Below, in pieces: positions 1 through 64,000 of a DNA stretch of 64,000 bases. This stretch comes from Bacteroidales bacterium. GTDB lineage: Bacteria > Bacteroidota > Bacteroidia > Bacteroidales > UBA10428. The stretch's first letter is position 1. Every line of letters begins with the position of its first letter. The notes under the pieces were generated by a model. That model worked only from the letters and a program-made list of their open reading frames with translations. It had not been told where the DNA came from and made no database searches. The stretch spans positions 2,625,321 to 2,689,320 of the forward strand of contig CBDDKV010000002.1 in assembly GCA_965230395.1 (NCBI GenBank). The letters are read 5' to 3'. The position numbers and the translations under genes are program-made.

Positions 1-645
1 GATACGGGTAAAATAATGCTAAGGTTTGATGAGGATAATGTATATGAGAATGAACAACTAAGGTTTTTTGTGCCTAAAGGGGCACTTTACGCTAATAAAT
101 GGTTTGATTGTACGAATTCAACTTCTGGAAAAGGAGGGTTTGGTAAGATATTCTCTCTGGGCGATGAAAATATTCCGGTACATAAGTATCCGGAGCTTTC
201 TGTAAAATATAATGGTGAGCTCAAAGGTGTAATGCCTGATAAACTTCTTATTGTTAAATTGGGATATAATGGAAAAAAGACCAGTGAAGGTGGAAGGTTG
301 AAGAACGGTTGGGTTACCGCAAAGGTTTCAGGCTTTGGGAAATATACTATAAGAGCAGATACAGTTCCCCCGGTTATTGCCCCTATATCCTTCAGGGAGG
401 GATGGTATTCGGTAGGTGACGAATTAGTGTTCAAAATAACCGATAATTTATCCGGAATAAAAACATACAATGGATATGTCAATGATAAATGGGTCCTGTT
501 CGAATATGACGCTAAATCAAACAAATTAAGTTTTCGGATCGACAAAGAGGTACTTAAGCCATCAAAAAAACCGCATGTGCTAAAACTCTATGTTATGGAT
601 GAGCGAAATAACCTTCAGTCTTTTACAGGAACGTTTTTTTATTAA
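1..645 (+). CDS. hypothetical protein, C-terminal part (5' end lies outside the window)
   Basis: Frame 1 is open from nt 1, so the listed ORF 16..645 is only its first internal Met; stop at 643-645. It is beta-rich, with no motif I can assign. A resemblance to C-terminal regions of Bacteroidota M23-type peptidases is only an impression. Confidence 0.5.
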   Translation, partial: DTGKIMLRFDEDNVYENEQLRFFVPKGALYANKWFDCTNSTSGKGGFGKIFSLGDENIPVHKYPELSVKYNGELKGVMPDKLLIVKLGYNGKKTSEGGRLKNGWVTAKVSGFGKYTIRADTVPPVIAPISFREGWYSVGDELVFKITDNLSGIKTYNGYVNDKWVLFEYDAKSNKLSFRIDKEVLKPSKKPHVLKLYVMDERNNLQSFTGTFFY

Positions 646-733
646 TAACTGAAAATATGGGGAGGTGTGATTAGAGGGGCAGAGCGAATCGGAATTAAAA
701 AAAATAATTAGTGAATAACTTATTCAATCCAAG

Positions 734-1789
734 ATGGAGACTTACATAGCACTAGGTTTAATGTCAGGAACAAGTCTCGACGGACTGGATCTTGCATTGT
801 GCCGGTTTACTTTAGAGAGAGGAAAATGGTCTTTCGAGTTAACGGACTCTTCTTTTGTGTTGTATGACGAAAAACAAAAGGAAATGCTCCTTAATGTCTA
901 CAGCGGAACAGCATTAGATTTAGTAAAAGCCGATGTTCTTTTTGGACGGTTTCTTGGGGAGCAGGCAGCTATGTTTTTAAAGAAACACAAAGGGGATGTT
1001 GATCTAATAGCCTCACACGGACAAACGATTTTTCATTGCCCGGAAGATGGTTATACATGTCAGATAGGTTCGGGGGCAGAAATAGCATCTATTACGGGGT
1101 TGCCTACAATCAGTGATTTCCGTGTTATGGATGTGGCCAGAGGCGGACAGGGGGCTCCATTGGTGCCACTTGGAGATGAGTTGCTTTTTGGCGATTATGA
1201 TGCTTGCGTAAATTTGGGAGGGTTTGCGAACATTTCATATAATAAGGAAGGTAAAAGGGTAGCTTTTGATATTTGTCCCGTAAATATGGTTTTAAATCAT
1301 TTGGCGTATTCCATTGGGGAAGAATTCGACAAAGACGGTAAAGTTGCCAAACTCGGAAGTTCAAATGAACTTTTGTTGAGATCCCTGGAAGAATTACCGT
1401 ACTACAGACAAAAATGGCCTAAGTCACTAGGGAAGGAATGGGTAGATAAGAATATTTACCCTTTGTTGAACGATGATGTACCAACAAAAGATTTGTTGCA
1501 CACATTTACAAAACATATTGTACTACGTTTAAGTGAAGAGATTGATAAACTGGATGGAGAAAAGGTTCTTTTAACCGGAGGTGGAGCTAAAAACAGTTAC
1601 TTGGTGGAACAATTGGTGAAAAGCACAGAGAAAGATATTCTTGTTCCTTCTCTTGATATCGTGGATATGAAGGAGGCGATTGTATTTGCTTTTTTAGGTG
1701 TTTTGAGATACCGGAATGAAATAAATAGCCTCGCTTCAGTTACCGGAGCTTTTTCCAACTCAATAGGCGGGGTGATCCATTTACCATAA
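734..1789 (+). CDS. anmK: anhydro-N-acetylmuramic acid kinase
   Basis: The N-terminal 'GLMSGTSLDGLDLA' signature, the ~350 aa length, and the 'GGGAKNSYL' ATPase motif near the C-terminus are typical of AnmK. Confidence 0.9.
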   Translation: METYIALGLMSGTSLDGLDLALCRFTLERGKWSFELTDSSFVLYDEKQKEMLLNVYSGTALDLVKADVLFGRFLGEQAAMFLKKHKGDVDLIASHGQTIFHCPEDGYTCQIGSGAEIASITGLPTISDFRVMDVARGGQGAPLVPLGDELLFGDYDACVNLGGFANISYNKEGKRVAFDICPVNMVLNHLAYSIGEEFDKDGKVAKLGSSNELLLRSLEELPYYRQKWPKSLGKEWVDKNIYPLLNDDVPTKDLLHTFTKHIVLRLSEEIDKLDGEKVLLTGGGAKNSYLVEQLVKSTEKDILVPSLDIVDMKEAIVFAFLGVLRYRNEINSLASVTGAFSNSIGGVIHLP

Positions 1790-2242
1790 GTAACCTCCTG
1801 TTAACGTAAAAATAAAAAGGGGACCATGTGAAATTGAATAAATTTTCAAGAGAATTTTAGTGAAAAAATAACGTGGTCGTTGTTTCTGGTGTAAATGTTT
1901 TTTAAGGATTTTTTTGTTTAAGTGGCTGTTTGTGAGGTTGTTGTAAAAATACAAGGCGGAAAAACCGCCTTGCACCCTAACTAATTGAAAAAACAATCTA
2001 ATTACTAACTAAATCTCTTATTACTAAAATGAAAAAATCAATTTGATAAAAAATAAACAACTGTTATCGTTTTTTTACATATAAGTCGAACAATTGCCTA
2101 TTATTCTTTGCTTTTATTTATGTTACAAAAATAATACTTTTTGACTTTTTGATGATAATAATATTTGAGGTTTTATATAATATTACTTGTTTTGTTGGTA
2201 ATATGACAGATTTGATTGATTAACGTATAAATTTTACAATTA

Positions 2243-3949
2243 ATGAGTTTTACTATGAAAAGAATATTAATTTTCGGAATTGTACTATTGTATTCCCGGT
2301 TGGTTGCATATTCCTGTACAAATTTTCTGATAACAAAGGGAGCTTCAGTAGATGGCTCAACAATGATAACTTATGCCGCAGACAGCCATGTCTTATATGG
2401 TGAGCTATATTTCTGGAAAGAAGCCGGTTATAACGAGGGGGAGATGTTAAAGATTTATGAGTGGGATACAGGAAAACTTTTAGGAGAGATTAAACAGGCA
2501 ACTTCGACTTACCGAGTTGTCGGGAATATGAACGAACATCAGTTGGCCATTGGGGAGACAACTTATGGAGGCAGGCCCGAACTTGTGGATTCAACAGGAA
2601 TAATGGATTATGGAAGTCTGATATATGTTGCATTACAAAGGTCGAAAAATGCAAGGGAGGCTATAAAAGTTATGACAAACCTTGTTAAAGAATACGGTTA
2701 TTATAGCAGTGGCGAATCCTTTTCGATAGCAGACCCTAATGAAGTGTGGATTATGGAGATGATAGGAAAGGGAGCCGGAAATAAAGGAGCTGTTTGGGTG
2801 GCCTTAAAAATTCCAGACGGTTATATCTCGGGGCATGCGAATCAGGCAAGGATTACGACCTTCCCAAAATCAAATAAAAAAACATCCATTTCATCAAAAT
2901 ATATAAATAATGATAAATACTTGTACCGAGACGATTTAGAATGTATTTATGCTGAGGATGTTATTGATTTTGCCGTTGAAAAAGAGTATTTTAATGGCGA
3001 TAAGGAAGAATTTAGTTTCTCAGATACCTATGCACCTTTGGATTTTGGAGGGGCGCGTTTTTGCGAAGCAAGAGTATATGCTGGTTTTAATAAAGTAACC
3101 GAAGGGTTAGAGAAGTACGAAAAATATGCAATGGGATATGATTTAGAAAACAGGATGCCGTTATGGATAAAACCAGATAAAAAACTTACCGTTCATGATG
3201 TAATGGGGATGATGAGGGATTATTATCAGGGAACCCCTATGGATATGACAGAAGATATAGGTGCTGGTCCCAGCGGGTGTATTGTGAGATGGCGTCCTTT
3301 GACCTGGAAGGTAGAAGGGAAAACTTATTTTAATGAAAGGGCCATTTCAACACAGCAGACCGGATTTTCGTTTGTAAGCCAGAGTAGAAGCTGGTTGCCC
3401 GATCCTGTCGGGGGGATTCTTTGGTTTGGGGTAGATGATACCTATAGTACCGTTTATACTCCAATATACTGTGGTGTAACAGAAGTCCCTCATGTATTTG
3501 AAGTAGGGAACGGAACACTAATGGACTACAGTGAAACCTCAGCTTTTTGGATGTTTAATCAAGTGTCAAATTATGCTTATACGCGTTATGATATGATGAT
3601 ACCTTTTGTTCAGGAAAAACAAAACAAGCTTGAAGGCGGGTATTTTGAAGAGGTAAAATCTGTTGATGCAAAAGCAAAAGAGATTAAAGATAAAGATGAA
3701 CAGCAGGCATTTGTTACCGAATTTTCTTTGAAAGCAGCACAGAATACTTTTGATGAATGGAAAAAGCTTTATCATTTTCTGTTTACGAGATTTTTAGATG
3801 GAAATGTGAAAAGTAAGGTAGAAGTACCGGAAAACTACAAGTACGTAAACCCTAAAGTTGAATATCCCGGGTATGGTGAAGGCTGGTATAAAAAAATCAT
3901 AGAGGAAACGGATGATAAATTTTTGTATCAGGGTGAAACCGGACATTAA
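2243..3949 (+). CDS. C69-family dipeptidase (secreted)
   Basis: A signal peptide is followed by the nucleophile motif 'CTNFLITKGASVDGSTMITYAADSH', typical of peptidase family C69. Length 568 aa. The true start may be the internal Met at 2255 (MKRILIFGIV...). Confidence 0.85.
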   Translation: MSFTMKRILIFGIVLLYSRLVAYSCTNFLITKGASVDGSTMITYAADSHVLYGELYFWKEAGYNEGEMLKIYEWDTGKLLGEIKQATSTYRVVGNMNEHQLAIGETTYGGRPELVDSTGIMDYGSLIYVALQRSKNAREAIKVMTNLVKEYGYYSSGESFSIADPNEVWIMEMIGKGAGNKGAVWVALKIPDGYISGHANQARITTFPKSNKKTSISSKYINNDKYLYRDDLECIYAEDVIDFAVEKEYFNGDKEEFSFSDTYAPLDFGGARFCEARVYAGFNKVTEGLEKYEKYAMGYDLENRMPLWIKPDKKLTVHDVMGMMRDYYQGTPMDMTEDIGAGPSGCIVRWRPLTWKVEGKTYFNERAISTQQTGFSFVSQSRSWLPDPVGGILWFGVDDTYSTVYTPIYCGVTEVPHVFEVGNGTLMDYSETSAFWMFNQVSNYAYTRYDMMIPFVQEKQNKLEGGYFEEVKSVDAKAKEIKDKDEQQAFVTEFSLKAAQNTFDEWKKLYHFLFTRFLDGNVKSKVEVPENYKYVNPKVEYPGYGEGWYKKIIEETDDKFLYQGETGH

Positions 3950-4108
3950 CAACCTCGGTTTTTGCAGTTTTAGTCCTTCTTTTACGCAGGGTAAATCAAA
4001 AAAATGTTCTTTGTGAAAAATAAGTTGGTTTTATTTGTTGTAATTAGAAAATAATTAGTAATATTGCGACCTGAAAAATTTCAGGGTTGAATAAAAATAT
4101 TAACTAGG

Positions 4109-4456
4109 ATGGATTTACTTAAAGTTGCTGAAAGTCAATTTGCTGCTGAGAAACAGTTTCCAGAGTTTTCAGCTGGCGATACTATAACAGTTCACTATAG
4201 AATTACAGAGGGAAATAAAGAACGTATACAGCAATATAGAGGTGTTGTTATACAGCGCCGTGGTTCTGGAATAAAAGAGACCTTTACTGTTCGTAAAATG
4301 TCAGGTAATATTGGTGTTGAAAGAATATTTCCGGTAGCTTCTCCTTTTATTGATAAAATTGACGTTAATAAATACGGTCAGGTAAGAAGGGCCAGAATTT
4401 ATTACTTTAGAGAGTTAACGGGTAAAAAGGCTCGTATTCAGGAAAGAAGATTCTAA
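4109..4456 (+). CDS. rplS: 50S ribosomal protein L19
   Basis: 115 aa. '[44 protein letters not shown]...[11 protein letters not shown]' is the conserved L19 core. Confidence 0.95.
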
Positions 4457-4481
4457 TAAGTTTTATTCTTATTATAAAAAA

Positions 4482-4506
4482 GGCCGACTACATGTCGGCC
4501 TTTTTG
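4482..4506 (+). terminator. Rho-independent terminator after rplS
   Basis: Stem ggccgac (4482-4488) / gtcggcc (4494-4500), 5-nt loop, then a T-run at 4501-4505. Confidence 0.8.
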
Positions 4507-4683
4507 TGTTTCCATTAACGGGCTATTTTGTTATGCCTGCTTTTTTATAAATGCTATAAGAAAAGTGAGAAAGTGTTGGGGAAATGATGCTACTTTATGA
4601 TGAAATCGAGCATCTGGGACAAAATATTTATTGATGTGTTTCTATTATATTTAGGAAAGGAATGGTTTTTTGTGCAAACCATA

Positions 4684-4718
4684 AAAAAAGAGGTAATATA
4701 AAATACCACCTCTTTTTT
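4684..4718 (-). terminator. probable terminator hairpin downstream of the AsmA-family gene
   Basis: Arms aaaaaagaggt (4684-4694) / acctctttttt (4708-4718). The A-run/T-run flanks could work in either direction. It lies 19 nt beyond the minus-strand stop codon at 4737-4739. Confidence 0.5.
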
Positions 4719-4736
4719 AATATGTTTCAGCGAATA

Positions 4737-7529
4737 TTATTTTAGTAACTGATCCGATTTTTTTCTCGCCGAGTCAAGAATTTTTTGGGCTTGTTCATCA
4801 GATTCTTTTTCAATTCTCCGAGCCTTTTTCTCACCTTCTTCCCGGACTTCTTTGGCCCCTACTTCAGCGGCTTTCTTCAGTAATGGGTTTTTAGCCTCCT
4901 TGACCATTTTATTGGCATTTGCATTGGCTTCTGAGCGTACTTTATCTGCGGCAACTTTTCCTTGAGCTCGAATTTTTGCTGCCTGTTTTTCTGCACTTGC
5001 CATTATTTTATCAGCTTCGGCACGGGCTTTGGCTTTGGCTTCTTCTTTCTTCGTATCAATAGTCTCTTGTGCTGTATTTTTAAACTCTTGTTTTATGGAT
5101 TCTGTCGTTTCCTTTAAACCGGCTACAGGCTTTATTTTAACCTTTGGCTTATTCATTTTGCCGGTTAAGTTTACTAACAAATTGACTGTTTCTGATGTCT
5201 TAATATCAAAGTCCTTGAGTGGATTTGCGGCATATAATTCATTTAATGACGAGTTTGAACTGCCAAACAGCGATTTTGGGGCACTTAAGTTGATTCCATA
5301 ATCCATGTTGTTTTCAAAATCCTGCTCACCGGAAATGGTTAAGTCTGTACTTCCCATTTTTGTATCAAATGGATTTACAAGTAGTTTTCCGCCAAGAACT
5401 TCAAAGTCGATGTTTATGTTCTTTAGTATCATCTTCTTAAACTCATCAAGGTTAAGTTGTTTGCCGATAGCGCTAAATGAATTAGAACCGTTTACCCCAA
5501 CCTTATTGGACGAAAGGTTTCCTGCCCCAACAATAGATTTTAAAACTGGTTTCATTTGTTTGGTCAGAAAACTACTGTAATCCATACCAAGGGAAACCCT
5601 GCCTGTTGTTTTGGAAACAATAGGGGCTATTTTTTCAAGAACACCAAAACTGGCAACAGCCATTGGTATGTCAATTTCGTTGGCCTGGAATTTAAAATCA
5701 ACTAAAGGGTTGTTGATATCCTTGGTGTTATATTCACCATTAACAGTAAGGGCCCCGGCAAGGGCATTCATGTTTAACTTTTCTAATACAACGCGACTGT
5801 CTTTTATGTATATCATGCCAATAACATTTTTCATTTCCAGTTTGTCGTAGTAGAGGTTGGTAATATTGGAATTAAGTGCAAAATCAATATTAGCAGGAAC
5901 TTCAATAACCTGAATTGATGCTGTATCCTCAGTGCTTTCCTCTGTTTCTTCCGGAGATGATGGTATAAGTTCGTTCAAATCAATGGTTCCGGCAGTGAAA
6001 TTGAGTTCACCATGTATGGTTTTATCCTTAAATATGAAAGGAAGAAAGTCTGATACTTTTCCGTTTAAAGCAAAATCGCTCTTTCCCATAGTTGATTTAA
6101 AGTTGTTGATATGAAGGTATTGGGGGGAATATGCAATGTCTGCCTGTTGTATGCTAAAAGGTTTAGGCATATCAGGGGAGCTAAAAAAGAAATCTGCAAT
6201 TTTAAGAGTTCCTTCAGCCTTAAATTCTTCATATTTTTCATCTTCTATTAGCGATAAATTCCCCATCATATCCAGGTTGGAGTTGATTTTTCCTCTTATC
6301 TTGGTGTCTTCCAATGGGATGATGTCTGAAAATGTGGCAAGGTCGATATTTGCCAGAAGCTGGCTGTTGACAAAAGGATCGCTGATAGGAGTCTTTAGGT
6401 TAAGTGTTAAATCTATTGGGTTGCCCCCGAATTCTACATGAAACTTATTAATGTCGACAGTAGTGTTGTCCATTTGTTTTCCATCGTAATGGTAGGCAAT
6501 ATTGATATTTATGTTGTCAGCACTTTTAGGGAGATCCGGGTAACTGAATTTGGCTTTGGACACAATAAGTTTTCCGTCCACATTTGGCAACTCCTTTTCT
6601 CCTATTTTCCCTTTTATTTTTCCATCCAGGCTAATGTTGCCACCGGCTTTTAGATCCTGAAAGTCACGCATGTAAATTGCCGGTACAAGAGAAAGGAGCG
6701 ATTTGAACTCAGCATTGTTTGTTTTGTAGTTCAGGTTGATATCCATGTCTGCTGAGTCAGGCATGGAAAAGTTTCCATCTAAATTCAGAATAAAATCGTT
6801 TAAGGCAAAACTGTTTTCTAGCAGGTTGAAATTCATGTTCTTTAAGTCAGCATCAAGGTTAATCCGAATATTCAGGTTTACATCTTTCATGTATTTAATT
6901 CCTGATAAAACAAAGTTTAACTTGTCCGTATTTGAATTTATCAAGAGCTTGGAGAAATCCTGAGACAAATCACCACTTAAATCAAAATTGAAATTTTCCA
7001 ATGATGCTTTCATTCCGGCTTTGTTGTCTGTAAAGAATATATTTGCGCCCGAAATTTTAAATACTTTTAACGCAATATTGGCATCAAAACCAGAACCGGC
7101 AGTGTCTGTTTCTTCCTCCTCTGTTTTCTCTTTTTCTTTAGCAATGTCCCAATTGGCTTTCCCATCTTCTAAAACCATGGCATTTATAAGGGGTTCTGAT
7201 ACGATAATTCTTTTAACGTTAATGTTTTCCATTTTTATGGCGCTAATAACATCAACTGCTATGTCAATAGATTTGACATATATTAGCGTGTCGTTACTAA
7301 ATTCTTCAAGACCAACAACAGATAATTCTTTTATTCCTGCATTCAGGTAAGGGAAGTTCTTGAAAAAAGACAAATTAATGTCTTCAAAGTTGGCTTTGGC
7401 ATTAACATTATTGTTTATTTGTTCTTTAGCAATGGTCATTATTTTACCCTTAAACAATAATGGGGCTGTAAACAAGACTATAAGAACAAAAACTATAAAG
7501 AAAAAAATAAATTTGAGCAGCTTTTTCAT
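4737..7529 (-). CDS. AsmA-family outer-membrane biogenesis protein
   Basis: 930 aa. It has one N-terminal TM helix, a long repetitive beta-rich body ('NFEDINLSFFKNFPYLNAGIKELSVVG' N-terminal AsmA-like motif), and a Lys/Ala/Glu-rich C-terminal tail. This architecture is typical of Bacteroidota AsmA-like proteins. Confidence 0.8.
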   Translation of the reverse strand: MKKLLKFIFFFIVFVLIVLFTAPLLFKGKIMTIAKEQINNNVNAKANFEDINLSFFKNFPYLNAGIKELSVVGLEEFSNDTLIYVKSIDIAVDVISAIKMENINVKRIIVSEPLINAMVLEDGKANWDIAKEKEKTEEEETDTAGSGFDANIALKVFKISGANIFFTDNKAGMKASLENFNFDLSGDLSQDFSKLLINSNTDKLNFVLSGIKYMKDVNLNIRINLDADLKNMNFNLLENSFALNDFILNLDGNFSMPDSADMDINLNYKTNNAEFKSLLSLVPAIYMRDFQDLKAGGNISLDGKIKGKIGEKELPNVDGKLIVSKAKFSYPDLPKSADNININIAYHYDGKQMDNTTVDINKFHVEFGGNPIDLTLNLKTPISDPFVNSQLLANIDLATFSDIIPLEDTKIRGKINSNLDMMGNLSLIEDEKYEEFKAEGTLKIADFFFSSPDMPKPFSIQQADIAYSPQYLHINNFKSTMGKSDFALNGKVSDFLPFIFKDKTIHGELNFTAGTIDLNELIPSSPEETEESTEDTASIQVIEVPANIDFALNSNITNLYYDKLEMKNVIGMIYIKDSRVVLEKLNMNALAGALTVNGEYNTKDINNPLVDFKFQANEIDIPMAVASFGVLEKIAPIVSKTTGRVSLGMDYSSFLTKQMKPVLKSIVGAGNLSSNKVGVNGSNSFSAIGKQLNLDEFKKMILKNINIDFEVLGGKLLVNPFDTKMGSTDLTISGEQDFENNMDYGINLSAPKSLFGSSNSSLNELYAANPLKDFDIKTSETVNLLVNLTGKMNKPKVKIKPVAGLKETTESIKQEFKNTAQETIDTKKEEAKAKARAEADKIMASAEKQAAKIRAQGKVAADKVRSEANANANKMVKEAKNPLLKKAAEVGAKEVREEGEKKARRIEKESDEQAQKILDSARKKSDQLLK

Positions 7530-8042
7530 ATGTATAAAGTTTAGTTTATTTGCTTCAGTAACTTAGCTGAGCTACCACATTAATTCAGTACTGGTTTTAA
7601 GCGTACAATTAAAATATAAAAGATTTATTTTATAAATAATTCGTATGTATTTTCTTCGTCTGAGAATATATTTTTTTGTGATTGGAGAATACGGTCCCAT
7701 TCACTTTTTGTCCAAACAAATTGATTTTTTCAACACTTAGCAAAAGAACCTGGTGGTTGTATACTCTTATAGGGTCAGATGGGTATGTCTGTTCCATGAA
7801 GTAAAGGGTATTATGTTAAAAAAATAATGCCGGATTTACGACGTTAAAATTTCTTTCTAAAAATACCAATTCAATTTACAAAGCCGTTCTTTAAAAAGAA
7901 AAAAATGGGGGAGTTTTTTTCTTTTGGGATAAATGGCCTCTGTATTATCAAAGTAACAACTATGATGTAAAGAAATGAAGGATAATTTGAGGGGGTTTAT
8001 ACAAAACTGCAAAACATTTTAAATTTAACTACGTAAATATTG

Positions 8043-9662
8043 ATGAAAAATACACTTGATTATATTATGTTGAAAAGTTCATCATCTTTTGTTAAGCCAT
8101 TTCCTGAATTGGAAGGGCAGGGTGCATTGTTTCAGTCTTTACTAGATATTTCAGATGAAGCTATCTTCATTTTAAATAAATCCGATTTTACTATAATTGA
8201 TTGTAACCTGGCTGCAATAAAGCTTTTTGAAGCAGAGTCAAAGTCCCAGTTGACAAATATACAATCGTTTAGGTTATATAATTTTGAGCCATTTGAGTTT
8301 AGTGTAAATAAGCTAAATGACGATTTAGATAAGCAGGGGCAGTATTCTCAGGAAATGTCTTTCAGAACATGTAAACAGAATGTTTTTTGGGGGAAAATGG
8401 TTCAAAAGAACATCGACTTTCCGAATGTTGATTTTACTTTATTGAAAATTACTAAATCAGCAAACTATCTGAAAGACGAAGAATGGCTGTCGGAAATTCT
8501 CAAATCAACATCCAGGACAATTGGACGCCAATACTTTAAACAGGTTACCAAATTACTGTGCGAAACTTTTGATGCGAATTGTGCTTTTATTGCAAGAACT
8601 GTTGCCGGGGATGAAAATCGTTTAAAAATATTCTATTGTCACGGAGAGCCCCTACAGAACAATTTTATTGAAGTGAAAAATTCTTTTGTGGAGAATATTA
8701 TGAGAGGATATACCTCATTTTATCCCAATGGACTGGGAGAGCTATTTCCTCATGATAAAATCCTGAAAAAGATATCAGCAAAGAGTTTTATCGGTTCGCC
8801 TTTATTTGATGCTAGTGGCCAACCATTTGGACTTATTGGGGTATTGAGTGCAAAAGGTATGGAGGAAATTCCTAATTCAAGGTACATGCTTCATATTATA
8901 AGTTCACGAACAGCAGGGGAAATTCAGCGAATCAGGTCGAAAGAATTACTTAGACAGCAGACGAAGGAACTAGCGGAAATAAACCATATGAAAGACCGGC
9001 TTTTATCTGTTATTTCAAATGACTTGCAGGCTCCCTTGAAGACAATTCTTGGTTACTCCGAGATGTTGTCAAACAGAATAAACTCTTATAAACCCAAAGA
9101 GTTGTCGGGCAAAATAAAAGCAATGGATAGCTCGTTGCGCCACTTGTATATGTTAATGGAGAATTTGTCAGATTGGGCAAAATTACAACAGGGGGTATTA
9201 CGCCCTTCTTTAAAGAGAAATAATATCGCCAATATACTTGACGAAATAAAACCATACATTCACTTTATAGGTAGGCTAAAAGATATTGGTGTAATAAATA
9301 AAGTTCCTTCTGATTTTAATGTATGGGCAGATAGTTATTTGTCCAGACATGCCATTAAGAACCTTACTTCCTATGTGTTAAAGAATACAATGAAAGAAGG
9401 AACGGTTGTCATTGAAACACGGAGTGAAGGAGACGCAATGGAACTTTGCTTAAAAACAACCCAACATTCGATAGATAAGAGGGAAATAGAGCTGGTACTT
9501 AATTCTTCACCATACGAAATATCCCTGTCGGCAGATGAGTTATCTATTTCCGCAGTAGGACTTTATATATCCAAAGAATTTATGGGGCTTCAGCAGGGAA
9601 AATTAATAGCCACTTGTCAGGAAAAAGAAGTAGAGTTTGTTCTTACGTTTAATAGGGAGTAA
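8043..9662 (+). CDS. PAS/GAF-domain sensor protein with degenerate histidine-kinase core (pseudo-kinase candidate)
   Basis: An N-terminal PAS-like region, a GAF-like region (...FIGSPLFDASGQPFGLIGVLS) and a DHp-like helix 'LLSVISNDLQAPLKTILGYSEML' with Asn where the phospho-His should be. The C-terminal ATPase-like fold lacks clear N/G1/G2 boxes. The ORF track starts at TTG 8040; ATG at 8043 is more likely. Confidence 0.75.
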   Translation: MKNTLDYIMLKSSSSFVKPFPELEGQGALFQSLLDISDEAIFILNKSDFTIIDCNLAAIKLFEAESKSQLTNIQSFRLYNFEPFEFSVNKLNDDLDKQGQYSQEMSFRTCKQNVFWGKMVQKNIDFPNVDFTLLKITKSANYLKDEEWLSEILKSTSRTIGRQYFKQVTKLLCETFDANCAFIARTVAGDENRLKIFYCHGEPLQNNFIEVKNSFVENIMRGYTSFYPNGLGELFPHDKILKKISAKSFIGSPLFDASGQPFGLIGVLSAKGMEEIPNSRYMLHIISSRTAGEIQRIRSKELLRQQTKELAEINHMKDRLLSVISNDLQAPLKTILGYSEMLSNRINSYKPKELSGKIKAMDSSLRHLYMLMENLSDWAKLQQGVLRPSLKRNNIANILDEIKPYIHFIGRLKDIGVINKVPSDFNVWADSYLSRHAIKNLTSYVLKNTMKEGTVVIETRSEGDAMELCLKTTQHSIDKREIELVLNSSPYEISLSADELSISAVGLYISKEFMGLQQGKLIATCQEKEVEFVLTFNRE

Positions 9663-10247
9663 GCGGTAAGGATAGTTTAGCTGGTTTTTAATCAATAGTA
9701 TCCTGAAAGATATTCAGGAAGTAGGTGTCGGGTCTTTTCGCTACGATGAAGTTTTATAGAAGACCGTCTGCCTTTCCAGAGTGAATTCTAGGAGATAGTT
9801 TAAATTTTGTTAGATGTAATGTGTGAAAAATCTTCCAGGCAGTTTTTAAATAGACATTGGCACTGATGTCCTATTCCCGTTGTAATTTAAGACTATGAAA
9901 AGTTGACCGAAATCAATGGATAATAAATAATCGGCAATGGCATAATCTTTCCAGATAGCGTTTCCAAGAAAACATTGTTGTTTTAAAGTGGCGTATTAAA
10001 AAACGCAGGGAACAAGGCTTGTATAGTCAGGAAAAACGGAATCTAATGGTTGTAAATGAGTGTTTTCCTGACAAGCATAACGCAGTAGGCAGCGTTTTTT
10101 TATAGCATCTAATTGCAACCAGTTTTCAAACCCTTTAGTCGGGAAAGACGGGGCGTGTAAACATAATGGTAAAAAAAGGGGGCTACTTTTCTCTTTACAG
10201 TTAACTTTTATTATCTTAACTAAGGTACGTATAAAACCATAAAACAA

Positions 10248-13200
10248 TTGATAAAAGATAGTTTTGAAATAGAGGTGCTTAAAAGGGTCGTGGAGCAAAG
10301 TCCTGTGAGTATTGTTGTTACAAATGTCAAGGGGCAGGTGGAGTATGTGAACCCATCATTTTCAAGAGTAACCGGTTATGCAAAGGAAGAAATGATTGGA
10401 GAAAATCTACGGGTACTGAAATCCGGTTTTCATAATAAAAACTTCTATAAAAACCTATGGGATACGATAAAAAAAGGTGAAGTATGGCAGGGGGAATTTT
10501 TAAATAAGAAGAAAAATGGCAGCCTTTATTGGGAGTCGGCAACAATATCAGCAGTTTTTGATGAAGAAGGAAAGGTGGTACACTATGTTGGTTCAAAAGA
10601 AGATATTACAGAGAAAAAGGCTGTGCTGGATAAACTACTGAAGAGTGAAATGCAATTCAGGAATTTGGCCGAAACAGCTCCAATAGCAATAGCAGAAATT
10701 AATAATAGGGGTAATTTGCTTTATTACAACAATTTTATTGTCCGAAAAGATAAGTTAAGCTTAACAAATATTTATGAGGTACTTAGCCCTAAGTACAAAT
10801 CGGTGCTGGACAAAAAGATTTCTAATGTTTTTTTAGGTAAACAACCGGAGAGTTTTGAATTAGAGAGCAAAACGGAGGGCGGGGGCTTTACGGTTTATTT
10901 GATAAAAATCTCGCCGGTAATGGAAAAAGGGGATTCGAAATCAGCTATTTTAGTTGCCCAGGATATTCATGAGCTTATTGAGGCTCGAAATTTATTAAAA
11001 AAAAACCTGGAGTATACCCGCTTGTTAGTGGAAAATATGGTAGATGTTTTTTGGATTATGGATGAAAACAAGGAAATATCTTTTGTTTCTCCTTCATTTG
11101 AGGTAATCACAGGGTTTAATATGGAAGAGGTCGTACAACTAAAAGCGTTGTTTTTAACAGATAGGATTGATGCTTTGATAAGGAATAATAATCCTGAATA
11201 TCTGGAGTATACAGAGTCAAAGTTTAAACGTAAAGATGGCGGATATATCTGGCTGGAGACAAGGATGAGGGTAGTAAATAATGAAAATAAAGAATTCAAT
11301 GGAATAGTAGGTTTAACCAGGGATATTACTGAGCGTAAGCATACGGATAATGCAGTATTGGAAAGTGAGGTAAAGTTCCGTTCTTTTTTTGAAAAGAGCA
11401 ATGCAATTATTCTTGTTATTAATCCGGAAAGCGGGGTGATTGTAAACGCTAATAAGACGGCTGAAAGGTTTTATGGTTATTCGAAAGAGGAGTTTCTTGA
11501 GGTCGATATTGATAGGTATATGAGGGGGTTAAGAGGAGTGGCTAAATTAGAGGCTGTTGATAATGAATCCGGTAAAGATAGTGTGTACGTGCAGAGCCAT
11601 GTTCTAAAGGACGGGCAGGTGAGGGATGTCGAAATATTTCCAACCAAAATAGAGGTAGAAGGAAAGACTTTAATATACACAATTATTCAGGATATATCGC
11701 AAAGAAAAAGAGCCATTGAAGCTTTAAAAGAAAGTGAGTCAAAAAAACTGGCATTGCTTAGGATTATTCCCGATTTAATTTTAATACTGAACAATAGAGG
11801 TGAATTTCTGGATATATATACTGACGATCCGAAGCGATTAGGAATTGCTCCATACAAATTGTTGGGTAAAAACTGTTATTACCTGTTTCCGGCAAGAGCA
11901 TGTGAGAAAATTGCAAAATGTATAAACAAAGCAATTGAAACCAGGGAAATACAAACGTTTGAGCATAAATATCAAAGAGAAGACTTAAACAATATAGTAG
12001 AGGAAGTAAGGATTATTGCCAGCGGATATGAAGAGGTCCTGGTAATAATAAGAGATATTACGCAACAAAAGAATAATGAACAAGAGTTGAAACGTGCCTG
12101 GAAAGAAGCGAAAAAAGCAGATCAGGTGAAGAGTGTATTTTTAGCAAATATCTCACATGAAATACGTACCCCATTAAATTCAATTCTGGGTTTCGGAAAA
12201 CTTTTGCAGACAGAACTTGAGGAACCGGTTCACCTGAAATATGTTGAATCTATTAGTAGTAGCAGCCAGTCGCTATTGGATCTTATTAATGACCTGTTAG
12301 ATTTGTCAAAAATAGAGGCCGGAAAAATGACAGTTCGTTATGATGGTGTAAGTATCAGATCTTTAATAAAAGAGGTTGTTGGTGTTTTTACAATTAAACT
12401 TGAAGAAAAAGAACTCGGTTTTGAAGTTGAGGTGGAGGACGGGTTACCATACATGTTATTGTCAGATGAATCAAGGCTCAGACAAATTTTGATTAACCTA
12501 TTGAGCAATGCTATAAAATTTACGCATGAAGGATTTGTTAGGGTTATTGTTAAAACAAAGAAACAACAGATATTAAATGACATCAAATACGTAGATATTC
12601 ATATTGAAGTGGAAGATTCCGGCATTGGAATACCTCCTGAAAACCATGAGAGAATATTTGAAGCATTTGTTCAGAACGACACGCAGGACGCAAGAACATA
12701 CGGGGGGACAGGTTTGGGGCTTGCAATAACCAAGCGTCTGGTTGAATTATTGAATGGAAGTATTAACGTTGAAAGTGAATTAGGTCGTGGTAGCCGGTTT
12801 GTTGTGGTTTTGTCGGGAGTTGAAGTTGTTCAGTCCAAGGGTTCCGATATTGGAACAGCTGAGGCCTATTATGAAAAGAAAGGGGAAGATGAAGATTTGG
12901 TTAAAGTACTTTTTGTTGATAATACAGCGTCAAACAAGGAGTTAATCAAAGGTGTGTTTGAAAGAACAAACATTGTTTTTTATGAAGCTGAAGATACTGC
13001 CGAGGCTGTTGCCCTCATAGAGAAGCATAAACCGGGGCTGGTAATAATTTCACTAAAAACAGTCGAAATGCCGGCTTTAGATGTTGCCAGGTTTGTAAAA
13101 ACAAACAGTTTATATAGTCAAATCGTCACCTTAGGTGTGATTGAAACAGCAACTAATTATGAAACGGATAGACGGAGTGATTATTTGGACGAGATTTTTT

Positions 13201-13583
13201 CTGAAACATTGAATAGAGGGAGGCTTATAAGTGTTATTTCAAAATACCTTCCTTCCGGGATGTTAAAAAAAGGGGAAGACACGGATGGTGTTTTAAACCA
13301 GGAGAGAGAGTCCGGGGCGGAAGTGTTGAAACTTAAACATGAAATAGGAGAAATTATAACACCAGCTTTTAATGACATTACTAAAACTTCATCGTTTGCA
13401 GACTATGACAGGTTTGCGAGATTATTATTAAAGAAAGGTAGGGAATTTGGCATAAAAAAGTTAACTTACATTGGTAATGGAATTTTAGATGCCAATAAAA
13501 CTTTTGATTTGGATAGAATTAACCAGTTTTTATTGGAATATAAAAGGTTAATAGCAAAAAAACCGGACGATGCTAAAGAATGA
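10248..13583 (+). CDS. multi-PAS hybrid sensor histidine kinase with degenerate receiver-like domain
   Basis: Several PAS repeats (e.g. 'VNPSFSRVTGYAKEEMIGENLRVLKSG', 'GLTRDITERK', 'IIRDITQQK'). H-box 'FLANISHEIRTPLNSILGF', N-box 'LINLLSNAIKFT', G-boxes 'DSGIGI' and 'GGTGLGLAI'. These are followed by a REC-like fold lacking the conserved Asp residues. The TTG start at 10248 is uncertain. Confidence 0.9.
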   Translation: MIKDSFEIEVLKRVVEQSPVSIVVTNVKGQVEYVNPSFSRVTGYAKEEMIGENLRVLKSGFHNKNFYKNLWDTIKKGEVWQGEFLNKKKNGSLYWESATISAVFDEEGKVVHYVGSKEDITEKKAVLDKLLKSEMQFRNLAETAPIAIAEINNRGNLLYYNNFIVRKDKLSLTNIYEVLSPKYKSVLDKKISNVFLGKQPESFELESKTEGGGFTVYLIKISPVMEKGDSKSAILVAQDIHELIEARNLLKKNLEYTRLLVENMVDVFWIMDENKEISFVSPSFEVITGFNMEEVVQLKALFLTDRIDALIRNNNPEYLEYTESKFKRKDGGYIWLETRMRVVNNENKEFNGIVGLTRDITERKHTDNAVLESEVKFRSFFEKSNAIILVINPESGVIVNANKTAERFYGYSKEEFLEVDIDRYMRGLRGVAKLEAVDNESGKDSVYVQSHVLKDGQVRDVEIFPTKIEVEGKTLIYTIIQDISQRKRAIEALKESESKKLALLRIIPDLILILNNRGEFLDIYTDDPKRLGIAPYKLLGKNCYYLFPARACEKIAKCINKAIETREIQTFEHKYQREDLNNIVEEVRIIASGYEEVLVIIRDITQQKNNEQELKRAWKEAKKADQVKSVFLANISHEIRTPLNSILGFGKLLQTELEEPVHLKYVESISSSSQSLLDLINDLLDLSKIEAGKMTVRYDGVSIRSLIKEVVGVFTIKLEEKELGFEVEVEDGLPYMLLSDESRLRQILINLLSNAIKFTHEGFVRVIVKTKKQQILNDIKYVDIHIEVEDSGIGIPPENHERIFEAFVQNDTQDARTYGGTGLGLAITKRLVELLNGSINVESELGRGSRFVVVLSGVEVVQSKGSDIGTAEAYYEKKGEDEDLVKVLFVDNTASNKELIKGVFERTNIVFYEAEDTAEAVALIEKHKPGLVIISLKTVEMPALDVARFVKTNSLYSQIVTLGVIETATNYETDRRSDYLDEIFSETLNRGRLISVISKYLPSGMLKKGEDTDGVLNQERESGAEVLKLKHEIGEIITPAFNDITKTSSFADYDRFARLLLKKGREFGIKKLTYIGNGILDANKTFDLDRINQFLLEYKRLIAKKPDDAKE

Positions 13584-14679
13584 TATGGAAGAAAATAGGG
13601 TGCATAGAATCTTAATTGTAGATGATGTTCCCAAAAACATTCAGCTTATTGCAAATTTTTTAACAAAAGAGGGTTATTTAATAAATTTTGCTTTAGATGG
13701 TGTGAGTGCTTTGGAGCATGTTACCAGAGAAACGTTTGATTTAATATTGCTGGATGTCATGATGCCGGGGATGGACGGGATAGAGGTTTGTAAGCGTATA
13801 AAGAAAAGTAGTGAGTTTGCTGATATACCGGTAATCTTTATAACCGCAAAGACGGATAATGATACAATAGCCAGAGGGTTTGAGGCCGGGGGTGTTGATT
13901 ATGTGGTTAAACCGTTTAACCCAACAGAATTGCTTGCCAGGGTCAGGACGCATTTAAATCTGCGCAAGAGAGAAAAAGAACTAGTGGAGCTGAATAACAC
14001 AAAGAATACTATTTTATCTATTATCGGACATGATTTGAAAACCCCACTGGCAAATATTATTTCATTGGGTGAGATAATCGTAAATTCTAATGATATTTCA
14101 AAAGAAGAACAGGATGAACTGCTGGGGGATTTAGTGGATTCCGGTTATCAGGGGGTTTGGCTGTTAGAAAACCTTCTGTCATGGACACGTATACAAACAG
14201 GCAGTATATCAAATCAGCCAGAAGAGATCGATGTAAGTGCAATTGTGCAGCAGAATCTGGATTTTATTTTTCAAAATGCCCAGCATAAAAATATTCGACT
14301 GGAAAAAAAATGCGAGGAAGGGTTAAAAATATTTGCTGACAGAAATATTGTCCATACAATTTTTAGAAATCTTCTATCAAATGGAATCAAATTTACTCAC
14401 CCGGGAGGAAATTTAACTGTTTGGGCAGATAAGACACGGGAAAATGAGATTTGTATCCGGATAATTGACACGGGGGTTGGAATAGTAAAAGAAAAGCTGG
14501 AGAATATATTTACTACCATTGGGCTGGCTTCAACAGACGGTACAGAAAATGAGAAAGGAAGCGGGTTGGGGTTAGTACTGGTTAGAGAGTTAATGGATAT
14601 TATGAAAGCAAGAATTGAAGTAGAAAGCATAGTCAGTAAGGGGACAACTTTTAGCTTATATTTCAGGAGCTATGAATAA
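13570..14679 (+). CDS. response-regulator receiver fused to histidine kinase (REC-HisKA-HATPase)
   Basis: Canonical REC ('RILIVDDVPKN...DLILLDVMMPGMDGIEVC...ITAKTD...YVVKPF'). H-box 'LSIIGHDLKTPL', N-box 'RNLLSNGIKFT', 'DTGVGI', 'GSGLGLVLV'. It overlaps the upstream kinase gene by 14 nt. Confidence 0.9.
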   Translation: MLKNDMEENRVHRILIVDDVPKNIQLIANFLTKEGYLINFALDGVSALEHVTRETFDLILLDVMMPGMDGIEVCKRIKKSSEFADIPVIFITAKTDNDTIARGFEAGGVDYVVKPFNPTELLARVRTHLNLRKREKELVELNNTKNTILSIIGHDLKTPLANIISLGEIIVNSNDISKEEQDELLGDLVDSGYQGVWLLENLLSWTRIQTGSISNQPEEIDVSAIVQQNLDFIFQNAQHKNIRLEKKCEEGLKIFADRNIVHTIFRNLLSNGIKFTHPGGNLTVWADKTRENEICIRIIDTGVGIVKEKLENIFTTIGLASTDGTENEKGSGLGLVLVRELMDIMKARIEVESIVSKGTTFSLYFRSYE

Positions 14680-14726
14680 AAATGAAAATTTCGAATAAAG
14701 ATTGCTTTATTATAAATAAAGTTTTC

Positions 14727-14734
14727 TATATTTG
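14727..14734 (+). promoter_or_regulatory. Bacteroidota-type -7 promoter box (TAnnTTTG) for tRNA-Arg
   Basis: 'tatatttg' matches TAnnTTTG and ends 12 nt before the tRNA 5' end. A TTG lies ~22 nt upstream. Confidence 0.4.
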
Positions 14735-14746
14735 CACTCCCATTAC

Positions 14747-14820
14747 GGTTCCGTAGCATAATTGGATAGTGCACCTGACTACGGATCAGGAGGTTGGGGG
14801 TTCGAATCCCTCCGGGATCA
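14747..14820 (+). tRNA. tRNA-Arg (anticodon ACG)
   Basis: Hand-folded 74-nt cloverleaf. Acceptor ggttccg/cgggatc, D-arm gcat/gtgc, anticodon stem cctga/tcagg with loop cu-ACG-ga, T-arm ggggg-ttcgaat-ccctc, discriminator A. No encoded CCA. Confidence 0.95.
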
Positions 14821-14828
14821 CTTTATTT

Positions 14829-14875
14829 AACCCTGTAAGAAGCTAAAAAAATGCAACTTATAGGGTTTTCTTTTT
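14829..14875 (+). terminator. terminator hairpin after tRNA-Arg
   Basis: 11-bp stem aaccctgtaag / cttatagggtt (one G-U pair), a 17-nt loop, then a ttcttttt run. Confidence 0.6.
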
Positions 14876-15147
14876 AATTTGCTCATTTGCCCGCCTTTTA
14901 GTTATTTTTTTCATTTTTTTATTAATTGGCGAAAGGATTGGTTAAATGAAATCTTCTTTCCGGTAGTGTCATGTTTGTGTGCATGAGGTCAAAAAATCAT
15001 TAAATCATCATTGATGTAAAGGTTCGGGGTTATTTATGTTTTAAGCGTTTCTTGCATATTAGTTTTTGCATATTACATGACAGAGACCGGAAAATAACAG
15101 GGCAATAGACGAGTTGAATTTTGATGTTGGTTATTTGTTTAAAGTGT

Positions 15148-15155
15148 TATATTTG
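15148..15155 (+). promoter_or_regulatory. candidate -7 promoter box (TAnnTTTG) upstream of the riboswitch
   Basis: 'tatatttg' lies ~35 nt upstream of riboswitch stem P1. The -33 element is not clear. Confidence 0.35.
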
Positions 15156-15186
15156 TGGCGGTTTTGGTGATGATCAATTGAAGTCA

Positions 15187-15364
15187 TGATTGTTCATTTA
15201 AAAGGGAATCCGGTGAAAAACCGGAACAGTACCCGCTACTGTAAAGTCCGGTTCAGGCAGTGCCTGAACAATTGTTTTTGATATTCTTTTGCCACTGATC
15301 ATCTAGTGATGGTTGGGAAGGCTTTCAAAAACGGGCTAAGTCAGGAGACCTGCCAGAACAATGA
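15187..15364 (+). promoter_or_regulatory. cobalamin (B12) riboswitch
   Basis: P1 attgttc (15189-15195) pairs with gaacaat (15356-15362). Conserved core GGGAAtccGGTGaaAAaCCggaaCaGtaCCCGCtaCTGTaa starts at 15204. GCCACTG is at 15291-15297. The B12 box AAGTCAGGAGACCTGCC is at 15338-15354. Confidence 0.9.
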
Positions 15365-15479
15365 ATTAGTTTGCTTCCGGGATAGAAGTCAGATGCATAG
15401 ATTATCACATCTCCCTATCGTTCATCATTGATGATTATTGGTTGCAAAGTTTGTTTAATCTTATTTAAAAAGTATTAAA

Positions 15480-18005
15480 ATGCAAAAGCAATGGTTCTTT
15501 TTTATGGGTTTTATTTTTTTAGCCCTTTTCTCTAATTATTCATACGCACAAAATGCAATTTCCTTGAAGGGAAAAGTACTGGATAAAGATAGTGGAAGAC
15601 CACTTGAAGGGGTTCATATCTTTTTAAAACCATCAAAGCAGGGCACTATTACAGACGGTCAGGGTAATTTTGAGATCAATAATGTTAAGGCTGGAACCTG
15701 CATCCTTCAGGTGTCAATTTTAGGATATGAAAGTAAGGAAATGGAACTGGTTGCAAAGCAAGGTATGCCTGGCATTAGTTTTCAGCTTAAACAACAATCA
15801 ACTAAAATTAATCGTGTTGAGGTTCAGGGAAACAGTATAAGGAAAACAGAAGAAGCCCTAAAACTGGTAGCCCCATTAAAAGATATTCCTGTTACTACAT
15901 CAACGATAAGTGGGGAGTTGTTGTCTGAAAAGCAGTTTACCAGTGTAAATGATGCAATGAAATATACTACCGGAATAAACCCAACCGTAAACTATGGTGG
16001 TTTCCAAACTTTTAATATGCGGGGGTTCAGGGGACCGGTAATAATGGTTGACGGGGCCAGAGACGAGCGTATGAATTTTTCGAACAGTGCCCCGGTAACG
16101 TCATTGGCAGCAGTTGAAAGGATTGAATACCTTAAAGGACCTGCATCGGTACTCTATGGACATTCGGCTGTTGGCGGCATCATCAACATTGTTCGCAAGC
16201 AACCTTCTGAGGACTTCACACTTAACATGAAAGCTGGTTATGGTAGCTGGGATACGAAAGAAGTTGCTATCGGTTCCGGAGGAAGACTAGCTGATAAACT
16301 AAACTATAGAATAGATGTAGGCCTTTCTGACCGGACGGGCTGGAGGGAGAATAACGATAAATATGCTAATGCTTATCTGGCATTAGATTACCTGATAAAT
16401 GAAAATAACAAACTGGAATTCAGGTTTGGGGCAAACAGTGATTTTTATGGTACGGAGACGGGCTTGCCTGCGGTAAAAAGTAAGATCTATGATAAAAATG
16501 AGGCTGTTGTATATGAGCAAGGGGAATTACCGGCACACTTTGACCGCGAAGAGAGATATAACGATCCCGCAGACTTTTTAAAGCACGAAAACCTTAATGC
16601 AGCCTTAAAATATAAACGGCATTTAAATGAAAATACATGGGTTCAGTTTCACTCTTCATTTGCAAAAGATATCATCGATTATTTTTCAACAGAAGAACTT
16701 AGCTATCTAACCGACACCAATGATATTTACAACCATTACTTTTTAAAGGACGAAAAAAGGGTCTATATATGCCTGGATACCTTACAGCGGACTTACCCGT
16801 TCAGGTTTTCTCACCGAACGAATACATATCAGAATTATTTAGACTTTTTTACAGAACTGAACACTGGAAACATAACCCACAAACTGGTGGCAGGATATTA
16901 TTTTATGTATGTAGATCGGACTACATACACTGGCTATGGTTTGGGCGAAGACGTATATGGGCAGGGATTATCAGCCAAAATATCTGTTGTTAACCCTGTG
17001 GTTAATCAAGGGGCACTTCAAACGAAGTTTTCCGGTGCCAGAAATTATCGCGAAATGATTAATGGAATCTACTTTCAGGATTTATTGGAAGTGTCGGAAA
17101 GTGTAAAGATTTTGTTGGCTGCTCGTTACGATTATTATCATATGAAATACAGAACAGCTTCGGTGAAGTCTGGTTTGGACTTGAATGGCTATTCTCCAAC
17201 AAATACACTAAGCTTTTCTTCGTTAACATACCGGGCAGGTTTAGTATGTCAACCCGTTTCATCGCTTTCGTTATATGCCTCATATTCGAGCTTTTTCAAA
17301 CCAAACCGTAGGGTTTATGATACCAATTATGTGCTTGTTGATAATAACGGGGAAATATTTATTCCGGAAGAAGGAAAAAGGTTTTTTAAACCCCTAACCG
17401 GATATCAATTAGAAGGAGGAGTGAAATTTGCTTTAACCAAATCATTGCACCTTCATTCAAGTGCTTTCTATATTATTCAGAATAATATGGTTGAATCACT
17501 GGGCTCCACAGACGATGGTAAAAAGATTTACGGACAGGTTGATGTTGTTGATTCAAAGGGGATTGAATTAGAAGGGATTGTTACTTTGTTTCGGGGGATG
17601 AAGATGATTGTTGGTTATGGACTAACTGAAGCAAAATACCAGGAGTTTTCTAACAATGATTATATTGAAAGTTCCAAAGAAGGAAACTATGTAAGACAAT
17701 GCCCTAAAAATACGTTCTATAGCTGGTGTAGTTATAAGGTAAGGCGAGGGATATTCGAAAATTTAAATATTGGAGCAGGAGTTAATTTTAGGGATAAAAT
17801 ATATACGGAAACCTCAAACACCTACGTGTTACCGGAATATTGGCAGGTGGATGCAAGTGTTGGTTATACAGTTAAAGATATGCACCTGAGGTTTGGTGTG
17901 TATAATTTAATGGATAAAGAATATTATTCGAACTACGTCTATTCTAACCAGTATGTTCCTGGCCGTGAACGAAATTATAAGTTTACGGTTGAAATAAAAT
18001 TATAA
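15480..18005 (+). CDS. TonB-dependent receptor, siderophore-receptor-like, with N-terminal carboxypeptidase-regulatory-like domain
   Basis: Signal peptide and CarboxypepD_reg-like 'LKGKVLDKDSGRPLEGVHIF...GNFEINNV'. The plug reads 'PVTTSTISGELLSEKQFTSVNDAMKYTTGINP...FNMRGFRGPVIMVDGARDE', followed by a long beta-barrel. It sits directly downstream of the B12 riboswitch. Confidence 0.9.
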   Translation: MQKQWFFFMGFIFLALFSNYSYAQNAISLKGKVLDKDSGRPLEGVHIFLKPSKQGTITDGQGNFEINNVKAGTCILQVSILGYESKEMELVAKQGMPGISFQLKQQSTKINRVEVQGNSIRKTEEALKLVAPLKDIPVTTSTISGELLSEKQFTSVNDAMKYTTGINPTVNYGGFQTFNMRGFRGPVIMVDGARDERMNFSNSAPVTSLAAVERIEYLKGPASVLYGHSAVGGIINIVRKQPSEDFTLNMKAGYGSWDTKEVAIGSGGRLADKLNYRIDVGLSDRTGWRENNDKYANAYLALDYLINENNKLEFRFGANSDFYGTETGLPAVKSKIYDKNEAVVYEQGELPAHFDREERYNDPADFLKHENLNAALKYKRHLNENTWVQFHSSFAKDIIDYFSTEELSYLTDTNDIYNHYFLKDEKRVYICLDTLQRTYPFRFSHRTNTYQNYLDFFTELNTGNITHKLVAGYYFMYVDRTTYTGYGLGEDVYGQGLSAKISVVNPVVNQGALQTKFSGARNYREMINGIYFQDLLEVSESVKILLAARYDYYHMKYRTASVKSGLDLNGYSPTNTLSFSSLTYRAGLVCQPVSSLSLYASYSSFFKPNRRVYDTNYVLVDNNGEIFIPEEGKRFFKPLTGYQLEGGVKFALTKSLHLHSSAFYIIQNNMVESLGSTDDGKKIYGQVDVVDSKGIELEGIVTLFRGMKMIVGYGLTEAKYQEFSNNDYIESSKEGNYVRQCPKNTFYSWCSYKVRRGIFENLNIGAGVNFRDKIYTETSNTYVLPEYWQVDASVGYTVKDMHLRFGVYNLMDKEYYSNYVYSNQYVPGRERNYKFTVEIKL

Positions 18006-18016
18006 GGGATTCCTGC

Positions 18017-19468
18017 ATGATAAAAAGACTAATTCTAAAGTTACATCGAATGCTGGGCTCAATACTGGGCCTGGCATTTGTTGTTTGGTTTATATCAGGC
18101 TTTGTAATGCTTTTCTCCGGATTTCCGCATGCTTCGCAGGAAAAGCAGTTTAACCGTCTCATTTCATTTTCCGGTGTTGATAGCATTCTGGATATTCGCC
18201 ATGTTAAATATGATAATATATGCGGGGTAACACTGGAAAAAATTAATCATACCCCCGTATACAGAGTCGATTTTAATGATGGCGAAAGCAGGTTAGTTGA
18301 TGCATTTACTTTGACCGAGGTTAAATCAATTGAACCATCTGAACTGGATAGGCGGATAAGGCATACTTACAACACCGATCTCTTTAAGAAAAAAGTAATA
18401 TCCGACTTCGATGCCTGGATTCCATGGAGCCATTTTGAGAAGTACTTTCCTATACATAAATATTATTTAGAGGATCCGGAACACGCTGTTGTTTATGTAT
18501 CGGAAAAAACGGGTGAGATAGTACAGGAAACTACCCGAAAACAAAGATGGCTGGCAAGGTTCGGGGCAATTCCGCACTGGTTCTATTTTAAGAGTCTGCG
18601 CCTGAAAAAAGAATTATGGGCAAAACTGATTATCTGGATATCCGGAATTGGAAGCATGATGTGCATATTCGGGATAATACTGGGCTTTCTTAGGTACAGA
18701 AAGCCAAAAGAAGGGCTGCTTTCATTTTCTCCATATAAAAAGAAATGGTATAAATGGCATCACATATTCGGTTTTATTTTTGGGGTATTTACTTTTACTT
18801 TCGTTTTTAGCGGTATGATGTCCTTGCAGAAAGTTCCGGAATATATTGTCCCTGTGAAAAATACGCTGGACTACGCAGAAATATGGAAACAGAAACACCA
18901 CGAACTTAGTGCGTTTAAATTACCTTTCGGTAAACTGTTTAATGATAGAAGGTTAAAAGGGGTAAAAAGGATTGATTGGCATTTAACCGCAGCAGATTTT
19001 CCGTATTATTTTGTATACACTCATGATTTGCACCGGCCATACATCGTTAATGCATCTCAAACCGATACCGTGTTAATATGTGACTTCTCAGTTTCTGATG
19101 TAGAAAAAATTTTTGCTGCGAAATTTAACGATAAAAAGTATTCTCATCAATTACTCACCGCATCTGACGGGTATTATAAAAAGAATAAATCACGTCCTCT
19201 ACCTGTAATAAAATTTGTGTTGAACGATAAGGACAAAACCTGGCTGTATATTAATCCTGCCAATCTGAAAATGGTCAAAACATTCAATAGAAATACACGT
19301 GTTAGAAGATGGCTATACAAAGGGCTACACTCATTTAACTTTAGCTTTTTGGATAATATGAATTGGCTGCGAATAACACTCTTAATAATTTTATGTATAA
19401 CGGGGACAGTAATAAGTGTAAGTGGTTTGTTTTTAGGTTTCAAGTATGCAAAACGCAAGCTAAGGTAA
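18017..19468 (+). CDS. PepSY-associated TM-helix membrane protein (PiuB/FoxB-like)
   Basis: N-terminal 'LHRMLGSILGLAFVVWFISGFVMLF', internal and C-terminal TM helices, and a 'WLYKGLHSFNF' motif are typical of the PepSY_TM family. It starts 11 nt after the receptor gene. Confidence 0.8.
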   Translation: MIKRLILKLHRMLGSILGLAFVVWFISGFVMLFSGFPHASQEKQFNRLISFSGVDSILDIRHVKYDNICGVTLEKINHTPVYRVDFNDGESRLVDAFTLTEVKSIEPSELDRRIRHTYNTDLFKKKVISDFDAWIPWSHFEKYFPIHKYYLEDPEHAVVYVSEKTGEIVQETTRKQRWLARFGAIPHWFYFKSLRLKKELWAKLIIWISGIGSMMCIFGIILGFLRYRKPKEGLLSFSPYKKKWYKWHHIFGFIFGVFTFTFVFSGMMSLQKVPEYIVPVKNTLDYAEIWKQKHHELSAFKLPFGKLFNDRRLKGVKRIDWHLTAADFPYYFVYTHDLHRPYIVNASQTDTVLICDFSVSDVEKIFAAKFNDKKYSHQLLTASDGYYKKNKSRPLPVIKFVLNDKDKTWLYINPANLKMVKTFNRNTRVRRWLYKGLHSFNFSFLDNMNWLRITLLIILCITGTVISVSGLFLGFKYAKRKLR

Positions 19469-20308
19469 TTCTCCATTATTTTGGTTGACGGATATTGGGA
19501 ATATTTATTATTAAATAAAGCTACGTTTTATAGATATAGAATGTATAACTCCAAAGAGGTGTTAAAAAGACAGAGGGGAACTTGGGAATGGTGCAATTCC
19601 AAAAGGGGAACGGCTTTAGCCCTCAGCGGAGTCAATAATCCGGATTGTTGACTATTTGACAAGATCATTTGATAAGAATAAATTCGGTTTTCCATCTTAA
19701 TATAATTTCTGAACTGATGCCTATTATGGGGCATTTTTATAAAATCCAGAAAATAAACCCTTTGTTGTTAATGAGGAGCAGAAGTTGTATGGGTTTGATG
19801 TATGGAAAACCAACGGTTCCGGGAGGGCAATCTATAAATAGCGCATATAATTCCAAACCTTTTTGCAGGATATTCGTAATAGGTGAGGTGTTTTTCCGGA
19901 AACTCTAAATCCAATCAAGACCTTACCTGTTTAGCCTGCCCTGGGAGATTTGAATTTCCTTTAGGGTTCAGCTCAGAAAAAAATAAAACCGCAATATTGA
20001 AGAGTCTGTCAGGACAAGGAGAATTTTTTTTCCTGTTTTTGCATTCTTCCAAATAAGAAGTTGTGTCGCTTTGTTGTGGCTTGACAATGGGATACGAACA
20101 ATAAGTTTCAGAAAAATGCACATGAATCAATAACACTCATCATAAACGAGTGGGAGGTAGGAAATAATCTAATGGGAACTTAGCACACTAGCTAAGGCAA
20201 CGGCATTGGTTTCCATTCTTTCCGAATAAGTGCTTAAAATAAAAACCTTACTAATATCCCGTTGTTTGCGGCGGGTTTGTTCGTTTGAAATTTTACCAAA
20301 ACAGAGAA

Positions 20309-20340
20309 GGGTCGCTTTATTAATCAGAGCGGCCTTTTAT
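20309..20340. terminator. hairpin at the 3' end of the LytTR operon (possibly bidirectional)
   Basis: Stem ggtcgct / agcggcc (one G-U), a 9-nt loop, then ttttatt on the plus strand. It lies 44 nt beyond the minus-strand stop at 20384. Confidence 0.4.
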
Positions 20341-20383
20341 TATTAGATGGATAGAAAGCAAAACAGAAGAAACCTGGAAATAG

Positions 20384-21091
20384 TTAATATAGCCGCGAAT
20401 GTTGTTTGATGTATTCATAAAACCTGTTTCTGAAGGTATTCCCTATAGGAATAAGAATATTTCCGATTTTTATCCTGTTTCTTTCAATTGACTCTATTTT
20501 GTTGAGTTGTACTACCCATGATTTGTGAACCTGGACAAAATGTTTCTCGGGTAAAAGTTCCAAAAGGTTTTTGAAACTTTGCTTTGTCAGTATTTTTTTG
20601 TCAGGAAGGACGAGCCGAAGATATTCTCTCATCCCTTCAATATAAAGAATATCGTTTATACAAACATTCTCTATGTGGTATTCTGTTTTAATGAATATAT
20701 GTGTATTTAAGGAGGGGACAGATCCCTGCTTTTGTTTTACATCTTCAATGACCTTGTTGACACTTTTAAGAAAACGGTCGAAGCCAAAGGGTTTTAACAG
20801 GTAATCAAAGACACGGAGTTCATAACCTTTTAATGCATACTCGGCATAGGCAGAAGTAATGATAACGTAGGGCTTTATTTGAATTGATTCAAGAAATTGA
20901 ATGCCATTCAGATGCTCCATTTCAATGTCAAGAAAGATAATATCTGTTTGGTTGTTTTGGATAAACTGCATCCCATTCATGGCATTATTGAAGCTATCGG
21001 AAAGCTCAAGAACAGGTGTTTTACTGATAAAGTTTTCCAGTTTCTCGGTAGCCAGTGGTTCATCTTCAATAATGATACAAGACAGTTTCAT
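20384..21091 (-). CDS. LytTR-family response regulator
   Basis: REC domain ('CIIIEDEPLA...DIIFLDIEMEHLNG...ITSAYAEYALKGYELRVFDYLLKPF') plus a C-terminal LytTR DNA-binding domain ('ILYIEGMREYLRL...VHKSWVV'). Confidence 0.9.
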   Translation of the reverse strand: MKLSCIIIEDEPLATEKLENFISKTPVLELSDSFNNAMNGMQFIQNNQTDIIFLDIEMEHLNGIQFLESIQIKPYVIITSAYAEYALKGYELRVFDYLLKPFGFDRFLKSVNKVIEDVKQKQGSVPSLNTHIFIKTEYHIENVCINDILYIEGMREYLRLVLPDKKILTKQSFKNLLELLPEKHFVQVHKSWVVQLNKIESIERNRIKIGNILIPIGNTFRNRFYEYIKQHSRLY

Positions 21092-22092
21092 GAAAGTTCC
21101 AGCTTAAGTTCAATAGTGAATATACCATTATTTTTAGAGATATGAAGTTCATATCTGTCACTATAGATAAGCTCCAGTCTTCTTTTAACATTTTCCAGGC
21201 CGACACCTCCGGAATGAGAACTAGATTGGGAATCTTCATTGAACTGATTTTTACATTGAAATGCCAACAGGTGATTGTAGCAATTAATGTTTATTTCAAT
21301 TCCCGGAAGTTTTCCCTGAGAGGAAGCATGTTTAAACGCATTTTCTATAAACGGAAGAAGTAACAATGGGGCAATTTTAATGTTTTGGCAGTTGTTGGGA
21401 AGAGAATGTTTAATAAACTGTGGCTCCTTGAAACGTAGCTTCTGCAGGTTAATATAGTGCCGGATGTATTCTAATTCTTTTTCAAGCGGGACGTAGTCTG
21501 TATTGGTTTCATAAATCATATATCGCATCATATCAGACAAGCTTATTAATGTTCGCGATGCATCATCGGGAGCTTTGTGAATCAGGGTGTCGATATTATT
21601 TAATGTGTTGAACAGGAAATGAGGGTTTATCTGCGATTTTAGTAGCTCCAGTTCGTTTTTTAGGTTTCGGTTTTCCAGTTCGGCCTTTATTCTAATGTTT
21701 TTAAACCAGTTCTCAAACCCTTTTATCAGGCAACCACATTGTGCAATGACAAAGCTGCCCACAATTGGAGGTCCAAAGTTTTTGTAACGGAAGACATTGA
21801 ACTCAGGTAGAAACACTTTATGAAAAGGCAGAAACAAAAAGGTTATTGCAATACTTAGTATAATTGAGTACAGGAGGTATTTAATAAACTCCCGTTTTTC
21901 AAAATAAATGATGAAATAGAAATAGAACACATAGAAAATTGTTATGCCCCATATTGTGTTAATTACAATATGGGGCATTAAGTTTGATGCTGTAAATGGT
22001 TTCGCTTCACTAATATAAGAGTATGAAATAGTGACGCTTAGGAAAACTAACCAGAAAATGCTGTGAATTAAAACCTTTAGGGGGAGCTTCAT
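21088..22092 (-). CDS. LytS/YehU-type sensor histidine kinase
   Basis: Four or five N-terminal TM helices, the His_kinase motif 'LKSQINPHFLFNTLNNI', and ATPase motifs 'PFIENAFKH' and 'GGVGLENVKRRLELIY'. It overlaps the regulator gene by 4 nt. Confidence 0.85.
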   Translation of the reverse strand: MKLPLKVLIHSIFWLVFLSVTISYSYISEAKPFTASNLMPHIVINTIWGITIFYVFYFYFIIYFEKREFIKYLLYSIILSIAITFLFLPFHKVFLPEFNVFRYKNFGPPIVGSFVIAQCGCLIKGFENWFKNIRIKAELENRNLKNELELLKSQINPHFLFNTLNNIDTLIHKAPDDASRTLISLSDMMRYMIYETNTDYVPLEKELEYIRHYINLQKLRFKEPQFIKHSLPNNCQNIKIAPLLLLPFIENAFKHASSQGKLPGIEININCYNHLLAFQCKNQFNEDSQSSSHSGGVGLENVKRRLELIYSDRYELHISKNNGIFTIELKLELS

Positions 22093-22114
22093 AAGTTGTT
22101 CCGTATTTTTATTA

Positions 22115-22654
22115 TTACTGATTTAACTTCAATAGGGCGGGATACTTTTTAAGCATTGCTTTTACTATAAGTTTATGAAATGGTCGAACAAAGAAGAAAT
22201 AAACGTGCCCCAGCCAATTATTAAAGACTACAACTGTTGTTATTGTTAGTTTTTTACTGAATCCATGCCCCGGATATGCAGATAATAATAAGGAAATTCT
22301 GAAATTCAGGTGTTTGTCATCTTCGCCATAAATAACCTCATTCTTTGTCCTGTCAAAAACCCTTAGGATCCCGAACCTTTCTCCGGGTTCACATTTAAAA
22401 TCTTTTAATTGTTCTTTAGGAATTCTTGGTTTACCTTGTTTTAGTCTTAATACCGAAGCGAATGTGTTCCTAATAAATACCATAAACTTCATCCATTTTG
22501 GAGAGAAGATAAGAAAAGCTTTTCCAACGTCAAGGGAGTTTAGTTGATTATTCTCATCCGTCAGTGCTCTGGAGTAACTGTCTGTATAATCATATTTAAT
22601 TGGGACCACATTAAGAATGGAGTCTTTCGGTATTTTGGTCTTAATAATTATCAT
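22115..22654 (-). CDS. DUF2867-like protein
   Basis: 179 aa. 'GERFGILRVFDRTKNEVIYGEDDKHLNFRISLLL' resembles the DUF2867 core. The assignment is from memory only. Confidence 0.5.
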   Translation of the reverse strand: MIIIKTKIPKDSILNVVPIKYDYTDSYSRALTDENNQLNSLDVGKAFLIFSPKWMKFMVFIRNTFASVLRLKQGKPRIPKEQLKDFKCEPGERFGILRVFDRTKNEVIYGEDDKHLNFRISLLLSAYPGHGFSKKLTITTVVVFNNWLGHVYFFFVRPFHKLIVKAMLKKYPALLKLNQ

Positions 22655-22668
22655 CTTTTATTGTTGGT

Positions 22669-23058
22669 TTATTGAATGTGGGTTTTTCTGTTTACAAAAA
22701 AAATTATAAGGAAGCTACCCCCTAAAATGGTCTCTATAATAATTGGTTGCATAATTGCCATGGTAACCGTTTTATTCATCAATTCATAAGTTCCCATAAA
22801 AGCCAGTCCAATTAAAATAATAGCCATAAATAAGCAGATGTACTGTCTGGCATTCGAGTGCTGTAAATTCATTGAGCAAAGAAGTAAAAAAGAAACCGCC
22901 AGCATAAATACGGAAGTCCGACGGGCCAGGACGGCCGTTGCAATACCAGGTTGTAAGCCAATGTTGCTTAAAAAAGAACCGGAATTGAACAGGAGAAGGA
23001 AAAAAAGGTAAGCAAACAGGGCTGAAGTTATTATACATGCAATTTTAAAATAATTCAT
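22669..23058 (-). CDS. small integral membrane protein (4 predicted TM helices)
   Basis: 129 aa with four hydrophobic segments. It overlaps the upstream gene by 4 nt, which suggests translational coupling. Confidence 0.5.
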   Translation of the reverse strand: MNYFKIACIITSALFAYLFFLLLFNSGSFLSNIGLQPGIATAVLARRTSVFMLAVSFLLLCSMNLQHSNARQYICLFMAIILIGLAFMGTYELMNKTVTMAIMQPIIIETILGGSFLIIFFVNRKTHIQ

Positions 23059-23459
23059 AATACATTATTTTTTGAGGTTTTTTTTATGTTTCTATTAATC
23101 AGTATTGCAGGAGTGAGGAGAGACAGCCCGGATAAAAACATTAAATACGCAAAAGGGTTGTCGTTCATAGTAATAATGGCTCCAACTCCCATAAGTAAAG
23201 AGTAAGCAGCGCAAATTAGAATTATATTCCGGGAGTTTTTATTCTTGGTATTCAATCCGGTTGTAGAGATCCATGAAATCACGCCCGGCAAAATTGTTCC
23301 GATACCGGCAGCAAAGTACATAAAGAGAAAGACCAGGAATTGTTCTTTTGCAAGATTTTGAAACATAGGTACAATAAAAACAGTCGCTGCCAGGTGAGTA
23401 ATGCCTAAAAAGGCAAGGAAAATACAGGAACCTTTGAGCCATTTAATGTATTTATTCAT
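23055..23459 (-). CDS. small integral membrane protein (4 predicted TM helices)
   Basis: 134 aa with four hydrophobic segments and a basic C-terminal tail. Confidence 0.5.
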   Translation of the reverse strand: MNKYIKWLKGSCIFLAFLGITHLAATVFIVPMFQNLAKEQFLVFLFMYFAAGIGTILPGVISWISTTGLNTKNKNSRNIILICAAYSLLMGVGAIITMNDNPFAYLMFLSGLSLLTPAILINRNIKKTSKNNVL

Positions 23460-23479
23460 TATTCGGGGATTTTTTAGGA

Positions 23480-23869
23480 TTACTTAGTTGTTTCGGGAGA
23501 AAAGATTGAAGAAAAGAAACCCACCACAGGGAATAAACACAGTGGGATAATTATTAAGGCCTGAGGGAACGGTAATTTCCAGAGTGTAACTTCGGTAATA
23601 ATCCGGATAATAAAAAGGGAGGAAAACAACATTAAAGCGCTGTTTTTAATGGGGCTCTTGATAAGTTTCACCGTTTGAAAAGTAACGATTAGTCCCATAC
23701 CTCCCAATAACGCAATTAAAATATAGTGATATGTAATAAAAATGTATTTCATATCTTCAGGCATATCAGATAATGTTGGTTTCCAGTCGGGCATAAGCGG
23801 AAATAATAAATGAAATACAGTAAAAAGTAAACAGATAATTCCCGAAATTCGAAGTAGGATCATTTTCAT
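23480..23869 (-). CDS. small integral membrane protein (4 predicted TM helices)
   Basis: 129 aa with four hydrophobic segments. It is the first gene of the minus-strand operon. Confidence 0.5.
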   Translation of the reverse strand: MKMILLRISGIICLLFTVFHLLFPLMPDWKPTLSDMPEDMKYIFITYHYILIALLGGMGLIVTFQTVKLIKSPIKNSALMLFSSLFIIRIITEVTLWKLPFPQALIIIPLCLFPVVGFFSSIFSPETTK

Positions 23870-24344
23870 AATTAAAAAGTTTGAGCCCGTTAACGAATTA
23901 AAAGGAAAGGGCTTTGGAAAAGCTTGCTCCTTTTAGAGGCGCCTCGCGGGCTTGGTTAGTTGTCGGGTACAAAGTTCATACTTGTTGGGGGAATGAGGAA
24001 ATAAAATCAATAAACGAAATGCGTTTGTCAACGAACAAAATAAAAGTGAGGATCAAGAAAAGATTACCCGGGAATTACAATAACAGTTTTAGATTTACGT
24101 GAGCCCCTCCTTTTTGAATTACCCTTTTTTTAATGTTATGCGTGAATTTTAGCAATTCTTAGTGCTTGTCAGAAAGCAAAGGTATTTGCGGGTATGTTAC
24201 AGGAAAGGCTTATTCAGGGTTCGCCTAATATTAGCCCTGAAAGTATCAATTTTATACGGTGATGCAATGCGGGAAGTTTTGTATGATTCCAAATATAACA
24301 TGAAGCATTAATTAGGGATCGTGTGCAAAGTCGCAATGTTACTC

Positions 24345-24497
24345 ACGCATTTTATATTCTTAAATGTGTTCGTGACCTTCGGTTCCGCGTTGTCGCACAA
24401 AATATAAACCCTCATCCCGACCTTCGGGAATGTGGTTGGTGTTTTTTACAATGTATTTTTATTTTAGTTGTGATCAAGGGCTCTGCCGATGTCTCAG
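24345..24497 (+). repeat. left copy of a diverged inverted repeat (partner at 60639-60795)
   Basis: The core gcgttgtcgcacaaaatataaaccctcatcccgaccttcggga aligns with the reverse complement of 60706-60748 (gtgtcgttgctcaaaatccaaaccctcatcccgacattcggga). Similarity continues through ...atgtatttttattttagttgtgatcaagggctctgccgatgtctc, matching atgcattttatttcaattgtgttcaagaactctgtcgatgtctc. Confidence 0.75.
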
Positions 24498-24600
24498 CAT
24501 CGGTTCATACGCCAAGAACCGAACGGAGAGGGCCTCATGACAGAAAGGAATAATTTGAACTTTCTAGTCCAGGCTCCTTAGTTTATGGACGGGTTCTTGA

Positions 24601-26931
24601 TTAATCAGGTTTATTCTCCATTTTTAAAACGAGCCTGCCACCATTAATAATGTCTTTATGTCGGATTTCGTAATCATCAAGGGGCTGATCATTCAAAAGC
24701 ACTTTTTTAACATAAACATTTTCAGGACCGTTATTCCGGGTTTCAATGCTAAAACTACTGCCTTCATAATAATCAGGGTTTAGCCGAATGCTTATTTTGT
24801 CAAATATAGGGCTGCCTATCTGGTAAGCAGGGTTTTCCTCAGTACCTCCTGTCATTTGAAAAAGACCAATTTTCATTAAAACACTAAGTGAGCCCATTAA
24901 CCCCTGATCTTCATCGCCGTTGTATCCCGTGTCCGGATTCAAGCCGGAGTAAGCAGCTTTTACAACTTTACGCGACCAGTATTGTGTTAAATCAGGCCGG
25001 CCTAGTTTGTTGAAAATAAACGCCGTTTGAATGGACGGTTGATTGCCATAGTTAACAGGTATTCTGTTGTATTCCGGATGGAGTTCTTTGTCGTGTGAAG
25101 TACCGGCCGTAAAACCTAATTTTTCAGCCTCCACAAAAGAGTTGTTTAACTTTTCAATAGCTCTTTCCTTTCCTCCCATCAATTCAGCCAGCCCGTTTAG
25201 GTCGTGAGGGACAAACCAGGTTGACTGCGCCCCGTTTGATTCATTAAACCCATTCTCATATTCATAGGGGTCAAAAGGTTCCTTCCAATTGCCACTGGCA
25301 TCCTTTGGGCGCATCCAACCTGACGTGGGATCATAAACATGTTTATAGTTTTCAGAGCGTTTCATGAAATACTTGTAATCATCATCTTTTTCCAAGGCTT
25401 TCGACATTTGGGCCAGGGTCCAGTCCTGGTAGGCATACTCCATAGTTAAGCTCGCCCCATCCTGATGATACCCAAAGTCACCTTCCGGAATGGGCCAGGG
25501 GACATAACCTTTCTCAACATAATAATTCAACCCGCCGCCAAGGTTTGTTTTATGTTCGTATCCTGCTTTCCCCATGATACCTCCTGGCATGTGGTTTTTC
25601 TTTAGCCCTTCATATGCAGCATCAATATCGAAGTTCCGAATGCCTTTCTGGTAAGCACTAACAATAAACGGAGTTGATGAGGCCCCGGTCATTACATAGG
25701 TGTAATTTCCTCCTGACGGTCCGCGGGGAATGAGCCCTCCATCTTTGTAATATAAAAGCAGGGAATTGACAAACTCTTCTGAAATTTCAGGGTATACTAA
25801 ATGCCAAAGAGTATTTAACGTCCATTGCGCACCCCAGAATGCGTCAGAATTGAAGTGTCTGTGCTTTGGAGAACCGTTTTCATCCAGGTCGATTTGCCTT
25901 ATTTTTCTCTCTTTACCGGTAAAGTCTGAGTATTTACCATTTACGTCGCTTATTGTCCTTCTGCCTTGCAGTGCATGGAACAAGTCGGTATAAAACCTTT
26001 TTCGGTCTGTTTCTGTTCCTCCTTCGATTTCAATTCTGCTCAAATATTCATTCCATTCATGCTGCGATTCACTCACAATTTTATCAAAATCCCAGTGGGT
26101 AAGTTCCGTGTCAAGGTTTAACAAAGCCTGTTCTTCGTTTACATAGGATATGCCTACCTTCATAAGTAACGGAGTGTCCCTTTTGCCGAGGTTGACAATT
26201 ACCCCTGAGTTTTTCCCGGATATCTGATTAATGTTCGAATAAATATTATTACTAACCCACCCATCAATTGACTTAATTTCATCATTAAAACGAACAGCAA
26301 AAAAAACAGGCGTACTTTTAGGCCTCCTTTTTGTAGGTCCGTTAACAATTTTACCGGTTAATAAATCACTGTCAACTTTCTTTATTTCGCCGTATTCAAT
26401 ATCAGAGGGGCCCAACATTCCTCCGAGTTTAAAAAGTACTTTTTGATCGTCATCTTTATTGTTAAAGGTATATCTATGAAAACCGGTCCTGAGTGTAGAG
26501 GTAAGTTCCACATCAATATTATAGCGGTTTAGGGTTAGTTTGTGGTAGCCGGGTTTTACAACTTCATTGTCGTGCGAAAAACCGGAATAGTAATTTTCTT
26601 TAATGCTACTTACTTCATTTTTCTCTGACACAGGCATTAAGGAAACCCCTGATAACTGCCAGGCATGTATGTGGCTGAACCCCTTAACAGAATCGGAGTT
26701 GTAGCGGTAGCCACTTCCCCAGGCACCACCAATTTCGGTGTCAGGACTTAAATTAACCATTCCGAACGGCCTTGTTGCAGAATTAAAGAAAAACCATCTT
26801 GAGTTGGCACAATCCAGATGGGGGTATACCATGTCAACAATCCTATTTTCAGGGGTGCAACCCGATAAGGCGAAAATGAGGATGAACAAATTAAGCGAAA
26901 GTTTCATTAATGTATTTTTTTTATCAAACAT
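24601..26931 (-). CDS. GH92 alpha-mannosidase (lipoprotein)
   Basis: 'SRWFFFNSATRPFGMVNLSPDT', 'KGFSHIHAWQLSG', 'ESNGAQSTWFVPHD' and 'GNQPSIQTAFIF' are GH92 motifs. The lipobox 'LSGC' suggests the real start is the Met at 26907 (MKLSLNLFILIFALSGC). Confidence 0.9.
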   Translation of the reverse strand: MFDKKNTLMKLSLNLFILIFALSGCTPENRIVDMVYPHLDCANSRWFFFNSATRPFGMVNLSPDTEIGGAWGSGYRYNSDSVKGFSHIHAWQLSGVSLMPVSEKNEVSSIKENYYSGFSHDNEVVKPGYHKLTLNRYNIDVELTSTLRTGFHRYTFNNKDDDQKVLFKLGGMLGPSDIEYGEIKKVDSDLLTGKIVNGPTKRRPKSTPVFFAVRFNDEIKSIDGWVSNNIYSNINQISGKNSGVIVNLGKRDTPLLMKVGISYVNEEQALLNLDTELTHWDFDKIVSESQHEWNEYLSRIEIEGGTETDRKRFYTDLFHALQGRRTISDVNGKYSDFTGKERKIRQIDLDENGSPKHRHFNSDAFWGAQWTLNTLWHLVYPEISEEFVNSLLLYYKDGGLIPRGPSGGNYTYVMTGASSTPFIVSAYQKGIRNFDIDAAYEGLKKNHMPGGIMGKAGYEHKTNLGGGLNYYVEKGYVPWPIPEGDFGYHQDGASLTMEYAYQDWTLAQMSKALEKDDDYKYFMKRSENYKHVYDPTSGWMRPKDASGNWKEPFDPYEYENGFNESNGAQSTWFVPHDLNGLAELMGGKERAIEKLNNSFVEAEKLGFTAGTSHDKELHPEYNRIPVNYGNQPSIQTAFIFNKLGRPDLTQYWSRKVVKAAYSGLNPDTGYNGDEDQGLMGSLSVLMKIGLFQMTGGTEENPAYQIGSPIFDKISIRLNPDYYEGSSFSIETRNNGPENVYVKKVLLNDQPLDDYEIRHKDIINGGRLVLKMENKPD

Positions 26932-27136
26932 ATATGGTGTTTTTTTTCACATCAAACGTTAGTTGTTAAGTTTGGATTTACACTTCTCCGTTAGTTCTTC
27001 CCTGTTTACCAAAAAGTAGGCTGTTGTGAAACACTGTAGGAAAAACAAAATGGTACCCTGGAAGTGTTTTGGAACAGTCTCAAATACTTAAATTTAAATA
27101 ATAAAATCAATAAAATTAAAAGGCCAGGCTTGTTTT

Positions 27137-27169
27137 AATATGGAAAATTTATGCTGAAATATGGAAAAT
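27137..27169 (+). promoter_or_regulatory. direct repeat aatatggaaaat x2 (21-bp period) upstream of susC-like gene 1
   Basis: Identical 12-mers at 27137-27148 and 27158-27169, ~150 nt upstream of the ATG at 27321. An AAtaTTTG near-match to the -7 box directly follows. Confidence 0.35.
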
Positions 27170-27320
27170 ATTTGTCAGCCTTAAGTTTATATGAAAAACA
27201 AAAAAAAGTCCATGATATTGAAAAAAAAATCCATAACTTGAAATTTAGTTCCACATAGCTTTGTTTAAGTAAGACCGCGCAGAAACATGCCGGTTAGTAT
27301 TAATCCTAACTTGTTTTCTT

Positions 27321-30300
27321 ATGAAACGAATTTTACTACTACTATTAGTTATTATTATTTCAGGAGGATACACAATTGCCCAGAAGGAGATGTTGGGGAA
27401 AATTGTAGACACTGAAGGAAATCCATTGCCAGGTGTTAATATCTTGGAAAAAGGCACTACGAATGGGACAATTTCTGACTTAAATGGGAAATATATGATT
27501 TCTGTGAGTTCAGATAGCGCAATTTTGATTTTTTCATATGTCGGATTTTTGACAGAGGAAATGCCGGCTGGAACAGAGACCGAATTAAACATGACGCTGT
27601 TGGAAGATTTAATCGGGCTAAGTGAGGTTGTGGTTGTTGGATATGGAACCACAAAAAAGTCCGATTTGACCGGCTCTGTAACTTCTTTTAACTCAGAGCA
27701 GTTAACGGGAATGAAGAAAACTGATGTTTCGCAGGCTATTCAAGGGCAAATGGCTGGGGTAGACGTGCGTAGACTGAGTTCTAAACCGGGGGCTCCAATG
27801 TCAATTAAAATTAGGGGTAATACCGTTATAAAAAACGATAATGTTGGTAATGATGGTGTTAGTGATAGCCCAGACGATGATTTGTCAAAGCCGCTTTATG
27901 TTGTGGATGGTATTTTTATGGATGATATTAATGCCATTAACCCTGCAGATATTGAAAAGATGGACATTCTTAAAGATGCTTCTGCAACTGCAATCTATGG
28001 CTCCCGGGGGGCGAATGGTGTGGTGATTATTACGACCAAAAGTGGTTTTGAAGGGAAAACACAAATAACATATGATGGGTCAATAGGTTTTAATCAGGCA
28101 ACAAATATTCCTGAAATGCTAAATGGCGAGCAGTACGTAAAATTTGTTGATGATGCATTAAGAGCGATAAAGTGGCAGGATGCCATAAACAAAGGGGGGA
28201 CACCATCAGCAGATGTGTGGAATAATCTGTCGGTTGATCCAGCTACAGAATTTATCGGTTCAAACGAACAAAGTAATGTTGCTAATGGAAGGTACACCGA
28301 TTGGGTCGATAAATTTCAAAAAACAGGAGTACAAACCAGTCACAATGTTGGAGTATTTGGAGGAAGTGATGGCTTAATATATAATGCATCAGTAGGGTAT
28401 TTAAAAGATGAAGGTGTTATTGGAATTGAAGAGTTTGAAAGATATACGGCTAATGTGGGGGTTGAAAAGAAGTTTGACGCGATATTCTCAGCCGGTTTAA
28501 AAACCTACTTTTCTTATTCGGAAAGAGAAGAAGGCAGTAAGGAGCTATTCCGTAGTTCTTTTAGGTTAGCACCAACTGTCAACCCTTATGAAGATAATGG
28601 GGAAATTAAGTTAATTCCTGACGAGCAAGATCAACGTTTCCTGAACCCTATCTATGAAGAAGAGGGAGCCTGGCGTGTAAATAGCCGGACAACACGGTTG
28701 ATTAGCAATTTATATATCAACATTAAGCCTTTCGATTGGTTAAACTTTCGCTCAACTTTTGCTCCTGAGTTAAGGGCGTATAGATATGGAGAACACAGAG
28801 GGTTGTTAACGAAGGCGGCAAGAAACGAGTCAGGTAGAACAAGGGCATATTTTAATACTGATTTCAGTAATTCATATACTTGGGATAACATAGCCAATTT
28901 GGATTTTAATATTCTTTCGGGACATATGCTTAAAGCAACTATAATATCTTCGGTCTATTATAAGCAGGATGAAGGTTCTGGAATACAGGCTCGAAATCTT
29001 GGTTCTGATTCATACTTGTATTATAATACCGAAGGTGGGACAGACGTACGTGATTATAGTTCAGAATATAAGAAACAAACATTAGCTTCATTTGCAGGGC
29101 GGCTTAACTATAATATTCAGGAAAAGTATCTTTTTACTTTTACAGGCAGGTACGATGGTTCTTCAAAATTAGCAGAGGGTGAAAAATGGAAATTCTTTCC
29201 ATCAGCTGCCTTTGCATGGAGAGTATCAGAAGAAAATTTTATGGGAGGAATAGATTGGCTTAACAACCTAAAACTTAGATTAAGTTATGGAGAGTCAGGA
29301 AATGATAACCCTGTCCAGCCATATAGTTCTAAGGCATTTTTAAATAGTTCATCATATTTGTTTGGAACATCAGGAAAAACAGCGATGTATATTAACTCTT
29401 TGCCAAATCCATCTCTTGGCTGGGAACGTTCGGTAGAAACAAATATCGGGTTGGATATTGGATTATTCGGTGGAAAAATAAGATTAGAAGCTGACTTTTA
29501 TAACAAGGAAACTAAACAAGCAATTCTTGACAAGAAATTAATGTTTGTTACCGGACTATCTGATGGAACAACCGGTAATTTTGGCTCAGTAAGAAATCGG
29601 GGGGTTGAGTTTTTGTTAAAAACGGTAAACGTTAAAACGCCCAATTTTTCTTGGGAAACCAGTATAAATTTTGCAAAGAATAATAATGAAATTCTTGAAC
29701 TTGAAGGAGAGAATGAGAAAATTCCCTTTGGACGTCATGGTGTATTGGAGGTTGGAGAATCTATAACATCAATGTACGCTTATGAAGTTGACGGGATATG
29801 GCAAACAGATGAGGTTGATGAGGCAGCTGTCTATGATAAAGTTCCGGGACAATATAAATTTGTTGATCAACAAGCAGAGGGAGAAGATGGTCATGGAGTA
29901 ATAAATGAAGAGGACAAAGTAATAGTTGGTTCACATGATCCCGATTGGACCGGTGGTATGACGAATACTTTTAGGTACAAAACCTTTGACTTTTCATTTA
30001 TGATTTATACTCGCCAGGGAGTTTTTGGACACTCGGAGTTTTATCAGAACTTTGCTTCACACCAGGGTGATGGTGCTAAGTTTAATAAACTGGATTTAGA
30101 TTACTGGACTCCAAACAACCAGGGAGGGGAATATCCACTACCTAAGATTGGTCATCCTGGTGAGTGGTATTTTGAAGATATGTCGTTTGTTAAGATTGGA
30201 AATATCGGATTCGGTTATAATCTTCCGTCTGATTTGTTAGAAGGGTTGAAAATCAGTAGTTTGCGTGTTTCTGTTGATGTTCAGAACCCATTTACATTTA

Positions 30301-30401
30301 CTGACTACAAAGGTCCAGATCCGGAAACCGGACTACAGAATTCGTATGGAATGGCATATTCTGTTAGAACAATACTTTTTGGTGTAAATCTTAAACTTTA
30401 A
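27321..30401 (+). CDS. SusC/RagA-family TonB-dependent transporter (PUL-A)
   Basis: 1026 aa. CarboxypepD_reg-like N-terminus ('GKIVDTEGNPLPGVNILEKGTTNGTISDLNGKY'), the 'VVVGYGTTKKSDLTGSV' TonB-box region, plug 'IYGSRGANGVVIITTK', and a C-terminal barrel ending in F/L. There is no STN domain. Confidence 0.95.
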   Translation: MKRILLLLLVIIISGGYTIAQKEMLGKIVDTEGNPLPGVNILEKGTTNGTISDLNGKYMISVSSDSAILIFSYVGFLTEEMPAGTETELNMTLLEDLIGLSEVVVVGYGTTKKSDLTGSVTSFNSEQLTGMKKTDVSQAIQGQMAGVDVRRLSSKPGAPMSIKIRGNTVIKNDNVGNDGVSDSPDDDLSKPLYVVDGIFMDDINAINPADIEKMDILKDASATAIYGSRGANGVVIITTKSGFEGKTQITYDGSIGFNQATNIPEMLNGEQYVKFVDDALRAIKWQDAINKGGTPSADVWNNLSVDPATEFIGSNEQSNVANGRYTDWVDKFQKTGVQTSHNVGVFGGSDGLIYNASVGYLKDEGVIGIEEFERYTANVGVEKKFDAIFSAGLKTYFSYSEREEGSKELFRSSFRLAPTVNPYEDNGEIKLIPDEQDQRFLNPIYEEEGAWRVNSRTTRLISNLYINIKPFDWLNFRSTFAPELRAYRYGEHRGLLTKAARNESGRTRAYFNTDFSNSYTWDNIANLDFNILSGHMLKATIISSVYYKQDEGSGIQARNLGSDSYLYYNTEGGTDVRDYSSEYKKQTLASFAGRLNYNIQEKYLFTFTGRYDGSSKLAEGEKWKFFPSAAFAWRVSEENFMGGIDWLNNLKLRLSYGESGNDNPVQPYSSKAFLNSSSYLFGTSGKTAMYINSLPNPSLGWERSVETNIGLDIGLFGGKIRLEADFYNKETKQAILDKKLMFVTGLSDGTTGNFGSVRNRGVEFLLKTVNVKTPNFSWETSINFAKNNNEILELEGENEKIPFGRHGVLEVGESITSMYAYEVDGIWQTDEVDEAAVYDKVPGQYKFVDQQAEGEDGHGVINEEDKVIVGSHDPDWTGGMTNTFRYKTFDFSFMIYTRQGVFGHSEFYQNFASHQGDGAKFNKLDLDYWTPNNQGGEYPLPKIGHPGEWYFEDMSFVKIGNIGFGYNLPSDLLEGLKISSLRVSVDVQNPFTFTDYKGPDPETGLQNSYGMAYSVRTILFGVNLKL

Positions 30402-30419
30402 GTTTTTAAAATAATTACG

Positions 30420-32093
30420 ATGAAATTGATTATTAAATATACATACAAGGTGTTGTTGCTTAGTTTGATAATAAGTTTTTCAGCTTGCGACAACTTTATA
30501 GAAGAGGATAACTATACAAATGTAACTACCGACGAGTATCTTGATGAAAGGAAAGCGGACGAATTAATTGTAGGTATTTACCAATCATTAAGAGCTGTTT
30601 ATAAAGATTATAAGACCGCATTTTCAGGAACAGACATTTTCACTCAACAGGGGCAGTTGTTTTCGGTTAACAAACTAAATGAATATGATGGTTTGAGTTC
30701 GGACGAAGGAGCTGTTTTGGATTTATGGAAACGAAATTATATTACTATTGCCCGGGCGAATACAGCTATTAATAGATATGAAAACCAGATAATCTGGACA
30801 TCTACGTTTCTTGAAGAGAAAGCATATGGCATTGCGCAGGCAAAAGCATTGAGGGCACAGGCTTATTATAATTTGGTACAACAGTTTAGTGATGTCCCTC
30901 TTATTCTTGATGAAATAACAGATATTAAGGAAGACTTTACAAGGGATCCTGAAGAAACTGTATTTGCACAAATAATTAAAGATTTAGAGGAAGCTATTCC
31001 TGTTTTGAAAGATAAACCTGATTTCGGTCGTTTTTCATCGCGCGCAGCACGACATGTTCTAGCTGATGTTTATGTTAGTCGGGGGTATAAAACCTATGGC
31101 AATAATCCTGGGGATTTCACAAAGGCAGCGGAATTGGCTGAACAGGTAATAGGAGACTATGATATCCGCAAGCAAACTTTTGAGAAATTATTTGAATATA
31201 GTAATCAGAAGAACGATGAAGTATTGTTTTCAATACAATATGGCTCCGAAGGAATAAATTATGATGATCGGAACAATAATAAGCACGCTATCTTTATGAA
31301 CTCTGTTAATAATTATAAAGGGATTGCACGGGCGAATCCTTACGGGCGTCAAGATTTAGGTTTAATGCCAACAGAGTATTTCTATTCTCTTTTTGAAGAG
31401 AATGATAGTAGGGAAGCAGTGACACTTCACAGGGTATTATATGCAAACGAAAAGGATACTATAAAGTCAGATAACGGAATAGACCCTATAGCTGTAGGAG
31501 ATACAATTATATTTTATCCTAAAAAAGCATTGAGCGCTGTAGAGTTAGCTAATAAATTAAACCGCTACTGGGTGTACAATCCGGATCAGTATTATTATGG
31601 TACACCGGATAATGTCGCAGGTGCAGTTTATCAGTATTCGTCCAATGTGAATAAAACAAACTTTCCGATCTTTAAGAAGTTTGATGATGTTGGCTTTGAT
31701 GAGTCACAGGGAGGTTCAAGAGATACATACGTATATAGAGTGGCTGAAACGCATTTGATTGCAGCAGAGGCCTATTTGCAAACTAATAACGAAACAAAGG
31801 CTCTTGAGCACATCAATATCGTTCGTGAGCGGGCAACAGGAGAACCGGCACATTATACCGGATCTCTTACCATTGACCAAATACTGGATGAAAGAGCTAT
31901 AGAGCTTGCCGGGGAAGAAAACAGGTGGAATATCCTGAAAAGAACAGGTACGCTCGAAACCCGGATTAATAAATATAACCCTCATGTAATTGATCATGGA
32001 GAATTTAAGACCAACGTGCACTATTTAAGGCCAATTCCGGCTCAGGAAAGGGAACTTTCTGATGGTTCTTTAGGTCAAAATGAAGGTTACTAA
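30420..32093 (+). CDS. SusD/RagB-family lipoprotein (PUL-A)
   Basis: Lipobox 'FSAC'. SusD C-terminal motifs 'YRVAETHLIAAEAYL', 'NIVRERA' and 'ILDERAIELAGEENRWNILKR'. It lies immediately downstream of the SusC-like gene. Confidence 0.9.
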   Translation: MKLIIKYTYKVLLLSLIISFSACDNFIEEDNYTNVTTDEYLDERKADELIVGIYQSLRAVYKDYKTAFSGTDIFTQQGQLFSVNKLNEYDGLSSDEGAVLDLWKRNYITIARANTAINRYENQIIWTSTFLEEKAYGIAQAKALRAQAYYNLVQQFSDVPLILDEITDIKEDFTRDPEETVFAQIIKDLEEAIPVLKDKPDFGRFSSRAARHVLADVYVSRGYKTYGNNPGDFTKAAELAEQVIGDYDIRKQTFEKLFEYSNQKNDEVLFSIQYGSEGINYDDRNNNKHAIFMNSVNNYKGIARANPYGRQDLGLMPTEYFYSLFEENDSREAVTLHRVLYANEKDTIKSDNGIDPIAVGDTIIFYPKKALSAVELANKLNRYWVYNPDQYYYGTPDNVAGAVYQYSSNVNKTNFPIFKKFDDVGFDESQGGSRDTYVYRVAETHLIAAEAYLQTNNETKALEHINIVRERATGEPAHYTGSLTIDQILDERAIELAGEENRWNILKRTGTLETRINKYNPHVIDHGEFKTNVHYLRPIPAQERELSDGSLGQNEGY

Positions 32094-32117
32094 TCGAATT
32101 GAAAATGAAATAAATAC

Positions 32118-32147
32118 TGGCGGGCAGATTATAATATCTGTCTGCCA
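32118..32147 (+). terminator. stem-loop after susD-like gene 1 (attenuator/terminator candidate)
   Basis: 12-bp stem tggcgggcagat / atctgtctgcca (two G-U pairs) with loop tataat, followed by an AT-rich tail. Confidence 0.45.
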
Positions 32148-32240
32148 TTAATAAATTAACGGTTCATTCTTTTATTTGTTTGAGCTAAGAATGATTTTCA
32201 TCAGATTTTAGTTGAAAGTAAACAAAATATATTTAATACA

Positions 32241-34298
32241 ATGAGACTCTTTTTCCTGTTTTCTATCATTTTTTTTACTTGCTGTTCCTCACCTGAAGTG
32301 AACGAACAGGCTAAGTCCAACGTTGAATTTATTGACCCTTTCATGTGTACATCCGACGATAGGGGGCAGACCGATCCTTCTGCATCTATCCCTTTCGGAA
32401 TGGTAAAAGCGGGTCCCGATACCCGTCCTGTTGCACATGCCGGGTATGAGTATACTGCCGAAGAAATGCAGGGGTTCTCAAGTACCCGGTTTTCCGGAGT
32501 TGGTTGTCGGGGAACAGGGGGGAACCTGAGGGTACTGCCGTATAATCTGACAAACAATGATACTGTTCCTGAAGCCATAAAATATAAAAAGCAAACAGAG
32601 GTAGCCATTCCTGGATATTATTCTGTAACGCTTGATAATGGAATTAAATGTGAATTGACTGCTACCCGCCAGGTTGCTGTTCACAGGTACACATACCCCG
32701 AGTCCGATAAATCAGGTTTGTCCATTGATTTGGCAAGTGCCTTCGTGGAACCAAAAATTGAAGAACACACCATAAATGCAGATGGCATAATCACGGGAAA
32801 AGTTTCATCAGGATGTGTGTGTAAAAAAGGAATATATACATTTTATTTTGCTATAAGTACGGATAAAGAAGGTATTCAACCAGCAGAACGGAATTCTGTG
32901 TTAAACTATGTCTTTTCAACAACCGCAAACGAAGAGCTAAATGTTTATTGCGCTTTGTCTGTGGTAAGCGAGGAGAATGCAAGAAGAAACTTGAATGCCG
33001 TTAAGGACCAGAGCTTTGATAATGTGAAAAATGCAGCATATACCCAGTGGGAAGAACTGGTAAAGGTTGTTGATGTGGAAACGGACAACGATACGTTGAA
33101 ACGGCTTTTTTATACCCACCTTTATCATGTTGTGCAATCGCCGTTTATCATAAACGATAATGTTGGAGAATATCGTGGAAGTGACGGGAAATTATATAAA
33201 ACCGAACAAAACTATTATCATGGCTGGTCAATTTGGGATACCTTCCGAAGTAAATTGCCCCTGCTTTCTCTTTTTTACCCCGAAAGGTTCAAAGAGATAA
33301 CAACCTCGCTGGGAGAGTTGTATAAACAGGGAAAACCCGATTGGGGAACTGAAACAGAACCTTTTTTAACGGTGCGGACGGAGCATTCCGTGATAGTTTT
33401 ATTGGAAGCATATCGTAAAGGCTTGTTAACATTTTCATTGGAAGATATTTATCCACAGTTAAAAGAAGAAGCAACAAAATTGCCATTCAAAACGCCGGAC
33501 AATATTCTTGAATCCAGCTTTGATCTTTGGGCGTTGTCAGAAATAGCAAAAGAATTAGGGCATGATGAGGACGCAGAACGATACCATCAAAAAGCTTTTC
33601 AGTACGATTCCATATGGAAAGAAAAGTTTATGGTGATGGATGAAAACTCAGACATTATGCATGGAGATGGTTTGTACGAAGGTACCTTGTGGCAGTACCG
33701 TTGGTTTGTTCCCTTTGATATTGAAGGTATCCAAAAACTTGTAGGGGGGAAAGATGAATTCGAACGGCAACTCGACTACTTTTTTGAGAATGAACTATTC
33801 AACATAGGAAATCAGCCCGACATCCAGGTGCCGTATTTGTATGCCTACACAAATGCACCGTGGAAAACTCAAAAGCTGGTGAATACCCTTCTTACTAAAC
33901 CAACCAATAATTGGTACGGAACACATAAAAAATGGAAAAAACCGGAGTATCGAAAAATATTTCAGGACTCACCGGAGGGGTATGTCAAAGAAATGGACGA
34001 CGATGCCGGGACCATGTCTGGTTGGTATGTCTGTTCAGCAATTGGGTTATATCCCGTATTTCCTGGAAGTACGCAACTTGTTGTCAACACCCCATTGTTT
34101 CACAAGGTTACAATTAACACAACAGGGGGTAGCCCTTTGGTGATTGAGGCAACGAACCTGTCAGATAAGTCGATTTATATTCAGAGTATAACATTTAATG
34201 GAGAAGAACTGGATTCAAATTTCATTGATTTTAACAGGATATCCAAAGGGGGGAAACTGGAGATTGTGTTGGGGGAGCAGCCGGTCAATCAGGGCTGA
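32241..34298 (+). CDS. GH92-family glycoside hydrolase, short divergent clade (lipoprotein)
   Basis: 'IPFGMVKAGPDT', 'FSSTRFSGVGCRGTGGN', 'YEGTLWQYRWFVPFD', 'GNQPDIQVPYLYAY' and 'MDDDAGTMSGWYV' are GH92 core motifs. The usual N-terminal 'GGHGHTFPGA' is replaced by 'SDDRGQTDPSA'. Confidence 0.85.
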   Translation: MRLFFLFSIIFFTCCSSPEVNEQAKSNVEFIDPFMCTSDDRGQTDPSASIPFGMVKAGPDTRPVAHAGYEYTAEEMQGFSSTRFSGVGCRGTGGNLRVLPYNLTNNDTVPEAIKYKKQTEVAIPGYYSVTLDNGIKCELTATRQVAVHRYTYPESDKSGLSIDLASAFVEPKIEEHTINADGIITGKVSSGCVCKKGIYTFYFAISTDKEGIQPAERNSVLNYVFSTTANEELNVYCALSVVSEENARRNLNAVKDQSFDNVKNAAYTQWEELVKVVDVETDNDTLKRLFYTHLYHVVQSPFIINDNVGEYRGSDGKLYKTEQNYYHGWSIWDTFRSKLPLLSLFYPERFKEITTSLGELYKQGKPDWGTETEPFLTVRTEHSVIVLLEAYRKGLLTFSLEDIYPQLKEEATKLPFKTPDNILESSFDLWALSEIAKELGHDEDAERYHQKAFQYDSIWKEKFMVMDENSDIMHGDGLYEGTLWQYRWFVPFDIEGIQKLVGGKDEFERQLDYFFENELFNIGNQPDIQVPYLYAYTNAPWKTQKLVNTLLTKPTNNWYGTHKKWKKPEYRKIFQDSPEGYVKEMDDDAGTMSGWYVCSAIGLYPVFPGSTQLVVNTPLFHKVTINTTGGSPLVIEATNLSDKSIYIQSITFNGEELDSNFIDFNRISKGGKLEIVLGEQPVNQG

Positions 34299-34325
34299 GT
34301 AAAATATAAATAACTACAAATATAT

Positions 34326-35885
34326 ATGAGAACAAAACAAAAGACCAGAAGGTTTGCATTGTTGTTAACGATGTGCTTATTGTGTTCTGCGGGTTTTTCA
34401 AAAGAAAAAGAATATCCTGTTGTTAAGTATGGTGCAGTTGGAGATGGGAATACACTGAATACAGAAGTATTACAAAAACTCATTGACCAGGTTTCAGAAA
34501 AAGGAGGGGGCAAAATTGTTTTCTCCGAAGGACAGTTTTTAACAGGTAGTTTACAGTTGAAGTCCGATGTCCATTTATATTTTGAAGAAGGCGCCGTTTT
34601 GCAGGGGAGTGACAACCCTTACCATTATAATGTAATTGAAATGACCGGAAGGCCGGACTCACCTAAAAAAGATGATAACTCACAAATGGCTTTGCTGGTG
34701 GCGTTTAATGCGAGAAATTTCACAATATCAGGAAAAGGTAAGATTGATGGCCAGGGAAGGGCGCTGGCATTAAATATCGATAGTCTGCATCATGCAGGTA
34801 TTAAAGAAGACCCCCAATATAATTACCGGCGTATGCGGCCAAACGAAACGGCGCGGCCAAAGTTGTTCCGATTTTCTCAATGTGAAAATGTTCGTATTTC
34901 AGATATCCATGTTCAAAGCAGTGCATGTTGGGGCTTGTCGTTTGAACTATGCAATAACCTTACTATTGATGGCCTAAAACTATTAAACCGTGCTTACTGG
35001 AACAACGACGGGATGGATATTACGGATTGCAAAAATGTTAAAGTAACAAATTGCGACGTAAATTCTGCAGACGATGGTATTTGTCTGAAATCATATTACC
35101 CGGGACACTATAACGATCAGATTTATATTGCGAATTGTACGGTACGTTCCAGTGCCAGTGCTATAAAATTTGGTACAGCTTCCTGGGGAGGGTTTAAAAA
35201 TGTGACCATTGAAAATATTAAGGTCTTTGATACGTTCCGTTCTGCTATAGCCATTGAATCTGTTGATGGCGGACATATTGAAAATATAAAGGTTAGTAAC
35301 ATTGTTGCAGAGAATACCGGGAATGCCATTTTTATCAGACTAGGGCACAGAGCGGGTGAAAAACCTGGAGTTGTAAAGAATGTCAGCATAACGAACATGA
35401 AGGTCCAGGTCCCTTTTGGACGCCCGGACATAAATTACGATTTGCGTGGACCGGAAGTCAATTTCTTCCATAACCCTTTTCCTTCTTCAATAGTAGGGAT
35501 TCCTGGGCACAAAATTGAAAATGTTGTTTTGGAGAATATCGAAATTTCATATCCGGGAAGGGCTACTAAAGGGATGGCATACGTGCCACTAAGTCGCTTG
35601 GAGCAGGTGCCAGAACAAATAAAAAAATATCCCGAATTTTCGATGTTTGGTGAATTACCGGCATGGGGGCTTTATGTGCGTCATGCAAAAGGCATAAAAA
35701 TAGAAAATGTGAAATTCACCCTTGAAGACACAGATTTCCGTCCTGCTTATATTTTTCATCAGGTTGAAAGTGTCGAGATGAACAATATACAGTTGCCAGA
35801 TGGTAAAAAAGGGCAAATTGTACTAAAAGATACGGAAAAAATTATATTGGATAAAGAAGCGGAAAAACAAAAAAAAGAACTTTAG
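34326..35885 (+). CDS. GH28-family (beta-helix) glycoside hydrolase
   Basis: Pectate_lyase_3-like N-terminus ('YGAVGDGNTLNTEVLQKLID...GGGKIVF'). GH28-like catalytic region 'WNNDGMDITDCKNVKVTNCDVNSADDGICLKS...ASAIKFGT'. Confidence 0.8.
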   Translation: MRTKQKTRRFALLLTMCLLCSAGFSKEKEYPVVKYGAVGDGNTLNTEVLQKLIDQVSEKGGGKIVFSEGQFLTGSLQLKSDVHLYFEEGAVLQGSDNPYHYNVIEMTGRPDSPKKDDNSQMALLVAFNARNFTISGKGKIDGQGRALALNIDSLHHAGIKEDPQYNYRRMRPNETARPKLFRFSQCENVRISDIHVQSSACWGLSFELCNNLTIDGLKLLNRAYWNNDGMDITDCKNVKVTNCDVNSADDGICLKSYYPGHYNDQIYIANCTVRSSASAIKFGTASWGGFKNVTIENIKVFDTFRSAIAIESVDGGHIENIKVSNIVAENTGNAIFIRLGHRAGEKPGVVKNVSITNMKVQVPFGRPDINYDLRGPEVNFFHNPFPSSIVGIPGHKIENVVLENIEISYPGRATKGMAYVPLSRLEQVPEQIKKYPEFSMFGELPAWGLYVRHAKGIKIENVKFTLEDTDFRPAYIFHQVESVEMNNIQLPDGKKGQIVLKDTEKIILDKEAEKQKKEL

Positions 35886-35998
35886 CATTTAACAGGGGTC
35901 ATGCTTATGAACAATAGTTAAATCAGGATTTACCCAATAAAATAGAGATACTTGCAGTTTTGAGAGAACCTGTCAATAAACACTAAAAAATATTTAAT

Positions 35999-37522
35999 AT
36001 GAGATTAAATTCAGTATTCCGGCTATTTATTCCTGCGGTTTTTCTTTTTCTTGTAGGGTGTGTAAATAATCGGGAGCAGGAAGGATATAACATTAAAAAG
36101 TTTGGTGCGGTTGCTGACGGAAAAACACTTAACACGGTTGCCATTCAAAAAGCCATAGATGCTGCCCATAAAAATGGTGGAGGAAAAGTAATAATACCTG
36201 CGGGGACCTATATTTTGGGGACAATCTACCTTAAAGATAATGTTAACCTACATGTTTCGTTGGGGGCAACACTCTTAGGTTCACCAAACCTTGAAGATTA
36301 TGATTCTATCCGGTGGGGGCATAATAACGACCGACAGGCATGGCACCTGATTTTTGCAGATTCTGTTAAGAATGTAGCGATTACCGGCGAGGGGACTATC
36401 GATGGGAATGGTGAATTTTATTGGCAGGAATATGAGAAGGATGAAAACGGAAATATGGTTGTTCCCCGCTGGATCAAAGCTCAAAAGCATAAAATAAGCC
36501 CGTTAATTGATATAAACTACTCATCTAATATTATTATAAAAGATGTGACTGTAAAAACAGGAGGAGGGTGGAATATTCATTTATTTAATTCTTCAGTAGC
36601 AAAAATACAGGGAGTGCGCATCATCAATAATATTTACAGCCCGAATTCCGATGGGATTGACCTTACAGGATGCAGTGATATAACCATTACCGATTGTTTC
36701 ATAAAAACCTGCGATGATGCCATTGTTATCAAAACCCTCAGGGACAGTTATGAATCGGAACGCATTTCTGTATCGAATTGCGTAATGGAAACACTTTGTG
36801 TGGGGATAAAACTTGGAGCAGGAGAATCGTACAAAGATATGCGCGACATAAACTTTTCGAACTGCATATTTAATGGGACTTCCAGGTTTTTCGGACTTTA
36901 TTCCAAGAATGGGGCAGTAATAGAAAATATTGTAGTGAACAACCTGACAGGAAATACCAACGCTAAATTGGTTTATAACCGTCCCATACAGCTCATGGTA
37001 CAGAAGAACGGTGATGGGGTTGTAGGGGGTATCCGAAATGTGGTTATAAGCAATATGGCAGCCCATACAGACGGGCGGATCCTTATGACTTGTCATCCGG
37101 ATGGGTTTCTTGAAAACATCTATTTTCGTGATGTCATTCTTACTTACCCGAGGATTGAAGATCCAGAAGCCATGATAGACGGGGCACGAAGCAATCAGTT
37201 CCCACGGGTAAGCGAATTCCGGGAAGCTGGTTCAGCCCGGGCAGCGTTTGTTGCCGAGAACCTGACCAACCTCGTAATCGATAACCTTAAAATCAACTGG
37301 CCGGGAGAAGAGGTGCCCGAAAGCTGGCAGCACCCTGAACGTATAGAGAACGGGACCCGACGGATTCATAAACACGATTATTCGAACCCACGGCAATGCG
37401 AATTTTCCGTATTATGGGGAAAAAACCTTATGGGGGGGTACATTCATGCGCCATTGGCAGAAGCTTCATCGAAAAAAATGAAGACTTTTCAATTAAAATC
37501 ATCCAGTATTAAAGTCAAATAG
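35999..37522 (+). CDS. GH28-family (beta-helix) glycoside hydrolase, second subtype (lipoprotein)
   Basis: Lipobox 'LVGC', 'FGAVADGKTLNTVAIQKAIDAAHKNGGGKVIIPAGTY', and 'SPNSDGIDLTGCSDITITDCFIKTCDDAIVIKT'. Confidence 0.8.
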   Translation: MRLNSVFRLFIPAVFLFLVGCVNNREQEGYNIKKFGAVADGKTLNTVAIQKAIDAAHKNGGGKVIIPAGTYILGTIYLKDNVNLHVSLGATLLGSPNLEDYDSIRWGHNNDRQAWHLIFADSVKNVAITGEGTIDGNGEFYWQEYEKDENGNMVVPRWIKAQKHKISPLIDINYSSNIIIKDVTVKTGGGWNIHLFNSSVAKIQGVRIINNIYSPNSDGIDLTGCSDITITDCFIKTCDDAIVIKTLRDSYESERISVSNCVMETLCVGIKLGAGESYKDMRDINFSNCIFNGTSRFFGLYSKNGAVIENIVVNNLTGNTNAKLVYNRPIQLMVQKNGDGVVGGIRNVVISNMAAHTDGRILMTCHPDGFLENIYFRDVILTYPRIEDPEAMIDGARSNQFPRVSEFREAGSARAAFVAENLTNLVIDNLKINWPGEEVPESWQHPERIENGTRRIHKHDYSNPRQCEFSVLWGKNLMGGYIHAPLAEASSKKMKTFQLKSSSIKVK

Positions 37523-37741
37523 AAATAAACAGGAAGGGTCTTTGGGCTCATCCAAGATCTATATTGTTGATAGCAGCGTGGTATTTGTTGGCATAAATTG
37601 CATTACAGATAAATTATTCCATAAGGCTTTTTTATAAAAGCGAAGGTTTATTGACGATGTAGAACAATTCTGGAGCAGGTACCCGGAAGGTAATATGAAT
37701 AATAAAAGATATTTATACATTAATCAATCTTGTAAATTGTA

Positions 37742-40700
37742 ATGAGAACTCCACTTGTGTCATTAATTTTAATACTAACTTTTGGTCTTTATTCCTGCAC
37801 AGATGAAGGAAAGGGAAAAGATATCCTGGATTATGTAGATCCTATGATAGGCACTGATGGTATTGGCCATACATTTCCAGGTGCCACTGTTCCTTTTGGG
37901 ATGATTCAGCTTAGCCCTTCTGATGATACCGATAAATGGAACTGGTGTTCAGGTTATCACTACAGCGATAATGTTTTAAAAGGGTTTGCCCACAATCATT
38001 TTAGTGGAACCGGACTGACAGGTATGGGAGATATCTTGTTAATGCCAACATTTGGGGAAATAAAGATGAATCCGGGCACAAAAGAAGATCCTGACAAAGG
38101 TTATCGCTCACGCTTTTCACATGAGAATGAGAAAGCCACACCAGGCTACTATGCAGTATTACTTGATGACTACAACGTTAATGTAGAATTGACAACCTCT
38201 CCGCGAGTTGGGTTTCATCGTTACATATATAATAAAGCAGGCAGACAAAATATTGTCGTTGATCCAACGCATGGAATGGTTAAAGAAATTTATGATGCTT
38301 CTGTTGATATAATATCAGATACCGAAATAATTGGATATAAGTATTGTAATGATAAATCCTGCGGAATAAGAAAGGTTTACTTCTACTCAAAGTTCTCAAA
38401 GCCCTTTTCTGAAAGTGGTGTTTCTGTGAATGATACAATATTAACCGATAAGCAAAAAGCATCAGATAAAACGGCAAAAGCCTTTGTTAGATATAATGGA
38501 AACGCAGGGGATACAGTAGAAATATCTATGGCAATCTCATATGTAAACTATGATGGTGCTAAAGAAAATTATATGGCCGAGGGAAAAGGTGCTGATTTTG
38601 ATGTTGTACATGAAAAAGCGCGTGAATTATGGAGAGATAAAATTAGCCGTATTCAAATTGAAGGGGCATCAGAGGAGGAGAAAGTTATTTTTTATACCGG
38701 GATGTACCACAACTTTATTGCCCCAAACATAATTTCTGATGTTAATGGGAATTATATTGTGGAAGGGAAACAGTACAACTCTCCCGGCTTGGTGCAATAT
38801 AGCAATTTTTCGACCTGGGATACTTACAGGGCAACTCACCCGCTATGGTCAATTATCGATCAGGAAACCAATAAAAAGATGATTCAGGTTTTAATGTCTA
38901 GGTTTACACAACCTAAAACAGGGTTGGCTTTGTGGGAAGCACTGGGATTTGATAACTATTGTATGATAGGATATCCCGGAATTTCAGCTATGGCCGAAGC
39001 TGCCTTAAAACATCCCGAAGGTTTGGATAAGAAATTTATTTATGATTGCATTCGTGAAACTTCATTCAGGGATGGTGGAGCAAGTGTAAACTACGGATCA
39101 GACAATGGAGTAAGGTATTATGTAGATTATGGGTTTGTTCCGGCAGAAGTAGGTTGCGGGGTTTCTAAAACAACTGAATATAATTACTACGATTTTTGCG
39201 TAAGTGAACTGGCCAAAGATTTAGGATTAAAAGAAGATGAAGAATTTTTCAGAAAAAGAAGTTTAGGATATAGAAACCTATTCAACAGCAGTAAAAATTA
39301 CTTATGGCCATGCTTGTCTTCTGGTAATTTTATCGAAATGGATACCACCGGTTGGGATGAACTGGTCCATCATTATGTGTCGGGTAATATTTGGGCTTAT
39401 TCTACCTATACCCCACACGATATGCTCGGGGCAGTAGAATTATGGGGCGGAAATGAAAAGTACTCAGCCTGGTTAGATAACATGATTAATACCCCGCTTG
39501 ATATGGCAGGTGAACAACATGTAGATATAGCAGGGTTCATTGGGAAATATAGTCATGGAGATGAGCCCGGGCATCAATTGGCTTACTTGTATAACTTCGC
39601 AGGTAAACCATGGAAAACACAGGAATTAGTACGCCGGGTAATGACCGAGATGTATTCTCACGAGTTGGATGGTTATGCGAATAATGAGGATTGTGGCCAG
39701 ATGTCTGCATGGTATATATTTTCGGGAATGGGATTTTATCCTGTTGCCCCATGCGATTTGAACTACTATTTTGGTACTCCGTTATTTCCTAAATCGATAA
39801 TTCAGCTCGAAGATGGTAAAACTTTTACTGTAATTGCCAAAAATAATCCAGCTAAAAATAAATATATTCAGTCAGTTACGTTAAACGGAGAACAAACTGA
39901 ACGATTGTATATTACACACGATGAAATAATGAATGGTGGTGAACTGGTATTCGAAATGGGCCCAAACCCCAATAAAGAATGGGGTGTTAAAGATAATGCA
40001 ATTCCTTCTTACTATAAAGAAAACCAAGGATATAAACCCAAGGCTTTAGCGTGTTTTACTCCATACATGACTGATGCAAAAATCCGCTTTAATAAAAACA
40101 AACAAGTGGAATTAGTTTGTAAAACAGAGGGTGCAAAAGTATTTTATACCTTGGATGGTTCAGTTCCTGATAAAACCTCGAAAGAATATACGGGACCTTT
40201 TGAAATAGATAAATCCTTATCAGTTAAAGCTGTTGCCTTTAAAGATGGTTTGAAACCCAGCCAGGTGTTTGAAATAAGGTTATTTAGATCAGTATTTGTT
40301 GGACTTAAGCAAGGATATCCGAAATTAAGCTTTGATAATATCCCTCAAAAATATGGAGCTAAAGATGGAAGTCAACTGGTAGATATGGTTTTTGGTTCGG
40401 AAACTTTTTCTGACAGAAGGTGGACCGGAGTAAACGAAAAAGACCTGATAATTAATGTAGATCTGGGGGAAGAAGTAGAACTTAGTATGGTTGAGCTCAA
40501 TACACTAACATCTACACAAAAATGGCGGTTCCCACCCAAAGGCATAAATGTTCTGATAAAAGATGATGAGGGCAATTATAAGACAGTGGGAAGTATAAAA
40601 CCAGGAAAAATCGGTAAACACGATAAAAAAATCAATTATCACGAAATAAAGTTTTCTAAACAGAAGGCTCAAAATGTAAAAATTGTGGTTGAGAACTATG

Positions 40701-40774
40701 GCACATTGCCAAGATGGCATAAAGGTGCAGGTAAATTACCATGGATATTCGTAGATGAGATAAACATAAAATAA
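37742..40774 (+). CDS. GH92 alpha-mannosidase fused to a C-terminal Fn3-like + discoidin-like putative glycan-binding module (lipoprotein)
   Basis: Canonical GH92 motifs 'VDPMIGTDGIGHTFPGATVPFGMIQLSPSD', 'HGDEPGHQLAYLYNFAGKPWKTQ' and 'NNEDCGQMSAWYIF'. A ~265 aa extension carries 'AKVFYTLDGSVPDKTSKEYTGPF' (chitobiase/hexosaminidase-C-like) and a beta-sandwich ending 'ENYGTLPRWHKGAGKLPWIFVDEINIK'. Confidence 0.9.
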   Translation: MRTPLVSLILILTFGLYSCTDEGKGKDILDYVDPMIGTDGIGHTFPGATVPFGMIQLSPSDDTDKWNWCSGYHYSDNVLKGFAHNHFSGTGLTGMGDILLMPTFGEIKMNPGTKEDPDKGYRSRFSHENEKATPGYYAVLLDDYNVNVELTTSPRVGFHRYIYNKAGRQNIVVDPTHGMVKEIYDASVDIISDTEIIGYKYCNDKSCGIRKVYFYSKFSKPFSESGVSVNDTILTDKQKASDKTAKAFVRYNGNAGDTVEISMAISYVNYDGAKENYMAEGKGADFDVVHEKARELWRDKISRIQIEGASEEEKVIFYTGMYHNFIAPNIISDVNGNYIVEGKQYNSPGLVQYSNFSTWDTYRATHPLWSIIDQETNKKMIQVLMSRFTQPKTGLALWEALGFDNYCMIGYPGISAMAEAALKHPEGLDKKFIYDCIRETSFRDGGASVNYGSDNGVRYYVDYGFVPAEVGCGVSKTTEYNYYDFCVSELAKDLGLKEDEEFFRKRSLGYRNLFNSSKNYLWPCLSSGNFIEMDTTGWDELVHHYVSGNIWAYSTYTPHDMLGAVELWGGNEKYSAWLDNMINTPLDMAGEQHVDIAGFIGKYSHGDEPGHQLAYLYNFAGKPWKTQELVRRVMTEMYSHELDGYANNEDCGQMSAWYIFSGMGFYPVAPCDLNYYFGTPLFPKSIIQLEDGKTFTVIAKNNPAKNKYIQSVTLNGEQTERLYITHDEIMNGGELVFEMGPNPNKEWGVKDNAIPSYYKENQGYKPKALACFTPYMTDAKIRFNKNKQVELVCKTEGAKVFYTLDGSVPDKTSKEYTGPFEIDKSLSVKAVAFKDGLKPSQVFEIRLFRSVFVGLKQGYPKLSFDNIPQKYGAKDGSQLVDMVFGSETFSDRRWTGVNEKDLIINVDLGEEVELSMVELNTLTSTQKWRFPPKGINVLIKDDEGNYKTVGSIKPGKIGKHDKKINYHEIKFSKQKAQNVKIVVENYGTLPRWHKGAGKLPWIFVDEINIK

Positions 40775-41999
40775 ACAGAGTATTCTAATGAAAATAAAGC
40801 AGATGAAGCACAAAAATATTACATTAATTATTTTAGCGGCTCTACTCTATTTATCAAGCTGCAAAAACACAGGCGATTCTATTTTCGATATAGTATCGTA
40901 TGGTGCAATCTCAGATGGAGAAACAGTTTCAACAGAAGCTATTCAAAAAGCAATAGATGCAGCCAATAAAAATGGGGGAGGTAGAGTAATAATACCGGAA
41001 GGCAATTTTGTTACCGGAAGTATCATATTGAAATCAAATGTGGAATTGTACCTGAGCGAAGGTGCCACCCTATACGGAAGCATTGATCCGAGGAGTTACA
41101 GAAAAATTGAAGTAGAGGGAATGCCCGTGTCGCCAAAAACAGATGACAATTCAAAGTTGGCCATCATTCTGTCCCATGATGCCCACAATATTTCTGTTAC
41201 CGGTGAAGGAACTATTGATGGCAGGGGCGGGGAACTGGTAAAGGTTATGGACAGCCTGCACAAAGCCGGAATTTATGAAATAAAAGAGTACGATTTTGCC
41301 AATAAAAGGATAAGGGAAACAGAACGGCCAAAGATTCTAATGTTTATGGAGTCTGACCATGTGACTGTTTCCGGGATTACCATCAAAAATTCAGCTGTTT
41401 GGGTCCAAACGTATGAACTGTGCACCCATGTTAGAATTGATGGGATTACGGTAGAAAGCCGGGCTTTTTGGAATAATGACGGAATGGATATTTCAGATTG
41501 CAGGAATGTGCAAATTACGAATTGTAATGTCAATGCCGCCGATGATGGGATCTGTTTGAAGTCGTACTATCCGGGTTATTGTAACGACTCAATATACATT
41601 GCTAATTGCAATATTCGCACAAGTGCAAGTGCCATAAAATTCGGCACCGCTTCAATTGGTGGGTTTAAAAATGTAATCATCGAAAATATAAAGGTCTTTG
41701 ATACTTTCCGGTCGATGATTGCGATTGAATCTGTAGATGGCGGAGATATTGAAAATGTTCATGTCTCAAATATGGAAGGCAAAAATACCGGAAATGCTAT
41801 TTTTATTCGCTTGGGGCACCGGAGTGGCGAAAAGCCGGGAACAGTGAAGAATATAACCATTAAGGATTTAAAGTGTGAAGTTCCATTCGGAAGGCCGGAC
41901 GAAGGATATGCATTCGAAGGTCCCTGGCCAAGAGGGGCGCACAACCGGCATCCGGCACCTATTGCGGGTATACCTAATCATTATATTGAGAATGTAACA
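40768..41999 (+). repeat. 1.23-kb near-identical dispersed repeat, copy 1 (partner 53239-54470)
   Basis: Base-by-base comparison at a constant offset of 12471 nt with no indels. I counted about 17 substitutions, about 8 of them in the last ~1010 nt. Similarity drops abruptly after ...gagaatgtaaca (41999 / 54470). Confidence 0.9.
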
Positions 42000-43082
42000 C
42001 TCGAAAATATTGAAATATCATATCCGGGAAAGTCTTCGAAAGAAATAGCATATATTGCTTTAGACAAGTTGGATGATGTCCCGGAGAAAATAAGTAAGTA
42101 TCCCGAATATAGTCAGTTTGGTGAATTGCCATCGTGGGGGTTTTATGTACGGCATGTTAAGGGAATGTCGATGAAAAACATAACCTTAAAACTGGAAGAT
42201 AAAGACTTTCGTCCGCCATTTGTGTTTGATGATGTGAGTGGGTTAAAACTAACAGACCTTAAAATGCCCGGGGATAACAACAAAATTATATTCAGAGGCG
42301 TGGAAGGTTCGGATTTAGGTGAGGGATTATCAGAAAACATCAAAGTAATACCAGCAAAATGCAAAGTGGTAACTGACACAGATAAATCATATTGGTTTAA
42401 AGATAAACGGGAGATAAGGTTGGAAACTGAAACCCCAAAGGCAAAAATCTATTATACATTGGATGGAAGTGTGCCAACAAAAAAGTCAAAGATGTATAAC
42501 CAGCCTTTTAAAATTACACGAAATGTCTGGTTAAAGGCTGTAGCAATGGCAGACGGGTATTATCCCAGCGAGATATTCACAAAAAGATACGCAAAAAGTA
42601 TATTAAACGATTTGCCGAAAGGCTTTCCAAAGATAAGTTTTAAGGAAATTCCGGATAAATACGGCAATCCCGATGGTTCACAGCTTATTGACCAGGTGTT
42701 TGGGACACTTGATTTTAGGGATAGGAAATGGACTGGCCTGAACAGAAAAGATTTAATTGTGGAATTTGATTTGGGGCAAAAGGTCAATATGAGCAGAGTA
42801 CAGGTTTCAACACTTACATCTACTGAAAAATGGAGGTTTCCGCCTAAAAGTATTTCCATATTCGTTAAAAATGAAAAAATGGAGTATGAGAAGGTGAAAG
42901 AACAACAAATTAATCATATATTAGAACATGATACCCAAATTAACTATCACGATATCAGGTTCTCGGAGAGGGAAGCCCAATATGTTAAAATTGTAATAGA
43001 GAACTATGGAACTTTACCGGATTGGCATAGAGGGGCAGGAAAATTACCATGGATTTTTGTGGATGAGATAAACATAAATTAG
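40788..43082 (+). CDS. GH28-family glycoside hydrolase fused to the same C-terminal Fn3-like + discoidin-like module (lipoprotein)
   Basis: Lipobox 'LSSC'. The GH28 region reads 'FWNNDGMDISDCRNVQITNCNVNAADDGICLKS'. The C-terminal 'AKIYYTLDGSVPTKKSKMYNQPF' and '...ENYGTLPDWHRGAGKLPWIFVDEININ' are homologous to the tail of the preceding GH92. Confidence 0.85.
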   Translation: MKIKQMKHKNITLIILAALLYLSSCKNTGDSIFDIVSYGAISDGETVSTEAIQKAIDAANKNGGGRVIIPEGNFVTGSIILKSNVELYLSEGATLYGSIDPRSYRKIEVEGMPVSPKTDDNSKLAIILSHDAHNISVTGEGTIDGRGGELVKVMDSLHKAGIYEIKEYDFANKRIRETERPKILMFMESDHVTVSGITIKNSAVWVQTYELCTHVRIDGITVESRAFWNNDGMDISDCRNVQITNCNVNAADDGICLKSYYPGYCNDSIYIANCNIRTSASAIKFGTASIGGFKNVIIENIKVFDTFRSMIAIESVDGGDIENVHVSNMEGKNTGNAIFIRLGHRSGEKPGTVKNITIKDLKCEVPFGRPDEGYAFEGPWPRGAHNRHPAPIAGIPNHYIENVTLENIEISYPGKSSKEIAYIALDKLDDVPEKISKYPEYSQFGELPSWGFYVRHVKGMSMKNITLKLEDKDFRPPFVFDDVSGLKLTDLKMPGDNNKIIFRGVEGSDLGEGLSENIKVIPAKCKVVTDTDKSYWFKDKREIRLETETPKAKIYYTLDGSVPTKKSKMYNQPFKITRNVWLKAVAMADGYYPSEIFTKRYAKSILNDLPKGFPKISFKEIPDKYGNPDGSQLIDQVFGTLDFRDRKWTGLNRKDLIVEFDLGQKVNMSRVQVSTLTSTEKWRFPPKSISIFVKNEKMEYEKVKEQQINHILEHDTQINYHDIRFSEREAQYVKIVIENYGTLPDWHRGAGKLPWIFVDEININ

Positions 43083-43088
43083 ATAATC

Positions 43089-44525
43089 ATGACAACAAGA
43101 AGAAGTTTTATAAAGAAAAGCATGGTAGCCACAGCAGGAATATCGCTACTGAGCAATACGCATATGATGGCCATGAAAAAATTTGATTTTAAATCGGGAA
43201 GGCCAGAACTGGCAAAGCGCACATTTACAAGCGAAGCTGTTGAAAAAACAATAACAACGGTTAAAAAAGGGATTAAAAATCCGGAATTGGCGTGGATGTT
43301 TGAAAACTGTTTCCCCAATACCCTTGATACTACAGTAGATTATGAAGTAATTGATGGAAAACCGGATGCTTTTATTATTACCGGGGATATTGATGCCATG
43401 TGGTTGCGGGATTCTACAGCTCAAATATGGCCATACCTGCCTTTAGTGAAGGAGGATAAAAAGCTCGCAGATTTATTTAAAGGGTTAATTAACCGACAGA
43501 CCAAGTGTATTAATCTGGATCCTTATGCAAATGCCTTTTATAAAGACCTGAACAAAGAATCGGAATGGAAAAAAGACAGGCCAACCCCTCAACCAGGTGT
43601 CCATGAACGTAAATGGGAGATAGATTCATTGTGTTATGCCGTTCGTTTGGCGCATGGTTACTGGAAAGAAACAGGGGACACTTCCGTTTTTGATAAGGAT
43701 TGGGACACCGCAGCACGTGTAGTCGTAAAAACGTTCAGGACCGAACAGAGGAAGAACGGGGAAACTCCTTACTATTTTGAAAGAGTGCGAAGAAATAAAA
43801 CCGTAACAGCTCCTTTTAAAGGAAAAGGGCGCCCTATGAAGCCGGTTGGAATGATAGCTTCAGCATTTCGTCCTTCAGATGATGGCTGTATGTACCCGTT
43901 TTTAATTCCCTCAAACCTGTTTGCTGTAGAATCGCTGGCCCAGTTGAGCGAAATCTACAAAGAAGTGTTCGGGGACAAGACTTTCTCCAATGAATGCAGG
44001 CACTTCTCAAAGGAAGTATTGGAAGCCATCGATAGCTACGCTATTTCCGAACACCTCAACTATGGTAAAATATATGCTTACGAAGTAGACGGGTTTGGCA
44101 ATAAAGTATACGTTGATGATCCTAATATTCCCTCGTTAATAGCAATGAAGTATCTCCTTCAGGAAAAGTATTATCAACCTGAAGTGTACCAAAATACGCG
44201 TAAGTACTTGTTGAGCAGTGACAACCCGTATTACTTCAAAGGTAAAGCCGGTGAAGGGCAAGGGGGACCACATGCCGGACTGGATACCATATGGCCAATG
44301 GGAATTATTTTGCGTGCTATGACAAGCGAGGACGATAAAGAAATAGTATGGTGCATAAAACAACTAATGGCAACCCATAATAATTCCGGGTTTATGCATG
44401 AAACTTTTCATAAAGATGATGCCTCTAAATTCTCCCGTTCTTGGTTTGCCTGGGCAAATACATTGTTTGGAGAGTTAATTGTAAAGTTGTATAATGAAAA
44501 GCCTGAACTATTAAAATTGATATAG
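43089..44525 (+). CDS. GH125 exo-alpha-1,6-mannosidase-family protein with twin-arginine signal
   Basis: 'ITGDIDAMWLRDSTAQIWPYLPL' and the C-terminal 'SWFAWANTLFGELI' are GH125 (DUF1237) motifs. The N-terminus 'MTTRRSFIKKSMVATAGISLL' fits the Tat motif S/T-R-R-x-F-L-K. Confidence 0.85.
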   Translation: MTTRRSFIKKSMVATAGISLLSNTHMMAMKKFDFKSGRPELAKRTFTSEAVEKTITTVKKGIKNPELAWMFENCFPNTLDTTVDYEVIDGKPDAFIITGDIDAMWLRDSTAQIWPYLPLVKEDKKLADLFKGLINRQTKCINLDPYANAFYKDLNKESEWKKDRPTPQPGVHERKWEIDSLCYAVRLAHGYWKETGDTSVFDKDWDTAARVVVKTFRTEQRKNGETPYYFERVRRNKTVTAPFKGKGRPMKPVGMIASAFRPSDDGCMYPFLIPSNLFAVESLAQLSEIYKEVFGDKTFSNECRHFSKEVLEAIDSYAISEHLNYGKIYAYEVDGFGNKVYVDDPNIPSLIAMKYLLQEKYYQPEVYQNTRKYLLSSDNPYYFKGKAGEGQGGPHAGLDTIWPMGIILRAMTSEDDKEIVWCIKQLMATHNNSGFMHETFHKDDASKFSRSWFAWANTLFGELIVKLYNEKPELLKLI

Positions 44526-44540
44526 AAAAAAAATTATTAT

Positions 44541-44575
44541 AGTATCCGACAACAACTTTCGGATACTATTTTTTA
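44541..44575. terminator. bidirectional Rho-independent terminator between GH125 and the convergent regulator gene
   Basis: 9-bp stem agtatccga (44541-44549) / tcggatact (44559-44567), with an A-run upstream and a T-run (44569-44574) downstream. Confidence 0.8.
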
Positions 44576-44606
44576 TCCTAACTCTTAAGCGATAAAATCA
44601 TATAAT

Positions 44607-45797
44607 TTATGGCCAGAGTTCGTTTACATCGAGTTCAATAGGATCTATTCTTAGCGGATGAATAACAAAATCTGTTTGTCCATGGCCTTTCACTTCAAAA
44701 ACGGCTTTAAAATTATCTGAGTTGTTTTTTTCAACTCTTTCTTTCAATTTGTTTAAATTCTCTACATTGCTTAAGTAATCCAAAACAGCTTTATTTCCAA
44801 TATCCTGTCCACAAATAAATGAAGATACTGACCTGCCATCTTCAGTTTTGAAATATATTAATGAACTATACTCAGTATGTTGCTCATTAATACTGTTTGG
44901 ATTATATATAATGGTCGAGTCTTTAACCTGATACCTTAAATTAAGGTTTTTATTGTCATATTCTACGCCAACTTCTTTATGAAATTCGTTTAAAAAGCAT
45001 TTCGTTTTTAAAGAAGATATATAAATTACATTACAGTTTTTTACATCGTTCCATCCTGCGTTAGATGAATAATTCAGCGTTAAATCTGCTTTGCAATTAA
45101 CTAAATTCTTCATAACCATAAACAAACCATAAGGAACCTGTTTGTTTAAGTATTCATAATTTAAGGTCGAAATTTTATTTCTTAAATCCATATTGGAATC
45201 AATCAAAACATTCAAATCTTCATCCGAATTAATTTCATGCCAACGCATAATGGTATGGCTCCCAAAATTGGCTTTATATTCAAAAAAATAATGATCCCCT
45301 AAAATTATGCGTATAGGGTAGTCTGATTCCCAATAATCTTCCCAGATAAAACATTTTTGTAATGGAAGTTTATCTTTTTTCATGAAAAAAAACACCGATA
45401 TAATTAATGTCATCAAGCTGATAGCTAGTATGTAAGGGCTGAATCTATTTATCCTGTTCCAAATAAACATGTTCTTATTTACAGAAAATTTTGTTACATA
45501 ATGTCCTTTCGGAATTTCAAATATTATTTCATCATTTGTGCCTTCGTTCCTATAGTATTCTAACAGCTTTTTTCTGAGGTTATGAACATAAACCCTTATG
45601 TTTTTTTCTTTTTCATCTTTAGCCCTTTCTCCAAATAGATCATAGGCAATTTGAAATTCCTTTGGAGATTCACCTTCTAAAGATTTATTTACAATATATT
45701 TAAGTAACTCATTACTAACAACACTCTTTTCAAAAGTTTTACTATGAAGAACTTTTGATAGGTATCGGTGTACGTTATTCGTATTTACTAAGATCAT
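44607..45797 (-). CDS. membrane-anchored winged-helix (OmpR/CadC/ToxR-type) transcriptional regulator with uncharacterised extracytoplasmic domain
   Basis: The N-terminal ~105 aa fit a trans_reg_C-like wHTH ('NELLKYIVNKSLEGESPKEFQIAYDLFG...NIRVYVHNLRKKLLEYYRNEGTNDEIIFEIPKGHYVTKF'). One TM helix follows ('FSPYILAISLMTLIISVFFFM'), then a ~255 aa C-terminal domain with no motif I recognise. Confidence 0.7.
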   Translation of the reverse strand: MILVNTNNVHRYLSKVLHSKTFEKSVVSNELLKYIVNKSLEGESPKEFQIAYDLFGERAKDEKEKNIRVYVHNLRKKLLEYYRNEGTNDEIIFEIPKGHYVTKFSVNKNMFIWNRINRFSPYILAISLMTLIISVFFFMKKDKLPLQKCFIWEDYWESDYPIRIILGDHYFFEYKANFGSHTIMRWHEINSDEDLNVLIDSNMDLRNKISTLNYEYLNKQVPYGLFMVMKNLVNCKADLTLNYSSNAGWNDVKNCNVIYISSLKTKCFLNEFHKEVGVEYDNKNLNLRYQVKDSTIIYNPNSINEQHTEYSSLIYFKTEDGRSVSSFICGQDIGNKAVLDYLSNVENLNKLKERVEKNNSDNFKAVFEVKGHGQTDFVIHPLRIDPIELDVNELWP

Positions 45798-46192
45798 TGA
45801 TTAGATGAAATATAACTTACCTGAAAATAAGAAAGATTCCGTTGAAACCCAAGCAATTTAGCATTTAATTTAACGGATTCAAAAATGCCATATGGCGGTT
45901 AAATGATTGTAGTAGAAAGAATAAAAATCTGTATTGGGAAGACAAAAAAATGACACTAATTCTGTGATAGGTTTTCATTGAAAAGTTGTATGATATTCTT
46001 TTATTAATCGGGTTAATTCTATTTGGTATATAATAGCACAATAATCGTATTATAATTCTTACAACAGACGATATAAATTCATGTAATTCTCGCAGGGGCA
46101 TAGCTTTTTTTAACGAAGTTTAGTAAAACATATTGTATTTAGTACATTCCATTTTGTTTGTTTGGAATGTGTGTATTGTTTTGTGTGTCAGG

Positions 46193-46223
46193 CTTGTAAA
46201 ATGTTCTTGTAACCCACTTGTAA
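46193..46223 (+). promoter_or_regulatory. three direct CTTGTAA repeats (13- and 11-bp spacing), candidate operator upstream of susC-like gene 2
   Basis: cttgtaa occurs at 46193-46199, 46206-46212 and 46217-46223, in the divergent intergenic region between the wHTH regulator gene and the SusC-like gene. Confidence 0.4.
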
Positions 46224-46456
46224 CGTAGTATTAACCCATATTTATGCTGATTTATGAAAAAAAAGTTATTATTTGAATCTAAATAATTTGAGCAGCTGAG
46301 CAACACTAACCATGTACAGGTTATAAGTCTGAATTAGTATAAAATGAAAACTTGTTTAATTAAGAATTACAGATTAATTAAACACATAACACAGAAAGTA
46401 ACTACTAATTGAAGTTTTAGTAGTTGGATATTTTAACCTTAACTAAAAGAAAATTT

Positions 46457-49400
46457 ATGAGAAAAAAGATGTATGTTTTGTCTAATCGACAATACAATGC
46501 AAGGTTCTTATTGCCTAAATTGTGGATACTCTCATTACTCTTTTGTATAAGCCAAATAAAAGCATTTGCAAATGATTTGGAGAAACCCCAACGAACTAGT
46601 GTTCAACAGGAAGAAAAGATTATTACAGGTGTTGTTGTTGATGATAACGAGCAACCACTTGTTGGAGTTTCTGTTTTTATAAAAGGAACAACGCAGGGAA
46701 CTACCACTGATTTGAATGGGAGTTATAGCATCGCTGTAGAGTCTGAGGAAACTGTATTGATTTTTTCATTTGTTGGTTATTTAACAGAGGAAATTACAGT
46801 TGGTGATAATCTAAAGATAGATGTAGCATTAAATCAGGATTTAATAGGATTAAACGAAGTTGTGGTAATAGGATATGGAACTCAAAAAAGTGCAGACCTT
46901 ACCTACGCAGTATCTAAAGTTAAATCTGAAAACTTAATAAACAGACCTGTTCCCCGTTTAGAATCAGCTCTGCAAGGTCAATTGGCGGGTGTGACCATTA
47001 GACAGTCCAATGGAGGTCCGGGAAGTGCACCTGAGTTTTTAATCCGGGGTACAAATTCTATAAATGCTGGTAGTGGACCTTTATATGTAATTGATGGTAT
47101 GCCAACAACAAATTCAAATATTGTCGGTAACCTTAATTTCAATTCTGTTGAATCTGTTGAAGTATTAAAAGACGCGGCTGCAGCTGCAATTTATGGTTCA
47201 AGAGGCGCAGGTGGAGTGGTTATTATAACTACTAAAAAAGGTGAAAAAGGAAAAGCAAAGCTTTATTATAATGGTTATTATGGAATTCAGGAGCCCGAAA
47301 AATTAATTGAAATGCTTAGTGGCCCTGAGCAAAGGGCCATGATTAGGGAAGCTTATGAAGATGTTAATGGGCCGGGTACATTTGTTGATTGGGACTTACC
47401 AGCGGATGAAGACTATAATCATCTTGAAGAGTATTTCAGAACAGGCCATATACAGGGACATGAACTGGCTTTAAGCGGAGGTTCCGACAAATCAACTTAT
47501 TACGGTAGTATTAACTACTTAAATCAGGAAGGGATAATATTAGGTACGGCTTACGAAAGGTATTCGTCACGAATGAATGCAACATTTAATATTAACAAAA
47601 ATATTGAGATTGGTACCAATATTGAAGTTTCATATAGTGATAAACAAGACTCAGAAGCTCATGGAAAGGGAAAAGCATTGGATCATATTATTGTTAATGC
47701 TGCATTTCTGCCCACGGATCTATATCGTAAATATACATATAGTGAAGAGCGCGCGGAACCATATGAAAACCCTTTATATGGACCAAGTAACGGGGCAAGC
47801 CGGTCTTTGGACAGAGCTGAATTTATTGATGATCATGATAAGCGGGGACAATTAATAACAAATACGTATTTGAAGGTCAATCTGATGGAGGGATTAACCG
47901 CTAAAACAATGTTTGGCTTTGTACATATTGGTACTGATCGTCGCAAATTTACTCCCTCTAACAGATTCGAAAGAACTGGGGTAGAAAGATACACTCGATC
48001 ATCTAATAACTGGTTGTCTGAAACCACAATAGATTACAACAAAACTATTGGAGGGCATAATATTTCATTACTTGCAGGAATTACCGCACAAAAAGATAAA
48101 AGAGAAGATTCTGGTATAAGGGGATCTGATTTTCCTAATGACGTTGTACCAACATTAAATGCCGCGACAAATTACAGCCGCATTAGTAACAATATTAATG
48201 AATGGGGGCTCATATCACAGTTAGGAAGGGCTATGTATAGTTATAAAGACCGTTATTTTCTTACTGCCAGTATTCGTAGAGATGGAAGTTCCAAATTTGG
48301 TGCAGACTCAAGATGGGGTATTTTTCCGGCCGCATCAGTAGGTTGGAAAATAAGTAGTGAAGAGTTTTTTAATATAAGTTTCGTCAACCTGCTTAAGGTT
48401 AGGTTCTCTTGGGGGCAAACCGGTAATAATCAAATTGGCAACTATGATCAATATGGTGTTTTAGAACCGGTTACAGCTGTTTTTGATCGAAGTACCATAG
48501 AAGGTGGATATGCTATTAGAGATTCTCAATTAGAGAACAGGGATCTGGAATGGGAAAAAAATAATTCAATTAATATTGGATTTGACGCTGCACTATTGGA
48601 TGGACGGGTTCAATTAAATGTGGATTATTATAAAAATACAACTTCTGACCTCTTGTTGAATGTTCCACTGCCAACAATAAGCGGATATCGTCAGGGTAGA
48701 CAAAACATTGGTGAGGTTGTCAATAAAGGTGTAGATTTTGAAATTACAACCAGGAATATATCCAGGCAGAATTTTTCATGGTCAACCACATTTGTGTTAA
48801 ACATTAATGATAATGAAGTAACAAAAATGAATGAGCCTGATGCTGAAATCCTTGATGGACCGTGGTTCGCTAAATGTAATTTAACCAGGGTTGGAGATCC
48901 TATTGGAGCATTATATATGTGGGAAGCTGATGGTATCTATAATAATGAGCAGGAAATAATTGATCATAATGTAGAGTACGATGCCGGGACTCCGCAAGCC
49001 GGTGATCTTAAAATTGTTGATCAAAATAATGATGGTATAATTAATGAAGATGACCGCACGGTAGTTGGACAAGCTATGGCCAAATATACATTTGGATTCA
49101 CAAATACCATCACATATAGAAACTTTGATCTCTCTATGTTGATTGCCGGGGCCGGTGGTAATAAAATATACAATGCCGCAGGTAGAGAAGCTGGTAATTT
49201 TAATGCAATGGGAAGAAAACAAAATAAGTATGCTTATTTTAAAGACCGATGGACTCCCGAAAATACAGATGGCAAATACCCAAGGGTTTCCGGTGGACAA
49301 TTTCCATATTCAGATGGAAATGCCAAAGAAACAACGTTGGATTTATTCGATGGCGATTACTGGCGTATAAAGAATTTAACCCTTGGCTATAATTTAAATA

Positions 49401-49606
49401 GAGGACTACTAAATAATTATATTGAAAGAGCACGGTTTTATGTGACAATTGAAAACCTGTTTCTGGTTGATGACTATGAAGTAGGAATGAACCCTGAAAC
49501 TAATGGTGCTGAAGGTAGTTCTTCTGCTATTGATGGTGCAGGTATGGACTATGCTACTTACCCTAACCCACGCACATATACTTTTGGGGTTAACTTAACA
49601 TTTTAA
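46457..49606 (+). CDS. SusC/RagA-family TonB-dependent transporter (PUL-B)
   Basis: 'GVVVDDNEQPLVGVSVFIKGTTQGTTTDLNGSY', 'VVIGYGTQKSADLT', 'IYGSRGAGGVVIITTKKG', and a long barrel ending 'TFGVNLTF'. The track ORF begins at TTG 46424; ATG 46457 (MRKKMYVL...) is the more plausible start. There is no STN domain. Confidence 0.95.
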   Translation: MRKKMYVLSNRQYNARFLLPKLWILSLLFCISQIKAFANDLEKPQRTSVQQEEKIITGVVVDDNEQPLVGVSVFIKGTTQGTTTDLNGSYSIAVESEETVLIFSFVGYLTEEITVGDNLKIDVALNQDLIGLNEVVVIGYGTQKSADLTYAVSKVKSENLINRPVPRLESALQGQLAGVTIRQSNGGPGSAPEFLIRGTNSINAGSGPLYVIDGMPTTNSNIVGNLNFNSVESVEVLKDAAAAAIYGSRGAGGVVIITTKKGEKGKAKLYYNGYYGIQEPEKLIEMLSGPEQRAMIREAYEDVNGPGTFVDWDLPADEDYNHLEEYFRTGHIQGHELALSGGSDKSTYYGSINYLNQEGIILGTAYERYSSRMNATFNINKNIEIGTNIEVSYSDKQDSEAHGKGKALDHIIVNAAFLPTDLYRKYTYSEERAEPYENPLYGPSNGASRSLDRAEFIDDHDKRGQLITNTYLKVNLMEGLTAKTMFGFVHIGTDRRKFTPSNRFERTGVERYTRSSNNWLSETTIDYNKTIGGHNISLLAGITAQKDKREDSGIRGSDFPNDVVPTLNAATNYSRISNNINEWGLISQLGRAMYSYKDRYFLTASIRRDGSSKFGADSRWGIFPAASVGWKISSEEFFNISFVNLLKVRFSWGQTGNNQIGNYDQYGVLEPVTAVFDRSTIEGGYAIRDSQLENRDLEWEKNNSINIGFDAALLDGRVQLNVDYYKNTTSDLLLNVPLPTISGYRQGRQNIGEVVNKGVDFEITTRNISRQNFSWSTTFVLNINDNEVTKMNEPDAEILDGPWFAKCNLTRVGDPIGALYMWEADGIYNNEQEIIDHNVEYDAGTPQAGDLKIVDQNNDGIINEDDRTVVGQAMAKYTFGFTNTITYRNFDLSMLIAGAGGNKIYNAAGREAGNFNAMGRKQNKYAYFKDRWTPENTDGKYPRVSGGQFPYSDGNAKETTLDLFDGDYWRIKNLTLGYNLNRGLLNNYIERARFYVTIENLFLVDDYEVGMNPETNGAEGSSSAIDGAGMDYATYPNPRTYTFGVNLTF

Positions 49607-49618
49607 TTAAAGAATTCA

Positions 49619-50956
49619 ATGATCATGAAAAATATAAGATATTTATTTCTTTTACTTGTAATGACAATATGTTTTATGGGATGTGAGGAGGATTTATTGG
49701 AACTACCTCCCATAGATAAAATTACAACAGCCAACTATTATCAGACACCAAATGATTTTTTAGAAGCCTCTGTTGGAATATATGATGCATTTCAAACATT
49801 TGCAGACAGATCCTATTTGAGAAATACAGAATTACGAAGCGATAATGTTAGTGGCCGTAAACAAGCCGATTTGGAAGATATTAGTAACGATGCCGATGCA
49901 TTAAGTTCCGGTACAACCGATGCGTTGTGGAGCCGTCTTTATAAAATGATATTTCTGTCAAATAATATTCTGGATCGTATTGATGATGTTGTTTTTACCG
50001 ATTCGGTCCAAAAGAATACGATAAAGGGTGAAGCTTCGTTTTTTAGAGGTTTGGGGCATTACTATGTCGGTAAATTTTTTGGAGAAGGAGTTGTACTAAA
50101 TGGTATTATGCATGTTGAAGAAGCACAAAGCCTCAGTAGTTTAAATAGTCAGGAAGAACTATTTAATCAGGCCATCTCTGACTTTGGTAAGGGAATAGGG
50201 CTATTACCTTCAGAGGCAAAGTTTGGAAGGGTAACCATAGAGGTTGCTCAATCTTTTTTGGCTGATTTGTACATGTTTACCAATCGTCCGGATATGGCTA
50301 AGCCATTGCTTGAAAGCATATTGCTAAACACAACAACTTCTTTTGAAGATGTATATGAAAATATCCATAAAAATGACAGGAACCAGGAAGTAATATTTGC
50401 TGCAATCTTTGCTGATGGGGACGACATAGCCAGTTACTATCCGCAAACTTTTGTTACGTGTCATGGAGGACTTAGTGATGGTTATTTTTTATATACAGAT
50501 GATTTGTTGAATCATTTTGAATTTGGCGATTTTAGATTAGATGCAACCCTTCAGACTGGTGATTGGACAAGTCCGGTTACAGGAAGTGTTTTTGAGGAAG
50601 CTGAAAACGAAATGAGAAATGTCAAACTCGAAAACGGTAATAATGGAGATAAAAAAGGAACCGGAGATTTAATATTCATTCGATATACAGATATATACCT
50701 TTACTATGCCGAAACGTTAGGGGATGGTACAGGCGTTAATGGCTGGACGGCATTAAGTATAGTAAATCAGGTTCGGCAAAGAGCAGGGCTTCCCGTATTG
50801 GATGCAGTTTCAACCGATGATATCATCAGGGAAAGACGAAGCGAATTTGTATGGGAAGGCCAACGTTGGTGGGATCAAGTACGTACCGACAATACAAAAG
50901 GTCTGAGAAAAACTTACGATGTTCCGGAAATAGAATTAATCCGTATGGGCTTCTAA
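49619..50956 (+). CDS. SusD/RagB-family lipoprotein (PUL-B, short form)
   Basis: Lipobox 'FMGC'. 'IFIRYTDIYLYYAETL', 'IVNQVRQRAGLP' and 'IIRERRSEFVWEGQRWWDQVR' are SusD C-terminal motifs. 445 aa. Confidence 0.85.
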   Translation: MIMKNIRYLFLLLVMTICFMGCEEDLLELPPIDKITTANYYQTPNDFLEASVGIYDAFQTFADRSYLRNTELRSDNVSGRKQADLEDISNDADALSSGTTDALWSRLYKMIFLSNNILDRIDDVVFTDSVQKNTIKGEASFFRGLGHYYVGKFFGEGVVLNGIMHVEEAQSLSSLNSQEELFNQAISDFGKGIGLLPSEAKFGRVTIEVAQSFLADLYMFTNRPDMAKPLLESILLNTTTSFEDVYENIHKNDRNQEVIFAAIFADGDDIASYYPQTFVTCHGGLSDGYFLYTDDLLNHFEFGDFRLDATLQTGDWTSPVTGSVFEEAENEMRNVKLENGNNGDKKGTGDLIFIRYTDIYLYYAETLGDGTGVNGWTALSIVNQVRQRAGLPVLDAVSTDDIIRERRSEFVWEGQRWWDQVRTDNTKGLRKTYDVPEIELIRMGF

Positions 50957-50973
50957 AAGTCTAAATCAAAGTG

Positions 50974-50995
50974 TGAGACAAATATTTTTGTCTCA
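50974..50995 (+). terminator. stem-loop after susD-like gene 2 (attenuator/terminator candidate)
   Basis: 9-bp stem tgagacaaa / tttgtctca with a 4-nt loop, embedded in a longer imperfect inverted repeat (aatcaaagtg...cattactttgatt). Confidence 0.45.
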
Positions 50996-51152
50996 TTACT
51001 TTGATTGGATTCAAGCTGCTGACTTGCAACAGGGTTAAAGAGTTGGTGCGATAAAATCTTGGAATCTAATTAAAATGAGGGTGTTGTTCGTGTTTTCTGT
51101 CTTCCTCAGTATTTAATCATGTAGTAACAAAATACCTAATTAAAGAAGAAAG

Positions 51153-53216
51153 ATGAGAATTTTTATTCCACTTTTAATCATACCATTGTTAATGACTTCT
51201 TGTCAAAACAAACCGGAGTTAGTGAACGCTCGATATATTGATCCATTTATTTGTACAGAAGATGATCATGGTCAAACCGATGTAGCGGCAGCAATACCTT
51301 TTGGTATGGTCAAACCGTGTCCTGATACAGACCCAATTGGCCATTCAGGATATGACTTTAATTCAAACGAAATTTTCGGTTTTTCACATACACGTTTTTC
51401 TGGTGTCGGATGCCGGGGTGTTGGTGGAAATATCCGTGTGCTGCCATTTGCCAATAAAGATACCATACCACAAAAGCTTAGTTATAATAAAAATTCTGAA
51501 GTGGCAAAACCAGGCTATTATGAAGTGGTTCTTGAAGAGGGAATTCATGTTAAACTAACGGCCACAAATAAAGTCGCTTTTCACAGTTATATATTTCCCG
51601 AGTCAGACAAAAGCGGTATTGTAGTTGATTTATCAAGTTCATTTGAAGGGCATATTTCAGAACAACATCAATTTGATGAAAGTGGAATTTTATACGGAAA
51701 AGTTGAATCAGTAAATGTATGTCAATTAGGTAAATACTCTTTTTATTTTGCGTTCTGCCTTGATAAGGCTGAAACAGGGGTTTATAATGAAGGTTCAAAA
51801 GTAATTTACAACTTTAAAACTTCTGAGGGTGAAAAAGTTAAAGCTTATTGCGCTCTTTCTGTCATCAATGAGGAACAAGCCATTTCCAACCTGAAAAAGG
51901 ACATGGAATTAAGCTTTGTTAATGTTAGAAACAAAGCATTTGAACAATGGAACGATTTAATGAATGTAGTGGAAGTTCAAACCGATGATACCGTTGCTAA
52001 ACGGTTATTTTACACGCATTTATATCATGCAACCCAGTCCCCGTTTTTAATTAGTGAGGATGATGGGACCTACCGAGGAAGTGATGGGAACTTATATCAG
52101 AGTAGACAAATAAAACATTACCATGGCTGGTCTATCTGGGATACCTTCAGAAGTAAACTTCCCTTATTGTCATTCTTATACCCAGAACTATATTCTAAAA
52201 TGACAGCTTCAATTGGCGAATTATATAAACAAGGTAAACCTGACTGGGCAACTGAAACCGAGCCATTTATTACCATAAGAACGGAGCATTCTATTATTGT
52301 ATTACTGGAAGCTTACCGCAAAGGACTACTAACGTTCCCGCTTGAAGAAATATATCCTTTATTAAAAAAAGAAGTTGAACACCTTCCTTTTAAAACGCCG
52401 GATAATGTTCTGGAATCCAGTTATGATTTATGGGCATTTTCAGAAATAGCAAAAAAACTGGGGAATATGGATGACTATTACTGTTATAAGAAAAAGGCTT
52501 ATCAATATAAAGAAGTCTGGAAAGAAAAATTCATGGTAATAGATGAGAAATCTGACATCATGCATGGCGACGGACTTTACGAAGGAACTTTATGGCAATA
52601 TCGTTGGTTTGTACCATTTGACATTAAAGGAATCCAGGAACTAGTCTCTGGTAAAGATACTTTTGAACAACAGTTAGATCAATTTTTTGAAGAGGAGTTG
52701 TTTAACATAGGTAACCAACCAGACATACAGGTGCCTTATCTGTATGCATACACTAATTCTCCCTGGAAGACACAAAAGGTTGTTCATACACTTTTAAATG
52801 AAGTAACAAATAATTGGTACGGGACACATAATAAATGGAAAAAACCAATGACACGCAAAATCTTTCAGGATTCCCCTAAAGGGTATATTAAAGAGATGGA
52901 TGATGACGCTGGTACAATGTCAGCATGGTATGTGTGGTCATGTCTTGGGTTATATCCGGTGTTTCCCGGTTCAACGGAGATGGTTATTTCAACACCTCAA
53001 TTCGAAAATATTAAAATAAAGTTACCTAAAGGGTTTTTAGAGATTGAATCAATAAAACCTTCAGCTGAATCAATTTATATCCAAAAAATAGAAATAAACG
53101 GGGAAAATTGGAATTCTGGTTTCATTGATTTTAACCTCTTGTCTGATGGTGGCAAAATATTAATTGAGTTGGGAGAAATACCTAATAAAAGTTGGGGAGT
53201 GGTAAATAAGAATTAA
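51153..53216 (+). CDS. GH92-family glycoside hydrolase, short divergent clade (lipoprotein; paralog of 32241-34298)
   Basis: Collinear with 32241-34298 along its whole length, with the same motif variants ('IPFGMVKPCPDT', 'YEGTLWQYRWFVPFD', 'GNQPDIQVPYLYAY', 'MDDDAGTMSAWYV'). Lipobox 'MTSC'. Confidence 0.85.
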   Translation: MRIFIPLLIIPLLMTSCQNKPELVNARYIDPFICTEDDHGQTDVAAAIPFGMVKPCPDTDPIGHSGYDFNSNEIFGFSHTRFSGVGCRGVGGNIRVLPFANKDTIPQKLSYNKNSEVAKPGYYEVVLEEGIHVKLTATNKVAFHSYIFPESDKSGIVVDLSSSFEGHISEQHQFDESGILYGKVESVNVCQLGKYSFYFAFCLDKAETGVYNEGSKVIYNFKTSEGEKVKAYCALSVINEEQAISNLKKDMELSFVNVRNKAFEQWNDLMNVVEVQTDDTVAKRLFYTHLYHATQSPFLISEDDGTYRGSDGNLYQSRQIKHYHGWSIWDTFRSKLPLLSFLYPELYSKMTASIGELYKQGKPDWATETEPFITIRTEHSIIVLLEAYRKGLLTFPLEEIYPLLKKEVEHLPFKTPDNVLESSYDLWAFSEIAKKLGNMDDYYCYKKKAYQYKEVWKEKFMVIDEKSDIMHGDGLYEGTLWQYRWFVPFDIKGIQELVSGKDTFEQQLDQFFEEELFNIGNQPDIQVPYLYAYTNSPWKTQKVVHTLLNEVTNNWYGTHNKWKKPMTRKIFQDSPKGYIKEMDDDAGTMSAWYVWSCLGLYPVFPGSTEMVISTPQFENIKIKLPKGFLEIESIKPSAESIYIQKIEINGENWNSGFIDFNLLSDGGKILIELGEIPNKSWGVVNKN

Positions 53217-53238
53217 AATCTAAATATTTTTTTTGATG

Positions 53239-54470
53239 AAAATAAACAGAGTATTCTAATGAAAATAAAGCAGATGAATCATAAAAATATTGCATTAATT
53301 ATTTTAGCGGCTCTACTCTATTTATCAAGCTGCAAAAACACAGGCGGTTCTATTTTCGATATAGTATCGTATGGTGCAATCTCAGATGGAGAAACAGTTT
53401 CAACAGAAGCTATTCAAAAAGCAATAGATGCAGCCAATAAAAGTGGTGGGGGCAGGGTAATAATACCGGAAGGCAATTTCGTTACCGGAAGTATCATATT
53501 GAAATCAAATGTGGAATTGTACCTGAGCGAAGGTGCCACCCTATACGGAAGCATTGATCCGAGGAGTTACAGAAAAATTGAAGTAGAGGGAATGCCCGTG
53601 TCGCCAAAAACAGATGACAATTCAAAGTTGGCCATCATTCTGTCCCATGATGCCCACAATATTTCTGTAACCGGTAAAGGAACTATTGATGGCAGGGGCG
53701 GGGAACTGGTAAAGGTTATGGACAGCCTGCACAAAGCCGGAATTTATGAAATAAAAGAGTACGATTTTGCCAATAAAAGGATAAGGGAAACAGAACGGCC
53801 AAAGATTCTAATGTTTATGGAGTCTGACCATGTGACTGTTTCCGGGATTACCATTAAAAATTCAGCTGTTTGGGTCCAAACGTATGAACTGTGCACCCAT
53901 GTTAGAATTGATGGGATTACGGTAGAAAGCCGGGCTTTTTGGAATAACGACGGAATGGATATTTCAGATTGCAGGAATGTGCAAATCACGAATTGTAATG
54001 TCAATGCCGCCGATGATGGGATCTGTTTGAAGTCTTACTATCCGGGTTATTGTAACGACTCAATATACATTGCTAATTGCAATATTCGCACAAGTGCAAG
54101 TGCCATAAAATTCGGCACCGCTTCAATTGGTGGGTTTAAAAACGTAATCATCGAAAATATAAAGGTCTTTGATACTTTCCGGTCGATGATTGCGATTGAA
54201 TCTGTAGATGGCGGAGATATTGAAAATGTTCATGTCTCAAATATGGAAGGCAAAAATACCGGAAATGCTATTTTTATTCGCTTGGGGCACCGGAGTGGCG
54301 AAAAGCCGGGAACAGTGAAGAATATAACCATTAAGGATTTAAAGTGTGAAGTTCCATTCGGAAGGCCGGACGAAGGATATGCATTCGAAGGTCCCTGGCC
54401 AAGAGGGGCGCACAACCGGCATCCGGCACCTATTGCGGGTATACCTAATCATTATATTGAGAATGTAACA
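53239..54470 (+). repeat. 1.23-kb near-identical dispersed repeat, copy 2 (partner 40768-41999)
   Basis: See copy 1. It includes 20 nt upstream of the start codon and the first ~404 codons of the GH28 paralog. Confidence 0.9.
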
Positions 54471-55553
54471 TTAGAAAACATTGAAATTACTTATCCCGGG
54501 AAATCGTCAAAAGATATAGCCTACATTGATTTAAATAAACTGGATGATGTTCCTGAAAAAATCAGTTCTTATCCTGAATATAGTGCGTTTGGTGAACTAC
54601 CTTCCTGGGGCTTTTATGTGCGGCATGTTAAAGGGCTTTCAATGAAAAACATTACGCTTAAACTTGAAGACAAAGATTTTCGCCCCCCATTTGTGTTTGA
54701 TGATGTTTATAATTTAAAACTTTCAGGTATCAATGCTCCCCAGGATAACAATGCTATTGTTACCAGAGGAGTTGAGGATATGGAAATTGATGACGAACTA
54801 TCAGAATCGGTAAAAGTTATTCAATCCAGATGCAAGGATATAAACGATGGAGGTGCTTTATACAGGTTTAAAGACAAAATTGAATTAGAACTTACTTCAG
54901 AAACAAAAACGGCAAGAATTCATTATACACTAGACGGTAGTACTCCAACCAAAAAATCGAAAATTTATGATAAACCGATTAATATTACAGATAATGTTTA
55001 TCTAAGAGCTATTGCATATGCGGATAATTATTATCCAAGTAGGGAATTCTCTAAAAAATATGCTAAATCAATTTTAAATGAATTGCCTGAGGGATATCCA
55101 AAGGTTAACCTCAAGCTTAAACCCCAAAAATATGGAGATCCGGAGGGTAGCTTATTGCTCGATGGATTTTTTGGAACGGATGATTTTACAGATAAGAAAT
55201 GGACAGGCCTGAATAACAAGGATTTTGTAATAGAAGTAGATTTAGGTGAGGAAGTAGCCTGTAGTGAAGTTCAACTTTATGCCCTTACATCTACCTTGAA
55301 AAGAATTCTTCCACCTGAAAAAATTTCAATTTATGCCAAAAGTATGGCGGGTGAGTATGTTAGAGTAAAAACCGAATCATATAAACCAGTTAGTAAGCAT
55401 GCCATTAACACCAACTATTATCAGCTAAAATTTCAAAGAATAAAAACCAGGTTAATTAAGATAGTAATTCAAAATACTGGCGTTTTACCGCAATGGCATC
55501 ATGCAAGGGGTGAATTGTCCTGGTTATTCATAGATGAAATAAATGTCAAATAG
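53259..55553 (+). CDS. GH28-family glycoside hydrolase + C-terminal Fn3-like/discoidin-like module (paralog of 40788-43082)
   Basis: Same 764 aa length. The N-terminal ~404 aa are almost identical to 40788-43082, while the C-terminal 360 aa are clearly homologous but much more diverged ('ARIHYTLDGSTPTKKSKIYDKPI', '...QNTGVLPQWHHARGELSWLFIDEINVK'). Confidence 0.85.
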   Translation: MKIKQMNHKNIALIILAALLYLSSCKNTGGSIFDIVSYGAISDGETVSTEAIQKAIDAANKSGGGRVIIPEGNFVTGSIILKSNVELYLSEGATLYGSIDPRSYRKIEVEGMPVSPKTDDNSKLAIILSHDAHNISVTGKGTIDGRGGELVKVMDSLHKAGIYEIKEYDFANKRIRETERPKILMFMESDHVTVSGITIKNSAVWVQTYELCTHVRIDGITVESRAFWNNDGMDISDCRNVQITNCNVNAADDGICLKSYYPGYCNDSIYIANCNIRTSASAIKFGTASIGGFKNVIIENIKVFDTFRSMIAIESVDGGDIENVHVSNMEGKNTGNAIFIRLGHRSGEKPGTVKNITIKDLKCEVPFGRPDEGYAFEGPWPRGAHNRHPAPIAGIPNHYIENVTLENIEITYPGKSSKDIAYIDLNKLDDVPEKISSYPEYSAFGELPSWGFYVRHVKGLSMKNITLKLEDKDFRPPFVFDDVYNLKLSGINAPQDNNAIVTRGVEDMEIDDELSESVKVIQSRCKDINDGGALYRFKDKIELELTSETKTARIHYTLDGSTPTKKSKIYDKPINITDNVYLRAIAYADNYYPSREFSKKYAKSILNELPEGYPKVNLKLKPQKYGDPEGSLLLDGFFGTDDFTDKKWTGLNNKDFVIEVDLGEEVACSEVQLYALTSTLKRILPPEKISIYAKSMAGEYVRVKTESYKPVSKHAINTNYYQLKFQRIKTRLIKIVIQNTGVLPQWHHARGELSWLFIDEINVK

Positions 55554-55572
55554 AAAATTTTAATCGAGTATT

Positions 55573-58116
55573 ATGAAAAAACATTTTTACATTTTCATTG
55601 TGTTTATTATTTCGTTATCACATGTTCCGAATTTCGTTTTCTGCCAAAAAACGGAGCCTGTTGATTTTGTAGATCCTTTTATTTGTACTAAGGGTGACCA
55701 TGGTCACTGGCACCCTTCAGCATTGGTGCCGTTTGGACTTGTTCATGTTGGTCCGGACACATATCCCGGAAGCTTAACCGGCGATGGCGATTTGGCTCAT
55801 TCAGGTTATGATTTTGACGATTCTTCTATTCGTGGTTTTAGCCACTTTCGTTTAGGTAGTTCAGGAGGGGCAAGTGTCAGCGACAGGTCCGGTAATTTTT
55901 CATTACTCCCGTATACCAGCACTCCCGGTGCGGCATGGGTTAAACATCCGGTTGTTTCAGTGGATAAATCGCGGGAAGACGCGTCTCCGGGATATTACAC
56001 AACATATTTGGACAAAGAAGGTGTTCAGGTAGAACTATCGGCAACAACCCGATGTGCAATACACAAATATCAATATGCGGCCAATAAAGATGCAAAGATA
56101 TTTTTATATGAGGGGCAGTCTGGCCTCGAAGGTAAGATAAGTTATAATATTAAAGACCCTTATACAATCGAAGGAAAAGGGATGCCATATTTTAAAATAG
56201 TATTCAATCAACCTATCCTGAATATTGAAAAATGGGATGGTAGCAATATGGTGTCATCTGCATTTAGCGCACAATTGATAGAAAATGGTTTTTCCTGCGA
56301 TTTTGGTGAAATTACAGAGCCGCTCATTGCTAAAATTAGTTTTTCATTGGTTAGTTTACTAGGGGCAAGAAGAAATTTTGATGCAGAGGTTTCACCTTGG
56401 AACTTTGAACAGATTAAATTACAAGCATCAGAACATTGGAATGAAACGCTTAATAATATTTCGATAAAAGGCAGCAGCGAAAGAGATAAAACCATTTTTT
56501 ATACCGCACTTTACCATACTTGTTTTCATCCAATGATCCAGTCAGATGTCGACGGAAGGTATTTTGGGATGGATAAACAAATACATTCTGCCGATGGTTA
56601 TGAACAAATTAACGGATATGCTTTTTGGGATACTTTTAGGAATAAATATCCATTATATAGCCTGTATCTTCCTGGTGCATACCGAAATGTTCTGTATTCA
56701 ATTAAAGATATCTACAATCAGGCTGTAGGTTACAGCCCCTTCCCGGCAAGCGACCACAGCCCTCATGGTTCATCCTACAGGGCACAGGGTAAAGACGGGC
56801 ACAGGTTTTATAATACGGTCCGCCATGAGCATATGTTAATGGTTGTTGTAGATGCTTATTTCAAAGGATTATTTCGCGAAGATCTGGATATCAATGATTT
56901 TTACGATTATTTAAAAAGTGAAACTTTATTGCAAATGCCAGCCAGTTACGATGAAATTGGTTATATACCCAAAAGAGCAGATCAGACAGGTGAATACAGC
57001 ATGGATAACTGGGCAGTTGCTAAGATTGCAAATGAACTGGGGCACACAGAGGATTATGAATATTTTAATAAAAGGGCCAATTATTGGAAAAATACCTGGG
57101 ATCCTTCGATTAAATATTTCCGTGCACGTGCAGAAAATGGATCCTGGCTTGATTTTCCCAATGACCCCACCATCAACCGTGAAAAATACACTTACGAAGG
57201 TTCTAAATGGCATTGGAGGTGGAATGCATTACATGACGTAACCAGCTTGATCTCATTATTTGGAGGCTTCGACGATTTTACCGGGCAACTGGAATATTTT
57301 TTTGATAACGACCTATATACTGCGGGGAACCAAATAGATCTACATGCCCCATATTTATTTAACTATGCGGGAGTTCCGTCGTTAACACAAAAATGGACAT
57401 ATAAAATTTTAAAAGAACCAATCACCCAGCTTTATGGGACACATGATTTCTTTGATAAACCAATTACAGATTATATATATAAAGATACTCCGGATGGATA
57501 TCTGTTAGAGATGGACGGTGATCTGGGCTGTATGGCATCCTGGTATGTACTTAGTGCTATGGGGCTTTATCAAGTATGCCCCGGGGAAACCGTTTATCAA
57601 ATTACTACTCCTATTTTTAGTGAGATTACATTAGATTTAGATACGGCTTTTTACGATGGTTCTAAATTTACCATTAAGGCTGAAAATTTAAGTGATGATA
57701 ATTTCTATATCCAGTCTGCCACACTAAATGGTGAGCCGATCGATCGTCAATGGTTGACTCACAATGAAATCACACAGGGTGGAGAACTGGTTTTGGTAAT
57801 GGGTAATAATCCTGGTCAGTTTGGAACAAGCGTTAAAAAGGTTACGAGTAATCAGTCGGCCCAATTGGCACAAAACTATCCAAATCCGTTTAGTTCCGGC
57901 ACGACCATTAACTATTCAATTCAAACACCGGGTTTTGTTGCTATTAAGGTCTATGACTCATTTGGAAAAGAAATAAAAACACTTTTTGAAGGAAAACAGG
58001 ATCCCGGAAACTATTCTGTTTTCTTAGACGGACAAGACATGAGCAATGGAGTTTATATATATACTTTAGAAACGAAGGGAGGGACTCAGTTTAACAAAAT
58101 GCTTCTGTTGAAATAA
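55573..58116 (+). CDS. GH92-family glycoside hydrolase with T9SS C-terminal sorting domain
   Basis: 'VDPFICTKGDHGHWHPSALVPFGLVHVGPDT', 'YEGSKWHWRWNALHD', 'GNQIDLHAPYLFNYAG' and 'MDGDLGCMASWYV'. The last ~80 aa ('NYPNPFSSGTTINYSI...VYDSFGKEIKTLF...GVYIYTLETKGGTQFNKMLLLK') fit the type-A T9SS C-terminal domain pattern. Confidence 0.85.
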   Translation: MKKHFYIFIVFIISLSHVPNFVFCQKTEPVDFVDPFICTKGDHGHWHPSALVPFGLVHVGPDTYPGSLTGDGDLAHSGYDFDDSSIRGFSHFRLGSSGGASVSDRSGNFSLLPYTSTPGAAWVKHPVVSVDKSREDASPGYYTTYLDKEGVQVELSATTRCAIHKYQYAANKDAKIFLYEGQSGLEGKISYNIKDPYTIEGKGMPYFKIVFNQPILNIEKWDGSNMVSSAFSAQLIENGFSCDFGEITEPLIAKISFSLVSLLGARRNFDAEVSPWNFEQIKLQASEHWNETLNNISIKGSSERDKTIFYTALYHTCFHPMIQSDVDGRYFGMDKQIHSADGYEQINGYAFWDTFRNKYPLYSLYLPGAYRNVLYSIKDIYNQAVGYSPFPASDHSPHGSSYRAQGKDGHRFYNTVRHEHMLMVVVDAYFKGLFREDLDINDFYDYLKSETLLQMPASYDEIGYIPKRADQTGEYSMDNWAVAKIANELGHTEDYEYFNKRANYWKNTWDPSIKYFRARAENGSWLDFPNDPTINREKYTYEGSKWHWRWNALHDVTSLISLFGGFDDFTGQLEYFFDNDLYTAGNQIDLHAPYLFNYAGVPSLTQKWTYKILKEPITQLYGTHDFFDKPITDYIYKDTPDGYLLEMDGDLGCMASWYVLSAMGLYQVCPGETVYQITTPIFSEITLDLDTAFYDGSKFTIKAENLSDDNFYIQSATLNGEPIDRQWLTHNEITQGGELVLVMGNNPGQFGTSVKKVTSNQSAQLAQNYPNPFSSGTTINYSIQTPGFVAIKVYDSFGKEIKTLFEGKQDPGNYSVFLDGQDMSNGVYIYTLETKGGTQFNKMLLLK

Positions 58117-58168
58117 CAATACAGCCTAAATCCAATCAATATTTATTGTTTAACTAAAAATAACTATT

Positions 58169-60112
58169 ATGAGAGGAATTAATTCTACACTATTCATTTT
58201 TGTATTCCTATTTACTTCGAGTATAGTATTTGGGCAAAAAACGACCAGTTTAGGTTTTCATTTTGAGGATGAAAACAGTCTTGTTGATTGCGGATTAATC
58301 ACTGAAGATCTGTCAAATTTTACTATCGAAACGTGGGTGTATATTTCTACTTATAGGGATAATTATTTTCTTGCCAGCGAAGGTAGTGAAAAAGTAGGTG
58401 AAAGAAGCGGCTTTGTATTAAGAACGTCAGAAGGTGACAATAAGAAGAAAGCACTGCTGAAATATGGAGGGAACAATTCCTGGCACAGCGTAGAGGGCTC
58501 TACTGAAATGGATACCATGACCTGGTACCATATTGCAGTCACTTACGATGGAACAACCTTAAAGCTTTATGTAGACGGTATTCTTGATGGATCATCAACT
58601 CCATCTGCATCGATGACCGCTGCCGGTGAAAACCTGATTATGGGTGAAGGTGCCCAATGGAGAAACCGCAGATTAGAAGGGAGATTGTCGGACGTTAGGA
58701 TATGGAGTGTTGTCAAAACCCGTCAGGAAATTGTTGATAACAAGGATAAATACCTTGAGAGTGCTCCTGCAGGCTTGGTTGCAAACTGGAAATTAGATGA
58801 AGGTACAGGTACTGATATTAGCGATTTAGTTGGAAATTATAACGCCAAAATTGGTTCAGGTGTAACCTGGGAGGTTGAAGAGGCCGGTCCAACATCGAAT
58901 AGCCTGGTATTTGATGCTTCAGATGAAAACAGTCTGGTAGACTGTGGTTTAATAACAGAAGACCTTTCCAATTTCACATTCGAAACGTGGGTGTATATTT
59001 CTACATACAGAGACAACTATTTTCTTGCCAGTGAAGGTAGCGAAAAAGCTGGTGAAAGAAGTGGCTTTGTATTGAGAACATCAGAAGGTGACAATAAAAA
59101 GAAAGTGTTGCTGAAATATGGAGGGAACAATTCCTGGCACAGCGTAGAGGGTACTACAGAAATGGACACCATGACCTGGTACCATGTTGCTGTTACTTAT
59201 GATGGAACAACATTAAAGCTATATATGGACGGTGTTCTTGATGGATCGTCTACTCCATCTGCATCGATGACCGCTGCTGCGGAAAACCTGATTATGGGTG
59301 AAGGGGCTCAATGGAGAAACCGCAGATTAGAAGGGAAATTATCAGATGTTAGAATATGGAGCGTTGCCAAAACACGTCAGGAAATCGTTGATAACAAAGA
59401 TAAATATCTGGAGAGTGCACCAACGGGATTGGTTGCAAACTGGAAATTGGATGAAGGTACAGGAACGGATATAAGCGATTTGGTTGGGAATTATAATACA
59501 ACAATTGGTTCTGGTGTTAGCTGGGATATGGGCGGTGAAATCCAGACTCCCAGCTATGCATCCGCAACTACCGATACAAAAGGAACGGTTGTTGAAGTAA
59601 CGTTTAGTAAGGATATGGCTGATCCATCATCTGAAGCGGCAAGCTTTACTGTTATGGTTGATGGTAGTAGTAATGCCGTTACAGGAGCAGCTCTTAAAAG
59701 CGGTGATGCCAAAACAATTGTATTGACATTAACAAACGCTGTTAGCCAGGGCCAAACCGTAACTGTTGCATACACTGAAGGTGCATTAGAATCTGCGGAT
59801 GGTAATAAATTAGCAAGCTTTGAGGCTACAGCTGTTACCAATAGAGTTAATTTAACTGCTCTGAATTCGCTTTCTTCAGATGCTGTTAAGGTATTTCCAA
59901 ACCCGTTTGAAGATTATGTATATGTTGAAACTATAAGTCAAATCGCTAACGTTTCTCTTATTACTTTAAATGGTCAGGAAATAGAAATAAATTATTCAAT
60001 TAATAATAATTCAGCTACTCTGAATACGAATGATGTTAAAGCTGGAATATATATTATAAAGGTAATAACTGCGGAACAGGAAATTGCCATACATAAAATT
60101 ATTAAGAATTAA
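58169..60112 (+). CDS. secreted protein with two tandem LamG/concanavalin-A-like lectin domains, an Ig-like domain and a T9SS C-terminal sorting domain
   Basis: Two 218-aa repeats carry LamG-type motifs ('FTIETWVY...', 'WYHIAVTYDGTTLKLYVDG', 'LSDVRIWS'). An Ig-like segment follows ('VEVTFSKDMADPSS...FTVMVDGSSNAVTGAAL...GQTVTVAYTEG'), then the T9SS tail 'VFPNPFEDYVYVE...GIYIIKVITAEQEIAIHKIIKN'. Confidence 0.8.
   Translation: MRGINSTLFIFVFLFTSSIVFGQKTTSLGFHFEDENSLVDCGLITEDLSNFTIETWVYISTYRDNYFLASEGSEKVGERSGFVLRTSEGDNKKKALLKYGGNNSWHSVEGSTEMDTMTWYHIAVTYDGTTLKLYVDGILDGSSTPSASMTAAGENLIMGEGAQWRNRRLEGRLSDVRIWSVVKTRQEIVDNKDKYLESAPAGLVANWKLDEGTGTDISDLVGNYNAKIGSGVTWEVEEAGPTSNSLVFDASDENSLVDCGLITEDLSNFTFETWVYISTYRDNYFLASEGSEKAGERSGFVLRTSEGDNKKKVLLKYGGNNSWHSVEGTTEMDTMTWYHVAVTYDGTTLKLYMDGVLDGSSTPSASMTAAAENLIMGEGAQWRNRRLEGKLSDVRIWSVAKTRQEIVDNKDKYLESAPTGLVANWKLDEGTGTDISDLVGNYNTTIGSGVSWDMGGEIQTPSYASATTDTKGTVVEVTFSKDMADPSSEAASFTVMVDGSSNAVTGAALKSGDAKTIVLTLTNAVSQGQTVTVAYTEGALESADGNKLASFEATAVTNRVNLTALNSLSSDAVKVFPNPFEDYVYVETISQIANVSLITLNGQEIEINYSINNNSATLNTNDVKAGIYIIKVITAEQEIAIHKIIKN
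58247..59554 (+). repeat. in-frame tandem duplication, 2 x 654 bp (LamG domain pair)
   Basis: The unit starting 'SLGFHFEDENSLVDCGLITEDLSNF' (58247) recurs as 'SLVFDASDENSLVDCGLITEDLSNF' (58901). The anchor gatgaaaacagtc is at 58268 and 58922. The amino-acid sequence is largely conserved, while many third-codon positions differ. Confidence 0.9.
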
Positions 60113-60120
60113 ATCCATTT

Positions 60121-60156
60121 GTGTCTGCATAAGAAATTATGCAGGCACATTTTTTA
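60121..60156 (+). terminator. Rho-independent terminator closing PUL-B
   Basis: 11-bp stem gtgtctgcata / tatgcaggcac (one G-U), loop agaaat, then a T-run at 60150-60155. Confidence 0.85.
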
Positions 60157-60638
60157 TCAATCACCATTAGCATCAAGTCAATTCTCAAGTTTCTGGTAAA
60201 CTGTTTTTGGTTTTGCTCATGCATTGCCTGTGGTGAATAACCAACTTAGTTGGTGTGTTCATATTATTTCCGGGGCCATACCAGTTTTTAACTTCGTCTT
60301 TTACCATTTCTATATTATCAATTCTTTTGCAAAGACGGCGGTTGCCTTTGTTTCTTCTGGCTAAAATGTTTTATGTAAAGCTGAAGCCGGGAGTGTATGT
60401 AGCTTGTCCGTTACCAGCTTAATCTTTATTGTTTTTCTGTAGATATTTTTAATCGTTTTTATCGTTGTTTTTTGGTTTTTCTGTAGTATTTTCCATATAC
60501 TTTAAAAAAAAATCCATGTTATGCATCAGCCAGGCATATATTTTTGAAAGGCTGAAAAACAAAGTATAATGAAGCGCTTGTTTATAAACCCGGGTGTTTG
60601 AACGATAAAGTTCAGATAAATGGGTGTAAACAGATTTC

Positions 60639-60795
60639 GAGACATCGACAGAGTTCTTGAACACAATTGAAATAAAATGCATAATGAGGAAAATTCAACA
60701 CGTAGTCCCGAATGTCGGGATGAGGGTTTGGATTTTGAGCAACGACACAGCAGTTGGACTTTATAGACAAACACTAATTATACAATAAAAAATAA
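60639..60795 (-). repeat. right copy of the diverged inverted repeat (partner at 24345-24497)
   Basis: The reverse complement aligns with 24345-24497 (see the left copy). It contains the hairpin tcccgaatgtcggga and the start of a 77-aa minus-strand ORF (60449-60682). Confidence 0.75.
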
Positions 60796-60889
60796 ACAAT
60801 TGATAAAGAGAAGTATAACCTCGAAGATTAAGGGGCTATTAAAGTAATAAGGATTAGTGTTTAGTACGTGTAAGAAAACCAGAATTATC

Positions 60890-61981
60890 ATGAAGTACCG
60901 TCAACAATTATTGAAACTAATTTTAGGGATATTATTTATTTCAGCCATATCATGTAAGGAAAAACAACCTGAAATTAAATTAAATGATATTCAGGTTATT
61001 GGTAGTCATAATAGTTATAAGATTGCAATTGAAGAACCACTTTGGAAGCATCTTTATTCAATCGATTCAAATAAAGCTTTATCATTGCAATACGATCATA
61101 TATCCATAGAAGAACAACTCAAACTTGGCCTTCGTAACCTAGAGCTGGATGTATTTCATGATCCTCAGGGAGGGCATTTTTTGAACCCAAAAGGCTTAGA
61201 GATTGTTAAAGAAATGGGAGAACAACCTTTGCCCTTTGATGAAGAACAAAAACTAAAAGAACCAGGTCTGAAAATGTTTCACATTCAGGATATTGATTTT
61301 AGAAGCCATTACCTGTTATTCAGAGATTGCCTCAAAGTGATGAAAAAATGGTCGGACGGGAACCCTAAACATACACCTGTTTTTGTTCTCATGAATACAA
61401 AGGATAAACACGTTGAAGGTACAGTAGAACCATTGGCTTTTACTAAAGCAGCCTTTGACAGCCTCGACATGGAAATCAAAAGTGTGTTTAAAGAAGAGCA
61501 ACTGCTAACACCTGATTGGGTAAGAGGGGGGCATAAAACCCTGGAAGAAGCAATCTTGTCGGAAGGTTGGCCGACTTTGGAAGAATCAAAAGGACGTTTC
61601 GTATTCATTCTGGATGAAAAAGGAGAAAAAATCAAACGTTATATAGAAGGACATGCCTCATTAAAAGGTCGTGTGCTCTTTGTAAATAGCCCGGAGGGTA
61701 AGCCTGAAGCGGCTTTTAGGGTTATTAACAGACCATTAAGAGATTTTAAATACATCAAAGAACTGGTAGATAAAGGTTATATGGTGAGAACCAGGGCTGA
61801 TGCGGGAACAAAGGAGTCGCGAATAAATGATTATGAGAGGTTTAAGGCGGCTGGGGAGTCGGGGGCGCAGGTTATTTCAACCGATTATTATGTGCCGACA
61901 AGTCTTTATGAATCAACATTTAAAATTGTTTTTGAGAATAACAAGTACGAACGTATAAAGGCAAAAGGTATGATTGAATGA
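60890..61981 (+). CDS. PI-PLC X-domain-like (Ca2+-dependent phosphoinositide phospholipase C-like) lipoprotein
   Basis: 'IQVIGSHNSYKIAIEEPL' and 'NLELDVFHDPQGGHF' resemble the bacterial PI-PLC-C1 family. The track start GTG 60857 is probably wrong, because ATG 60890 gives 'MKYRQQLLKLILGILFISAISC' with a lipobox. Confidence 0.65.
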   Translation: MKYRQQLLKLILGILFISAISCKEKQPEIKLNDIQVIGSHNSYKIAIEEPLWKHLYSIDSNKALSLQYDHISIEEQLKLGLRNLELDVFHDPQGGHFLNPKGLEIVKEMGEQPLPFDEEQKLKEPGLKMFHIQDIDFRSHYLLFRDCLKVMKKWSDGNPKHTPVFVLMNTKDKHVEGTVEPLAFTKAAFDSLDMEIKSVFKEEQLLTPDWVRGGHKTLEEAILSEGWPTLEESKGRFVFILDEKGEKIKRYIEGHASLKGRVLFVNSPEGKPEAAFRVINRPLRDFKYIKELVDKGYMVRTRADAGTKESRINDYERFKAAGESGAQVISTDYYVPTSLYESTFKIVFENNKYERIKAKGMIE

Positions 61982-62060
61982 TAAGATATACTTTCCAGAG
62001 TGCGCTTCAGTGTCATTTAGATAAAATTCACAAGACAACTATATATAAAAGAATAGAATA

Positions 62061-64000
62061 ATGCAAAAAAACAACCCTTTAAGAAAAAGCATATTGTTTA
62101 TATTGTTTGCAGGGCTGTCACTGGCAGTAAATGCTGGTGATATCACCATGAAAATTGCAAATAAGAAATCGGTGGCGGACATTATAGTTGATGAAAACGA
62201 TGCCAAAGTTGTTCAGATTGCGGCAAATATGTTAGCAACGGACCTCTATAATGTTTCCGGTAAAAAGCCTGTAGTGAAAAGTCGGTTGGATGTGCGTTCA
62301 AAAACGGGTATCATTGCCGGAACAATTGGACAAAGTAGTTGGATTGATGGATTGATAGCATCAAAGAAAATAGATGTTTCACAGATAAAAGGTAAATGGG
62401 AAAGTTATTCGGTTTTTGTAGTGAACAATCCGGTAAATAACTTAAAACAAGCATTGGTTATTGCGGGTAGTGACCGCAGGGCAACCGCTTATGGTTTACT
62501 TGATATTTCGCGGATGATCGGTGTTTCACCCTGGGAATGGTGGGCAGATGTAACTCCGGAAAAGAAAGAAGAAATCGAATTATCCATAGAAAATAAATCA
62601 TATGGTTCCCCTTCTGTAAAGTATCGCGGAATATTCCTGAACGATGAGGACTGGGGATTGCAACGTTGGGCTGCTCTTAACTTTGAACCGGAAACAGGCG
62701 ATATAGGACCCAAAACGTATGCAAAGGTATTTGAACTTATATTACGTTTGCGGGCGAACACCATATGGCCGGCAATGCATTCCTGCACAAAACCTTTCTA
62801 TTTCTACCCAAAAAACAAACAAGTAGCCGATGATTACGCTATTGTTGTAGGAACGTCACACTGCGAACCCATGCTTTGTAATATTAATGCAGAATGGGAT
62901 AGCAAATCAATGGGCGAATGGCGTTACGACAATAATGCACCAACCATTAAAGATCTCTTTAAAAAGAGGACAAATGAAAGTTCAAGCTTCGAAAGTATTT
63001 ATACGATGGGAATGCGGGGAGAGCATGACTCACCGATGATTGTCGGGGAAGATGATACCGAATCGCAAGTAGAATTACTTGAGAAAGTAATAACAGATCA
63101 AAGGGAAATCCTGAAAGAAAAAACAGGTAAGGATATTCAGCAGGTACCACAGGTTTTTATCCCTTACAAAGAGGTGCTTACCTATTACCAGAAGGGGTTG
63201 GAGCTTCCAGGTGATATTAGTTTGGTATGGACAGATGACAACTATGGATATATTCGCCAGTTGAGCACCCCCGAAGAGCAAAAACGCCCTGGAGGGGCAG
63301 GTATTTATTATCACACTTCTTACTGGGGGCGCCCTCACGATTACCTTTGGTTGAATTCAACCCATCCGGTATTAATGTGGGAGGAAATGAATAAAGCATA
63401 CCAGTACCAGTCACGTAATTTATGGATTTTAAACTGTGGCGATATAAAACCACACGAGTACAACATAGAACTGTTCCTGGATATGGCCTGGGATATGAGT
63501 GGCTTTGATGAAAGCAAAAGCATAAGAAAACATATGCAGCGTTGGGCAACAAGAGAGTTTGGAAAAGGTGTGGCAGCAGAAATAACAGAATTGTGCTACG
63601 AATATTATCGCCTGGCATTCATTCGCCGCCCTGAGTTTATGGCCTGGAGCCAGGTAGAACCTGTCACAAAAGCAAAGGAAACGGAGTTTTCTCATATCCA
63701 TTACGGAGACGAGGTCACTTCCAGAATTAACAAATATCAGCAATTGGTCCAAAAAGTTGAAGAGCTTTACGACAGGGTAAGCCCAACCAGAAAGGATGCT
63801 TTCTACGAATTGGTTTATTATCCGGTAATTGGTGCTTCAATGATAAATCAGAAGTGGTTATATCAATATAAAAATAAGTTTACCGCAAAGCAGGGCAGAC
63901 AAAGTGCAACCTATTACGGAGAAAAATCGCTTGAAGCATTTGAACGCATACAGAAAGAAACAAATTATTTTAATAAACAGCTACAAAACGGAAAGTGGAA
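62061..64000 (+). CDS. GH115-family alpha-glucuronidase-like protein, N-terminal ~646 aa (3' end outside the window)
   Basis: Absent from the ORF track because it has no stop within the window. My own translation from ATG 62061 gives MQKNNPLRKSILFILFAGLSLAVNA... It contains 'ALVIAGSDRRATAYGLLDISRMIGVSPWEWWADV', 'SPSVKYRGIFLNDEDWGLQRWA' and 'LRLRANTIWPAMH', all typical GH115 motifs. The frame stays open to nt 64000. Confidence 0.8.
   Translation, partial: MQKNNPLRKSILFILFAGLSLAVNAGDITMKIANKKSVADIIVDENDAKVVQIAANMLATDLYNVSGKKPVVKSRLDVRSKTGIIAGTIGQSSWIDGLIASKKIDVSQIKGKWESYSVFVVNNPVNNLKQALVIAGSDRRATAYGLLDISRMIGVSPWEWWADVTPEKKEEIELSIENKSYGSPSVKYRGIFLNDEDWGLQRWAALNFEPETGDIGPKTYAKVFELILRLRANTIWPAMHSCTKPFYFYPKNKQVADDYAIVVGTSHCEPMLCNINAEWDSKSMGEWRYDNNAPTIKDLFKKRTNESSSFESIYTMGMRGEHDSPMIVGEDDTESQVELLEKVITDQREILKEKTGKDIQQVPQVFIPYKEVLTYYQKGLELPGDISLVWTDDNYGYIRQLSTPEEQKRPGGAGIYYHTSYWGRPHDYLWLNSTHPVLMWEEMNKAYQYQSRNLWILNCGDIKPHEYNIELFLDMAWDMSGFDESKSIRKHMQRWATREFGKGVAAEITELCYEYYRLAFIRRPEFMAWSQVEPVTKAKETEFSHIHYGDEVTSRINKYQQLVQKVEELYDRVSPTRKDAFYELVYYPVIGASMINQKWLYQYKNKFTAKQGRQSATYYGEKSLEAFERIQKETNYFNKQLQNGKW

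Follow-up and report, generated by a model that had tools for sequence, protein, structure and literature searches.

Yeast-mannan PULs combine GH76, GH38 and GH99 enzymes with GH92 and GH125, and the latter two families are also found in PULs for N-glycans. In plants, GIPC cores have the structure Man- or GlcN(Ac)-a1,4-GlcA-a1,2-Ins-1-P-ceramide, and a-1,2-linked GlcA is the target cleaved by GH115. Soluble inositol-phosphate glycans are freed from plant GIPC by a secreted fungal GIPC-PLC (bioRxiv 10.1101/2023.11.16.567443), and in one Bacteroidota strain, a PUL that combines SusC/D with an inositol oxygenase and a Na/sugar symporter, as yet uncharacterised, contributes to the colonisation of plants (bioRxiv 10.64898/2025.12.01.691665). 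In the current study, a stretch of 64,000 nucleotides from a Bacteroidales bacterium (the window) was found to carry GH92 and GH125 genes but, in contrast to the yeast-mannan PULs, no GH76, GH38 or GH99 gene in the region from 24.6 kb to its end.

From position 24601 onwards, the Pfam content comprised five GH92, four GH28 and one GH125 gene, two SusC/SusD pairs (27321-32093 and 46424-50956) and one tandem-LamG T9SS protein (table 1). The initial annotation had described these genes as a candidate PUL ending at 60112. Each of them was recovered at the same coordinates with strong Pfam support, and their assignment to a PUL is supported. None of the families it had listed as absent (GH76, GH38, GH99, GH130, sulfatases, polysaccharide lyases and esterases) was matched by Pfam among ORFs of at least 150 aa between 24.6 and 64 kb. 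The proposed end was too early, as the phosphoinositide phospholipase C gene PI-PLC (60857-61981), which had been overlooked, and GH115 (62061 on), which had been taken for a loose neighbour, are part of the same system and fall, by comparison with other loci, within a conserved PUL core together with Metallophos, HTCS (a hybrid two-component sensor) and in some cases MIOX (myo-inositol oxygenase). A single polysaccharide-utilisation system, PI-PLC and GH115 included, spans 24601 to at least 64000. Genes for MIOX, a symporter, Metallophos and HTCS are absent from the window, the last two being expected beyond its end.

Table 1. Features of the PUL, in order along the window.
Feature	Position	Strand	Description
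GH92_a	24601..26931	-	Lipoprotein alpha-mannosidase, divergent from SusC1; Pfam GH92N + GH92, E 8e-142
SusC1	27321..30401	+	TonB-dependent transporter; Pfam CarbopepD_reg_2 + Plug
SusD1	30420..32093	+	Predicted surface glycan-binding lipoprotein; Pfam SusD_RagB + SusD-like_3
GH92_b	32241..34298	+	Short GH92 lipoprotein, 685 aa; first member of conserved GH92-GH28 pair; Pfam
GH28_a	34326..35885	+	Diverged exo-type GH28; PF00295, E 2e-21
GH28_b	35999..37522	+	Separate second GH28 clade; PF00295, E 2e-17
GH92_c	37742..40774	+	GH92 + C-terminal CHB_HEX_C_1 + F5/8-type-C module; Pfam
GH28_c	40788..43082	+	GH28_a-type catalytic domain + CHB_HEX_C_1 + F5/8-type-C tail; Pfam
GH125	43089..44525	+	Exo-alpha-1,6-mannosidase family; PF06824, E 2e-161
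Hypothetical protein	44607..45797	-	396 aa, divergent from SusC2
SusC2	46424..49606	+	Second TonB-dependent transporter; Pfam
SusD2	49619..50956	+	Short SusD-like protein, 445 aa; Pfam
GH92_d	51153..53216	+	GH92_b paralog, 62% identity; Pfam
GH28_d	53259..55553	+	Recent GH28_c paralog, same domain architecture; Pfam
GH92_e	55573..58116	+	Secreted GH92, T9SS C-terminal sorting domain; Pfam GH92 + Por_Secre_tail
LamG protein	58169..60112	+	Secreted; two Laminin_G_3 + Ig-like repeat + T9SS tail; Pfam, NCBIfam
Hairpin	60120..60149	+	Intrinsic-terminator-like, 13-bp stem + T run; closes second block
PI-PLC	60857..61981	+	374 aa, Ca2+-dependent PI-PLC-like lipoprotein; PF16670, E 1e-123
GH115	62061..64000	+	Alpha-glucuronidase family, truncated by window end; PF15979, E 3e-137

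The PUL belongs to a family that is widespread in Bacteroidota and so far undescribed; a literature search found no paper on it. Orthologs of SusC1, SusD1, GH92_a, GH92_b, GH28_a, GH28_b, GH125, PI-PLC and GH115 (each 56-85% identity) occur in these conserved PULs, whose typical gene order is SusC-SusD-GH92-GH28-GH92-GH125-PI-PLC-GH115-Metallophos(-HTCS), as in loci L020, L023, L025 and L031 and partially in L017 and L028. MIOX and SSF (Na/solute symporter) genes lie divergently upstream of ordered loci of the L020, L023, L025 and L031 type. A reciprocal test anchored on PI-PLC covered 17 loci (6 from genomes and 11 from metagenomes), in all of which the PI-PLC ortholog lay among glycosidase genes. 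Thirteen loci had at least 5 kb of downstream sequence, and these contained Metallophos (13/13), HTCS (12/13), a long GH115 (9/13) and MIOX (6/13; PF05153, E 1e-110), the last placed either divergently on the upstream side or after HTCS. The Marinilabiliales relatives all lacked MIOX within 10 kb; in variants from this group, GH28 is followed immediately by two inserted genes, one for a GH89 alpha-N-acetylglucosaminidase (E 6e-151) and one for a DUF5009 membrane protein. Judged from these comparisons, the constant core of the family consists of SusC, SusD, one GH92_a-type enzyme, the PI-PLC-like phosphodiesterase, the Metallophos phosphoesterase and HTCS, with GH115 usual and MIOX and the symporter often adjoining. 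In the window this core is enlarged by GH92_b to GH92_e, GH125, four diverged GH28s and a second SusC/D block.

PI-PLC, which sits between the LamG gene and GH115, is the hallmark gene of the family. The ORF is full-length (positions 1-327 of the 329 in the PF16670 profile), translation probably starts at the ATG at 60890, and the protein has an SHNSY motif and a lipobox Cys. Among its relatives, only bacterial PI-PLCs have solved structures (3h4w and 5fyo). Orthologs of 63-72% identity are widespread in Bacteroidota (63-67% in the ordered PULs), and immediately 3' of them usually lies the long GH115 to which the window GH115 is orthologous (66-74%). Given this core of PI-PLC, GH115, Metallophos and HTCS, sometimes joined by MIOX, a glycan borne on inositol phosphate becomes a likelier substrate than a free polysaccharide of the glucurono- or galacturono-mannan type.

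The five GH92 genes had Pfam E values of 1e-98 to 1e-142. GH92_a, for which 6f8z is the closest solved structure, shares 60-63% identity with the GH92 of L001 and of five PI-PLC-anchored loci (L083-L087), its type being present in three metagenome loci as well, and is the ortholog of the sole core GH92 in the PI-PLC-linked PULs. Orthologs of GH92_b (61-64%) lie immediately 5' of GH28_a orthologs. GH92_c has orthologs of 65-72% in three loci, and over its last 240 aa it shares 53% identity with the GH28_c tail; GH92_d has orthologs of 65-70% in five loci. GH125, with a Tat-like N-terminus (TRRSFIK), has orthologs (77-85%) directly 5' of PI-PLC in L020, L023, L025, L031 and L087.

All four GH28 proteins matched PF00295 above the gathering score (E 2e-17 to 2e-21), and no profile or fold search moved them to another family. 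By fold they are true GH28 enzymes, and they retain the Asp triad but lack the polygalacturonase His and Arg/Lys. For the GH28_a AF2 model (pLDDT 86), the top fold matches were the exo-polygalacturonases 3jur, 5olp and 2uve. The triad D228/D249/D250 is invariant, and the GHG His and RIK Arg/Lys conserved in polygalacturonases are missing throughout the GH28_a clade. GH28_a, with orthologs of 60-75% identity throughout Bacteroidota, is the founder of a highly conserved clade. Within 10 kb, 55 of the 80 GH28_a-anchored loci lack PI-PLC, GH115, MIOX and Metallophos, and in Chitinophagaceae and Pedobacter the ortholog is grouped instead with GH43, GH26, a clan-A-like hydrolase and CE2; the clade is therefore not confined to inositol-linked loci. 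GH28_b, only ~26% identical to the other three, retains the NxDGxD and DD motifs and has orthologs (74-84%) in seven loci. GH28_c and GH28_d are each ~55-56% identical to GH28_a and 80% identical to each other over 763 aa; GH28_c had no close ortholog among the 80 related loci.

The second SusC/D block (44607-60149) is an insert specific to this lineage; it lies at a variable site of the PUL, with GH125 on one side and PI-PLC on the other. The gene at its left end, around which the GC content was 0.32, encodes the 396-aa protein, which had no Pfam or NCBIfam match at threshold. A weak Trans_reg_C match (E 0.03, residues 49-80) and a single hydrophobic helix at about residues 120-140 were detected, and the protein may be a winged-helix regulator of the block, anchored in the membrane and ToxR/CadC-like. 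SusC2, probably starting at the ATG at 46458, is only 31% identical to SusC1 and at most 38% identical to its best match in the related loci, while SusD2 is only 25% identical to SusD1 and has no ortholog above 28% there. In contrast, SusC1 orthologs (56-64%) are the first gene of the conserved PULs, and SusD1 has orthologs of 58-63% in GH28-anchored loci and shares 62.6% identity with its counterpart in L084, a PI-PLC PUL without GH28. The ancestral duplication of twin loci proposed in the initial annotation accordingly holds for the GH92-GH28 pair (GH92_b/GH92_d and GH28_c/GH28_d), but not for SusC/SusD, which have diverged like unrelated paralogs. The LamG protein is probably a binding protein.

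A uronic-acid-bearing alpha-mannoside, as suggested earlier, is a reasonable target. Were it a free polysaccharide from plant gums, brown algae, diatoms or fungi, such as a glucuronomannan or fucoglucuronomannan, the mannose would be taken by GH92 and GH125 and the uronic acids by GH115 and GH28, with PI-PLC and Metallophos accessory or acting on phosphate substituents. The many exo-mannosidases, two SusC/D pairs, F5/8 and LamG CBM-like modules and T9SS enzymes are more in keeping with a polymer than with a small head group. The occurrence of GH28_a orthologs and GH92 with GH43, GH26, clan-A-like, GH2, GH78 and CE2 genes in loci free of inositol genes fits a branched plant-type heteropolysaccharide, and DUF4861, often found with uronate genes, adjoins GH28 in L001 and L085. 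However, no endo-acting mannanase or lyase is present in the window, and a free polymer explains neither the tightest partners of PI-PLC (Metallophos in every locus with sufficient downstream sequence, MIOX in 6/13) nor the orthology of SusD1 and GH92_a to PI-PLC PULs lacking GH28. Such a substrate is conceivable, if rather unlikely.

Lower odds are given to a fungal substrate, whether GPI-anchored (galacto)mannan or mannoprotein remnants, phosphomannan, or fungal GIPC rich in mannose (Man-Ins-P-Cer series), from which PI-PLC would free the GPI or IPC anchor while Metallophos or a CcMan5-like GH92 handled phosphodiesters. GH92 and GH125 classically pair as exo-mannosidases on a-1,2/1,3 and a-1,6 mannosides, enzymes of the PI-PLC family are the classical means of releasing GPI, and the GH89 and DUF5009 of relatives would suit GlcN-a1,6-inositol in GPI. 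The top PDB match and top solved relative of GH92_b is CcMan5, a mannose-1-phosphate-6-mannose uncapping GH92, but this match is no better than those to ordinary GH92 (E 3e-72 vs 1e-70), 6f8z scoring about equally. Moreover, known GPI and yeast-mannan structures leave no role for GH115 (9/13 PI-PLC loci) or the GH28s, and the misfit with the yeast-mannan paradigm noted earlier is upheld because the endo-mannanase families GH76 and GH99, and GH38, are absent. Least probable is a homogalacturonan or rhamnogalacturonan PUL with incidental mannosidases, or one for high-mannose N-glycans. GH28 is the polygalacturonase family, and the GH92 and GH125 pair is shared with N-glycan PULs. Among NCBIfam models, GH28_a fits that of the BT4146 rhamnogalacturonidase best, but the score is far under the equivalog cut-off (281 vs 500 bits), and the polygalacturonase His and Arg/Lys are gone from the entire clade. 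The misfit with pectin likewise stands, because lyases (PL1, PL9, PL10, PL11), CE8, CE12 and GH105 are absent, as are GH88 and GH106; for N-glycans, GH18, GH85, GH20 and GH130 are absent.

From the gene context, the region is best read as an enlarged, lineage-specific member of the PUL family acting on a glycan borne on inositol phosphate, the best candidate being the GIPC head group of plants, algae or fungi, or inositol-phosphate glycans released from GIPC (probability about 0.5). Against GIPC, a short glycolipid head group is a small target for as many as five GH92s, four GH28s and two SusC/D pairs, no known GIPC structure obviously needs a GH28, and the PF16670 protein could cleave some other phosphodiester. 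The additional mannosidases, GH28s and second SusC/D suggest that the glycan on this anchor is larger, rich in mannose and probably acidic.

On our reading of the gene context, the core enzymes correspond to the linkages in the plant-type GIPC head group, Man-a1,4-GlcA-a1,2-Ins-P-ceramide. The lipoprotein PI-PLC would cut the phosphodiester linking glycan to lipid. The PF16670 enzyme of Streptomyces antibioticus uses a 1,6-cyclic, not a 1,2-cyclic, phosphate route, so that 2-O-glycosylated inositol should be tolerated. The inositol-phosphate glycan would then be imported via SusC/D, its alpha-mannose trimmed by GH92 and GH125, and its alpha-linked uronic acid taken off the inositol by GH115, possibly also by the GH28s. 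After phosphate removal by the Metallophos enzyme, MIOX would oxidise the inositol to glucuronate, and both end products are thus proposed to feed uronate catabolism.

Pfam searches recovered every gene that the initial annotation had placed between 24601 and 60112 (five GH92, four GH28 and one GH125 genes, two SusC/SusD pairs and a LamG protein). The start of the GH115 gene further 3' had also been placed correctly, but the ORF directly before it, a match to the Ca2+-dependent phosphoinositide phospholipase C family (PI-PLC), had been overlooked. In both pairs the genes for a SusC-like transporter and a SusD-like lipoprotein are adjacent, which by Pfam identifies the region as a PUL. The co-oriented GH genes, eleven on one strand, carry lipobox-type, Tat-type or T9SS signals, as read in the N- or C-termini of their products. 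The N-terminus of the GH125 protein (MTTRRSFIKKSMVATAG, window 43089-43160) has a twin-arginine (Tat)-type signal and not a lipoprotein signal. An antisense ORF of 167 aa inside GH28_b is most likely spurious.

Features of the window, with coordinates and the basis of their assignment
Feature	Position	Basis or remark
GH92_a	24601-26931 (-)	ORF listing and Pfam
GH92_b	32241-34298	ORF listing and Pfam
GH92_c	37742-40774	ORF listing and Pfam
GH92_d	51153-53216	ORF listing and Pfam
GH92_e	55573-58116	ORF listing and Pfam
GH28_a	34326-35885	Pfam PF00295
GH28_b	35999-37522	Pfam PF00295
GH28_c	40788-43082	Pfam PF00295
GH28_d	53259-55553	Pfam PF00295
GH125	43089-44525	Pfam
SusC1/SusD1	27321-32093	Pfam Plug, CarbopepD_reg_2, SusD_RagB, SusD-like_3
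SusC2/SusD2	46424-50956	Pfam Plug, CarbopepD_reg_2, SusD_RagB, SusD-like_3
LamG protein	58169-60112	Pfam, two Laminin_G_3 domains; T9SS tail
PI-PLC	60857-61981	PF16670, full-length Pfam match, E 1e-123
GH115	62061 onward	Pfam; window end falls inside gene
Second block	44607-60149	
396-aa ORF	44607-45797 (-)	
Low-GC stretch	44607-46423	GC 0.32 for 44001-46000, 0.28 for intergenic 45798-46423
Antisense ORF in GH28_b	36593-37096 (-)	
930-aa ORF	4737-7529 (-)	
Three sensor kinase genes	8040-14679	
TonB receptor and PepSY pair	15480-19468	
LytTR/His_kinase pair	20384-22092	
Four small ORFs	22115-23869 (-)	179-aa ORF at 22115-22654; three ORFs at 22669-23869

The genes 5' of 24601 look unrelated to the PUL, and encode AnmK, a C69 peptidase, PAS histidine kinases, a TonB receptor with PepSY, and a LytTR two-component pair. 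Three successive sensor kinase genes, which include a 1111-aa multi-PAS hybrid histidine kinase and a response-regulator/kinase fusion, lie upstream of the TonB receptor and PepSY pair and likewise appear unrelated. The 930-aa ORF matched no Pfam family and had weak coiled-coil-type NCBIfam matches (Scy, DivIVA, FliH) in its last ~140 residues. Four small ORFs in a row adjoin the LytTR/His_kinase pair; the 179-aa ORF had no NCBIfam match, and the remaining three, each of 129-134 aa, are hydrophobic. Paralogy of these three was considered and dropped, as they showed no significant mutual similarity. A promoter scan was uninformative (91 sites against 73 expected), the sigma-70 consensus used being unsuited to Bacteroidota.

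The neighborhood of the PI-PLC gene leaves little doubt that the PUL belongs to a conserved PI-PLC-linked PUL family. This family is widespread and previously undescribed, and is marked by a PI-PLC and a Metallophos phosphoesterase, usually with GH115 and often with myo-inositol oxygenase (MIOX). Seventeen PI-PLC contexts were compared, 11 of them metagenome contigs and six genomes picked regardless of GH28 (Polaribacter, Maribacter, Flavobacterium, Cellulophaga, a Prolixibacteraceae MAG and Marinifilum), and the PI-PLC was set among glycosidase genes in all 17. Where at least 5 kb of downstream sequence was available (13 contexts), a Metallophos gene was present in 13, a hybrid two-component sensor (HTCS) in 12, a long GH115 directly after the PI-PLC in nine and MIOX in six. 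The window has the same order, with a long GH115 following the PI-PLC. The window has no Metallophos gene, and no HTCS or ECF/anti-sigma pair was found within 24.6-64 kb; in the orthologous PULs the HTCS gene comes after GH115 and Metallophos, which here would fall past the window end. MIOX and Na/solute symporter (SSF) genes were absent from the 64-kb window by Pfam.

GH92_a shares 60-63% identity with the GH92 of six related loci (L001 and L083-L087), the one GH92 that is kept even in PULs lacking GH28, and SusD1 shares 62.6% with the SusD of one such PI-PLC PUL without GH28 (L084). Because they are shared across the PI-PLC loci, SusC/D, a GH92_a-type mannosidase, PI-PLC, Metallophos and HTCS were taken as the core, usually accompanied by a long GH115 and often by MIOX. 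The other glycosidases differ between loci (GH28, further GH92, GH125, GH29, GH3, GH78, GH2, GH43, GH89). MIOX linkage came in two different layouts, the gene lying either upstream in divergent orientation or 3' of the HTCS gene, which speaks for selection on the linkage and against a single inherited accident.

Homologs of GH28_a number in the thousands, with orthologs of 60-75% identity in Flavobacteriaceae, Marinilabiliales, Chitinophagaceae, Sphingobacteriaceae and Cytophagales; closest to the window are MAGs of Saccharicrinis, Sunxiuqinia and Draconibacterium. ORFs were clustered from 82 loci, i.e. 80 species-level genome loci (flanks up to 10 kb) plus two others (L001 and L002). The most frequent neighbors were GH92 (45/82), SusC/D (38/82) and HTCS (24/82), followed by GH43 plus F5/8 (20/82), GH115 (19/82), Metallophos (14/82), GH125 (11/82), MIOX (PF05153, E 1e-110; 10/82), PF16670 PI-PLC (10/82), the symporter (8/82) and a GH89 plus DUF5009 pair (5/82). 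None of the four marker genes (PI-PLC, GH115, MIOX, Metallophos) lay within 10 kb in 55 of the 80 GH28_a-anchored loci, a flank length that undercounts linkage, the PI-PLC being 25 kb from GH28_a in the window itself.

Four marine Flavobacteriaceae loci (L020, L023, L025, L031) have a compact operon in common, which was partial in two more (L017, L028). Its order is SSF and MIOX (divergent), SusC, SusD, GH92, GH28, GH92, GH125, PI-PLC, GH115, Metallophos and, where visible, HTCS. Identities of the window proteins to their compact-operon orthologs were 56-64% for SusC1 and SusD1, and orthologs of the enzymes were 61-64% (GH92_b), 74-84% (GH28_b), 77-85% (GH125), 63-67% (PI-PLC) and 66-74% (GH115) identical. 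Among the GH28-anchored loci, MIOX linkage was confined to Flavobacteriaceae; outside this set it occurred on three unclassified metagenome contigs. None was seen in the Marinilabiliales relatives within flanks of up to 10 kb.

Two further settings of the GH28_a ortholog were observed. In Marinilabiliales relatives and one metagenome contig (L050, L052, L055, L059, L069, L095) it is directly followed on its 3' side by genes for a GH89 alpha-N-acetylglucosaminidase and a polytopic DUF5009 membrane protein, which resembles the heparan-alpha-glucosaminide N-acetyltransferase type, a pairing otherwise typical of alpha-glucosamine removal. A separate cluster type was found in soil and freshwater Chitinophagaceae, Pedobacter and Flavobacterium (L022, L024, L034, L037, L040, L044, L049), where the ortholog, often still beside GH92, is accompanied by GH43 plus F5/8, a clan-A-like hydrolase, GH26 (one with CBM35 and a T9SS tail), GH2, GH31 and CE2. 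No inositol-related genes were found in these clusters. By gene content the Chitinophagaceae/Pedobacter setting looks like a plant heteropolysaccharide PUL, so that the GH28_a clade serves at least two locus types and is not confined to inositol-linked loci.

The initial annotation had described twin loci derived from an ancestral duplication. Pairwise BLASTP within the window bears this out for the GH92-GH28 pair (GH92_b and GH92_d 62% identical, GH28_c and GH28_d 80%), but not for the transporters (SusC1 and SusC2 31%, SusD1 and SusD2 25%). On these identities neither SusC/D pair is a recent copy of the other, and duplication of the whole locus was rejected for them. GH28_a is 55-56% identical to GH28_c or GH28_d, and GH28_b is about 26% identical to the other GH28s. 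The C-terminal ~240 aa of GH92_c, GH28_c and GH28_d each form a CHB_HEX_C_1/Fn3_assoc plus F5/8-type-C module, which in GH92_c is 53% identical to that of GH28_c and 43% to that of GH28_d. The paralog identities and the likeness of these tails point to duplication of a GH92-GH28 pair together with shuffling of a binding module, apparently between unrelated catalytic domains within one locus. The module also matches the tail of the beta-hexosaminidase 6q63.

The second block sits exactly between the GH125 and PI-PLC genes of the window and ends in a strong terminator-like hairpin. In the conserved operon PI-PLC directly follows GH125, and other genomes carry differing accessory genes at that position. 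No close counterparts of SusC2, SusD2, GH28_c, GH28_d, GH92_e, the LamG protein or the 396-aa ORF were found in the related loci. In our view the second "locus" is a lineage-specific insertion into a single conserved PUL. The 396-aa ORF at its start had no Pfam or NCBIfam family at threshold; a weak N-terminal winged-helix match (Trans_reg_C, E 0.03) and one predicted membrane helix suggest that it may be a ToxR/CadC-like regulator of SusC2/SusD2. This ORF and the intergenic region after it form a low-GC stretch.

All four GH28 proteins scored 63.8-76.8 bits against PF00295 (cut-off 22.9), and their closest solved relatives by sequence were the exo-acting GH28s 5olp and 3jur (E about 1e-27). 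A 25-sequence alignment gave an AlphaFold (AF2) model of GH28_a (pLDDT 86) that is a right-handed parallel beta-helix and has the GH28 exo-polygalacturonases 3jur, 5olp and 2uve as top Foldseek PDB matches (E about 1e-16). The best NCBIfam model was the BT4146 rhamnogalacturonidase (281 bits, cut-off 500); since every NCBIfam equivalog match was far under its cut-off, a substrate could not be taken from this source. With GH28 ranked first by Pfam, NCBIfam, PDB sequence and fold searches, the family named in the initial annotation is retained and other beta-helix families were rejected. The NxDGxD and DD motifs are kept in all four paralogs, and the catalytic Asp triad of GH28_a (D228, D249, D250), which aligns with the NTD and DD motifs of 1bhe, 3jur and 5olp, is invariant in the 25-sequence clade alignment A1. 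In contrast, the His of the polygalacturonase GHG motif is replaced (aligning to A277 or S278), and the Arg/Lys of RIK align to A307/A309 in the 1bhe and 3jur registers, the Lys to E311 in the 5olp register. In polygalacturonases both sites make contacts to the uronate carboxylate. Across the GH28_a clade the replacing residues vary little or not at all. These losses lower the claim to polygalacturonase activity but not the membership in GH28. The four proteins are genuine and probably active exo-type GH28 enzymes of a diverged clade, and their substrate specificity cannot be read from sequence. The clade is large and tightly conserved (60-75% identity across orders), and its active-site changes argue for a specificity unrecorded in GH28.

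By sequence and fold, GH28_a to GH28_d are closest to the exo-acting GH28s of the Bacteroides pectin PULs (RG-I, HG, RG-II), whose exo-galacturonidases BT4146, BT4153 and BT4155 (PDB 5olp) share the fold and the Asp triad. The window proteins are only ~19-30% identical to them, fall below the NCBIfam equivalog cut-offs, lack the GHG His and RIK Arg/Lys, and are partnered by mannosidases and inositol-phosphate genes instead of lyases, esterases and GH105. Pfam scans of the PUL region found none of the families expected beside GH28 in a pectin PUL (pectate/RG lyases, CE8/CE12, GH105/GH88). The yeast alpha-mannan PULs MAN-PUL1/2/3 and the high-mannose N-glycan PUL of B. thetaiotaomicron resemble the window in SusC/SusD import, several GH92s, GH125, and the layout of lipoproteins and periplasmic enzymes. 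They differ from it in having GH76, GH99, GH38, GH18 and GH130, and we take them to lack four GH28s, GH115 and a PI-PLC-like gene. An endo-alpha-mannanase (GH76/GH99), with or without GH38, as expected beside GH92 and GH125 in a yeast-mannan PUL, was absent from ORFs of at least 150 aa within 24.6-64 kb. The absences listed in the initial annotation (GH76, GH38, GH99, GH130, sulfatase, lyase, esterase) were confirmed by Pfam in ORFs of this size, and its view that the PUL fits neither the yeast-mannan nor the pectin model is upheld by the absent partner families. A PUL for pectin or high-mannose N-glycan was rejected on the missing partners together with the GH28 active-site changes.

The window PI-PLC covers profile positions 1-327 of 329 in PF16670 and has near its N-terminus an IGSHNSYK motif of the catalytic His-Asn (SHNSY) type; by family it is predicted to be a phosphoinositide phospholipase C. 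Homologs of 60-72% identity are widespread in Bacteroidota, and four orthologs from Polaribacter and metagenomes (P0144, P0151, P0170, P0191) carry a fused alpha/beta-hydrolase (esterase/lipase-type) domain and are about 510-617 aa long. The family profile and the N-terminal SHNSY are shared with the solved PI-PLC1 of Streptomyces antibioticus (PDB 3h4w/3h4x), but direct sequence similarity is weak (E 6e-7 over about 100 residues) and the window protein is a Bacteroidota lipoprotein set in a PUL. The Streptomyces enzyme, said to be the sole PF16670 member dissected biochemically, reportedly forms a 1,6-cyclic and not a 1,2-cyclic phosphate intermediate, a route by which PF16670 action on an inositol with a glycosylated 2-OH would be allowed. 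The sole PDB match of the Metallophos protein was distant (Listeria phosphoesterase Lmo2642, E 1e-8) and gives no specificity. For the short GH92 paralogs (685-687 aa; GH92_b and GH92_d) the top solved relative was CcMan5 (2xsg/4aq0), a GH92 that uncaps mannose-1-phosphate-6-mannose; it was dropped as a guide to function, since its score is not better than that of ordinary GH92 structures (E 3e-72 against 1e-70).

A PI-PLC, a phosphoesterase and an inositol oxygenase make joint sense only on a substrate with inositol phosphate, and we put the chances of such a substrate at about even. The most economical candidate for the PUL family is a glycosyl-inositol-phosphate such as glycosyl-inositol-phosphoryl-ceramide (GIPC), and to the plant-type GIPC specifically we assign a probability of roughly 0.35-0.4. 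Its head group is Man-a1,4-GlcA-a1,2-Ins-1-P-ceramide, onto which the core genes (PI-PLC, mannosidase, glucuronidase, Metallophos, MIOX) would map bond for bond. From gene content, gene presence, orthology and synteny being what was observed, we infer that the PI-PLC may cut at the phosphate-ceramide bond, GH92 would remove mannose, GH115 would cleave the a-1,2-glucuronosyl bond (the same linkage type as on xylan), Metallophos would remove the phosphate and MIOX would convert inositol to glucuronate. The GH89 plus DUF5009 pair of the Marinilabiliales variants would suit the GlcN(Ac)-a1,4-GlcA GIPC series. In the window this core is enlarged by four more GH92s, GH125, four GH28s, CBM-like modules, T9SS-secreted proteins and a second transporter pair, which suggests a glycan that is larger, rich in mannose and probably acidic, borne on the same type of anchor.

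Parts of this scheme have parallels elsewhere. A GIPC-PLC secreted by Botrytis frees soluble inositol-phosphate glycans, up to series H, from plant material (bioRxiv 10.1101/2023.11.16.567443). By description, this PLC-type cut of B. cinerea BcGIPC-PLC1 is like the proposed first step, but the enzyme is a putative sphingomyelinase and not a PF16670 protein, and downstream glycan catabolism or a transporter is not described there. In a Tn-seq study, plant colonization was aided by an uncharacterized PUL of undescribed substrate with SusC/D, inositol oxygenase and a Na/sugar symporter (bioRxiv 10.64898/2025.12.01.691665). This PUL39 of a plant-associated Bacteroidota strain (Na/sugar symporter, SusD, SusC, inositol oxygenase, LacI) has the same physical link of SusC/D, MIOX and symporter as seen in the conserved family; it differs in a LacI instead of an HTCS regulator, and the passage on it mentions no glycosidases.

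The initial annotation had proposed a free acidic alpha-mannan or glucuronomannan as substrate. Such a glycan would account for the number of enzymes and for the Chitinophagaceae setting of GH28_a, but it leaves the conserved core of PI-PLC, Metallophos and MIOX unexplained, and we consider it rather unlikely. Still less probable is a lipid- or phosphate-linked fungal mannan, such as a GPI-anchored mannan or a mannose-rich fungal GIPC, which would leave GH115 and GH28 without a role. The main unexplained item is the role of the GH28_a clade. Candidate activities would be hydrolysis of an alpha-uronosyl-inositol linkage or of an alpha-mannosyl-(1,4)-glucuronate linkage. In two loci without GH115 (L085, L091) GH28_a lies directly before PI-PLC, which hints that it may be an alpha-uronidase; this is a guess, since many loci have both GH28_a and GH115. 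The full claim, that the PUL family is the first bacterial system for catabolism of GIPC or inositol-phosphate glycans and that the GH28_a clade, perhaps with GH28_b, has a new GH28 specificity, is put forward as doubtful.

We judge the region to be a PUL with what would be a new substrate class. Full-text literature searches on this gene set (GH92, GH28, GH125, GH115, PI-PLC, inositol oxygenase, GIPC, PUL, SusD) turned up no paper that describes it. GIPCs rank among the most abundant lipids in plant and fungal membranes, and in plants, algae and fungi they provide the major head groups of sphingolipids. To our knowledge no bacterial pathway harvesting these glycan-inositol-phosphate head groups has been described, and none surfaced in the full-text searches. 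The occurrence of the PUL family in marine Flavobacteriaceae, sediment Marinilabiliales and soil or plant-associated taxa offers a testable route for glycolipid turnover, and, if the proposal is true, GIPC turnover would be relevant to carbon cycling in marine, sediment and rhizosphere environments.
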